Source: Eledone cirrhosa
Taxonomy: Eukaryota
NCBI GenBank assembly: GCA_964016885.1
Contig: OZ024764.1
Coordinates: 19,530,001-19,594,000 of the forward strand
Reading direction: 5' to 3'
Length of the DNA: 64,000 nucleotides
The notes below the pieces were generated by a model. The model was not told the origin of the DNA. It did not search any database and worked only from the letters and a program-made list of their open reading frames with translations. Position 1 is the stretch's first letter. Each line of letters starts with the position of its first letter. The position numbers and the translations under genes are program-made. Below are positions 1-64,000 of the stretch, piece by piece.

Positions 1-279
1 CTTTCACACAATAACAGTATTCCCTAACTTCTCCCCTAAAAAATACAAGACAAGCAGGGCCAGACTTTTACCTACTGAAGCCCTAAGCTATATGAAATTA
101 GAGGTTCTTCTCTAAAAATATATAATTATCTTTTATATTAATGTTAATGATAAAGAATAAATAATATAATAAATATACCACCATAGGTGCTGAGGTGGCT
201 AGCTGCTGGTGTGAGCCACATGAGATAGAATGTCTCTTCCAGCACATCTAGAACAACATGACCCTCTAATATCTAAATG

Positions 280-579
280 ATTTTTAATAGTTAAAATATA
301 CACATACGTATATATATATACACACACACACACACATTTTATTAAACAACACCACCAGCTCTCTCTCTCTCTCTTCCATCTGTCTCCTCACTCTCACAAC
401 CACTATCTCTTTCTCTCCCTATATATATCAAGGTACCAGAAAACCCCGTATCTTGGGAACCTGTGCTCCAATTTATACAAAAATTGTTTTATTCTTTTCA
501 AAGTATTTCCCCATTATGCACTGTTTTATCTGTATTAAATTAGACAAGACACAATCACAGAGTTTTAGTAGTATATAGA
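280..579 (-). mobile_element. Non-autonomous Helitron-like element, 3'-truncated (unit 1)
   Basis: 5' end A|TCTATATACTAC on the minus strand at 579; homologous to the complete copies at 43346 and 56395; the hairpin/CTAG end is deleted. Confidence 0.5.
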
Positions 580-707
580 TAATATAGCTTCAAATTAAAG
601 TTAGTAAACGACAGTTTGGAGAAATCTGTAACATTTATTAAACGTTGTTCAAGTTTGTCAATTCTATAGCACAATAGTTTGTTAATTAAAATGTTTAGTT
701 AGATGTT

Positions 708-1078
708 CTACATATAAAGAAGAGAGAATACTTTACCACAAATATTACAGTGGTATAATGATTTTCCCATCTCTTCTGGAAAATATTCCTATGTTGATGT
801 AAATATTTCTATTGTTCATAATTTTATCAAATGTGATCTTTGTCAATATCCAAATACTTTGAAAACTCCTTTGTAAATATCCAAAGTTCAATCAGAATGT
901 AAAATCATCTTGTAAATATTCCAAACAGTGAAAAAGGAATATGTTGTTATTTATCTCAATTCAGAAGAAATATTTCACCATAATTCACCACAGACTAAAC
1001 AAGTTTATATCACTTGTATGTAACATCTTTCTGTTGTCTTTAAAAGACTCTTTTCTGTCAAGGACATGTGATATTCTG
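708..1078 (-). pseudogene. Degenerate ZNF-type terminal exon with half-finger micro-ORF (unit 1)
   Basis: Acceptor TTTCTCTCCTATTTCAG at 1076-1078; sequence resembles the ZNF exon leader at 3780-4110; ORF 770..708 = MGKSLYHCNICGKVFSLLYM*; AATAAA on the minus strand at about 634-639. Confidence 0.65.
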
Positions 1079-1189
1079 AAATAGGAGAGAAACATTATTA
1101 AGATATTTAGAAAATAGAGATACAACAGTGAAAACTTTACTACATCTCTATATTAATAGATATAAACCTTACATGGTGACACAAACACT

Positions 1190-2100
1190 GCAACACTAAC
1201 TTACAGGAAAACATCTAGTTACTTGATCTAGTTACTTCAATCAGGTGAAGAGATAAACTAGATTGACTTCATTCTCATCAGAAAACAGGATAGACAGATG
1301 GTTGGGAATATTAACTCCTTTACTGGAGAAGGACGTACCACTCAACATAGACTAGATACTAGGTTTAATATCTAGAGGGACTGACAGATACAAGACTATC
1401 TGGAGATAGAAGGGTTGGAGAGTAAAAGATCTCCCTGTTAAATATAAGATCTACAGGGATTGTGAGGGAGGTACAAGACAACCTAGAGAAAAGGGTTGGA
1501 GAGTAAAAGATCTCCCTGTTAAATATAAGATCTAGAAATACTGTGAAAGAGATACAAGACAATCTAGAGAAAAGGGTAGGGACAGTAAAAGATCTCCCTG
1601 TTAAATATAAGATCTAGAGGGATACCTAGAGAAAAGGGTAGGGATAGTAAAAGATCTCCCTGTTAAATATAAGATCTAGAGGGACTGTGAGAGAGGTACA
1701 AGACAACCTAGAGAAAAGGGTAGGGATAGTAAAAGATCTCCCTGTTAAATATAAGATCTAGAGGTACTGTGAGAGAGGTACAAGACAACCTAGAGAAAAG
1801 GGTAGAGACAGTAAAAGATCTCCCTGTTAAATATAAGATCTAGAGGAACTATGAGAGAGGTACAAGACAACCTAGAGAAAAGGGTAGGGACAGTAAAAGA
1901 TCTCCCTGTTAAATATAAATTCAGAGATGTTCTACATGATACATATAATAAGGAGGAGGAGATTGATAGCTATGACATAGAAGATATCTGGAAGTTTCTT
2001 TCAGACAGCCTGTTGTGAACCACTGATGAGATCTGTAGTTGATGTAAGCTGCCAGCCAGATGAATGATGCCTTGGTGATGGAATAGTACAGTATATAGAA
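1190..2100 (+). mobile_element. RTE-clade LINE fragment (end of endonuclease) with internal 82-bp minisatellite
   Basis: Decayed translations QSGEE..IDFILIRKQDRQMV..TQHRL and KYKFRDVLHDTY..SYDIEDIWKF match the RTE copy at 5820-6120. Confidence 0.65.
1370..1920. repeat. ~82-bp minisatellite
   Basis: Unit GAGGGACTGTGAGAGAGGTACAAGACAACCTAGAGAAAAGGGTAGGGATAGTAAAAGATCTCCCTGTTAAATATAAGATCTA, about 7 copies. Confidence 0.9.
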
Positions 2101-2718
2101 GCCGACCTTACCCAATTACACCTCTCAAAGGCAATGACACACCACCGTGACCTCTGGCGTCACGCAGTAATACAGAGTACCCGACCTCCCATGGGTACAA
2201 GCTGAAGCATATAGACAATATGCCCCCACCGCAAAAAAGCACCCAGAAGTTAAAATCTAAAAGACCTGAAGAGACAGGAGGGGAACAACAATATCAAATA
2301 GTTAAAATGGAAGCTAGATATTAGGTTTACAAGTTATTGATTTCTGTTGTTATTGTTAAAATCTGTTTAATCTGTGATATTTGAGACAATGTACAGGACA
2401 ATAGAATTAATATCAATGTCTGACTAGCAACAACAAAAGTTTTCATTTTATTGGCAGGTTTAAATTACAGAAGTTCCCAACCTTTACTAAAAATACAAAT
2501 ATATATCTTACCTGTTAAAGTATAATAAATCAAAGTTTAATGTGAAAAACTTTAATTTACACAAAATCTTCAAACCCTGCTTCAAAAATGGAAACCTGGT
2601 GTTTATGATCTCTGTCATAGGTAAAACCTACAAGGGTAACCCCAGTTTAAGCCAGGATGATGGATCTACATATTGGTTGTTGTTGTAGTATGATGTAATG
2701 AGTTTGATATTGACACAG

Positions 2719-3613
<895 letters not shown>

Positions 3614-4537
3614 TCACCTCAATTTCTCACATAATTCACAGTTTTAATATTTTTCTCCTCTCAATATATGGATAGTTTTCTTCTTTATGTTTATAATATT
3701 ATTCTTAAAACATATTCGTCCAGATATATTTTTATCAACTTTGGTCTTTCTTTATATTTAAAGATGATATAGATCTCTTCAAGTTTAATATACATATAAA
3801 ATCATCTTGTACATTTTCCAGACAGTGAAGAATCTAATTTTTCTGGTCTTCATTTGATTAGTTATTCCTGTAATAATGGAAATATTTCTACTCCTGTAGT
3901 TCCATCAACTATCATCTTTGTCAATATATGAAGATCTTACTAAATCATGTGTAAATTTCTTCAGCTTTATTTTGTATCTTCTACATATTCCAGACAGCAA
4001 AGAATAGAAATGTTATTGAGTTTACAAGAAATATTTCACAGTATTTCTCCCCTAGATTTATATAAACAAGGTTGTATCTGTTCTGTATAACAGCTTCCTT
4101 TAGTCTTTAAATAATGGTGTTGATGAAACAACTGATATAAAAGTGTTTTATCCTTTTCATACCAGTCTTTATATTTATCTAAAAACTTTCCATTATAACT
4201 TCATGAAATTGTGCAAAGTTATGTTCCAAATAGCAGCTTAATACTGAGAAATTTAGTTATATTACTAAATCCCTTGAAAGTGTTGAGTGTTTTCAAAATT
4301 ATTTGAAAATGATGGGTAGTGTCTTTCATTAGAAATGATTAATATTGAGGATATGTCTGATGTAACGTGCTCTTTAATGCCAATGTCCTCTGGTATTCTG
4401 AAATAATAAAAGTACATTATAAGATTCTCAGAAACTTGTAATACATCAGTACAAATTTCATATAATATTTCTATATTGATAAATGGACTGTAATAAATAC
4501 TAAGGCCTTCTTTGGTGAAGAATGTGCTGACTAACAT

Positions 4538-5068
4538 AGGTTATTTATTAGTGGCAGTAGATTATACTGACTGATAAAAGTAGTTATTAGTGGCATTAGA
4601 TTATACTGACTGATAAAAGTAGTTATTAGTGACATTAGATTATACTGACTGATAAAAGTAGTTATTAGTGACATTAGATTATACTGACTGATAAAAGTAG
4701 TTATTAGTGACATTAGATTATACTGACTGATAAAAGTAGTTATTAGTGACATTAGATTAAACTGACTGATAAAAGTAGTTATTAGTGACATTAGATTAAA
4801 CTGACTGATAAAAGTAGTTATTAGTGACATTAGATTATACTGACTGATAAAAGTAGTTATTAGTGACATTAGATTAAACTGACTGATAAAAGTAGTTATT
4901 AGTGACATTAGATTATACTGACTGATAAAAGTAGTTATTAGTGACATTAGATTAAACTGACTGATAAAAGTAGTTATTAGTGACATTAGATTAAACTGAC
5001 TGATAAAAGTAGTTATTAGTGACTTTAGATTATACTGACTGATAAAAGTAGTTATTAGTGATATCAGA
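4538..5068. repeat. 39-bp minisatellite (~13-14 units)
   Basis: Tandem GTTATTAGTGACATTAGATTA(T/A)ACTGACTGATAAAAGTA. Confidence 0.95.
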
Positions 5069-5283
5069 TTAACCCTTTAGTATTCACATTACTCTATATT
5101 TACTATTATATTTTCACAGTAAATGCTTTATCTCACATAATATCAAATCTATGAGATTTTAATGTTACTTATTTTGAGAACAATACCTTAACATAAGTAT
5201 AAGTGACCAGTTACGGCCAGTTTGAACAGAAGATGTGGGAGAATTCTGGCCAGATATGGCCAGTTTATATACTAAAGGGTTAA
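5069..5283. mobile_element. piggyBac-like MITE
   Basis: TTAA-CCCTTTAGTAT ... ATACTAAAGGG-TTAA: terminal inverted repeats bounded by TTAA. Confidence 0.7.
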
Positions 5284-5284
5284 A

Positions 5285-7890
5285 GAAATTAGGTGTAGAA
5301 GAATGGCTTGTGAGAAGCTGTCAGTAAAGTGTCTAGTGAGGAATTGAAGGTACAGGTAGGAGTTCATCATGGTTTAGTTCTTAGCCCACTGTTGTTCATC
5401 ATAGTTCTCCAAGCCATAACAGAGAGGTTTAAGACTGGCTGTCTATGGAAACTTCTCTATGTAGATGACCAGCTATAGATATAGAATTTGAAATGGTAAG
5501 TTCTGAGAATATACTTAGCCAAAACTAAAGTGGTAATGGATAGGAGAGAAGACCCTGACCCCTTCAGGAAAGTGGCCCTGCTCCATATGTAGAAAAGGAA
5601 TAAGTAGAGATAACCACAATGACAGAGGACAAAGATCTAGTTATAATAGCAGGGGACTTCAATGGTCATGTTGGACAGCTCCAGGATGGATACACTGGGG
5701 TACATGGTGGTCATGGTTATGGCTCAAGAAATGAAGAAGGAGTGAGGCTTCTTGTATTTTGTGATGCAAGTGAACTAACCATTTGCAACACTTCAAGAAA
5801 CCTACCAACCACCTAATAACCTACCAATCAGGTGAGCACATGAGACAGATTTACTTCTTGCTAGTTAGGGAGTAAGACAGATAGATGGTGTCAAATACTA
5901 AGGCATACCCCAGGGAACAATGTAACCCCCCAACATAGGTTAGTCGTTAGTAACATCTCAGTAAGCAAGAGACAAAGAGAGACATACAAGGTGTGAAAAA
6001 GGAAGGTCTAGAAATTAAAAGACCTTTCACTAAAATATAAATTTAGGCGCGCCCTTCAAGATGTGTATGATGAAAAAGAAGACGTTTTAGCGTCGTATGA
6101 CATAGATGACAACTGGAATTTCTTACGTGACAACTTACTGCAGGTTACTCATAAAACTTGTGGCTGGAGCAGAGCTCCAACCAGACAGAGAGTGAGCTGG
6201 TGGTGGAACAGCACGGTAGATAGAGCCATTAGAGACAAAAGACTAGCATGGAACGTTTGGAAAAATTGTAGGGGTAGGGACCGATACACAGCCACTAAGA
6301 GAGAAGCTAGATGTCAGGTCTACTTAGCACGCAGGGAGGCTGAGAGTAGGAGGTTTGCCAATGTTAAGCGACGGGAAGATCAGAGGCGTGCAGTGTTCCA
6401 CATTGCAAGGCAGTGTGTCAGTGCAAATCAGGATGTTGTTGGAGATAAATGTGTCTGGGATGATGCCGATGTACTTAGTGTCACGAATGATCAGAAAAAG
6501 AAGGCCTGGAAATGTCGGGTCTACCTTCAGTAGACCCGACAGAAGGACCAGCTATTGAGATTGACGACTATAGGGTCCAAGAGGTAATTAAGGAAAGGAA
6601 AAATTGAGGTCTGCTGGACTGTTGGGGATAGTTGCTGAGATGCTGAAGGCATCAGGGGATGTAGGAAGTAAACTGGTTGCATGCATCATTAATCAAGCTA
6701 TATATGGTGGTGTCATACCCAAAGACTGGTGCAGCAGTATTCTCATAAATTGAGGTAAAGGTAAAGGGGATGTTCTGGAGAGGAGTAATTATATGGGCAT
6801 AAAACTGATGGATCAGGTTATGAAAGTGACAGAAAGAATACTAGCGCAACTTAGAGAAAGGGTCAAACAGATGCCCTCTTCTTAGTGAGACAACTACTAG
6901 AGAGGTTCTTAGAGAAGAATAAACCACTATACTTAGCTTTTGTTCACCTAGAAAAGGCCTTTGATAGAGTACCCCAATCTGTCATCTGGTGGTCCCTAAG
7001 GAAACTAGGTGTAGAGGAATAGTTTGTGAGGACAATGCAAGCTATGTACAGAGGTGGTGTCAGTAAAGTGAGGGTAGGAATGGAGTTTAATAAGGAATTC
7101 CAGATACAAGTAGGAGTAAATCAGGGTCGGTCCTCAGCCCGCCCTTGTTCATTATAGGCCTCCAAGCCATAAAAGAGGAGTTTAAGACTGGCTGCCCATG
7201 GGAACTTCTCTAGGCTGACGATGTGGTTCTTATAGCAGAATCAATAGAGGAGCTAGAGCATAAATACTGGCTATGGAAACAGCAGTTGGAAGCAAGAGGA
7301 CTGAGAGTGAACCTAACTAAGACAAAAGTGTTGAGTAGAAAAGAGGACAAATCTCTCATTCCATCAGGGAAATGGCCTTTTTCAATATGTAGAAAAGGAA
7401 CTGGCATAAATTCTATAATGTACACAATGCAGATTTTGGGTACACAAGAAATGTAGTGGGATAGCAGGCAAACTAACAGGTAGGGAAAACTACATATGCA
7501 GTAGAGGTACAGGGAAATTTGACAGTAGAAGTCACATTGATAGACACATTTTTCAAATGCAGATAGGTTCTATAGAAGTGGTTGATAGCTTCCGGTATCT
7601 AGGTGATCAAATTAGCATGGGAGGAGGGTGCTCAGAGGCCATAGTATCTAGAATAAGGACGGGTTGGAAGACGTTTAGGGAGCTGCTTGCTCTGTTGACA
7701 AAGAAGGGTTTCTCCCTAAGAACGAATGGCTGGTGATGCCTGCGTGAGATGTGTGATGCTGCACGGTAGTGAGACATGGACAGTAACTGTGGAGGATATG
7801 CGATGGCTGGAGAGAAATGAAGCAAGTATGCTCCGTTGGATGTGCAATGTCAATGTGCATCAACGACCAAGCATAGATGAGTTGAGAGAG
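5285..7890 (+). mobile_element. Decayed RTE-clade LINE (RT fragment, then endonuclease-RT region)
   Basis: IIAGDFNGHVG, GYGSRNEEG, WWWNSTV, AFVHLEKAFDRVP, ADDVVLIAES, MLHGSETW motifs with many stops and frameshifts. Confidence 0.85.
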
Positions 7891-7899
7891 AATGCACAA

Positions 7900-8310
7900 C
7901 ATGGCCATACCACTGCATGTGTCTCCTGTGAAACACATCCTTGAGGTTGTCGATCAGCAGTTTTTTTAGGAGCTCAGTTGAGCTGACATCATCCTCAATG
8001 GTCACACTACACATCCAGTGGATCATAGCTCTGTCATTTCTTCAGAGTCAATTCAGACAGTCAGATAACATGGCCCAGGTCTCGCTGGCATGAAACAACA
8101 CACTTCTCCCACAGGTGTTATAAATCTGCCCCATGGTGTCTAATGGTAGCCAGCATGTCTTGAGGATTAGGAGAAGCTGCCTAAACTTGTTACCTGTGGA
8201 GTGGCACAGCACAATGGCAGTGAACTTGGCTCCACTTCCAGCTGACATCTCACACAGGTAGCAGAAAGATGTCACCACATCCAGCTTGTCCTCACCAACA
8301 GGCCTCTAGT
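7900..8310 (-). mobile_element. RTE-like LINE 3' fragment
   Basis: VVTSFCYL..KFRQLL..RSVLFHASETW on the minus strand. Confidence 0.6.
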
Positions 8311-8329
8311 TATAAAGGTTATCATTGAC

Positions 8330-8582
8330 CAACACTGACACCCCTCAGGGTAGACTGAACCAACACTTACACCCCCAGGGGTGGACTGAAGCAACACTAA
8401 CACCCCCCAGGGTGGACTGAACCAACACTAACATCCCCCAGGGTGTACTGAACGAACACTAACACCCCCCAGAGTGGACTGAACCAACACTAACACCCCC
8501 AGAGTGGACTGATCCAACACTAACATCCCCCAGGGTGTACTGAACGAACACTAACACCCTCCAGGGTGGACTGAACCAACAT
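8330..8582. repeat. 31-bp tandem repeat (~8 units)
   Basis: AACACTAACACCCCCCAGGGTGGACTGAACC-like units. Confidence 0.85.
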
Positions 8583-8592
8583 TTACCACAGG

Positions 8593-9041
8593 TCTATAAA
8601 TAACTGTATTACCCTATCATGATACTATAACATTATAAACCTAAAACTCTGTGATTGTGTCTTGTCTGTAATGTAATACAGCTAAAATGGGGCATAATGG
8701 GAAAATAGTTTGAAAGGAAGTTGACCCTGAAATGGGAATACAAATGGGATAAAATAAGTTTCACGTAAATCAATGCACAGGTTCCCGAGATATGGGTTTT
8801 TTCTGGTACCTTTATAAATAGAGAGAGAAAGATAATGGGTGTGTGTGAGAGAGATAGCTGGTGATGCTGTTGAACAAAGTTATAAAATTAGAACAAGTGA
8901 CTTGTGTGTGTCTGTGACAGACATTCATATATATATATACTACTAATTTCATTTTAGATTATAGACATGTCTGTGTATATTTTAATTATTTAAAAATTAT
9001 TTTTAAAGGGAACATGACCCAACAGGTCACAGGTGTTCTAG
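8593..9041 (+). mobile_element. Non-autonomous Helitron-like element
   Basis: 5' TC start; 3' hairpin TGACC-CAACA-GGTCA followed by CTAG|T; internal microsatellites. Confidence 0.6.
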
Positions 9042-9119
9042 TAAGATTATAAATACAAACACACATAAGATAGAATCTACTCAAACCTTAATATCTCAGA
9101 ACCCAGTAGATTACTGGAA

Positions 9120-9245
9120 CTTTAATTTATCCACTCCGTTAGAATGAAAGACAAAGTTAACTTTGGTGGGATTTGAACTCATAACATAAAGGGTTGAAAT
9201 CCCGCCGAGGTTAGCTTTGCCCTTCATCTTTACGGGGTTGATTTA
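9120..9245. repeat. Two SINE-like fragments in inverted orientation
   Basis: GAATGAAAGACAAAGTTAACTTTGGTGGGATTTGAAC is the imperfect reverse complement of GTTGAAATCCCGCCGAGGTTAGCTTTGCCCTTCATC; a copy lies at about 48885-48990. Confidence 0.5.
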
Positions 9246-9880
9246 AGATCTTATAATAGTTTCTGATTAAGACACAAGGTCGACAATGTTGGGGGGGGGG
9301 GGAAATAAGTTGATTAAATCAAACACAGTTACTGTGAGATCACTTCTTTGATAGTTTGTTTAAAAATAACTGATTCACAATTTACGTGTGAAAAGTTGAC
9401 AAAGATTTACAGGTGGTGTTATCAATAAATAGGGCCTTCAAAGTAGCAGGAAACGACTAGATTTGTAGATGAAGAGGTGGGAGACAGGATTATTAGAGTT
9501 CAGAAGAGCTACACACTTCTCCAGTTGGCTGGGAAATGATTATCTTTCCTTAATTTTATTTCTCGACCTCTTAGATGTTTGCAATCGACTTTTCTTCCTG
9601 AAAACTGAAACCCTAACCGTAATACTGGGGAATAAAACGTCTATTGCAAGTATCGAAGGGGTCCAGAGAAAATATTGAAAAGGGGCCTAGAAAAAAATCT
9701 AAGAAAAATAATTTCCCACCCAACGTGAGGTGTGAGTAGATCTGTGAAACTACATCTCTTCGTATACTTTCACCCTACTTTTTCTACAAATCTAGTCGTT
9801 TCCGTGAGGGTACCTGGTTATTTCAGCCCCTTAGACTCACCTTACTGAGGTGAGCTTAAATCTACAATATTAATAGACAT

Positions 9881-10020
9881 AATACTTACATTACAGTCTC
9901 AGGTGTTTAGTATTTACAGAAATGTTGTCTAAATGATGTTGTAGGAAGACTAACACGTGGACAGGAAGTCGACAACTGCATCACTGCGCATGCTTCAATG
10001 TTTTTTTTGTGACGTAAAAT
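9881..10020 (-). promoter_or_regulatory. Candidate promoter and first exon of ZNF gene 1
   Basis: TGACGT (10010), NRF1-like TGCGCATGC (9985), ETS CAGGAAGT (9962), E-box CACGTG (9954), minus-strand donor GTAAGT at 9889; block conserved at 34720 and 50691. Confidence 0.6.
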
Positions 10021-10096
10021 ATTTTTACGGAATTAAATGATGTAAAGTTTCTAATAATGAAAATGAAAGTTGAAATCAGTAAATGTAATTAAAATA

Positions 10097-10330
10097 GAAC
10101 AGCTAAGTACTCTTACAGAGATCACCGGGTACTTCGGTAAGATCGGGTCATATGGGGGCTAAGTTGCCAGAACAACTAAGTACCCTGACAGAGATCACCG
10201 GGTATCTCGGTAAGATCGGGGTCATATGGAGGCTAAGCTACCAGAACAGCTAAGTACCTTGACTGAGATCACCGGGTATCTCGGTAAAATCATGTCATGT
10301 GGAGGCTAAACCGCCAGAACAGCTAAGTAC
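10097..10330. repeat. 73-bp tandem repeat (~3 units)
   Basis: AGCTAAGTAC-like anchors at 10101, 10174, 10248, 10321; related copies at about 39019-39090 and 51174-51352. Confidence 0.85.
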
Positions 10331-10357
10331 TATAGCGAAGATACTGGGTTGTATGAA

Positions 10358-10660
10358 TGTAACAAAACGAGACATGGTTTGTGTATATAATATTTAATTA
10401 ACGGTAGATAGAATACTTGACATGTCAAAGATAGATGTTAGAATGAAACAAAGTTAGTAGTTACCGTTTTGATTGCCAGGCAAACGCGGCTGGCAGAGGA
10501 CGCCTGGCTAAAGCCAGGGCGCCGGAAGGGCAATGAGAGAAAGGAAGCTTAAAGTTGTTAGTTTTATAGGGCTCTGACCGGAAGTCGCAGAAAGGGTTCC
10601 ACCTCCCGTCTAGATCCCAATCAAAACAAGGGAGACAACCGCTACATAACCTCCCGCCAG
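10358..10660 (-). mobile_element. Gypsy-type 3' LTR with PPT, minus strand
   Basis: Minus strand reads CTGGCGGGAGGTTA|TGTAGCGG ... GTTACA (10646 to 10358), with TATAAAA; resembles the PPT/LTR at 12341-12673. Confidence 0.55.
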
Positions 10661-10774
10661 AATTTTAGTGTATAAAAATCGAAATGAAAATATGTAGCAA
10701 GTTGGCGAGAATGTTGTAACAGGCATGAAAATTACGACAAAAGAATGTTTGGAAAAATCAATGATAGATATCAA

Positions 10775-11546
10775 GGTACCAACTACACTCACCACAGACC
10801 GCGGTAGACAATTCGAGTCCCATCTCTTCTCAGAGCTCACAAAAATAATTGGAGCTCAACGGATTCGGACCACAGCCTATCATCCTGCTTCAAATGGAAT
10901 GGTGGAACGATTCCACCGCCAATTAAAGGCCGCTCTTCGCGCCTATCCAGACTCTCAACGTTGGAGCGAGTACCTTCCTATTGTGTTATTAGGAATTCGG
11001 TCATCAATAAAGGAGGACCTTGGGTTCTCGCCGGCCGAATTAATTTACGGTGCTCCTCTAGCGTTGCCTGGGCAAATGCTTGCCCCTGTTGATCTTGCTT
11101 TCCAAGATCCGCTTTCCTACGTATCCCGTCTGCGTTCTTATTTACAGGACCTGCCGCCGATGGATACGAGGAAGCAAACTGTAAAACATGCGGTCCCGAG
11201 GGACATTGCCTCGTGGACCCATGTGTTCGTAAGGAACGATGCTGTGAGACCACCCCTCACACAACCATACTCTGGACCCTACCGTGTGTTAGCACGCACT
11301 GACAAACATTTCACTGTAGACGTTAAGGGGTCCAGAGAGACAATTTCGGTGGATAGACTGAAAAGGGCACACAATGACGCTCATACACCCGAGCCACAAA
11401 TACCCCAATCTTTCACCATTGTGCATACACCTGCTCCTTCTGCCCCACCATCACCTACATACAAGACTACGACCCGTTCCGGTCGGAGAGTCCACTGGCC
11501 CAAAAAGTTCTGCCAAACTATTTTTATATGAACTGGCCATTGGAGC

Positions 11547-11591
<45 letters not shown>

Positions 11592-12673
11592 TTTTTTTTT
11601 TTTTTTTGTTTTTGCTGTTCTGATTTATTTGATTTATTGTATTGCAATGTACCTCTCATGACCATTTCACTGGATGTATATATATGTTTTTCGTTTCCTT
11701 TACAATGAACATTTTAAGCTATATTCTTCTCTTTGCCGGTTTATAAGTTTGCAATGTAAATTTACCGTTTATAACCGCGCATTTAGTAAGAATGCTTATT
11801 TCTCTGGTCGCTGGCCTCTGGACCCTTCCAGGTCAACGCATTCTCAACATCAACCATCAACTTCGGCTGCTATTTCTAGCACTTTGCGCAACTCATTTTT
11901 TCTGAAAAATTTTTTGTTTACTGTGAATTTAAACACCGAATACGCTCACTCAGCAGCAACACCAACAGCAGCAGCAACAGCAATATAACAGCAACAGCAA
12001 TACAGCAGCAGCAGCAACAGCAACAGCAATACAGCAACTCAGCTTCACCAACAACCAAAGCCAGAGAATTTATTTTTGCAGCACTCTTCCTGTGAGAAAA
12101 TCCATTTAGATGTTGTAAATTTCACGATATACCACAGAACAGAAACCACCTGCATTCATTCTCTGGAACACACTTTCTTTCCTGCTGTCATGTGATTGCA
12201 CACCTGTGAACTATATTTTGTACATTTGAACTTTTGACCTCTTTTCTTACTTCCATTACTCTGTACCATACTTTTCATGCCTCTTACATGCTCGCCATCT
12301 TACTCCATGCATGCTTCTTTCGATTTTTTATGTTTTAAAAATCTGGCGGGGGATACTGTAGTAAGAGTTGCCTCCCCTGCCACGACAACCGAATCGCTGT
12401 TCTCTAGACAGGAAGTAGGTGGAGTTGCTTCCCTTTGGGATTGACCAAACTCCCTAGTGGGCACTTCCGGTCAACAGAGATAAAAGGAGCGATTAACCGC
12501 GAAATCTCTCTCTCGCCTCCTGATTCCTGAAGTGGTAACATCTTCGACCATAGCTGGTGATTCTTTCTGGACGATCCTTTCGTTACCAGCACAATGCAGC
12601 TCACCAGCCTGAGATGAGAGCGCCAAGACATTTTCTACCAACTTCACAATGGTATTATTGCCATCGGGTAACA
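10775..12673 (+). mobile_element. 5'-truncated Ty3/gypsy element: integrase C-terminal half, 3' non-coding region, PPT, 3' LTR
   Basis: [28 protein letters not shown] and GPY motifs (ORF ends 11531); PPT CTGGCGGGGGA then TGTAG (12357) ... TAACA (12673); related to the element at 28392. Confidence 0.8.
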
Positions 12674-12775
12674 ACCCTTTACCTTATACACCTTTGACTA
12701 CTATGAAGTAAAACTTTATCACACACACCAGTACTCTTTGTCTTTTATATTATGTTGCATGTTTTTGTTTTTGAA

Positions 12776-14275
12776 ATGGTTAGTGCTCCTCCAGCTAAGA
12801 GAAAAAGGAAATTGAATGAAGAAGGGCAAGTGTTTCAAGAAAAGTGAGAATTACAGTATTTTTGCTCAATGCTGAACAGAAAGATACACTGTTTAATTTG
12901 CAACAACTACATCGCCACGCCAAAAGAGTACAATTTAAAAAGACATTATGAAACAAACCCTCGATCTTACGATAAATATGAAGCCCCAATGTGTGTTTCA
13001 AGACTCAAGGAATTGAAGTCTAACTTGACACAGGAATAGACCTGTTTTATGTTAATTCAGGAAGAGAATGTCACTTCCGTTACTGCAAGCTATGAACTCA
13101 GTCGAATGATTGCCATGAGTGGGAAATCTTACAGTGAAGGAGATTTTGTAAAGCAATGTCTTGTAAAAACAGCTGAAATTGTCCAGAGAAAGCAGAGTTA
13201 TTCAAAGACATTTCATTAACCAGGAACACTGTTGCTGAACAGATTAATGAAATGTCAGGTGATCTGAAACAACAGTTAAAGGCTGTATCATCAAGGTTTG
13301 AACATGTTTCTATTGCTATTGAAGAGACTGTTGACATCACTGGAATAGTACAGCTTGCATTCTTCACCAGGGCCTGTGACAGTGAATTTAATATTTATGA
13401 AGAACTGATTGAACTGGTCCCCATGCATGACACTATAACAAGCCAGGACATCTTTGAGAAGGTCAAGCAGGGTCTGCATGGTTTTGATCTGAGTAAACTT
13501 GCATGTTTATCTACTGACAGTGCTGCAAATATGGTTGGTAGACATAATGGTGTTGCTGCCAAGTTACAAACAAAAATAGAAAACTCATATCTAGATTCAT
13601 CATTTGCACATTTTCACTGTATTATTCATCAGCAAAATTTATGTTCAAAGATTTTAAAATTGCATCATGTGCTTAGCTTGGTCACAAAGACAGTGAACTA
13701 AATCAGAGGCCTGCTCTCAACCACCGTCAGTTCAGCCAGTTGTTGGAAGATATGGATAATCAGTTCACCGATGTTCCATTCTACACAGAAGTCTGCTGGT
13801 TGACATGTCACAAAGTGCTGAAAAGATTCTATTTGTTGAAATAATTATGTTTTTGGAGATGAAAGGTCAAAACACAGATGAAATAAAAGATGAAAGTTGG
13901 CTCCAACATCTGGCTTTTGTTGTGGATATTACTGCACAATTAACTGATCTTAATTTGAAATTACAAGGTAAAAACAAACCCATCACTCAGTTGTATGATG
14001 ACATCAAGTTCTTCATTAGAAAACTTAGCTTATAGAAGTCTCCGTTGTCAGATGAAAATTTAATTCATTTTCTTATGTGCAAAGAGCTGAAAATCACTGC
14101 CCATACTGAGTCTGTACTTTGCTTAACAAAAACTTCTCAGAGAACAAGGCTGACAGATCAACACATGTCATTTCTGATTAAAGTTGGAACTGTACAGACA
14201 TTTCAGCCAGACATATCAAACATTGTTAACAGAAAGAAGTGTCAAGCCTCAGGACAAAACACTAAAAATGGTTGA
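12776..14275 (+). mobile_element. Decayed hAT transposase (GTF2IRD2/EPM2AIP1/Buster-like)
   Basis: AKRKRKLNEEGQVFQEK*ELQYF, ISLTRNTVA, SIAIEETVDITGIVQLAFF, STDSAANMVG, HCIIHQQNLC, LNLKLQGK, RTRLTDQH; many stops. Confidence 0.85.
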
Positions 14276-14879
14276 ATGGTAACAAATAAATGTTCAGTTT
14301 TGAACTGTTGTTATTTGTGTACAATGTATTTGTTGCTGTTACAATCTGCAAGTATATGTTGACATGTTAAATTTTAGTTTTTTGTCAAACTACTTCATTA
14401 CTTTGTATTCATGAATGCTGCTAAAACATTTGTATGTACATTGTATGTTTCTAAATTTAAGTAACAAATCTTTCTGCAATATATTTTATTAAATGACTTT
14501 AATTAGTTGCAGTGTGCAACCCTCAGACAACACATGTGACCTATGTGGACCTTGGGGAACCCTCAGTTTTTTATGCCTCACCTACATGATAAACACACCC
14601 AACACAGGCTGTAATGTGGTTGGTCATGTGAAGGACATCTAGCCATAGAAAGCTTGCCCGACAATAGTGTCGGAGAACCCTTCAATCATGACAAAGACAT
14701 GACAACCTTTTCTGTGCACTCAGTAGCAAATGAGACCTTATGTAAATAAGTCTCAGATCCTTGGTCTGTCTGGGAGATCAGTAGCCTCACTTCAGTACTT
14801 ACTTGGTTGAAGTAGACTCATTAAACCCTTGCTAGCAGGGAAATCTGATGTTGATTATGTAACCTCAACCTCTTCTTAT

Positions 14880-15381
14880 TAACCCACTTATTCCAGAAAG
14901 GGTCTTGGGGGCAGAGTCCTCAAACACTCCCTCCAACAGGTCCTGTCAGAAGCAACCCACTCCAACTGATCTGGCTGGATCTCCCAGAGAGACCAGCCAA
15001 GCTCATGGATGTTATGTGACCATCTTGCTCAGGTCTACCCCTGGGTCTCCTGCCGGTTAGTTTTGCCTGTAAAATCTATCCAGTGATTCTTTCCTCAGAC
15101 ATTCTAACCACATGGCCATAGTATTGCAGCTGTGATCTCTCAATTCGGAGAAGTAACAGCTCCACCTGGAGTGACTCTCTGATCTCAGAGCTATGCACTT
15201 TATTGAGAAACGTTCCTTCAAAGATCCTGCAGAGGAATCCCATATCTGCCACTTGTATTCCCAATCATATTCTTTTGGTCATTACCCAAGATATGTGACC
15301 ATAGGTAAGGGTTGGCACAAAAACCTAATTGAAGACAGCAAGTTCGGCTTTTATACCTACCTCCCTTCTGCTGATTACTGA
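14880..15381 (-). mobile_element. RTE-like LINE 3' fragment
   Basis: IQVADMGFLCRI..EIRESLQVE..LLRIERSQLQYYGHVVRM..RRPRGRP. Confidence 0.7.
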
Positions 15382-15399
15382 ATGTTGGAGCTGGTGCAC

Positions 15400-16062
15400 T
15401 ACTGATATTTCACTGCCCACACTGCAAAGTGGTTGGGTAGGAGATATGACAAAAAGCACCCAACCCACACTGTAGAGAACACACAGTCAACATTATAAGG
15501 TGGTCATGTAGGCGATATGACAAAAAGAAACCAGCCTACACTGCAAATAACACACAGCCAACACTATAAGCTCATCATGTAGGTGATATAACAAAAAGAA
15601 ACCAGCCCACACTGTAAAGCGGTTACGTAGGTGTCACGGCAAAAAGCACCCAGCCCAAACTGTAAAGTGGTCACGTAGGTGACAACAAAAATTACCCAGC
15701 CAAAACTTTAAAATGGTCATGTTGGTGTCACAACAAAAAATACCCAGTCCACACTATAAAGTGGTCATGTAGGTGTCACAACAAAAAGCACCCAGTCCAA
15801 ACTGTAAAGTAGTCATGTAGGTGTCACAACAAAAAGCACCCAACGCACACTGTAAAGTGGTCATGTAGGTGTCACGACAAAAAGCACCCAGTACTTAATG
15901 TAAATAAGCTTGGTTCTAGGAAGGTCATCCAGCTGTAGAAACCAAACCAAAATTTGTTCTGTAGGAGCAACACGTGGTCACCTGACCTGGCATTGCTTAC
16001 AACAGGATAACTCGTCTAACCCATGCCAGGGTGGAAAAAATGATGTAAAACAGTGATGATGT
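15400..16062 (+). repeat. SINE-like element with expanded 48-bp internal tandem repeat and (ATG)n tail
   Basis: CACACTGTAAAGTGGTCATGTAGGTGTCACAACAAAAAGCACCCAGTC units, then AGGAAGG..CATCCAGCTGTAGAAACC and GATGATG. Confidence 0.7.
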
Positions 16063-16467
16063 TATAACATTTGTTTAATAATGAATTCCAATCTCATTGT
16101 TAACAGCTATAGATGTCAGGATGTGAACCTTTTTACTGAAATATCTTCTCCATGTTAGTGGCTGAAGAAGATTTAGAAAACTTTCACACAATAACAGTAT
16201 TCCCTAACTTCTCCCCTAAAAAATACAAGACAAGCAGGGCCAGACTTTTACCTACTGAAGCCCTAAGCTATATGAAATTAGAGGTTCTTCTCTAAAAATA
16301 TATAATTATCTTTTATATTAATGTTAATGATAAAGAATAAATAATATAATAAATATACCACCATAGGTGCTGAGGTGGCTAGCTGCTGGTGTGAGCCACA
16401 TGAGATGGAATGGCTCTTCCAGCACATCTAGAACATGACCCTCTAATATCTAGTAGTTAGTAACAAA

Positions 16468-17127
16468 CTAGACCACCCGCGACATGTTGGGTCACGTTCC
16501 TTTAACACTATTTTAAAAGTCATTTAAAATAATTTTTAAATAGTTAAAATATACACATACGTATATATATATATCATCATCATCATCACCGTTTTACGTC
16601 CGTTCTTCCACGCTAGCATGGGTTAGACGGGTTGTCCTGTTGTGGGCATCGTCTGGTCGGCTGACCATGCCTTGCTCATACAGGAACTGATTTGGCTCGA
16701 TTTCTACAGCTGGATGCCCTTCCTAACACCAACCTCATTTACAGTGAGTGCTGGGTGCTTTTTAGTGGCGCCTACATGTCCACTTTACAGTGTGGGGTCG
16801 GTGCTTTTTTGCCGTGGCACCTCCACGACCACTTTGCAGTGGAAGGTGTGGGGGCATATTGTCTATATGCTTCATACGTATATCTATATATATATATACA
16901 CACATACATTTTATTTAACACCACCAGCGCCCACTCTCTCACCACCACTGTCTCGCTCTCTCCCTATATTTATGAAGGTACCCAGAAAACCCCGTATCTT
17001 GGGAACCTGTGCTCCAATTTATACAAAACTTGTTTTATTCCTTTCAAAGTATTTCCCCATTATGCACTGTTTTAGCTGTATTAAATTACAGACAAGACAC
17101 AATCACAGAGTTTTAGTAGTATATAGT
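16468..17127 (-). mobile_element. Helitron-like non-autonomous element with nested SINE (16574-16850)
   Basis: CTAG at 16468 with hairpin remnant; the (CAT)n-tailed insert is absent from the copies at 43346 and 56395. Confidence 0.6.
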
Positions 17128-17251
17128 TAATATAGCTTCAAATTAAAGTTAGTAAACGACAGTTTGGAGAAATCTGTAACATTTATTAAACATTCCTCAA
17201 GTTTGTCAATTCTATAGCACAATAGTTTGTTAAAGTGTTTAGTTAGATATT

Positions 17252-17622
17252 CTACATATAAAGAAGAGAGAATACTTTACCACAAATATTACAGTGGTAT
17301 AATGATTTTCCCATCTCTACTGAAAAATATTCCTATGTTGATGTAAATATTTCTATTGTTCATAATTTTATCAAATGTGATCTTTGTCAATATCCAAATA
17401 TTTTGAAAACTCCTTTGTAAATATCCAAAGTTTAATCAGAATGTAAAATCATCTTGTAAATATTCCAGACAGTGAAAAAGGAAAATGTTGTTATTTATCT
17501 CAATTCAGACGAAATATTTCACCATAATTCACCACAGACTAAACAAGTTTATATCACTTGTATGTAACATCTTTCTGTTGTCTTTAAAAGACTCTTTTCT
17601 GTCAAGGTCATGTGATATTCTG
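17252..17622 (-). pseudogene. Degenerate ZNF-type terminal exon with half-finger micro-ORF (unit 2)
   Basis: ORF 17314..17252 is identical to 770..708; acceptor TATTTCAG near 17620. Confidence 0.6.
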
Positions 17623-17914
17623 AAATAGTAGAGAAACATTATTAAGATATTTAGAAAATAGATATACAACAGTGAAAACTTTACTACATCTCTATATTAA
17701 TAGATATAAACCTTACATGGTGACACAAACACTGCAACACTAACTTACAGGAAAACATCTAGTTACTTGATCTAGTTACTTCAATCAGGTGAAGAGATAA
17801 ACTAGATTGACTTCATTCTCATCTGAAAACAGGATAGACAGATGGTTGGGAATATTAACTCCTTTACTGGAGAAGGACGTACCACTCAACATAGACTAGA
17901 TACTAGGTGTAAGA

Positions 17915-18520
17915 TCTAGAGGGACTGACAGATACAAGACTATCTGGAGATAGAAGGGTTGGAGAGGTGGTATAAGACAACCTAGAGAAAGAGGTAGGGA
18001 CAGTAAAACATCTCCCTCTTTAATATAAAATCTAGAGGGACTGTGAGAGGGGTACAAGACAACCTAGAGAAACGGGTAGGGATAGTAAAAGATCTCCCTG
18101 TTAAATATAAAATCTAGAGGGACTGTGAGAGAGGTACAAGACAACCTAAATAAAGGGTAGGGATAGTAAAAGATCTCCCTGTTAAATATAAAATCTAGGA
18201 CTGTGAGAGAGGTACAAGACAACCTAGAGAAAAGGGTAGGGATAGTAAAATATCTCCCTGTTAAATATAAGATCTAGAGGGACTGTGAGAGAGGTACAAG
18301 ACAACCTAGATAAAAGGGTAGGGATAGTAAAATATCTCCCTGTTAAATATAAGATCTAGAGGGACTGTGAGAGAGGTACAAGACAACCTAGAGAAAAGGG
18401 TAGGGATAGTAAAATATCTCCCTGTTAAATATAAGATCTAGAGGGACTGTGAGAGAGGTACAAGACAATCTAACAAAAGGGGGTAAGGACAGTAAAAGAT
18501 CTCCCTGTTAAATATAAATT
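17915..18520. repeat. ~82-bp minisatellite within RTE fragment
   Basis: Same unit as 1370-1920. Confidence 0.9.
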
Positions 18521-18700
18521 CAGAGATGTTCTACATGATACATATGATAAGGAGGAGGAGATTGATAGCTATGACATAGAAGATATCTGGAAGTTTCTTT
18601 CAGACAGCCTGTTGTGAACCACTGATGAGATCTGTAGTTGATGTAAGCTGCCAGCCAGATGAATGTTGCCTTGGTGATGGAATAGTACAGTAGATAGAAG

Positions 18701-19067
18701 CCGACCTTACCCAATTACACCTCTCAAAGGCAATGACACACGACCGTGACCTCTGGCGTCACACAGTAATACAGAGTACCCGACCTCCCATGGGTACAAG
18801 CTGAAGCATATAGACAATAAGCCCCCACCGCAAAAAAGCACCCAGCTCACACTGTAAAGTGGACGTGTAGGCGCCACGAAAAAGCACCCAGCACTCACTG
18901 TAAATGAGGTTGGTGTTAGGAAGGACATCCAGCTGTAGAAATCAAGCCAAATCAGTTCCTGTATGAGCAAGGCATGGCCAGCCAAACAGACACTGCCCAC
19001 AACAGGACAATCCGTCTAACCAATGCTAGCGTGAAAGAACGGACGTAAAACGGTGATGATGATGATG
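18701..19067 (+). mobile_element. (ATG)n-tailed SINE-like insertion
   Basis: Absent at the equivalent site TAGATAGAAG|TTGAAATC in units 3 and 4; truncated version at 2102-2246. Confidence 0.7.
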
Positions 19068-19538
19068 AAAGTTGAAATCTAAAACAACTGAAGAGACAGG
19101 AGGGGAACAACAATATCAAATAGTTAAAATGGAAGCTAGATATTAGGCTTACAAATTATTGATTTCTGTTGTTATTGTTAAAATCTGTTTAATCTGTGAT
19201 ATTTGAGACAATGTACAGGACAATAGAATTAATATCAATGTCTGACTAGCAACAACAAAAGTTTTCATTTTATTGGCAGGTTTAAATTACAGAAGTTCCC
19301 AAACCTTTACTAAAAATACAAATATATATCTTACCTGTTAAAGTATAATAAATCAAAGTTTAATGTGAAAAACTTCAATTTACACAAAATCTTCAAACAC
19401 TACTTCAAAAATGGAAACCTGGTGTTTATGATCCCTGTCATAGGTAAAACCTACAAGGTTAACCCCAGTTTTAGCCAGGATGATGGATCTACACAATTGT
19501 TGTTGTAGTATGATGTAATGAGTTTGATATTGATACAG

Positions 19539-21911
19539 CTAAACTTCTGTATGAATACGCACATGCTTGAAGTTACCTCTGAGAGAGAATGATTTACCAC
19601 AGATGTCACAGTGATATGGCTTCTCTCCTGTATGAGTACGTTTGTGGGTAGCTAAGCTACTTCTGTCAGCGAATGATTTACCACAGATGTCACAGTGATA
19701 TGGCTTCTCTCCCGTATGAATACGTTTGTGGCTAGTTAAGCCACTTCTGTCAGTGAATGATTTACCACAGATGTCACAGTGATATGGCTTCTCTCCTGTA
19801 TGAGTACGTTTGTGGGTAGCTAAGCTACTTCTGTTAGCGAATGATTTACCACAGATATCACAATGATATGGCTTCTCCCCTGTATGAATATATTTGTGAG
19901 TAGTTAAGGTACTACTGCGACTGAATGATTTACCACAGATGTCACAATGATATAGCTTCTCCCCTGTATGAATACATTTGTGAGTAGTTAAGGTTCTACT
20001 GCGACTGAATGATTTACCACAGATGTCACAGTGATATGGCTTCTCTCCTGTATGAGTACGTTTGTGGGTAGCTAAACTACTTCTGTCAGCGAATGATTTA
20101 CCACAGATGTCACAGTGATATGGCTTCTCTCCCGTATGAATACGTTTGTGGCTAGTTAAGCCACTTCTGTCAGTGAATGATTTACCACAGATGTCACAGT
20201 GATATGGCTTCTCTCCTGTATGAGTACGTTTGTGGGTAGCTAAGCTACTTCTGTTAGCGAATGATTTACCACAGATATCACAATGATATGGCTTCTCCCC
20301 TGTATGAATATATTTGTGAGTAGTTAAGGTACTACTGCGACTGAATGATTTACCACAGATGTCACAATGATATGGCTTCTCCCCTGTATGAATACATTTG
20401 TGAGTAGTTAAGGTTCTACTGCGACTGAATGATTTACCACAGATGTCACAGTGATATGGCTTCTCTCCTGTATGAGTACGTTTGTGGGTAGCTAAACTAC
20501 TTCTGTCAGCGAATGATTTACCACAGATGTCACAGTGATATGGCTTCTCTCCCGTATGAATACGTTTGTGGCTAGTTAAGCCACTTCTGTCAGTGAATGA
20601 TTTACCACAGATGTCACAGTGATATGGCTTCTCTCCTGTATGAGTACGTTTGTGGGTAGCTAAGCTACTTCTGTTAGCGAATGATTTACCACAGATATCA
20701 CAATGATATGGCTTCTCCCCTGTATGAATATATTTGTGAGTAGTTAAGGTACTACTGCGACTGAATGATTTACCACAGATGTCACAATGATATGGCTTCT
20801 CCCCTGTATGAATACATTTGTGAGTAGTTAAGGTTCTACTGCGACTGAATGATTTACCACAGATGTCACAGTGATATGTCTTCTCTCCTGTATGAATACG
20901 TTTGTGACTAGTTAGGCCACTACTCTGAGAGAAGGATTTATCACAGATGTCACAGTGGTATGGCTTCTCTCCTGTATGAATACGTTTGTGAGTAGTTAAG
21001 GTACTACTGAGACTGAATGATTTACCACAGATAACACAGTGATATGGTTTCTGTCCTTTATGAATACGTTTGTGGCTAGTTAAGGTATTTCTGAGACTGA
21101 ATGATTTACCACAGATGTCACAGTGATGTGGCTTCTCTCCTGTATGAATTTGCTTGTGAACTCTGATGCTACTACCGTAACTAAATGATTTACCACAGAT
21201 ATCACAGTGATATGGCTTCTCTCCTGTATGAATACGTTTGTGAGTAGTTAGGTTATGACTACAAGTGAATGATTTACCACAGATATCACAGTGATATGGG
21301 CTCTCTCCTGTATGAATACGTTTGTGAGTAGTTAGGTGATTATTAATAGAGAATGTTTTACCACAGATATCACAGTGATATGGTTTCTCTCCTGTATGAA
21401 TATGTTTGTGAAGAGTTAAGCTACTACTGTGACTGAATGATTTGTTAGAGATATCACACTTATAAGGCTCCTCTCCTGTATGAATACGTTTGTGAGTAGT
21501 TAGGTGATTACTCTGAGAGAATGAATTACCGCAGATGTCACAGTGATATGGCTTCTCTCCTGTATGAATACGTTGGTGTTTAGTTAAGCTATATCTGCAA
21601 GAGAATGATTTACTACAGATGTCACAGTGATGTGGCTTCTCTCCTGTATGAATACGATGGTGTTTAGTTAAGGTATTATTGTGACTGAATGATTTACTAC
21701 AGATGTCACAGTGATATGGCTTCTCTCCTGTATGAATACGTTTGTCAACTCTGACGCTACTACTGTGACTGAATGATTTGTTACAGATATCACACTTATA
21801 AGGCTTCTCTCCTGTATGAATACGTTTGTGAGTAGTTAGGTGATTACTACGAGAGAATGATTTACCACAGATATCACAGTGGAATGGTGATTTTACTATA
21901 TTTTTCGACAT
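19539..21911 (-). CDS. C2H2 zinc-finger gene 2, 790 aa, 28 fingers
   Basis: Uninterrupted ORF; fingers 2 (H>D), 6 (C>S) and 28 (shortened) are degenerate; a 5-finger block is triplicated. Confidence 0.95.
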
Positions 21912-22871
21912 ATCTCCTACTAAAAGATATCAATCACCTCAGTTTCTCACATAATTCACAGTTTTAATATTTTTCTCCTCGCAATATATGGATATTTTTC
22001 TTGTTTATGTTTATAATATTATTCCTAAAATATATTCCTCCAGATATATTTCCATCAACTTTGGTCTTTCTTTATATTTAAAGATGATACAAACTGTTTT
22101 GTAGATCCCTTCAAGTTTAATATACACATAAAATCATCTTGTACATATTCCAGACAGTGAAGAATCTAATTTTTCTGGTCTTCAATTGATTAGTTATTCC
22201 TGTAATAATGGAAATATTTCTACTCCTGTAGTTCCATCAACTATCAACTTTGTCAATATATGAAGATCTTACAAAATCATGTGTAAATTTCTTCAGCTTT
22301 ATTTTGTATCTTCTACATATTCCAGACAGCGAAGAATAGAAGTGTTATTGAGTTTACAAGAAATATTTCACAGTATTTCTCCCATAGATTTATATAAACA
22401 AGGTTGTATCTGTTCTGTCTAACAGCTTCCTTTAGTCTTTAAATAATGGTGTTGATGAAACAACTGATATAAAAGTGTTTTATCCTTTTCATATCAGTCT
22501 TTATATTTATCTAAAAACTTTCCATTATAACTTCATGAAATTCTGCAAAGTTATGTTCCAAATAGCAGCTTAATACTGAGAAATTTAGTTATATTACTAA
22601 ATCCCTTCAAAGTGTTGAGTGTTTTCAAAATTATTTGAAAATGATGGGTAGTGTCTTTCATAAGAAATGGTTAATATTGAGGATATGTCTGATGTAACGT
22701 GCTCTTTAATGCCAATGTCCTCTGGTATTCTGAAATAATGAAAGAACATTATAAGATACTCAGAAACTTGTAATACATCAGTACAAATTTCATATAATTT
22801 TTCTATATTGGTAAATCGACTGTAATAAATACTAAGGCCTTCTTTGGGGAAGAATGTGCTGCCTAACATAG

Positions 22872-25368
22872 GTTAGTTATTAGTGGCAGTAGATTATACT
22901 GACTGATAAAAGTAGTTATTAGTGACATTAGATTAAACTGACTGATAAAAGTAGTTATTAGTGGCAGTAGATTAAACTGACTGATAAAAGTAGTTATTAG
23001 TGACATTAGATTAAACTGACTGATAAAAGTAGTTATTAGTGACAGTAGATTATACTGACTGATAAAAGTAGTTATTAGTGACATTAGATTATACTGACTG
23101 ATAAAAGTAGTTATTAGTGGCAGTAGATTAAACTGACTGATAAAAGTAGTTATTAGTGACATTAGATTATACTGACTGATAAAAGTAGTTATTAGTGACA
23201 TTAGATTATACTGACTCATAAAGGTAGTTATTAGTGGCATTAGATTAAACTGACTGATAAAAGTAGTTATTAGTGACATTAGATTATACTGACTGATAAA
23301 AGTAGTTATTAGTGGCAGTAGATTAAACTGACTGATAAAAGTAGTTATTAGTGACATTAGATTATACTGACTGATAAAAGTAGTTATTAGTGACATTAGA
23401 TTATACTGACTGATAAAAGTAGTTATTAGTGACATTAGATTATACTGACTGATAAAAGTAGTTATTAGTGACATTAGATTATACTGACTGATAAAAGTAG
23501 TTATTAGTGGCAGTAGATTAAACTGACTGATAAAAGTAGTTATTAGTGGCAGTAGATTAAACTGACTGATAAAAGTAGTTATTAGTGACATTAGATTAAA
23601 CTGACTGATAAAAGTAGTTATTAGTGACTTTAGATTATACTGACTGATAAAAGTAGTTATTAGTGACTTTAGATTATACTGACTGATAAAAGTAGTTATT
23701 AGTGACATTAGATTAAACTGACTGATAAAAGTAGTTATTAGTGACATTAGATTATACTGACTGATAAAAGTAGTTATTAGTGACATTAGATTATACTGAG
23801 AGATAAAAGTAGTTATTAGTGACTTTAGATTATACTGACTGATAAAAGTAGTTATTAGTGACATTAGATTATACTGACTGATAAAAGTAGTTATTAGTGA
23901 CATTAGATTATACTGAGAGATAAAAGTAGTTATTAGTGACTTTAGATTATACTGACTGATAAAAGTAGTTATTAGTGACATTAGATTAAACTGACTGATA
24001 AAAGTAGTTATTAGTGACATTAGATTATACTGACTGATAAAAGTAGTTATTAGTGAGATTAGATTAAACTGACTGATAAAAGTAGTTAGTAGTGACATTA
24101 GATTATACTGACTGATAAAAGTTATTAGTGGCATTAGATTATACTGACAGATAAAAGTAGTTATTAGTGACATAAGATTATACGGACTGATAAAAGTTAT
24201 TAGTGGCATTAGATTATACTGACAGATAAAAGTAGTTATTAGTGACATTAGATTATACTGACTGATAAAAGTTATTAGTGACATTAGATTAAACTGACTG
24301 ATAAAAGTAGTTATTAGTGACATTAGATTATACTGACTGATAAAAGTAGTTAATAGTGACATTAGATTAAACTGACTGATAAAAGTTATTAGTGGCATTA
24401 GATTATACTGACAGATAAAAGTAGTTATTAGTGACATTAGATTATACTGACTGATAAAAGTTATTAGTGACATTAGATTAAACTGACTGATAAAAGTAGT
24501 TAATAGTGACATTAGATTAAACTGACTGATAAAAGTTATTAGTGGCATTAGATTATACTGACAGATAAAAGTAGTTACTAGTGACATTAGATTATACTGA
24601 CTGATAAAAGTTATTAGTGACATTAGATTAAACTGACTGATAAAAGTAGTTATTAGTGACATTAGATTATACTGACTGATAAAAGTAGTTATTAGTGACA
24701 TTAGATTATACTGACTGATAAAAGTAGTTATTAGTGACATTAGATTATACTGACTGATAAAAGTAGTTATTAGTGGCAGTAGATTAAACTGACTGATAAA
24801 AGTAGTTATTAGTGACATTAGATTATACTGACTGATAAAAGTAGTTATTAGTGACATTAGATTAAACTGACTGATAAAAGTAGTTATTAGTGACATTAGA
24901 TTATACTGACTGATAAAAGTAGTTATTAGTGGCAGTAGATTATACTGACTGATAAAAGTAGTTATTAGTGACATTAGATTATACTGACTGATAAAAGTAG
25001 TTATTAGTGACATTAGATTATACTGACTGATAAAAGTAGTTATTAGTGACTTTAGATTATACTGACTGATAAAAGTAGTTATTAGTGGCAGTAGATTAAA
25101 CTGACTGATAAAAGTAGTTATTAGTGACATTAGATTATACTGACTGATAAAAGTAGTTATTAGTGACTTTAGATTATACTGACTGATAAAAGTAGTTATT
25201 AGTGGCAGTAGATTAAACTGACTGATAAAAGTAGTTATTAGTGACATTAGATTAAACTGACTGATAAAAGTAGTTAATAGTGACATTAGATTAAACTGAC
25301 TGATAAAAGTAGTTATTAGTGACATTAGATTATACTGACTGATAAAAGTAGTTATTAGTGATATCAGA
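22872..25368. repeat. 39-bp minisatellite (~64 units)
   Basis: Same unit as 4538-5068 with interspersed variant units; produces the 820-aa repetitive ORF. Confidence 0.97.
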
Positions 25369-25583
25369 TTAACCCTTTAGTATTCACATTACTCTATATT
25401 TACTATTATATTTTCACAGTAAATGCTTTATCTCACATAATATCAAATCTATGAGATTTTCATGTTATTTATTTTGAGAACAATACCTTAACATAAGTAT
25501 AAGTGACCAGTTACGGCCAGTTGAACAGAAAGACATGAGACAATTCTGGCCAGATATGGCCAGTTTATATACTAAAGGGTTAA
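25369..25583. mobile_element. piggyBac-like MITE (duplicated copy)
   Basis: TTAACCCTTTAGTAT...ATACTAAAGGGTTAA. Confidence 0.7.
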
Positions 25584-25584
25584 A

Positions 25585-26215
25585 GAAATTAGGTGTAGAA
25601 GAATGGCTTGTGAGAAGCTGTCAGTAAAGTGTGTCTAGTGAGGAATTGAAGGTACAGGTAGGAGTTCATCATGGTTTAGTTCTTAGCCCACTGTTGTTCA
25701 TCATAGTTCTCCAACCCATAACAGAGAGGTTTAAGACTGGCTGTCTATGGAAACTTCTCTATGTAGATGACCAACTATAGATATAGAATTTGAAATGGTA
25801 ACTTCTGAGAATATACTTAGCCAAAACTAAAGTGCTAATGGATAGGAGAGAAGACCCTGACCCCTTCAGGAAAGTGGCCCTGCTCCATATGTAGAAAAGG
25901 AATAAGTAGAGATAACCACAATGACAGAGACCTAGTTATAATAGCAGGGGACTTCAATGGTCATGTTGGACAGCTCCAGGATGGATACACTGGGGTACAT
26001 GGTGGTTATGGTTATGGCTCAAGAAACGATGAAGGAGTGAGGCTTCTTGTATTTTGTGATGCAAGTGAACTAACCATTTGCAACACTTCAAGAAACCTAC
26101 CAACCACCTAATAACCTACCAATCAGGTGAGCACATGAGACAGATTGACTTCTTGCTAGTTAGGCAGTAAGAGAGATAGATGGTGTCAAATACTAAGGCA
26201 TACCCCAGGGAACAA
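25585..26215 (+). mobile_element. RTE LINE fragments truncated by deletion
   Basis: Paralogous to 5285-5920; joined at CAA to sequence matching about 9440. Confidence 0.75.
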
Positions 26216-26779
26216 AGTAGCAGGAAACGACTAGATTTGTAGATAAAGAAGTGGGAGACAGGATTATCGGAGTTTAGAAGAGCTACACACTTCTCCAGTT
26301 GGCTGGGAAATAATTATCTTTCCTTAATTTTATTGCTCGACCTCTTAGATGTTTGCAATCGACTTTTCTTCCTGAAAACGGAAACCCTAATCCTAATACT
26401 GGGAAATAAAACGTCTATTGCAAGTATCTAAGGGGTCCAGAGAAAAAATACTGGAAAAGGGGTATAGCAAGAATTCTCAGAAAAATAATTATTCCCACCC
26501 AACGTGAGGTGTGAGTAGATCTGTGAAACTACATCTCTTCGTATACTTTCACCCTACTTTTTCTACAAATCTAGTCGTTTCCGTGAGGGTAGCTGGTTAT
26601 TTCAGCACCGTAGCCTCACCTTACTGAGGTGTCAGGTGATACCCGTGAGGGTACCTGGTTATTTCAGCACCTTAGCCTCACCATCACCCGTTGTAATGCT
26701 GCCAGTGTGTTGGCTTGCCTCAAAGTGTGTAGTTAACCCCTAGGGTGTGAGGTGTGGCCTATTATCACACTATAAATTC

Positions 26780-27600
26780 AATTTATTCACGTTTATAATA
26801 ACATATATAATGACACAATGCTTAGAGGAAAGTCATAAAATCACTTATATCAACACAAGTGGATAAGTTCCTTCAGACTGAAAATATAAACAGAGCATAT
26901 AAATAAATTTACAGTAGAATAACATAACAAATATGTTTTAAATATATAAATAACATTACAAATGCCTCGGTAACACTATAAAGGATGATACAATGAAAGA
27001 TAAATTCCTTCAATGTTGCAATATTAAAGAAAATGTAAAGGAAGGGGTGGACAACGGAGCCAACACCAGAGCAAAAGACAGCAACGAGGGGTACTGGGAA
27101 ACCGCTCTAATGAGTTTTGAGGCAAGCCAGCACACTGGCAGTGTTACCTCGGGTGATGGCGAGGCTGAGGTGCTGGAACAGCCAAACGCCCTCGCGATTT
27201 CGCCAGTTACCTCTATAAGGCGAGCCGCCAGTGAGGAAAGGAACCTCGCAGTCAGCGGCCCGACTCCCCCAAACGTCTCGAAAGCCACAGGCTGAAAAAT
27301 GTAGCTGGTCGACAGATCAGAGTATTTGAGGGTCTTACTCCGCTCGGCTGCCGAAGCTGTGGCTCTCGTCCTTACCGCAGCATCAAGGATATGGGAAAGA
27401 GCAAAGGAGTCACTAACAGTGACGTCCCAGATTAAGCACCTGCCTCTCGACCAGGGGCACAGGGTAAGGCCGTCAGGTCTTTTGCCGTCACTTCTGGACA
27501 ACCCAGATGGTTCCAAGACTGAGGGGATGTTTGCCCGGGCCAAAGCTCTCTTCAGAATAAAGTTTAGCTCCGTGTGACGGGCAAGTTAGCTCCTCTCGTG
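26780..27600 (-). mobile_element. Non-LTR retrotransposon 3' fragment with restriction-like endonuclease (CRE-clade-like)
   Basis: RHTELNFILKRALARANIPSVLEP, KRPDG, LIWDVTV, K..KY, PVAFETFG; after a frameshift REGVWLFQHLSLAITRGNTASVL. Confidence 0.75.
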
Positions 27601-28796
27601 CGTGCTGCAGTTGGTGGAGAATGAGAGGTCGGAGGCTGACCGTTTGTCACATTAGTCGTTCCACCAAGCAGGTCTCTTGGTCGTTCAACGCATGCCACCG
27701 CCACCTAGAGTGGACTAGGTTAAAGTGGTGGCAACTTTAGCAATCGGCAATCGCCGGTGATAGTTCGGTCGAAACATCGGGCCACCGGCGGGTTGAACGA
27801 ATACCTAGGTGGGCTGTGCGCGAGGAGGAAGTAAGGGTTGAGCAAGGGGAGGGATGGAAGGTGGAGAAGGAGTGAGAAGATGATGAGTGCGTAGAGAGGA
27901 GTGTGGTCATGTGAGAGGCAGGTAAATACAGTGGGAGAGAAAGAGCACTGAACATGCAAAGTGAAGGAAAATAAAGACGCTAAAAATACAAAATCTAAGG
28001 CTGTGAGTTTGTGTAATAGTTCGCATGGGTAAATCCGCAGTAAAAACCGAAATTGTGAGTTTGTGTAAAAAAGAAAAAAAAAAAAACATGGGCAAGACTT
28101 AAGTAAAATCAAAACCTGAATGATAGTGATACAAGATGTTTACAATTACGAAGTGATTACATTACTGGACCTGAATTCTATCAAGTGGTCAAAGCTTCTA
28201 ATTCTGTGAAATAGAATGGAAGTATGGATTGACCTTTCAGTCACACCTGACTATAAATAGATTCAGGTTATTTCAAGAGGGAGATGGGATGGTTCCTCGC
28301 CATTTATAATTATTTATATTTTATATTTGGGGGGTTTGATTTTGAAAAATTGTAAGTGTATATTAAGGAGGAAAGTATAATTGTGTGATACTGTAGCAGT
28401 GAATAAAATGTATTTTCCTTCTGCGGCGGAATGGTGTTACGGAGGTAAGTTGGCTGAAGTGTGAGCCAATCGAAACCTTCGGTGCACTAAGTCGACTGTC
28501 CAGAACTACGTTACCAGAGCGAGCGGAGGTGACCAAGAGAGACATTAGTCTACACGCACCTCTCTTATCGACAAGACCAGGCTACACTCATCGCTGCTAA
28601 CAACATCTCCATCTTGCAATGAAGCGGACCAAACTACATCCTACACATGTAGATACGACCTGTACCTAATGTATCCGTTCAACATGTACGACTAATAAAT
28701 AGAGTTACAACATCGATAATGGATTTAGTCAATGTTCTAAATGCCTTCTGATTTCTATTATGTATACCAAGAATTGACCCTAAAACCCGTTATAAA

Positions 28797-28814
28797 TGGT
28801 GACCCCGACGTGAT
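28797..28814 (+). other. Primer binding site, tRNA-Trp
   Basis: TGGTGACCCCGACGTGAT is the complement of the 3' 18 nt of metazoan tRNA-Trp (ATCACGTCGGGGTCACCA). Confidence 0.9.
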
Positions 28815-29479
28815 ACGATACAACAAATCACATTATAAATGGTGACCCGAACGTTTAAGGACATCAACACAGAAGAAACCACATCTTTCCGTTGCAACGA
28901 ACACATCAACATTTCGCATTCCCCCCCCCCAAAAAAAAAAACAAAAAAAAAACAAAGCCACTCGCCTTTTCTCAGGGTATGTACGCGATTAGCGTGAGTC
29001 CTAATATGTATTTGATATATTGTCTTATTGTTACTAAATCTGCACATCACACCTTCACTTTCTAACATCACCGAACACATGCGTTAATAAAAAAAATCTA
29101 AATACTCTAAATTTCTGATTGGGCGACGCTATAAAAAAACTAAAAAAAAAAAAAAAAAAAAAACTGTTGGCGCCGATGGCCGGTCAGAGCAAGATGGCCG
29201 ACTTCCGTCTTCTTCAGCTGTTTTCCCGCCAAAATGACGGAGGCAACGCCATTTTGAAAAGTACACAAAAAAAAAAAAAAAAAATAATAGGACAAAGATA
29301 AATCATAATTTTTTTTTAAAGCTTGACGTTTTTCCCTCCAACATTGTTTTTGATATATTTTTCTTTTTCTGTCCTTCACTCGGATTATATTTTTTCTTGG
29401 CCTGAATTTTCACTTTTGTCTCGGTGACAAGTGCAGAGTTGTCCTTTCTTTGCCCTTTGCTTTTACATCAGTATACACA

Positions 29480-30337
29480 ATGGGTAGCACTTCATTGCCA
29501 CCGTTTACCGGTGACGTCACTGTCTGGTTCGCCCAGATAGAAGCACATTTCACAGCGAATAACATCACCAGTGACCACAGACAGTTAAATCTCCTGTTAA
29601 GCGCTTTTCCAGCGTCATTGACGTCGGTCGTCAAAGACTTAATTACAGATCCTCGCCCTGGGGCCACCTATGAGAGCGTGAAACTCGAAGTGTTGCGGCG
29701 GACCACATTGTCCGCAGAAAAAAAATTTCAGACGCTCGTCAATGACGAACATTTGGGTGATCGGACGCCCACACAACTACTGCGTCGGATGAGAGAGCTG
29801 GCGGAAGATGCCCCAGCTGACAGTGCCCTCCTTAGACAGCTTTTTGTCTCAAGGCTACCCCCCGGAGTTCAGGCGATCTTAGCGCCCATGATGGAGGTTG
29901 CTCCTGTCGACCAGCTAGCGGCTTCGGCCGACAGGGTTATGAGTGTCATCGGACACCCAGCCTCATTTGCCCCCTTCCAGGCACCTCAGCCACCGGCTGC
30001 GGTCAATCCGTTCTCTCCTGTCTCCGTCAATGTATCCCAGCCGCCGACTGCGGTCGCTTCCTTCACTCCAGCGGCTGCCAGTTATACCGACCAGTCACTT
30101 GCAAATGCAGCAATGCTGCAAGCAATAGAGCAGCTAACCAAGGAAGTGAGAAAACTAAGCACTCACAGGGCTCATTCGCCCAGACGCCGTTTCCAGAGCC
30201 GTTCACCCTCGCCACGACGCCGTCACACAAGCAGTTCAGGTTTGTGTTACTACCACAGCCGTTTTGGCGCAGCAGCACGCTCCTGTAAACAGCCTTGTAC
30301 ATTTTCAGACCAGGGAAACAGATTTCAGGAGACCTGA
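29480..30337 (+). CDS. gag: Gag-like protein of gypsy element
   Basis: [50 protein letters not shown]. Confidence 0.85.
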
Positions 30338-33300
30338 GCACGGCACAGTCTCCTCTGACCCTCCCTAATAACCGTGTGTTTTTCATCACAGACACTGAGT
30401 CGCAAGCACGTTGTCTGATCGACACCGGCGCGGCTTGTAGCATTTGGCCGCTAAAACTTCTCAAAGAGAAGCCCCAACTCTCAACCGTCTCTCTGCAAGC
30501 AGTAAACCAGTCACCGATCCCCACGTACGGTCAGATTTCTCGTTCTTTGAACCTGGAATTGCGTAGAGATTTCACGTGGATCTTCACTGTTGCTGATCTG
30601 CCTTACCCCATCCTAGGCTCAGATTTCCTGCACCACTATAACTTGATAGTGGATATGCGCAGACGCCGGTTGTTGGATGCCAACACAGAACTGTCTGTGC
30701 CGGGTACCAGATCGACTGTCTCGTCGGTCAGCCCGGTCTTCTTTATCGCTGCTACAGAAGATCCTTACCAATCACTTTTGCATTCCTTCCCGGAATTAAC
30801 AAATTTGAATTTTGTGATGAGTGAGCCTACTCACTCCACCAAGCACCACATTGAAACATCCGGAGCTCCTGTGTTTTCGCGCCCTCGCCGTCTCTCTGCT
30901 GAGAAACTGAAGGCCGCAAGGGCTGAATTCAATCACATGCTGCAGCTCGGGATCATTCGCCCATCCTCAAGCCCGTGGGCCGCACCCTTGCATTTGGTAC
31001 CAAAGCGTTCCGGTGATTGGCGTCCCACTGGGGACTTTCGCCGGTTAAATGCAATGACGGTACCCGACCGCTACCCGATACCACACATACAGGATTTTGC
31101 ATCTTCGCTGCATGGATGCAAGATATTCTCCAAATTGGATTTGGTCAAAGCATACCACCAAATCCCGGTGAACCCGGCAGACATACCTAAAACTGCAGTA
31201 ACAACTCCATTTGGAGCGTTTGAATTTTTGACCATGCCTTTCGGTTTGCGAAACGCAGCCAGCACGTTCCAACGATTTATGGATGAAGTTGTGCGCGATT
31301 TAGACTTCGTGTACAACTACATCGACGACATTCTTGTGGCAAGTGCCTCACCTGAGGAACATGTCACTCACCTCCGTCTCCTGTTCGAGAGATTTCAAAA
31401 ATACCAAGTGAGAATTAATCCGGCAAAATGTGTTTTCGGTGCTTCCTCACTTGTCTTCTTGGGCCATGTCATCAGCCCAGAAGGAATTTCGCCACTACCT
31501 GATAAAGTGAAAGCGGTACAAGACCTCCAACCACCCACTTCACTTCGTCAACTACGACATTTCCTTGGGCTACTGAACTATTACAGGCGCTTTATCCCAC
31601 ACTGTGCGGATCTCCTGTCTCCTCTGTCCGACCTGTTACGTAACAGGAAAAAGAAGAACGATTCCATTTCATTGGACACGAATCAGCTAAAAGCCTTCGA
31701 CGAAGTGAAGCGGAAGCTTGCGGAGACATCACTGCTTGCACATCCTGTGTCTGGTGCCCAGTTTCCACTGGTTGTTGATGCATCAGGCACAGCTGTAGGT
31801 GCAGTACTGCAACAACATCACCAACAACAGTTACAACCTCTTGCCTACTTTTCTAAACAGCTGAAGCCTGCAGAAACACGGTATAGCACATTCGGCCGTG
31901 AACTCTTGGCTATGTACCTTGCAGTGAAACACTTTCGGCATTCACTGGAGGGTCGCCAATTTGTTATATACACTGACCACCGTCCGCACTGCGTTCTAAG
32001 CCGGACAAATATTCACCTCGCGAAACTCGCCACTTGGACTTCGTTTCGCAATTTACCAGCGATATCCGACACATCTCTGGTGAACAGAATGCGGCGGCAG
32101 ATGCACTGTCTCGCCTCCCAATTAATTCCCTGTCATCGCCAGCGGAAATCGACCTCCAACGAATGGCCACAGAACAACCACCTCTGGATACTTTGGACCT
32201 CTCATCTTCTGAATTTGCAACTGGCAAATTTGCATATCTGCCTGTGCCCACTTCGGACACACAGATTATCTGCGACACCTCGACAGATGCACCTCGCCCT
32301 CTAGTGCCAGTGACTCATCGTCGAGCAGTTTTCGACACCTTGCACGGTCTGGCACACCCTGGAATATCGACCACAGTGAAGCTCATTTCGGCTAGATTCT
32401 TCTGGCCTAATATGAGGCGTGACATCACTGCCTGGACACGTTCCTGCCTATCCTGCCAAAAGTCAAAGGTGCACAAACACATCCGCGCACCCCTTGGAAC
32501 TTTCAGCACTCCAGACGCTAGGTTCAGCCATGTCCATATAGATCTTGTCGGACCATGGCCGGTCAACCGAGGATTTACATACCTCCTGACCTGCATAGAT
32601 CGCTTTACACGTTGGCCTGAAGCCATTCCTTTAAGTGACATTTCGGCGGAATCTGTAGCGCGAGCTCTAGTATCGGGTTGGATATCGCGTTACGGAGTTC
32701 CAGCCACTATCACCACTGACCGCGGTGGACAATTTGAGTCACACCTTTTCCGAGAGCTTTCAAGGATCCTGGGAATGCAACGCATTCGAACGACCAGCTA
32801 CCATCCAGCTTCTAACGGAATGATTGAACGCTTCCACCGCCAATTGAAAGCCGCACTGCGCGCTTATCCGGATCAGCAGCGGTGGAGCGAATATGTACCA
32901 ATTGTCCTCCTGGGCTGTCGTGCAGCCATCAAGGAAGATCTAGGCTACTCCCCCGCCGAGTTGGTTTACGGAGTGCCTATATCTCTGCCTGGTCAGATGT
33001 TAGCTCCATTGGACCTACCAGCAACAGACCCAGCTCTGTATGTGAGCAGACTGCAATCATATTTCAGCAATCTTCCGCCTATGCACCCTCGCCAACAGAC
33101 AATCAAATCTTCGGTCCCGAAAGACATTGCTTCATGGACCCACGTCTTTTTACGAAAGGACGCCGTGAGAGCTCCTCTCATGCCACCTTATACCGGTCCC
33201 TATCGCGTGCTTGAGCGCACAGATAAGCTATTCACCCTAGACATTGGGGGTAAAAAAGAGACTGTGTCCATTGACAGGGTAAAACGGGCCTATACAGACA

Positions 33301-33458
33301 CTCTCACACAAGAGCCCCATTTTCCCCCCACATACACCTGGCATCAGCCAAGCCACAATACACATATAACATCGCACACACCTACATATGTCACCACCAC
33401 ACGTAGCGGTCGGTGGGTACATTGGCCCAAGAAGCTTTGCAAGACTCTTTATATATGA
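30295..33458 (+). CDS. pol: Pol polyprotein (PR, RT, RNase H, integrase), broken by one frameshift near 31985
   Basis: LIDTGA; [23 protein letters not shown]; VDASG, GRELLA, YTDH; [24 protein letters not shown]. Confidence 0.93.
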
Positions 33459-34719
33459 ACTATGTTATTTACAGCAATCTTCTTGGAGTTTGCTCTGCCC
33501 TTGTATTTGTATTAAATGTATGAACTAAGGTGAACATTACACTATTTCTGACTTTCCTGTAATATGAACATTTCTTTATCAGTGATATATTTTATTGTGT
33601 TTACTTTTTCTTTCATTCAACTGCTACCCTTATTTCTCTGTCGGCTGTAAGCCTAAGCAGGGGGTGATGTAGCAGTGAATAAAATGTATTTTCCTTCTGC
33701 GGCGGAATGGTGTTACGAGGTAAGTTGGCTGAAGTGTGAGCCAATCGAAACCTTCGGTGCACTAAGTCGACTGTCCAGAACTACGTTACCAGAGCGAGCG
33801 GAGGTGACCAAGAGAGACATTAGTCTACACGCACCTCTCTTATCGACAAGACCAGGCTACACTCATCGCTGCTAACAACATCTCCATCTTGCAATGAAGC
33901 GGACCAAACTACATCCTACACATGTAGATACGACCTGTACCTAATGTATCCGTTCAACATGTACGACTAATAAATAGAGTTACAACATCGATAATGGATT
34001 TAGTCAATGTTCTAAATGCCTTCTGATTTCTATTATGTATACCAAGAATTGACCCTAAAACCCGTTATAATACAATTGCTCCAGGTTGGTTCCCTACGTT
34101 GTTGCCACAAACAATTCTTTTTTCCTCCGAACATCTGTTATTCCTCTCCGTAGATTATAAATGGTAAAATCCGTTCGATCCAACCGAATGGAAAATCCAG
34201 TTCCTTGAAGAATATTTATAGTTGTCTCGGACAAAGCAAAAAAAGGGGAAAGTTGAAAATATTTACCTCGTTTGGTGGTCAATTGCCATCTCCCACTGTG
34301 TTTTTCTTTCCTTTATCATTATTGTTCAATAAATTATATTATTATACACAGTTTAGACAATATATTTGTAATGTCTTTCTCAAGGAATTGCCAGCAATTT
34401 ATAATGTTATTTACACACGTTATTTATGTATATATTTAAAACATATTTACAACGTTATTCTACTGTAAATTTATACAATTGTAATAAAATATATTAATTA
34501 TATCATCACATAATATAAAAACGACCTTTAGAATATTTAAATATTTAGTTTTGTTAATTTATTTTTCAGCAACAACAAAAGTTTTCACTTTAATTAATTA
34601 GAGGTAGGTAAAATATAGATAATTACGATAACATTTTATATTTCCAGTAATGAAACAAACAAGAAAATATATATTTGTGATGTGAAAAGTGAGCTTAAAT
34701 CTACAATATTAATAGACAT

Positions 34720-34870
34720 AATACTTACATTATAGTCTCAGGTGTTTAGTATTTACAGAAATGTTTTCTAAATGATATTGTAGGAAGACTAACACGTGGA
34801 CAGGAAGTCGACAACTGCACCACTGCGCATGCTTCAATGTCAAAGGTCAAGTTTTTGTGTGACGTAAATA
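34720..34870 (-). promoter_or_regulatory. Candidate promoter and first exon of ZNF gene 2
   Basis: Same TGACGT/TGCGCATGC/CAGGAAGT/CACGTG block and GTAAGT donor as 9881-10020. Confidence 0.6.
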
Positions 34871-34909
34871 TTTTTACCGAATTAAATTATGTAAAGTTTG
34901 TAATAAAAA

Positions 34910-37900
34910 CGTGGGTATGGTGTGGCGTGCGGTGGCCGGAAGCGGGGGATTGCCCGACCGGAAGGGTGCTTGGCCGGAAGGATGCTCGACCGGAAGGGCC
35001 AGCAGATGGCCCTTTCTAGTGGTGACCAGCAACGGTGTAGACGCGAGTTTTGGCATCTCCCGGTGTTAAGGAGTTGGACGCACGTGGGAGAGGAAAGACC
35101 AGCAGTGGAATTTAGCGGCGCCTATGAAAAGCGGTGACATAGCTTTTTCTAACCACAAGCTATTTCGGCACTGGAAACTGAGATCTGATTGAAAAAAAAT
35201 AAATAAATAAAGCTACTGGAAAAACAGAGAGGAGTCTGTTGTTTTTTTTTATCACGTACCGCAAGACAAATTAGAAGATGGCGTCAAGACTACGAACAAG
35301 CGAAGCTATCAGGGCATTTACCGGGGTAGGTGTTGTCGCTTGGCTGCGAAAAGTCCGGCTGGTCGCAAGCTTGCAGAAGATAGAAGATGTGGCTGGCCTC
35401 ATGGCACTGTACCTCGAGGGGGACGCGTTGGTACTCTTCCTTGAGTTGGACGAACACAGCGAAAGAGATGCGCAAAAGATTGAGAGGCGCATGATGGAAG
35501 CGTTCGCAGAGGCACCGTTAGCCGCTTTCGCTAAGCTGGCAAGAATTAGATGGAACGGTGAACGCGTTGATATTTTCGCAGCGGAAATACGGTGATTGGC
35601 CATGTTGGCTGGATATCAGGTGGAATGCGAATGCACGGTGCGGTTGGCGTTCTTAAATGGATTTCCAGACGACATAGCGGTGAAACTGCAGCAAGTCCCG
35701 GGTTACAAAGAAATGGAAATGCATTCACTGGTGGAACAAGCCCGGATTATAGCAGAAGATGCCAAGAAGAGTGTTGCAGTGATAGCAACTACAGAGGCTC
35801 AAGACAGCTGGCAGCTAAATGGTGAAAGGGAGGCAACCGCGGCACGCGGCCGCCCGCGAACGTTTAGAGGTCGCTGTTTTTGGTGCCAGGGACCGCACAT
35901 GGCTAGAGACTGCAGAGAGTCAAGGCTGGAAATAATATGCTACCGGTATTAACTGCGACCAGGGAAACAATCCAAGGGGAACTACTGCGCCGGTAGTTTC
36001 CCCTTACGAGTAGAGGCGCTGCCCGTGGTGGAAGTCTTCGTGAGGGGAAAGCCACAGCGAGCACTCGTGGACACGGGATGTTTGACGACACTGATGGCGC
36101 AGGGGTGGAGAGGGAAGAGCAGTGTAAGGGCAGTCGACGGCAGGAAAATTGAATGCCGAGGTCACAGCGAGATGGAAATAGTGGTACGGGGAAGGAAAGT
36201 AAGGTGGATGGGATTGGCGTGGTTATGGGCATGGACGCAATTGGCCGTCTAGGAGGCGTCACAGTGAACAACGTCGGTGTGCCGTTTGGCGCCGCTGCAT
36301 CGGTATGCGCTGTGAGTGCGCGACAGGAGAACCAGAAGGCCCACGAGGAGAAATACCCCGCTTACACTGTGCAGGACAAAGACTTCAAGGCCGTGTGCAA
36401 TGGGTTGTTGAGTGGTACTGGAAGGGAGAACCACCAACACTGAAGACAAAAGTCGGCTGCTATCAACACACATTGAAGGGAAACTATTAGGAGCGAGAGG
36501 TAGAGAGATGGATTGAGGAGGGCATACTGCTTCCCTGGAAAGAGGAGGTGAAGTGCAGAGTATTGCCGTTAATGGCGGTGGCGCAACCCACGAAGAACAA
36601 GGTGAGGCCGGTGCTGGACTTTCGGGAGCTGAACGAGCACCTGTCATGCCACACGGTTGGTGAGGTCACGGATGTCTGTGGGGAAACCCTGCGTGAGTGG
36701 AGACGCATGACGGGGGGTTCAGCAATCGTAGATCTAAAGTCGGCATACTTGCAATTGCATATAGATGAGAAGCTCTGGCAGTATCAGCTGGTCAGGTATA
36801 AGGGCCGGACATATTGCCTGACCAAGCTCGGATTCGGGCTGAGCTCCGCACCGAAGATCATGGCGGCGGTCCTCAAGACCATTCTGGGAAAGGCCGACAA
36901 GATGAAGTGGGCCACTAACTCCTATATTGACGACATCCTAGTGGACGAGTCTGTGGTGGCGGCAGCGGAGGTCACGAGCCATTTACAGGGGTATGGACTG
37001 GCTGCGAAGCCGTCAGAAGCATTGGAGGGAGGAGCCGCGCTGGGACTTAGGCTACGGCGAGACAGGACGGGCGTCTTGGTATTCCAGAGGGGAAATGAAG
37101 TTCCAGAACTGGGCCCAAGTATGAGTAGGCGGGAGCTTTTCTCGGTGTGTGGAAAGTTGGTGGGTCACTACCCGATTGCTGGGTGGCTCCGGACGGCATG
37201 CAGCTATGTCAAGAGACGAGCGGGAGGGGTGACTTGGAGTGACAGAGTGGGAGAGAGGATGGTGGCCATGATGCAGGAGATCGTGGGGAGGGTGAAGGCC
37301 GACGACCCAGTGCGGCGACGCTGGTATGTTCCCAAATCACAGAGCGGGACCGTATGGTGCGATGCCAGCAGCATAGCGCTGGGTGTCACGTTGGAGATAG
37401 GAGGTGTTGAGGTCGAGAATGCATCAATGTGGCCGAACTGGACGCAGTGTTGAGAGGGGTGAACCTCGCCCTGAGGTGGGGACTGCGCACCATCGAGATA
37501 CGCACCGACTCGGCTACTGTACTCGGATGGGTAAGATCAGTGCTCACCAGTGAGAAGAGAGGCGCGGCGGAGATGCTGATAAAGCGCCGCCTGGGAACTT
37601 TAGGAGAGCTGGCCACCGAGTTCGTTCTGAGGATGAGCGTAGTTTTCGTGCCCTCAGAGGAAAATAGGGCGGACATCTTAACTAGGGTGAAGAAAGCCTG
37701 GATGGAAGCGCCGGAGGAGGTAGAAGATGAGATAGCTGCCGTGTGTCGGATCTGAAAGGGTTGCATGACATGCACCACATGGGAGTGGATAGGAGCCTGT
37801 TCCTAGCCAGGAGAATCGACTCGGACGTTAACAGTCACAGTGTTCAAAGGGTGGTTAGAGGCTGCATCCGATGTCAGTCCATAGATCCGCCCCGGGTGTA

Positions 37901-38880
37901 CACGAAACAGGAAGCCTCCCAGTGGATCGCGACTGGAAACGATTGGCGGTGGATGTAACGCACTACCGACAGGGAATGTACCTCTCGATGGTCGACTGTG
38001 GACCAGGACGGATGGCGATATGGAGGGAGATGAAGACTGGAACGGCCGAGGAAATCATGCGGATGTTGAGAGAGGTGTTCTTGGAGTGGAGCCCTGTGGA
38101 CGAACTGCTGATGGACAACGGCGCAGCGTTCCGCTCGGAGGCGCTGAGGGAGATGCTCGATGGATGGAAGGTGGACCGTTTCTTCAGAGCAGCGCACATG
38201 CCGAGCGGGAATGGAATTGTGGAGCGACACCACCGGATGATCAAGGCAATGGCGGAGCGGGGCCATATCTCACCAATGGAGGCAGTGTTCTGGTACAACA
38301 TGTCCCCTCGGGTGGGACAGGTCGAGGAATCGGTGCCACACAGAGCAGTATTCAGATACGAGTGGTGGCACCCGTGCAGGTGGGCGAAGAAGTCTGGGTT
38401 AAGCCCCCAGATGCACGTTGCACATCTCAATGGGGAAGGGGAACGGTGACGGCCGTAAATTCCCAGAACAATGTGTCCGTGGACGGAGTACCACGTCATG
38501 TCCTGGATGTCCGTAGAATCACTGTGTCAACGGACTCCGAGGTAGAGGAAACCCAAAGTGCTGCCCCAACACTGCGGATCTCGCAAAGAAGTCGTAAACC
38601 ACCAACCTGGTCAGCAGACTTTCATATGTAGACGGACGAGGAGGAAATTGATCCTTGAGATCAGGGGGGGGGGGCGTGTGGGTATGGTGTGGCATGCGGT
38701 GGCCGGAAGCGGGTAGAGCTCGACCGGGAGGGCCAGCAGATGGCCCTCTTAGTGGTGACCAGCAACGGTGTGGACGCGAGTTTTGGCAGCTCCCGGTGTT
38801 AAGGAGTTGGACGCACGTGGGAGAGGAGAGACCAGCAGTGGAATTTAGCGGCGCCTATGAAAAGCAGTGAGATAGCTTTC
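34910..38880 (+). mobile_element. Decayed LTR retrotransposon (gypsy-type domain order), distinct GC-rich family
   Basis: LTRs start GTGGGTATGG at 34911 and TGTGGGTATGG at 38677 after a G-run PPT; gag with CFWCQGPHMARDC; ALVDTGC; DLKSAY, YIDDIL; WCDASS; DNGAAF, GNGIVERHH; several stops and frameshifts; 3' LTR truncated. Confidence 0.9.
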
Positions 38881-39184
38881 GTGAGTCTGTAGAATAACAG
38901 GGCAGTTGGAAGACAGAGGACAGCAGGGGAGGTCTTGACTTGAAAAGAGTATCACTTGATACCTCGATATAACCTCGATATAACCTAGTAGGGTGCTAGA
39001 TCAATCGAGTACTGTGGCAGAGATCACCGGGTATCTCGGTAAGATTGGGTCATATGGAGGATAATTTGCCGGAACAACTAAGTACCCAGACAAATGTGAC
39101 AGTTAGTTTTCAAAATACATATACAAGATACAAGACAAATGACTAGACTGAAATATATTTGATAGGGAATAAAGAGTAGAATAT

Positions 39185-39340
39185 TCTAGTCTGTGGTGTT
39201 GGAGAAGTTTGGAGGAGATAGGTCCCTGACAACGAGGTTCTTGTTATCGTTGGCAGCTCTCCTTACTGAGGTGTCAGGTGATACATATGAGGGTGTTTGG
39301 TAGTTCCAACATCTTAGCCTTGCTATCACTCGAGGTAAGA
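39185..39340 (+). mobile_element. CRE-like endonuclease 3' fragment
   Basis: ..TRFLLSLAALLTEVSGDTYEGVW*FQHLSLAITRG; copy at about 51645-51785. Confidence 0.55.
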
Positions 39341-40446
39341 CTGTCTCAGAAAGTATTAGAGGGAGACTCCGGCACCCCATGTGATGTGAGACTGATTGAC
39401 AGAGTGTTGACTTAATATTTTCATTTGTTGTGATTCTATGTGAAATATATCTCTATGTAAGTAACTTGGTTACGTGAATCATTGTGAATCTCGTAAATAC
39501 TTAAACAGAAATCTACTTAGGACACAAAATAAAGCAGATTCCATTGTACAAAGTATCTAAAGGACATATATCAAAAAGAAGGGGGGGATGTAACGAGAGT
39601 TGTCTTCCCTTACATATGTTTTATGTTTTACTGTAGTAGGGGTATAGATGTGTTTGTCTGTCTCTCTCTCGGTATAAACTACCATTTGCACTGCCTGTTT
39701 TTTGTTCCTGTCTAATATTTAACTATATATATATATATATCCATCCCTCCAAAAATGATCAATTTAATTCTCTTTAACTCACTACATTCCACGACATGAA
39801 GTCTGCTATCAAAACTGACCAAAGAATCCTTCCACCTCTACCCCTCCCTCCATCTCAGTTTGTCACTCTACTTCCTACCTCTTCCCCCTTCCTCTCTCTC
39901 TATACTATTCCGTCTGTCCCCTCACCTTCTGATTCGTCTCTCTATATACTAGTAAATACAATTCCAAATAAATGTTTTTCTCTATATATTAAGAATTATT
40001 TCAAGAGTAACTTACTATTTTGAAAATTTGGACTGTGAACAACAATTATAATTGAGTGGCTGCTATTTGCAGGATAGAAATATAAGGTTGCACTTACCAA
40101 TGAAACGGTCGTAAATACCTGGATAAAATCCTTCTCTTAATGCTTACCTGTGTTTTCTCTTTTATACTATATATACATATATATATAATGGAATACTGTT
40201 GGATTTTTGCTACAATAATTTCTATATTCTTCATTTCTATATATATATATCTTGAGGTTGTGAGTTCGATTCCTGGACGAGGCGATGCGTTATGACCTTG
40301 AGCAAGACACTTTATTTCACGTTGTTCCTTCTACCTGGAGTTGCGACCGATAGTACTAGCAATTGGAAAGACCAATGGAAACATTGCTTCCTTGGTCTGA
40401 TTTGACGAAAGTCGATCGTTCCTTCATATATATATATATACACACA

Positions 40447-42474
40447 CTGTGGTACCTTCACTTACGAGTTTAATTTGTTCCGTGGAGGACCTCGTAACTT
40501 AAATTACTGGTATATCAAATCAATTTTCCCCACTGAAATAAAATAAAATGCCGTTAATCCGTTCCAGACCCCCCAAAAACCACAGTTTGTTTTGTTACGT
40601 GTTTTTAAATAAGAAAAATGTACTTATAAATGACAAATATTGTATATAAAAAACAATACAATAGAATGTACTACAATAAACTGGTTTTATTAAGTATAAT
40701 GTACAGCATCTATCTTGGAGATCAGACGACTTGAGGATGTTGACGGAGGAGAAAGGATGAACTGAATAACTGAATGTTATTCGCTGATTTTTGCTCTTTT
40801 CGCCACGCTTTCCTCACTTTTATCTGCAGGGATTTTCGATAAAAACCTGTCTAATAAGGTTTGTTTCATCTCACTTGTTGAGATAACCTCCTCTGTGTCA
40901 CCTATTTCCTGCAAAAACTCTGTGCGTTGCTGTGTCTGTAGCTCCTTTAATTCCTTCGTTGTCATTTCCTCGGGGTGCTCCTCGATGAGCTCGTTGATGT
41001 CACCTTCATCCATGTCCAGGCCCATGGAGTTACCGAGGGGTACAATCTCCTCCACCACTGCCGCTTCGGGTTCGAGTCTTTCAAAGTCTGTTTTAGACAC
41101 AACCTCAGGCCACAGCTTCTTCCATGTAGAGGTCAAGGTCCTCTTTGTAAGACCCTGCCATGTCATATCGATAATTCTGAGGCATATCACGATGTTATAA
41201 TGGTCCTTCCAGACCTCTCAAGGGTGAAGTTTGTGCTCCCCGTCACTTCAAAGCAGCGACTGAACAGGTGCTTGGTGAAGAGCTTCTTGAAATTAGAAAG
41301 TACCTGCTGATCCTTGGGCTGTAGGATAGGGGTGGTGTTTGGTGGAAGGTAGAGGACCTTTATAAACTTGAACTCTTCGAGGTTAGGTGGGTGAGCAGGT
41401 GTATTGTCCAGAACAAGAAGGGTTGCAGGGGTAGGTTATTTTCCTGGAGATATTTTTTAACGTCGGGACCAAAGACCAAATTCACCCACTCCACAAAGAA
41501 CTGCCTGGTGACCCATGACCTCGGGTTTGCCCTCCACATAACCTGCAGTTTTTCTTTCAGAATCTTATGCGACTTAAAGTTTTCCGAATGATAAACGAGC
41601 AGCGGCTTAATCTTACACTCGCCTCTCAGTGCGAGGGTTAGCCTATCCTTCATGGGTTTGTGGCCAGGCATCCTCTTCTCCTCTGCATCTTCTTCCAAAA
41701 AAGTCCTGTTTCATCACAGTTAAAGACTTGCTGAGGGATGTATCCTTTGGCTGCTATAATTCAGGCAAAGGTTTTGAGGTAATCCTCAGCTGCCTTCATA
41801 TCCGCGCTCACTGCCTCACCATGCCTGACAACGGAGTGAATCCCGGTCCTCTTTTTAAAATTCTCAAACCAACCCCGACTGGCATTAAAGGGCTTGCCGA
41901 TGCCTCGTCCGTAGAAGTACCTGGGGTCTGCTGCAGCAAATCAGCGTAAATAGCTCGTGCCTGCTCACATATTATAATCTTCATCACGGTATCTCTTGCG
42001 AGCTGCTTCTCCGTCAACCACACCATCAGCAGCTTTTCCATATTTTCATGGATAGTTGTCCGCTGTTTAGAAATTATTTTATCACCCTTAGCTGGGGTTA
42101 TAGCCTTTATCAAGTCCTTCTACTTCAGTATGGTACATATCGTAGAAGTGCTACGCTCGTACTACTTCACCAAGTCCACTACACACACACCTTGGTCATG
42201 TTTTTGTATAATTTCTTTCTTTAATTCAATACACATCATCTGCTTCTTCTTCTCAGAACTGTCCTTCGCCCTCACTTTCTTCGAAGCCATGGGATGCTGG
42301 GCGGGTGTTATGGTATTGCCTGTGGCGGTCACTATTCCAACTAGTGGCGGGGCATCTGAAGCTGACTCGTAACCCGAATTTTACTCTGGAACTCAACGCA
42401 AAAAATCAGCCGAGAGAGGGCTCGTATCTCGAAAAACTTATTAGTTGGGACACTCGTAAGACAAGGTACCACTG
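40447..42474 (-). mobile_element. Tigger/pogo (Tc1-mariner superfamily) transposon, decayed
   Basis: TIRs CTGTGGTACCTTCACTTACGAGT / ACTCGTAAGACAAGGTACCACTG; MEKLLMVW, MPGHKPMKDRLTL, PNTTPILQPKDQ, WKKLWP. Confidence 0.9.
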
Positions 42475-42559
42475 AATATATATATATATATTTGTGTTTG
42501 TGTGTGTGTGTGTGTATATGTATATTATGTATCTTCTGATTACTGAAGCTGGTGCATTA

Positions 42560-42942
42560 GATTTCACTGTCAACACTGTAAAGAGGTTGTGTAGGTGTCA
42601 TGACAAAAAGTACCCAGTCCACCCTGTAAAGTGGTACTGTAGGTGTCACGATAAAAAGTACCCAGTACTCACTGTAAAGTGGTCATGTAGGTGTCATGAC
42701 AAAAAGTAAAAAAGTACCCAGCCCACACTGTGAAGTGGTCGAGTAGGTGAGATAGTAAAAAGCACCCAGTACTCAATGTAAATAAGGTTGGTGCTAGGAA
42801 GGGCATCCAGCTGTAGAAACCAAACCAAAATTGGTTTTGTAGGAGCAACACGTGGTCACCTGACCTGGCATTGCTTACAACAGGATAACTCGTCTAACCC
42901 ATGCCAGCGTGGAAAAACTGATGTAAAACAGTGATGATGATA
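42560..42942 (+). repeat. SINE-like element with 48-bp internal repeats
   Basis: Paralogous to 15400-16062, fewer units. Confidence 0.65.
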
Positions 42943-43345
42943 TAACATTTGTTTAATAATGAATTCCAATCTCATTGTTAACAGCTATAGATGTCAGGAT
43001 GTGAACCTTTTTACTGAAATATCTTCTCCATGTTAGTGGCTGAAGAAGATTTAGAAAACTTTCACACAATAACCGTATTCCCTAACTTCTCCCCTAAAAA
43101 ATACAAGACAAGCAGGGCCAGACTTTTACCTACTGAAGCCCTAAGCTATATGAAGTTAGAGGTTCTTCTCTAAAAATATATAATTATCTTTTATATTAAT
43201 GTTAATGATAAAGAATAAATAATATAATAAATACCACCTTGGTGCTGAGGTGGCTAGCTGCTGGTGTGAACCTCACAAGATGGAATAGCTCCTCCAGCAC
43301 ATCTAGAACAACATGACCCTCTAATATCTAGTATTTAGTAACAAA

Positions 43346-43716
43346 CTAGACCACCCAGGACCTGTTGGGTCACGTTCCCTTAAAACTATTCTTTAAAAGT
43401 CATTTTAAAATAATTTTTAAATAGTTAAAATATACACATACATATATATATATATATATATACACATACGTATATATATATATATATACACACACATATT
43501 TTATTAAACACCACCAGCTCCCTCTCTCTCACAACCACTATCTCTTTCTCTGCCTATATTTATAAAGGTACCCAGAAATCCTGTATCTTGGGAACCTGTG
43601 TTCCAACTTATACAAAACTTGTTTTATTCCTTTCAAAGTATTTCCCCATTATGCACTGTTTTAGATGTATTAAATTACGGACAAGACACAATCACAGAGT
43701 TTTAGTAGTATATAGA
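43346..43716 (-). mobile_element. Non-autonomous Helitron-like element
   Basis: A|TC 5' end; GACC-CAACA-GGTC hairpin and CTAG|T 3' end on the minus strand. Confidence 0.6.
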
Positions 43717-43844
43717 TAATATAGCTTCAAATTAAAATTAGTAAACGACAGTTTGGAGAAATCTGTAACATTTATTAAACATTGCTCAAGTTTGTCAATT
43801 CCATAGCACAATAGTTTGTTAGTTAAAGTGTTTAGTTAGATGTT

Positions 43845-44216
43845 CTACATATAAAGAAGAGAGAATACTTTACCACAAATATTACAGTGGTATAATGATT
43901 TTCCCATCCCTTCTGGAAAATATTCCTATGTTGATGTAAATATTTCTATTGTTCATAATTTTATCAAATGTGATCTTTGTCAATATCCAAATATTTTGAA
44001 AACTCCTTTGTAAATATCTAAAATTTAATCAGAATGTAAAATCATCTTGTAAATATTCCAGACAGTGAAAAAGGAAAATGTTGTTATTTATCTCAATTCA
44101 GAAGAAATATTTCACCATAATTCACCACAGACTAAACAAGTTTATATCACTTGTATGTAACATCTTTCTGTTGTCTTTAAAAGACTCTTTTCTGTCAAGG
44201 TCATGTGATATTCTGA
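43845..44216 (-). pseudogene. Degenerate ZNF-type terminal exon with half-finger micro-ORF (unit 3)
   Basis: ORF 43907..43845 is identical to 770..708. Confidence 0.6.
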
Positions 44217-44499
44217 AATAGTAGAGAAACATTATTAAGATATTTAGAAAATAGAGATACAGCAGTGAAAACTTTACTACATCTCTATATTAATAGATAT
44301 AAACCTTACATGGTGACACAAACACTGCAACACTAACTTACAGGAAAACATCTAGTTACTTCAATCAGGTGAAGAGATAAACTAGATTGACTTCATTCTC
44401 ATCAGAAAACAGGATAGACAGATGGTTGGGAATATTAACTCCTTTACTGGAGAAGGACATACCACTCAACATAGACTAGATACTAGGTGTAAGATGTAG

Positions 44500-45138
44500 A
44501 GGAACTGACAGATACAAGACTATCTGGAGATAGAAGGGTTGGAGAGTAAAAGATCTCCCTGTTAAATATAAGATCTAGAGGGACTGTGAGAGGTACAAGA
44601 CAACCTAGAGAAAAGGGTAGGATAGTAAAAGATCTCCGTGTTAAATATAAGATATAGCGGGACCGTGAGAGAGATACAAGACAACCTAAATAAAGGGTAG
44701 AGATAATAAAAGATCTTCCTGTTAAATATAAAATCTAGAAGGACTGTGAGAGAGGTACAAGACAGCCTAGAGAAAAGGGTAGGGACAGTAAAAGATCTCC
44801 CTGTTAACTATAAGATCTAGAGGGACTGTGAGAGGTACAACACCACCTAGAGAAAAGGGTAGGGATACTAAAATATCTCCCTGTTAAATATAAGATCTAG
44901 AGGGACTGTGAGAGGCTCAAGATAACCTAGAGAAAAGGGTGGGGACAGTCAAAGATCTCCCTGTTAAATATAAGATCTACAGGGACTGTGAGACTGGTAC
45001 AAGACAACCTAGAGAAAAGGGTAGGGATAGTAAAAGATCTCCCTGTTAAATATAAGATCTAGAGGGACTGTGAGAGAGGTACAAGACAACCTAGAGAAAA
45101 GGGTAGGGACAGTAAAAGATCTCCCTGTTAAATATAAA
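44500..45138. repeat. ~82-bp minisatellite within RTE fragment
   Basis: Same unit as 1370-1920. Confidence 0.9.
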
Positions 45139-45789
45139 TTCAGAGATGTTCTACATGATACATATGATAAGGAGGAGGAGATTGATAGCTATCACATAGA
45201 AGATATCTGGAAGTTTCTTTCAGACAGCCTGTTGTGAACCACTGATGAGATCTGTAGTTGATGTAAGCTGCCAGCAAGATGAATGTTGCCTTGGTGATGG
45301 AATAGTACAGTAGATAGAAGTTGAAATCTAAAAGACCTGAAGAGACAGGAGGGGAACAACAATATCAAATAGTTAAAATGGAAGCTAGATATTAGGCTTA
45401 CAAGTTATTGATTTCTGTTGTTATTGTTAAAATCTGTTTAATCTGTGATATTTGAGACAATGTACAGGACAATAGAATTAATATCAATGTCTGACTAGCA
45501 ACAACAAAAGTTTTCATTTTATTGGCAGGTTTAAATTACAGAAGTTCCCAACCTTTACTAAAAATACAAATATATATCTTACCTGTTAAAGTATAATAAA
45601 TCAAAGTTTAATGTGAAAAACTTTAATTTACACAAAATCTTCAAACACTGCTTCAAAAATGGAAACCTGGTGTTTATGGTCCCTGTCATAGGTAAAACCT
45701 ACAAGGTTAACCCCAGTTTTAGCAAGGATGATGGATCTACACATTTGTTGTTGTAGTATGATGTAATGAGTTTGATATTGATACAGCTA

Positions 45790-45891
<102 letters not shown>

Positions 45892-45940
45892 TTAGTGGGT
45901 AGTTAAGGTATTACCCTGACTGAATGATTTACTACAGATG

Positions 45941-47488
45941 TCAATGATGTAGCTTCTCTCCTGAATGAATTTGTTTGTGAACTCTGACGCTACTACTGTG
46001 ACTGAATGATTTACCACAGATATCACAGTGATATGGCTTCTCTCCTGTATGAATACGTTTGTGAGTAGTTAGGTGATGACTACAAGAGAATGATTTACCA
46101 CAGATATCACAATGATATGGGTTCTCTCCTGTATGAATACGTTTGTGAGTAGTTAGGTTATTATTTTTAGTGAATGTTTTACCACAGATATCACAGTGAT
46201 ATGGGTTCTCTCCTGTATGAATACGTCTGTGAGTAGTTAGGTGATTACTACGAGAGAATGATTTACCACAGATATCACACTGATATGGCTTCTCTCCTGT
46301 ATGAATACGTTGGTGTTTAACGAAGCTACTTCTGTCAGAGAATGTTTTACCACAGATATCACAGTGATATGGTTTCTCTCCTGTATGAATACGTTTGTGG
46401 GTAGTTAAGGTATTTCTGTGACTGAATGATTTACCACAGATGTGACAGTGATGTGGCTTCTCTCCTGTATGAATTTGTTTGTGAACTCTGAAGCTACTAC
46501 TGTCACTGAATGATTTATCACAGATATCACATTGATATGGCTTCTCTCCTGTATGAATACGTTTGTGAGTAGTTAGGTGATGACTACAAGTGAATGATTT
46601 ACCACAGATATCACAATGATATGGGTTTTCTCCTGTATGAATACGTTTGTGAGTAGTTAGGTTATTATTTTTAGAGAACGTTTTACCACAGATATCACAG
46701 TGATATGGTTTCTCTCCTGTATGAATACGTTTGTGAGTAGTTAGGTGATTACTCTGAGAGAATGATTTACCACAGATATCACAGTGATATGGCTTCTCTC
46801 CTGTATGAATACGTTGGTGTTTAGTTAAGGTATTATTGTGACTGAATGATTTGCCACAGATGTCACAGTGATATGTCTTCTCTCCTGTATGAATACGTTT
46901 GTGAACTCTGACGCTACTACTGTGACTGAATGATTTGTCACAGATATCACACTGATATGGTTTCTCTCCTGTATGAATATGTTGGTGTTTAAGGAAGCTA
47001 CTTCTGCCAGAGAATGATTTACTACAGATGTCACAGTGATATGGCTTCTCTTCTGTATGAATACGTCTGTGATTAGTTAGGTGACTACTACCAGAGAATG
47101 ATTTACCACAGATATCACACTGATATGGCTTCTCTCCTGTATGAATACGTTGGTGTTTAACAAAGCTACTTCTGTAAGAGAATGATTTAACACAGATATC
47201 ACAGTGATATGGCTTCTCTCCTGTATGAATACGTTGGTGTTTAACAAAGCTACTTCTGTAAGAGAATGATTTACTACAGATATCACACTGATATAGTTTC
47301 TCTCCTGTATGAATACGTTTGTGTTTAGTTAATTTATTATTTTTAGAGAATGATTTACCACAGATATCACAGTCATATGTCTTCTCTTCTGTATGACTTA
47401 GTTTGTGTCTAGTTAATTTATTATTTTTAGAGAATGATTTACCACAGACATCACAGTGGAATGGTGATTTTACTATATTTTTAGACAT
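45941..47488 (-). CDS. C2H2 zinc-finger gene 3, 515 aa, 18 fingers, C-terminally truncated
   Basis: Open ORF; a 2-bp deletion at about 45943 creates the stop; two orphan fingers continue to the ancestral stop at 45787. Confidence 0.92.
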   Translation of the reverse strand: MSKNIVKSPFHCDVCGKSFSKNNKLTRHKLSHTEEKTYDCDICGKSFSKNNKLTKHKRIHTGEKLYQCDICSKSFSYRSSFVKHQRIHTGEKPYHCDICVKSFSYRSSFVKHQRIHTGEKPYQCDICGKSFSGSSHLTNHRRIHTEEKPYHCDICSKSFSGRSSFLKHQHIHTGEKPYQCDICDKSFSHSSSVRVHKRIHTGEKTYHCDICGKSFSHNNTLTKHQRIHTGEKPYHCDICGKSFSQSNHLTTHKRIHTGEKPYHCDICGKTFSKNNNLTTHKRIHTGENPYHCDICGKSFTCSHHLTTHKRIHTGEKPYQCDICDKSFSDSSSFRVHKQIHTGEKPHHCHICGKSFSHRNTLTTHKRIHTGEKPYHCDICGKTFSDRSSFVKHQRIHTGEKPYQCDICGKSFSRSNHLTTHRRIHTGENPYHCDICGKTFTKNNNLTTHKRIHTGENPYHCDICGKSFSCSHHLTTHKRIHTGEKPYHCDICGKSFSHSSSVRVHKQIHSGEKLHH

Positions 47489-48269
47489 ATCTCATAAAAG
47501 ATATCAATCACCTCAGTTTCTCACATAATTCACAGTTTTAATATTTTTCTTCTCGCAATATATGGATATTTTTCTTCTTTGTTTATAATATTATTCCTAA
47601 AACATATTCCTCCAGATATATTTCCATCAACTTTGGTCTTTCTTTATATTTAAAGATGATACAAACTGTTTTGTAGATCTCTTCAAGTTTAATATACATA
47701 TAAAATCATCTTGTACATATTCCAGACAGTGAAGAATCTAATTTTTCTGGTTTTTATTTGATTAGTTATTCCTGTAATAATGGAAATATTTCTACTCCTG
47801 TAGTTCCATCTACTATCATCTTTGTCAATATATGAAGATCTTACAAAATCATGTGTAATTGAGTTTACAAGAAATATTTCCCAGTATTTCTCCCCTAGAT
47901 TTATATAAACAAGGTTGTATCTGTTCTGTATAACAGCTTCCTTTAGTCTTTAAATAATGGTGTTGATGAAACAACTGATATAAAAGTGTTTTATCTTTTT
48001 CATACCAGTCTTTATATTTATCTAAAAACTTTCCATCGTAACTTCATGAAATGGTGCAAAGTTATGTTCCAAATAGCAGCTTAATACTGAGAAATTTAGT
48101 TATATTACTAAATCCCTTCAAAGTGTTGAGTGTTTTCAAAATTATTTGAAAATGATGGGTAGTGTCTTTCATTAGAAATGGTTAATATTGAGGATATCTC
48201 TTTAATGCCAATGTCCTCTGGTATTCTGAAATAATAAAAGAACATTATAAGATACTCAGAAACTTGTAA

Positions 48270-48484
48270 TAACTGTATTACCCTATGATGATACTATAAC
48301 ATTATAAACCTAAAACTCTGTGATTGTGTCTCGTCTGTAATGTAATACAGCCAAAACGGGGCATAATGGGAAAATAGTTTGAAAGGAAGTTGACCCTGAA
48401 ATGGGAATACAAATGGGATAAAACAAGTTTCACGTAAATCAGAGCCCAGGTTGCCGAGATATGGGGTTTTTCAGGTACCTTCAT

Positions 48485-48518
<34 letters not shown>

Positions 48519-48601
48519 AGAAAGCTGGTGGTGTTGTTGAACGAAAAATTTTAAAATTATAACAAGAGACTTGTGTGTGTGCGTCTGTGAGAGACACTCC
48601 C

Positions 48602-48660
<59 letters not shown>

Positions 48661-48786
48661 GTATATACATAAACATGGGCCTACCTCGTAATTTCATTTT
48701 AGATTATAGACATGTCTGTGTATATGTTAATTATTTAAAAATTATTTTTAAAGGAAACGTGACCCAACAGGTCACAGGTGTTCTAG
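48270..48786 (+). mobile_element. Helitron-like element, 5' end clipped by deletion
   Basis: Paralog of 8593-9041; GTGACC-CAACA-GGTCAC hairpin, CTAG|T at 48783-48786; expanded (GA)n and (TA)n. Confidence 0.6.
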
Positions 48787-49544
48787 TAAGATTATAAATA
48801 CAAACACACAAAAGATAGAATCTACTCAAACGTTAATATCTCAGACACCAGTAGATAACTGGAACTTTATTTTATCCACCCTGTTAGAATGAAAGACAAA
48901 GTTAACTTTGGTGGGATTTGAACTCATAACATAAAGGGTTGAAATCCCGCCGAGGTTAGCTTTGCCCTTCATCTTTACGGGGTTGATTTACGATCTAATA
49001 ATAGTTTCTAATTTAGACACAAGGTCGACAATGTTTGGGGGGAATAAGCTGATTAAATCAAACACAGTTACTGTGAGATCACTTCTTTGATAGTTTGTTT
49101 AAAAATAACTGATTCACAATTTACGTATGAAAAGTTGACAAAGATTTACAAGTGGTGTTATCAATAAATAGCGCCTTCAAAGTAGCAGGAAACGACTAGA
49201 TTTGTAGATAAAGAAGTGGGAGACAGGATTATCGGAGTTTAGAACAGCTACACACTTCTCCAGTTGGCTGGGAAATAATTATCTTTCCTTAATTTTATTT
49301 CTCGACCTCTTAGATGTTTGCAAACGAATTTTCTTCCTGAAAACGGAAACCCTAACCCTAATACTGGGGAATAAAACGTCTATTGCAAGTATCTAAGGGG
49401 TTCAGAGAAAATATTGAAAAGGGGTCTAGAAAAAAATCTAAGAAAAATAATTATTTCCCACCCAACGTGAGGTGTGAGTAGATCTGTGAAACTACATCTC
49501 TTCGTATACTTTCACCCTACTTTTTCTACAAATCTAGTCGTTTC

Positions 49545-49857
49545 CGTGAGGGTATCTGGTTATTTAAGCACCTGAGCCTCACCTTACCGAGGCGTCAGGT
49601 GATACCCGTGAGGGTAACTGGTTATTTCAGCACCTTAGCCTCACCTTAATGAGGTGTCAGGTGATACCCGTGAGGGTACCTGGTTATTTCAGCAACTTAG
49701 CCTCACCTTAATGAGGTGTCAGGTGATACCCGTGAGGGTACCTGGTTATTTCAGCACCTTAGCCTCACCTTAATGAGGTGTCAGGTGATACCCGTGATGG
49801 TACCTGGTTATTTCAGCACCTTAGCCTCACCATCACCAGTGTGTTGGCTTGCCTCAA
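49545..49857 (+). repeat. 62-bp tandem repeat (~4.6 units) derived from CRE-like element
   Basis: GAGGTGTCAGGTGATACCCGTGAGGGTACCTGGTTATTTCAGCACCTTAGCCTCACCTTAAT; translates as EVSGDTREGTWLFQHLSLT. Confidence 0.85.
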
Positions 49858-49931
49858 TGTAGTTAACCCCTAAAGTGTGAGGTAAAATATAGATAATTAC
49901 CATAACATTTTATATTTCCAGTAATGAAACA

Positions 49932-50631
49932 CCATATCAATTGCTCCAATGCAGTTTATCATCTCGCCAAACTTGTTGGCACCAACTCTCTGTCGCCAAA
50001 GACTGCAATATAAGATTGAAATAAAGCAGCTCTGGTACCATGTTGGCCCGCGTCGATCTCGACAATGATGGACTCACCATTGTCATCGAAGCCTCCAAGT
50101 TGTTGGCGATTTTCCTCCAAATATTGCTGGCAAATTTCTCGAATAAAATTGCACCAGTCAATAATTGTCGGTTGGGAGACTCCCGTTTCTCGAATCATCT
50201 CAGCTTGTGTATAATTGTAGCACCACATGTATAAAATAAAAATAAGGTGGTCGAGTGGCACATGGCTTCCTTGAAAAAAACAATTATGTCGCACTGCTTG
50301 GGAGACATTGTCGGGGTTACATCGCCATCTCCATTTCTTGTGAGTTTCAGAATAATGGTTTAATGTGCAGGTTTCATTACAAACAGGACAATTGACACTG
50401 TCACTGCCGTCTTACCAGCCACTGTAACATAGATTGTCACCGTGTATGACAGGTATAAGAGTAACAAGTGTAATATTCTCATTAACGATGTCATTTACAT
50501 CCAAAACATCAACTAACGTAGTGCCAGCCCGTAGTCGTCCAACCAGTTTTTGTATTCAGATAAACAATAGTTTTTAATGAATCGAAAATGAAAATAAATT
50601 TCATTTCTGACGTGAGACTTAAGGTTGAGCG
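49932..50631 (-). mobile_element. Merlin/IS1595-family transposase fragment
   Basis: CPVC..WRWRC, FFQGSH, IDWCNFIREIC..LGG..IIVEID; segment absent at the paralogous site near 34657. Confidence 0.7.
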
Positions 50632-50690
50632 AAGAAAATATATATTTGTGATGTGAAAAGTGAGCTTAAATCTAGAATATTAATAGACAT

Positions 50691-50828
50691 AATACTTACA
50701 TTATAGTCTCAGGTGTTTAGTATTTACAGAAATGTTTTCTAAATGTTGTTGTAGGAAGACTAACACGTGGACAGGAAGTCGACAACGGCACCACTGCGCA
50801 TGCTTCAATGTTTTTTTGTGACGTAAAA
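50691..50828 (-). promoter_or_regulatory. Candidate promoter and first exon of ZNF gene 3
   Basis: Same motif block and GTAAGT donor as 9881 and 34720. Confidence 0.6.
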
Positions 50829-52874
50829 ATATTTTTACCGAATTAAATTACGTAAAGTTTGTAATAAAAAATGAAGTTGAAAACAGTAAATGTAATTAAA
50901 ATAGAGAAAGTAAGGTGTTGGTGAGGAATGGACGGTAGACGTTTTACCTCAGTCTAGGTAGTGTATTTTACCTGTGTCACTCGGACAATAGCCAGCGATG
51001 ATCACTACACCAACCACTCTCTCCTTCAGATGGTGTCCACTTTCGTGAGTCTGTAGAATAATAGGGCAGTTGGAAGACAGAGGACAGCAGAGGAGGCCTT
51101 GACTTGAAAAGAGTATCACTTGATACCTCGATATAGCCTGTTGGTAGAAATAGTAGGGTGCTGGATCAATCGAGTACCCTGACATAGATCCCGGGTATCT
51201 CGGTAAAATAGGGTCATATGGGGGCTAAACCCCCAGAACAGCTAGGTACCCTGACAGAGATCCTCGGGTACTTCTGTAAGATCGGGTCATATGGGGGCTA
51301 AGTTGCCAGAACAGCTAAGTACCCTCACAAGAGTCATCGGGTACTTCGGTAAAGCCAGCCGCCAACAGTGACAACAACATCGTTGTCAGCAGCCCAGCTT
51401 CTCAAACATCACAGACTGGAATAAATACTTTGCCGATAATTACTGGTAGTTTAACTTTTATTTCGTTCGTCTACGGAAGCAGTGACCCTCACTTTTACTA
51501 CAGCATGTAGGATGTGGGAGGGAGACGAAAACATCACTAACTGGGGTCTCACAAATGTGACAGTTAGTTTTGAAAATACATATACAAGATACAAGATAAA
51601 TGACTAGACTGAAATATATTTGATAGGGAATAAAGAGTAGAATATTCTAGTTTGTGGTGTTGGAGAAGTTTGGAGGAGATAGGTCCCTGACATCGTTGGC
51701 AGCTCTCCTTACTGAGGTGTCAGGTGATACATATGAGGGTGTTTGGTAGTTCCAACATCTTAGCCTTGCTATCACTCGAGGTAAGACTGTCTCAGAAAGT
51801 ATTAGAGGGAGACTGCAGCACCCCATGTGATGTGAGACTGATTGACAGAGTGTTGACTTAATATTTTCATTTGTTGTGATTCTATGTGAAATATATCTCT
51901 ATGTAAGTAACTTGGTTACGTGAATCATTGTGAATCTCGTAAATACTTAAACAGAAATCTACTCAGGACACAAAATAAAGCAGATTCCATTGAACAAAGT
52001 ATTTAAAGGACGTATATCAAAAAGAAGGGGGCGATGTAACGAGAGTTGTCTCCCCTTACATATGTTTTATGTTTTACTGTAGTAGGGGTATAGATGTGTT
52101 TGTCTGTCTCTCTCTCGGTATAAACTACCATTTGCACTGCCTCTGTTTTTTTGTTCCTGTCTAATATTTAACTATATATAAATATATATCCATCCCTCCC
52201 ACTATAATCAATTTAATTCTCTTTAACTCACTACATTCCACATGAAGTCTGCTATCAAAGCTGACAAAGAATCCTTCCACCTCTACCCCTCCCTCCATTT
52301 GTCACTCTACTTCCTACCTCTTCCTCTCTCTCTATACTATTCCGTCTGTCCCCTCACCTTCTGATTCCTCTCTCTATATACTAGTAAATACAATTCCAAA
52401 TAAATGTTTTTCTCTATATATTAAGAATTATTTCAAGAGTAACTTACTATTTTGAAAATTTGGACTGTGAACAACAATTATAATTGAGTGGCTGCTATTT
52501 GCAGGATAGAAATATAAGGTTGCACTTACCAATGAAACGGTCGTAAATACCTGGATAAAAGCCTTCTCTTAATGCTTACCTGTGTTTTCTCTTTTATACT
52601 ATATATACATATATATAATGGAATACTGTTGGCTTTTTGCTACAATAATTTCTATATTCTTCATTTATATATATATATATCTTGAGGTTGTGAGTTCGAT
52701 TCCTGGACCAGGCGATGCGTTATGACCTTGAGCAAGACACTTTATTTCACGTTGTTCCTTCTACCTGGAGTTGCGACCGATAGTACTAGCAATTGGAAAG
52801 ACCAATGGAAACATTGCTTCCTCGGTCCGATTTGACGAAAGTCGATCGTTCCTTCATATATATATATACACACA

Positions 52875-54766
52875 CTGTGGTACCTTGACTTAAGAATATA
52901 ATTTGTTCCGTGGAGGACCTCGTAACTTACATTACTCGTATATCAAATCAATTTTCCCCACTGAAATAAATTAAAATGCCGTTAATCCGTTCCAGACCCC
53001 CCAAAACCACAGTTTGTTTTGTTACGTGTTTTTAAATAAGAAAAATGTACTAAGAATGACAAATATTGTATATAAAAAAAACAATACAATAGAATGTACT
53101 CCAATAAACTGGTTTTATTAAGTATAATGTACAGCATCTATCTTGGAGATCAGACGACTTGAGGATGTTGACGGAGGCGAAAGGATGAACTGAATAACTG
53201 AATCTTATTCGCTGATTTTTGCCCTTTTCGCCACGATTTCCTCACTTTTATCTGCAGGGATTTTCGATAAAAACCTGTCTAATGAGGTTTGTTTCATCTC
53301 ACCTATTTCCTGCAAAAACTCTGTGTGTTGCTGTGTCTGTAGCTCCTTTAATTCCTTCGTTGTCATCTCCTCGGAGTGCTCCTCGATGAGCTCGTTGATG
53401 TCACCTTCATCCATGTCCAGGCCCATGGACTTACCGAGGGGTACAATCTCCTCCACCACTGCCGCTTCGGGTTCGAGTCTTTCAAAGTCTGTTTTAGACA
53501 CAACTTCAGGCCACAGATTCTTCCATGTAGAGGTCAAGGTCCTCTTTGTAAGACCCTGCCAGGTCATATGGATAATTCTGAGGCATATCACGATGTTATA
53601 ATGGTCCTTCCAGACCTCTCAAGGGTGAAGTTTGTGCTCCCCGTCACTTCAAAGCAGCGACTGAACAGGTGCTTTGGTGAAGAGCTTCTTGAAATTAGAA
53701 AGTACCTGCTGGTCCTTGGGCTGTAGGACAGGGGTGGTGTTTGGTGGAAGGTAGAGGACCTTTATAAACTTGAACTCTTCGAGGTTAGGTGGGTGAGCAG
53801 GTGTATTGTCCAGAACAAGAAGGGTTTACAGGGGTAGGTTATTTTCATGGGGATATTTTTTAATGTCAGGACCAAATTCACCCAATCCACAACGAACTGC
53901 CTGGTGACCCATGCCCTCGGGTTGGCCCTCCACATAACCTGCAGTTTTTCTTTCAGAATCTTATGTGACTTAAAGTTTTCCGAATGATAAACGAGCGGCA
54001 ACTTAATCTTACAGTCAACGTTCACATTGGCACAGTGCGGGGGTTAGCCTATCCTTCATGGGTTTGTGGCCAGGCATCCTCTTCTCCTCTGCCGTTATAT
54101 AAGTCCTCCTTGGCATCTTCTTCCAAAAAAGTCCTGTTTCATCACAGTTAAAGACTTGCTGAGGGGTGTATCCTTTGGCTGCTATAATTCAGGCAAAGGT
54201 TTTGAGGTAATCCTCAGCTGCCTCACCATTCCTGACAACGGAATGAATGCCGGTCCTCTTTTTAAAATTCTCAAACCAACCCTGACTGGCATTAAAGGGC
54301 TTGCCGATGGCTCGTACGTAGAAGTACCTGGGGTCTGCTGCAGCAAATCAGCGTAAATAGCTCGTGCCTTCTCACATATTATAATCTTCATCACGGTATC
54401 TCTTGCGAGCTGCTTCTCCGTCAACCACACTATCAGCAGCTTTTCCATATTTTCATGGATAGAGGTCCGCTGTTTAGAAATTATTTTACCACCTTTAGCT
54501 GGGGTTATAGCCTTTATCAAGTCCACTACACACACACCTTGGACATGTTTTTCTATAATTTCTTTCTTTAATTCAATACACATCATCTGCTTCTTCTTCT
54601 CAGCACTGTCCTTCGCCCTCACTTTCTTCGAACCCATGGGATGCTGGACGGGTGTTATGGTATTCCCTGTGGCGGTCGCTATGCCAACTAGAACGGGAAC
54701 TCAACGCAAAAAATCAGCCGAGGGACGGCTCGTATCTCGAAAAACTCTTTACTTGGGACATTCGTA
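52875..54766 (-). mobile_element. Tigger/pogo transposon, duplicated copy
   Basis: Same flanks and decayed transposase as 40447-42474; right TIR lost. Confidence 0.88.
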
Positions 54767-54859
54767 TATATATATGTGTGTTTGTATGTGTGTTTATATG
54801 TATATTATAAAATTATAATATAGAAAACAGCGATCTTCTGATTACTGAAGCTGGTGCAT

Positions 54860-56000
54860 TAGATATTTCACTGCCAACACTGTAAACAGGTCGTGTAGGT
54901 GTCACAACAAAAAGTACCCAGTCCACACTATAAAGTGGTCATGTAGGTGTCACAACAAAAAGTACCCAGTACTCACTGTAAAGTGGTCATGTAGGTGTCA
55001 CAACAAAAAGTACCCAGTCCACACTGTAAAGTGGTCATGTAGATGTCACAACAAAAAGTACCCAGTCCACACTGTAAAGTGGTCATGTAGGTGTCACAAC
55101 AAAAAGTACCCAGTACACACTGTATAGTGGTGATGTAGGTGTCACAACAAAAGGTACCCAGTCCACACTGTAAAGTGCTCATGTAGGTGTCACAACAAAA
55201 AGCACCCAGACCACACTGTAGAAGTGGTCATGTATGGTTATATTATAAATGTATGTATATGTGTGTGTATGTATGTATGTGTCACGACAAAAAGTACCCA
55301 CTCCACACGGTAAAGTGGTCATGTAGGTGTCACGACAAAAAGTACCCAGACCACACTATAAAGTGGTCATGCAGGTGTTACGACAAAAAGTGCCCAGTCC
55401 ACACTGTAAAGTGGTCATGTAGGTGTCACAACAAATAGCACCCAGACCACTGTAAAGTGGTCATGTAGGTGTCACAACAAAAAGCACCCAGTCCACACTG
55501 TAAAGTGGTCATGTAGGTGTCACAACAAATAGCACCCAGCCCACACTGTAAAGTGGTCATGTAGGTGTCACAACAAAAAGCACCCAGTCCACACTGTAAA
55601 GTGGTCATGTAGGTGTCGCGACAAAAAGCACCCAGTACTCAATGTAAAGTGGTCATCATGGTGAGATGGTAAAAAGCACCCAGCCCACACTGTAAAGTGG
55701 TCATGTAGGTGTCACAACAAAAAGTACCCAGTCCACACTGTAAAGTGGTCATGTAGGTGTCACAACAAAAAGCACCCAGTCCACACTGTAAAGTGGTCAT
55801 GTAGGTGTCACAACAAAAAGCACCCAGTACTTAATGTAAATAAGGTTGGTGCTAGGAAGGGCATCCAGCTGTAGAAACCAAACCAAAATTGGTTCTGTAG
55901 TAGCAAGACGTGGTCACCTGACCTGTCATTGCTTATAACAGGATAACTCGTCTAACCCATGCCAGCGTGGAAAAAATGATGTAAAACAGTGATGATGATA
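54860..56000 (+). repeat. SINE-like element with 48-bp minisatellite expansion (~18 units)
   Basis: CACACTGTAAAGTGGTCATGTAGGTGTCACAACAAAAAG(C/T)ACCCAGTC. Confidence 0.85.
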
Positions 56001-56394
56001 TAACATTTGTTTAATAATGAATTCCAATCTCATTGTTAACAGCTATAGATGTCAGGATGTGAACCTTTTTACTGAAATATCTTCTCCATGTTAGTGGCTG
56101 AAGAAGATTTAGAAAACTTTCACACAATAACAGTATTGCCTAACTTCTCCCCTAAAAAATACAAGACAAGCAGGGCCAGACTTTTACCTACTGAAGTCCT
56201 AAGTTAAATAAAGTTAGAGGTTCTTTTCTAAAAATATATAATTAACGTTAATGATAAAGAATAAATAATATAATAAATATACCACCATAGGTGCTGAGGT
56301 GGCTAGCTGCTGGTGTGAACCTCACAAGATGGAATGGCTCTTCCAGCACATCTAGAACAACATGACCCTCTAATATCTAGTATTTAGTAACAAA

Positions 56395-56752
56395 CTAGAC
56401 CACCCGGGACCTGTTGGGTCACGTTCCCTTAAAACTATTTTTTAAAAGTCATTTTAAAATAGTTAAAATATACACATACATATATATATCAATACACATA
56501 CGTTTATATATATATATATACACACACATATTTTATTAAACAACACCACCAGCTCCCTCTCTCTCACAACCACTATCTCTTTCTCTCCCTATATTTATAA
56601 AGGTACCCAGAAAACCCCGTATCTTGGGAACCTGTGCCCCAATTTATACAAAACTTGTTTTATTCTTTTCAAAGTATTTCCCCATTATGCACTGTTTTAG
56701 CTGTATTAAATTACAGACAAGACACAATCACAGAGTTTTAGTAGTATATAGA
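56395..56752 (-). mobile_element. Non-autonomous Helitron-like element
   Basis: A|TC ... hairpin ... CTAG|T on the minus strand. Confidence 0.6.
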
Positions 56753-56880
56753 TAACATAGCTTCAAATTAAAGTTAGTAAACGACAGTTTGGAGAAATCT
56801 GTAACATTTATTAAACATTGCTCAAGTTTGTCAATTCCATAGCACAATAGTTTGTTAGTTAAAGTGTTTAGTTAGATGTT

Positions 56881-57248
56881 CTACATATAAAGAAGAGAGA
56901 ATACTTTACCACAAATATTACAGTGGTATAATGATTTTCCCATCTTTACTGGAAAATATTCCTATGTTGATGTAAATATTTCTATTGTTCATAATTTTAC
57001 CAAATGTGATCTTTGTCAATATCAAAATATTTTGAAAACTCCTTTGTAAATATCCAAAGTTTAATCAGAATGTAAAATCATCTTGTAAATATTCTAGACA
57101 GTGAAAATGGAAAATGTTATTTATCTCAATTCAGAAGAAATATTTCACCATAATTCACCACAGACTAAACAAGTTTATATCACTTGAATGTAATATCTTT
57201 CTGTTGTCTTTAAAAGACTCTTTTCTGTCAAGGTCATGTGATATTCTG
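56881..57248 (-). pseudogene. Degenerate ZNF-type terminal exon with half-finger micro-ORF (unit 4)
   Basis: ORF 56943..56881 is identical to 770..708. Confidence 0.6.
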
Positions 57249-57539
57249 AAATAGTAGAGAAACATTATTAAGATATTTAGAAAATAGAGATACAACGGTG
57301 AAAACTTTACTACATCTCTATATTAATAGATCACCTTACATGGTGACAAAAACACTGCAACACTAACTTACAGGAAAACATCTAGTTACTTGATCTAGTT
57401 ACTTCAATCAGGTGAAGAGATAAACTAGATTGACTTCATTCTCATCAGAAAACAGGATAGACAGATGGTTGGGAATATTAACTCCTTTACTGGAGAAGGA
57501 CATACCACTCAACATAGACTAGATACTAGGTGTAAGATC

Positions 57540-58022
57540 TAGAGGAACTGACAGATACAAGACTATCTGGAGATAGAAGGGTTGGAGAGTAAAAGATCTC
57601 CCTGTTAAATATAAGATCTAGAGGGACTGTGAGAGGTACAAGGAAACCTAGAGAAAAAGGTAGGGACAGTAAAACATCTCCCTGTTAAATATAAGATGTA
57701 GAGGGCCTGTGAGAGAGGTGCAAGACAACCTAGAGAAAAGGGTAGGGATAGTAAAAGATCTTGCTGTTAAATATAAGATCTACAGGAACTGTGAGAGAGG
57801 TACAAGACAACCTAGAGAAAGAGGTAGAGATAGTAAAAGATCTCCCTGTTAAATATAAGATATAGAGGGACTGTGAGAGAGGTAAAAGACAACCTAGAGA
57901 AAAGGGTAGGGATAGTAAAAGATCTCCCTGTTAAATATAAGATATAGAGGGACTGTGAGAGAGGTACAAGACAACCTAGAGAAAAGGGTAGGGACAGTAA
58001 AAGAGCTCCCTGTTAAATATAA
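57540..58022. repeat. ~82-bp minisatellite within RTE fragment
   Basis: Same unit; ORF 57955..58143 shows continuity into LINE protein sequence. Confidence 0.9.
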
Positions 58023-58630
58023 ATTCAGAGATGTTCTACATGATACATATGATAAGGAGGAGGAGATTGATAGCTATGACATAGAAGATATCTGGAAGTT
58101 TCTTTCTGCCAGCAAGATGAATGTTGCCTTGGTGATGGAATAGTACAGTAGATAGAAGTTGAAATCTAAAAGACCTGAAGAGACAGGAGGGGAACAACAA
58201 TATCAAATAGTTAAAATGGAAGCTAGGTATTAGGCTTACAAGTTATTGATTTCTGTTGTTATTGTTAAAATCTGTTTAATCTGTGATATTTGAGACAATG
58301 TACAGGACAATAGAATTAATATCAATGTCAGACTAGCAACAACAAAAGTTTTCATTTTATTGGCAGGTTTAAATTACAAAAGTTCCAAACATTTACTAAA
58401 AATACAAATATATATCTTACCTGTTAAAGTATAATAAATCAAAGTTTAATGTGAAAAACTATAATTTACACAAAATCTTCAAACACTGCTTCAAAAATGG
58501 AAACCTGGTGTTTATTATCCCTGTCATAGGTAAAACCTACAAGGTTAACCCCAGTTTTAGCAAGGATGTTGGATCTACACATTGGTTGTTGTTGTTGTAG
58601 TATGATGTAATGAGTTTGATTTTGATACAG

Positions 58631-59512
<882 letters not shown>

Positions 59513-60452
59513 TCAATGACCTCAGTTTCTCACATAATTCAGTTTTAATATTTTTCTCCTCTTAATATATGAATATTTTTCTTCTTTATATTTATAATAT
59601 TATTCCTAAAATATATTCCTCCAGATATATTTCTATCAACTTTGGTCTTTCTTTATATTTAAAGATGATACAAACTGTTTTGTAGATCTCTTCAAGTTTA
59701 ATATACATATAAAATCATCTTGTACAAATTCCAGACAATGAAGAATCTAATTTTTCTAGTTTTCATTTGATTAGTTATTCCTGTAATAATGGAAATATTT
59801 CTACTCCTGTAGTTCCATCTACTATCATCTTTGTCAATATATGAAGATCTTACAAACTCATTTGTAAATTTCTTCTGCTTTATTTTGTATCTTCTACATA
59901 TTCCAGACAGCAAAGAATAGAAGTGTTATTGAGTTTACAAGAAATATATCCCAGTATTTCTCCCATAGATTTATATAAACAAGGTTGTATCTGTTCTGTC
60001 TAACAGCTTCCTTTAGTCTTTAAATAATGGTGTTGATGAAACAACTGATATAAAAGTGTTTTATCCTTTTCATACCAGTCTTTATATTTATCTAAAAACT
60101 TTCCATTATAACTTCATGAAATTGTGCAAATTTATGTTCCAAATAGCAGCTTAATACTGAGAAATTTAGTTTTATTATTAAATCCCTTCAAAGTGTTGAG
60201 TGTTTTCAAAATTATTTGAAAATGATGGGTAGTGTCTTTCATTAGAAAGGGTTAATATTGAGGATATGTCTGATGTAACGTGCTCTTTAATGCCAATGTC
60301 CTCTGGTATTCTGAAATAATAAAAGAACATTATAAGATACTCAGAAACTTGTAATACATCAGTACAAATTTCATATAATATTTCTATATTGATAAATGGA
60401 CTGTAATAAATACTAAGGCCTTCCTTGGTGAAGAATGTGCTGACTAACATAG

Positions 60453-60940
60453 GTTAGTTATTAGTGGTAGTAGATTATACTGACTGATAAAAGTAATTAT
60501 TAGTGACATTAGATTATACTGACTGATAAAAGTAGTTATTAGTGGCATTAGATTATACTGACTGATAAAAGTAGTTATTAGTGACATTAGATTAAACTGA
60601 CAGATAAAAGTAGTTATTAGTGACATTAGATTATACTGACTGATAAAAGTAGTTATTAGTGACATTAGATTATACTGACAGATAAAAGTAGTTATTAGTG
60701 ACATTAGATTATACTGACAGATAAAAGTTTATTAGTGACATTAGATTATACTGACTGATAAAAGTAGTTATTAGTGGCAGTAGATTAAACTGACTGATAA
60801 AAGTAGTTATTAGTGACATTAGATTAAACTGACTGATAAAAGTAGTTATTAGTGACATTAGATTAAACTGACTGATAAAAGTAGTTATTAGTGACATTAG
60901 ATTATACTGACAGATAAAAGTAGTTATTAGTGACATTAGA
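60453..60940. repeat. 39-bp minisatellite (~12-13 units)
   Basis: Same unit as 4538 and 22872. Confidence 0.95.
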
Positions 60941-61156
60941 TTAACCCTTTAGTATTCACATTACTCTATATTTACTATTATATTTTCACAGTAAATGCTT
61001 TATCTCACATAATATCAAATCTATGAGATTTTGATGTTACTTATTTGGAGAACAATACCTTAACATAAGTATAAGTGACCAGTTACGGCCAGTTTGAACA
61101 GAAAGATATGAGACAATTCTGGCCAGATATGGCCAGTTTATATACTAAAGGGTTAA
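60941..61156. mobile_element. piggyBac-like MITE (duplicated copy)
   Basis: TTAACCCTTTAGTAT...ATACTAAAGGGTTAA. Confidence 0.7.
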
Positions 61157-62414
61157 GGAAATCAGGTGTAGAAGAATGGCTTGTGAGAAGCTATCAGTAA
61201 AGTGTGTTTAGTGAGGAATTGAAGGTACAGGTAGGAGTTCATCATGGTTTAGTTCTTCGCCAACTGTTGTTCATCATAGTTCTCCTAGCCATAACAGAGA
61301 GGTTTAAGACTGGCTGTCTATGGAAACTTCTCTATGTAGATGACCAGCTATAGATATAGAATTTGAAATGGTAAGTTCTGAGAATATACTTAGCCAAAAC
61401 TAAAGTTGTAATGGATAGGAGAGAAGACCCTGACACCTTCAGGAAAGTGGCCCTGCTCCATATGTAGAAAAGGAATAAGTAGAGATAACCACAATGACAG
61501 AGACCTAGTTATAATAGCAGGGGACTTCAATGGTCATGTTGGACAGCTCCAGGATGGATATACTGGGGTACATGGTGGTCATGGTTATGGCTCAAGAAAC
61601 GATGAAGGAGTGAGGCTTCTTGTATTTTGTGATGCAAGTGAACTAACCATTTGCAACACTTCAAGAAACCTACCAACCACCTAATAACCTACCAATCAGG
61701 TGAACACATGAGACAGATTGACTTCTTGCTAGTTAGGGAGTAAGACAGATAGATGGTGTCAAATACTAAGGCATACCCCAGGGAACAAAGTAACAGGAAA
61801 CGACTAGATTTGTAGATAAAGAAGTGGGAGACAGGATTATCGGAGTTTAGAAGAGCTACACACTTCTCCAGTTGGCTGGGAAATAATTATCTTTCCTTAA
61901 TTTTATTGCTCGACCTCCTAGATGTTTGCAATCGACTTTTCTTCCTGAAAACGGAAACCCTAATCCTAATACTGGGAAATAAAACGTCTATCGCAAGTAT
62001 CTAAGGGGTCCAGAGAAAAAATACTGGAAAAGGGGTATAGCAAGAATTCTAAGAAAAATAATTATTCTCACCCAACGTGAGGTGTGAGTAGATTTGTTAA
62101 ACTACATCTCTTTGTACACTTTCACCCTACCCTTTCTACAAATCTGGTCGTTTCCGTGAGGGTACCTGGTTATTTCAGCACCGTAGCCTCACCTTACTGA
62201 GGTGTCAGGTGATATCAGTAAGAGTACCTGGTTATCTCAGCACCTTAGCCTCACCTTACAGAGGCGTCAGGTGATACCCGTGAGGGTACCTGGTTATTTC
62301 AGCACCTTAGCCTCACCATCACCCGTTGTAATGCTGCCAGTGTGTTGGCTTGCCTCAAAGTGTGTAGTTAACCCCTAGAGTGTGAGGTGTGGCCTATTAT
62401 CACACTGTAAATTC

Positions 62415-63235
62415 AATTTATTCACGTTTATAATAACATATATAATGACACAATGCTTAGAGGAAAGTCATAAAATCACTTATATCAACACAAGTGGATA
62501 AGTTCCTTCAGAATGAAAATATAAACAGAGCATATAAATAAATTTACAGTAGAATAACATAACAAATATGTTTTAAATATATAAATAACATTACAAATGC
62601 CTCGGTAACACTATAAAGGATGATACAATGAAAGATAAATTCCTTCAATGTTGCAATATTAAAGAAAATGTAAAGGAAGGGGTGGACAACGGAGCCAACA
62701 CCAGAGCAAAAGACAGCAACGAGGGGTACTGGGAAACCTCTCTAATGAGTTTTGAGGCAAGCCAGCACACTGGCAGTGTTACCTCGGGTGATGGCGAGGC
62801 TGAGGTGCTGGAACAGCCAAGCGCCCTCGCGATTTCGACAGTTAACTCTATAAGGCGAGCCGCCAGTGAGGAAAGGAACCTCGCAGTCAGCGGCCCGACT
62901 CCCCCAAACGTCTCGAAAGCCACAGGCTGAAAAATGTAGCTGGCCGACAGATCAGAGTATTTGAGGGTCTTACTCCGCTCGGCTGCCGAAGCTGTGGCTC
63001 TCGTCCTTACCGCAGCATCAAGGATATGGGAAAGAGCAAAGGAGTCACTAACAGTGACGTCCCAGATTAAGCACCTGCCTCTCGACCAGGGGCACAGGGT
63101 AAGGGCGTCAGGTCTTTTGCCGTCACTTCTGGACAACCCAGATGGTTCCAAGACTGAGGGGATGTTTGCCCGGGCCAAAGCTCTCTTCAGAGTAAAGTTT
63201 AGCTCCGTGTGACGGGCAAGTTAGCTCCTCTCGTG
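62415..63235 (-). mobile_element. CRE-like endonuclease fragment (duplicated copy)
   Basis: Near-identical to 26780-27600. Confidence 0.75.
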
Positions 63236-64000
63236 CGTGCTGCAGTTGGTGGAGAATGAGAGGTCGAAGGCTGACTGTTTGTCACATTAGTCGTTCCACC
63301 AAGCAGGTCTCTTGGTCGTTCAACGCATGCCACCGCCACCTAGAGTGGACTAGGTTAAAGTGGTGGCAACTTTAGCAATCGGCAATCGCCGGTGATAGTT
63401 CGGTCGAAACATCGGGCCACCGGCGGGTTGAACGAATACCTAGGTGGGCTGTGCGCGAGGAGGAAGTAAGGGTTGAGCAAGGGGAGGGATGGAAGGTGTT
63501 GAAGGAGAGAGAAGATGATGAGTGCGTGGAGAGGAGTGTGGTCATGTGAGAGGCAGGTAAATACGGTGGGAGAGAAAGAGCACTGAACATGCAAAGAGAA
63601 GGAAAATAAAAACGCTAGAAATACAAAATCTAAGGCTGTGAGTTTGTGTAATAGTTCGCATGGGTAAATCCGCAGTAAAAACCGAAATTGTGAGTTTGTG
63701 TAAAAAAGAAAAAACAAAAAAAAAACATGGGCAAGACTTAAGTAAAATCAAAACCTGAATGATAGTGATACAAGATGTTTACAATTACGGAGTGATTACA
63801 TTACTGGACCTGAATTCCATCAAGTGGTCAAAGCTTCTAATTCTGTGAAATAGAATGGAAGTATGGATTGACCTTTCAGTCACACCTGACTATAAATAGA
63901 TTCAGGTTATTTCAAGAGGGAGATGGGATGGTTCCTCGCCATTTATAATTATTTATATTTTATATTTGGGGGGTTTGATTTTGAAAAATTGTAAGTGTAT

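What the first reader, a model, noticed from the sequence alone, without database searches (positions are those of the whole stretch)
1..64000. ZNF units are recombinant mosaics, with crossovers mapping in or near the finger arrays
Seen: left-flank markers group units 1+2 against 3+4 (the SINE at 2102/18701 is present in 1 and 2, and the site is empty at 45320 and 58158). Right-flank markers group 1+3 against 2+4 (units 2 and 4 share the deletion joining about 5920 to about 9440 and carry the CRE block; units 1 and 3 keep the plus-strand Helitron). All four flank combinations therefore occur. Fingers are shared in patches: gene 4 shares SCRYSLTKH and GNSFSQSNH with gene 2, and its first and last fingers resemble those of gene 3; genes 1 and 3 share [14 protein letters not shown] and TCSHHL. 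Inference: unequal crossover or gene conversion through the 84-bp finger repeat generates new DNA-binding specificities, a PRDM9/KRAB-ZNF-like diversification in a family lacking KRAB.
Basis: partly seen in the sequence, partly recalled or inferred. Interest (0 to 1): 0.75.

Follow-up and report, generated by a model that had tools for sequence, protein, structure and literature searches.

The report
Octopod zinc-finger family swapping DNA everywhere
The four genes are a small sample of a young tandem family of at least 186 zinc-finger genes, likely from an octopod, whose copies have swapped DNA along their whole length rather than mainly inside the finger repeats; this likely reshuffles which DNA each protein would bind, as already described for vertebrate zinc-finger families.

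Summary
The mosaicism is real; the claimed crossover location is not supported. The four units belong to a cluster of at least 186 C2H2 genes, about 2.9% diverged, with Octopus proteins as best hits. Among the 65 of 100 compared units where both markers could be scored, all four SINE/deletion combinations occur. Site incompatibility rises with distance (0.34 to 0.51; 0.21-0.24 without recombination) inside every array-free block. The SINE/deletion crossover maps to the 39-bp minisatellite in the predicted intron, 0.9 kb or more from the fingers. Unit 2 also carries a donor tract of about 0.7 kb that likely ends near finger 1. Only 1 of 40 detected breakpoints fell in the array interval; a 10-fold hotspot was not matched in simulations (0 of 31). 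Arrays do turn over fast: 7 of 23 near-identical sister comparisons differ in finger number. ORFs are preserved (58 of 77 against about 9 expected) and contact residues have pN/pS 1.5-1.8. No KRAB or SET domain was found. Conversion and finger gain/loss are published for vertebrate poly-ZF paralogues, and this scan noted similar shuffling in another cluster of this genome. Binding, function and long-read support are untested.

The parts
2102..2244 (+). Unit 1 SINE insertion, 5' part only (3' part missing)
   Evidence: alignment
2719..3590 (-). Gene 1 finger array: 9 canonical fingers plus one damaged by deletion; frameshifted after the start codon; all 9 within 0-1 nt of a 13-finger paralogue at C25:19288900
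4398..9889 (-). Predicted intron of gene 1 (GT..AG); contains the 39-bp VNTR, a LINE fragment and the Helitron-like piece, so the 'right-flank' markers are intronic
   Evidence: one contig of run X4 joins the two exons
4545..5071 (.). 39-bp VNTR of unit 1 (13.5 copies); homologous interval 4434-5170 holds the crossover that made the SINE+deletion type
5925..9438 (+). Segment absent from units 2 and 4: endonuclease/RT LINE fragment, 31-bp VNTR and Helitron-like end (CTAG at 9038-9041)
9890..10000 (-). Predicted short upstream exon of gene 1 (donor at 9890; its 5' end is not defined; no long ORF)
18701..19068 (+). Unit 2 full-length SINE at the shared site
19539..21911 (-). Gene 2 ORF, open: 27 canonical fingers plus a last finger lacking one codon; a five-finger block repeated about three times; patches closest to other paralogues at fingers 3, 7 and 8
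21935..22547 (.). Conversion-like tract in unit 2 from the lineage of a paralogue at C25:19674544 (20 of 20 informative sites; outer bounds 19535-22676; likely includes finger 1)
22874..25371 (.). 39-bp VNTR of unit 2 (64.6 copies), at the crossover interval of the SINE+deletion type
26213..26219 (.). Deletion junction in unit 2
26700..28360 (-). CRE-like non-LTR fragment shared with unit 4; the name rests on a recalled endonuclease motif, no Pfam hit
34729..34830 (-). Predicted upstream exon of gene 2 (donor at 34729; intron 11,999 bp)
45310..45325 (.). Empty SINE site, unit 3
45787..47488 (-). Gene 3, 20 fingers, frameshift between fingers 18 and 19
48268..48271 (.). Unit-3-specific deletion junction (unit-1 positions 4443 to 8599)
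58148..58163 (.). Empty SINE site, unit 4
58631..59494 (-). Gene 4 ORF, open, 10 fingers, finger-only protein; collinear with paralogue C25:19432994 (6 nt over 10 fingers)
61786..61794 (.). Deletion junction in unit 4
62335..64000 (-). CRE-like block of unit 4

Best explanation
The four units are members of a young tandem family of at least 186 likely finger-only C2H2 genes whose copies have exchanged DNA along the whole unit, likely by unequal crossover and gene conversion, with no detectable crossover hotspot in the finger arrays. Steps: (1) shown: the family expanded recently on one chromosome (flanks about 2.9% apart). (2) Shown: copies are mosaics in the 3' flank, the leader, the intron and the arrays. 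(3) Shown: arrays also gain and lose whole fingers quickly. Inferred: this is because the 84-bp repeat lets exchanges fall out of register while keeping the frame, so an ordinary exchange rate has large effects on the protein. (4) Inferred from ORF retention and pN/pS: selection keeps frames and the finger scaffold and tolerates or favours change at helix positions -1, 2, 3 and 6. (5) Untested: the proteins bind different DNA targets, most likely repeats or transposons by analogy with other metazoan poly-ZF families.
For: 186 exact copies of the 33-nt start motif; all listed hits lie on C25, 19.1-23.9 Mb. All four SINE/deletion classes occur among 65 scorable units: 6, 3, 24 and 32. PHI-like test p=0.0005 on 321 sites in 77 representatives. 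Incompatibility near/far is 0.34/0.51 against 0.21-0.24 in 6 of 6 no-recombination simulations, and is about doubled in each array-free block tested at 200-450 bp (0.38-0.52 against 0.19-0.24). Unit-2 tract: 20 of 20 sites from one donor, 69 of 76 outside from its sisters, p<=3e-13 before correction for about 4e5 triplets. SINE+deletion crossover at 4434-5170. Probability of a donor switch across the 1.05-kb array is 0.28-0.40, within the 0.05-0.62 range of other 0.85-1.2-kb gaps. The array-minus-control difference of -0.04 was reached by 7 of 31 uniform, 2 of 31 three-fold and 0 of 31 ten-fold hotspot simulations. 1 of 40 breakpoints fell in the array interval, which is 14% of the span. 7 of 23 sister comparisons differ in finger number at 0-1.2% flank divergence. 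58 of 77 arrays are open against about 9 expected. pN/pS is 1.5-1.8 at contacts and 0.52 in the framework.
Against: Short conversions that begin and end inside an array are invisible to flank markers, so a high rate inside arrays is not excluded. The array copying model gave 4.6 between-gene switches per kb, only modestly above 12 nulls without between-gene exchange (2.7-3.7). My search for clean two-parent chimeric arrays returned 1 of 77 candidates, and that one was a false positive. 14 of 40 breakpoints lay in the 480 bp just 3' of the array, which partly fits 'near the arrays', although these are not independent and block-wise incompatibility there is not unusual. Simulations did not match the absolute switch level (0.7-0.8 against 0.4). 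pN/pS was counted on a spanning tree of recombining fingers, and two non-contact codons after the first His also show high pN. The predicted leader has 13-15 upstream ATGs, so translation is uncertain. The sample is 100 of at least 186 units and was partly chosen by similarity. No long reads were available.
Confidence: 0.68

Rival explanations
1. One reading: the 84-bp finger repeat is the main site of exchange between genes, a PRDM9-like engine that produces new specificities.
For: One end of the unit-2 tract falls in or at the edge of the array. Gene 2 has fingers 1 nt from distant paralogues and 4-8 nt from its sister. LD decays within the finger (r2 0.07 to 0.012). The array copying rate exceeds all 12 nulls, and 45 finger types occur in 3 or more genes against 22-34 in nulls. 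A ten-fold rate of tracts confined to the array would not show in flank tests.
Against: No excess of flank switching across the array; 1 of 40 breakpoints. There is little within-array homogenisation (59 of 997 nearest fingers in the same gene; 82% within-array identity) and no SET/KRAB in the ORFs scanned.
Confidence: 0.17
2. Neutral turnover: a tandem repeat family that happens to contain finger ORFs, shuffled like any satellite, with mostly non-functional products.
For: Genes 1 and 3 are frameshifted; 19 of 77 representatives are broken. The predicted leader has many upstream ATGs and looks like decayed coding sequence. Flanking VNTRs are at least as unstable (one 39-bp array spans 83 kb).
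Against: 58 of 77 arrays are open against about 9 expected at the flank indel and substitution rates. Framework pN/pS is 0.52, with Cys, His and Phe conserved. A spliced contig exists for the family.
Confidence: 0.09
3. The mosaics are assembly chimeras between haplotypes or collapsed paralogues.
For: Highly repetitive region. Short-read contigs and RAD reads could not span any unit. Two sister pairs are 100% identical in their flanks and could be duplicated by the assembler.
Against: The SINE+deletion type occurs at three loci that differ from each other by 0.3-0.9%. The unit-2 tract is a double switch within 0.7 kb to a donor lineage 125 kb away on the other strand and differs from that donor at 4 of 809 sites. 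The signal is family-wide and depends on distance.
Confidence: 0.04

Closest known systems
Lineage-specific poly-ZF / KRAB-ZNF expansions of vertebrates (Emerson & Thomas 2009, PMC2604467; Kauzlaric 2017, PMC5363842; Bruno 2025, PMC12575710; passages read)
   Same: Tandem clusters of young paralogues, segmental duplication, gain and loss of whole fingers, shared finger blocks between non-adjacent genes, gene conversion between paralogues, and excess change at -1, 2, 3, 6.
   Different: No KRAB or other effector found; the predicted protein is 11 residues plus fingers. Conversion appears family-wide here. Emerson & Thomas found it in a few genes of most sets and in most genes only in two chicken sets. 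No TRIM28 or TE-binding data here.
Coleoid/octopus C2H2 expansions (Albertin 2022, PMC9068888, passages; Holzinger 2025, PMC12513265, part 1 of 7 and term search)
   Same: Best N-terminal protein hits are Octopus ZNFs (20 of 43 hits, top three). Multi-megabase clusters and lineage-specific groups of 104-495 sequences are reported.
   Different: The main text of PMC12513265 has 0 occurrences of recombination, gene conversion or crossover. PMC9068888 mentions conversion only for protocadherins. Best identity to a named Octopus protein is 76% over the first 45 residues, so this family is not shown to be one of the described clusters.
PRDM9 zinc-finger minisatellite (Baker 2017, PMC5519329, passages)
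   Same: 84-bp coding repeat, fast change in finger number, and diversity concentrated at contact residues: median 0.39 of amino-acid diversity, near the 0.414 that ranked 6-7 of 313 in cattle.
   Different: No KRAB-SSXRD-SET found. The share is well below the 0.67-0.68 of top-ranked bovid PRDM9. Fingers resemble those of other genes rather than those of their own array. It is a family of at least 186 copies rather than one locus.
Zebrafish FiNZ-ZNFs (Wells 2023, PMC10547256, passages)
   Same: KRAB-less, lineage-specific, several-hundred-member ZNF family with positive selection on base-contacting residues.
   Different: FiNZ genes have a conserved N-terminal domain and knock-down evidence for TE repression; neither is shown here.

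Membership tests
KRAB-ZNF | N-terminal KRAB domain on a separate exon | tested here: not met
   No KRAB among the 25 best Pfam rows shown for genes 2 and 4, and the ORF is fingers from residue 12 on. The one upstream exon found and the leader have stops in all three frames. Further upstream exons are not excluded.
KRAB-ZNF | Tandem C2H2 array with TGEKP linkers in one exon | tested here: met
KRAB-ZNF | Recruits TRIM28 and represses transposons | not testable with these tools
   needs binding and knock-down data
PRDM9 | PR/SET, SSXRD and KRAB domains upstream of the array | tested here: not met
   none in the ORFs scanned or in the predicted upstream exon
PRDM9 | Fingers homogenised within one array | tested here: not met
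   nearest finger in own gene 59, in another gene 827, tie 111, of 997; within-array identity 82%. Local exceptions: the five-finger block of gene 2 and KNTKLTR runs in two other genes.
PRDM9 | Amino-acid diversity concentrated at -1, 2, 3, 6 | tested here: inconclusive
   median 0.39 per gene (76 genes); no same-genome ranking was possible
Lineage-specific poly-ZF expansion (birth-and-death, Emerson & Thomas type) | Clustered young paralogues with intact and broken members | tested here: met
   at least 186 copies; 58 of 77 open
Lineage-specific poly-ZF expansion (birth-and-death, Emerson & Thomas type) | Finger gain and loss between close paralogues | tested here: met
   7 of 23 sister comparisons
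Lineage-specific poly-ZF expansion (birth-and-death, Emerson & Thomas type) | Positive selection at DNA-contact residues | tested here: inconclusive
   pN/pS 1.5-1.8 against 0.52, but counted on recombining sequences without a codon model
Octopod C2H2 expansion | Closest proteins are Octopus ZNFs | tested here: met
   20 of 43 hits and the top three for residues 1-45; the full-length query gave only generic hits at 36-63% identity

The most novel reading that the evidence does not exclude
This is an effector-less family of about 200 genes that works as one shared library of DNA-binding fingers. Out-of-register exchange between genes keeps assembling new arrays and new recognition helices, giving octopods an adaptive, KRAB-independent repertoire against transposons or for neuron identity, with copy and finger number differing between individuals.
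Probability: 0.15. Interest if true: 0.75.

Novelty: new member of a known kind. Interest (0 to 1): 0.4.

Why it matters
Cephalopod C2H2 expansions are usually analysed as trees of genes. Here a young cluster is a network, so gene trees and codon-model tests on such families can mislead. Its low divergence and many markers make it a good place to measure how finger arrays diversify. The result is that ordinary paralogue exchange plus an in-frame repeat is enough, with no hotspot needed. If the proteins are translated and bind repeats, the family offers a direct test of whether invertebrates run a KRAB-free version of the ZNF-transposon arms race.

Tried and rejected
Li-Stephens switch rates per kb were rejected as a rate map: no-recombination data give 6.3 per kb against 8.4 observed, and single marker-free gaps are not comparable with marker-rich blocks. 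The array copying rate alone was rejected until calibrated: nulls with higher mutation or within-array conversion reach 3-6 per kb; matched nulls give 2.7-3.7. The search for two-parent chimeric arrays gave 1 of 77, a false positive. A hand-picked candidate (C25:19674544) has 11 fingers collinear with one paralogue and 3 with another, but its flanks do not sort cleanly. Triplet permutation p-values (floor 5e-5) are too coarse for about 5,700 parent pairs per child, so only scores of 11 or more were used (the maximum was 10 in 39 simulated children from one alignment). Reads: no RNA holder was listed; short contigs and RAD reads do not span a unit, so they say nothing on assembly. The 605-bp skip seen in X4 and X1 matches a genomic deletion carried by many copies and is not a splice in the gene's direction. 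No Helitron Rep/helicase hit in the deleted segment. Literature: a search for paralogous + zinc finger genes + shuffling + fingers + recombination between found 0 papers; cephalopod + zinc finger + gene conversion + octopus found 9, none on C2H2 conversion by title or abstract, and only PMC9068888 of these was opened. Supplements were not read and may bear on this. Look-ups of earlier findings near this place and by sequence returned nothing.


Full report
What is there. The window holds four copies of a unit with a minus-strand C2H2 array, 82-bp and 39-bp minisatellites and unique flanks. The flanks are about 94-98% identical between units. The window lies at C25:19.53-19.59 Mb of a 3.0-Gb assembly. 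A 33-nt start motif occurs 186 times exactly, and all listed hits of four searches fall on C25 between 19.1 and 23.9 Mb (lists are truncated). The best hits for the first 45 residues are Octopus proteins (20 of 43), so the host is likely an octopod. Genes 2 (27 fingers plus one shortened) and 4 (10) are open; genes 1 and 3 are frameshifted.

Gene structure. One contig of run X4 runs from the unit-2 position 22729 into 30 letters that match the sequence at 34729 and 50700. Both ends are canonical splice sites, present in all window units where they can be seen. This predicts a short non-coding exon, an intron of 2.5-12 kb, and a second exon with about 800 nt of stop-ridden leader before the finger ORF. 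The evidence is one contig from a run of unrecorded kind, with 30 letters on one side, and it cannot be assigned to one copy.

The observation. The SINE is shared by units 1 and 2 and the site is empty in 3 and 4. The deletion and CRE-like block are shared by 2 and 4. SNPs agree: 9:1:1 for 12|34 on the left and 10:0:0 for 13|24 beyond the deletion, but 3:3:2 in the 0.85 kb beside the array. The deleted segment is mainly a LINE fragment with a small Helitron-like end, and unit 3 carries a different deletion.

Wider sample. I fetched 464 kb around the window plus targeted stretches from top-hit lists, so the sample is not random. This gave 116 arrays. I kept the 100 with at least 5 fingers and enough flank on both sides, and collapsed sisters within 1% to 77 representatives. 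Median flank distance is 2.8%. Of the 100, 65 could be scored for both markers, and all four classes occur: 6, 3, 24 and 32. Near sites are more compatible than permuted ones (0.348 against 0.474, p=0.0005). Incompatibility is 0.34 near and 0.51 far, against a flat 0.21-0.24 in six simulations without recombination. The excess holds inside each array-free block. One tree does not fit.

Where the crossovers are. Two sisters of unit 2 follow a SINE-bearing paralogue through the leader (12 of 14 sites) and then a deletion-bearing paralogue that neighbours one of them (27 of 29 sites). The switch lies between unit-1 positions 4434 and 5170, across the 39-bp VNTR and 0.9 kb or more from the fingers. 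Unit 2 has a second, younger event: 20 consecutive sites at 21935-22547 match a paralogue on the opposite strand 125 kb away, while 69 of 76 sites outside match its sisters. Finger 1 is identical to the donor's and fingers 4-5 to the sister's, so one end is likely in the first fingers. That finger is identical in 19 genes, which weakens the placement.

Family-wide, 22 of 77 children passed a threshold set by simulation. Of their 40 breakpoints, which are not independent, 1 fell in the array interval, 14 in the 3' 480 bp and 12 in the next 900-bp block. The probability of changing nearest relative across the array (0.28-0.40) sits within the range for other gaps of about 1 kb. Forward simulations reached the observed array-minus-control value in 7 of 31 uniform, 2 of 31 three-fold and 0 of 31 ten-fold hotspot runs; their absolute level was higher than observed, so this is approximate. 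Tracts confined to an array escape these tests.

The arrays. The 997 fingers of the representatives carry 282 different helices; 559 have an identical 63-nt copy in another gene, and only 59 are nearest to a finger of their own gene. Much of this can be common descent: nulls without between-gene exchange also give 33-50% identical 84-nt fingers against 44% observed, and 65% of flank windows have an identical copy. The between-gene switch rate (4.6 per kb) and the number of shared types (45) exceed all 12 matched nulls (2.7-3.7; 22-34), a modest excess similar in size to the flank excess of about 2 per kb. Finger number changes fast: 7 of 23 sister comparisons differ, some at 0.03-0.2% flank divergence.

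Selection. 58 of 77 arrays are open against about 9 expected from flank indel and substitution rates (a rough estimate). pN/pS on a spanning tree of 495 fingers is 1.5-1.8 at -1, 2, 3, 6 and 0.52 in the framework. Recombination violates the assumptions of such counts, as Baker 2017 notes (passage).

Mechanism. Shown: recent expansion, exchange along the whole unit, fast finger gain and loss, ORF retention. Inferred: unequal crossover and conversion between paralogues at an ordinary rate, with the in-frame 84-bp repeat turning some events into new finger orders and hybrid helices. Untested: translation, binding, targets.

Known systems. Conversion among poly-ZF paralogues, finger gain and loss, and selection at contacts are in Emerson & Thomas 2009 (passages). 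Drift and shift of arrays and recombinogenic young clusters are in Kauzlaric 2017 and Bruno 2025 (passages). KRAB-less families under selection are in Wells 2023 (passages). Cephalopod C2H2 clusters are in Albertin 2022 and Holzinger 2025, which do not discuss recombination among C2H2 genes in the main-text passages searched. It fails the defining tests for KRAB-ZNF and PRDM9 and works like a young poly-ZF expansion. An earlier scan note (e1-9557371) reports similar finger shuffling in another cluster of this genome; it is unchecked and is not support.

Verdict. A real and well-supported paralogue mosaic, with the breakpoint claim corrected. New member of a known kind; interest 0.40.

Noticed in passing
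G000:C25:19434790-19517775 (L011-L019): The 39-bp intronic VNTR of one family member has expanded to an array of about 83 kb inside the predicted intron; in 80 measured units the interval is 0.16-4.8 kb.
   Followed up: partly
window 700-790 (and homologous places in units 2-4): The 3' flank contains a decayed older ZNF start with one finger remnant and a 67% copy of the leader, so each unit seems to carry a fossil paralogue downstream.
   Followed up: partly
G000:C25:20353511 and 20560986: Two open arrays with runs of 13-18 near-identical KNTKLTR-type fingers: local PRDM9-like homogenisation in a family that otherwise lacks it.
   Followed up: no
window 19632-20890 (gene 2): A five-finger (420-bp) block repeated about three times with near-perfect identity; the two sister genes lack the expansion.
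   Followed up: partly
window 16574-16870: A second, inverted copy of the same SINE family is inserted in the left flank of unit 2, as in its sister at C25:19382477.
   Followed up: no
window 28392-34070: LTR retrotransposon (404-bp repeats 99.8% identical; gag-like, RT/RNase H and integrase-like ORFs in separate frames) inserted in the predicted intron of gene 2; described only.
   Followed up: no
G000:C25:19.33-19.43 Mb: A multi-unit block is duplicated about 48 kb apart (0.3% flank divergence), including an inverted ZNF copy; the cluster also changes strand several times, for example near 19.64 and 20.97 Mb.
   Followed up: no
leader region homologous to window 59542-60146: A 605-bp genomic deletion in many copies removes most of the ATG-rich leader and might ease translation.
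   Followed up: no
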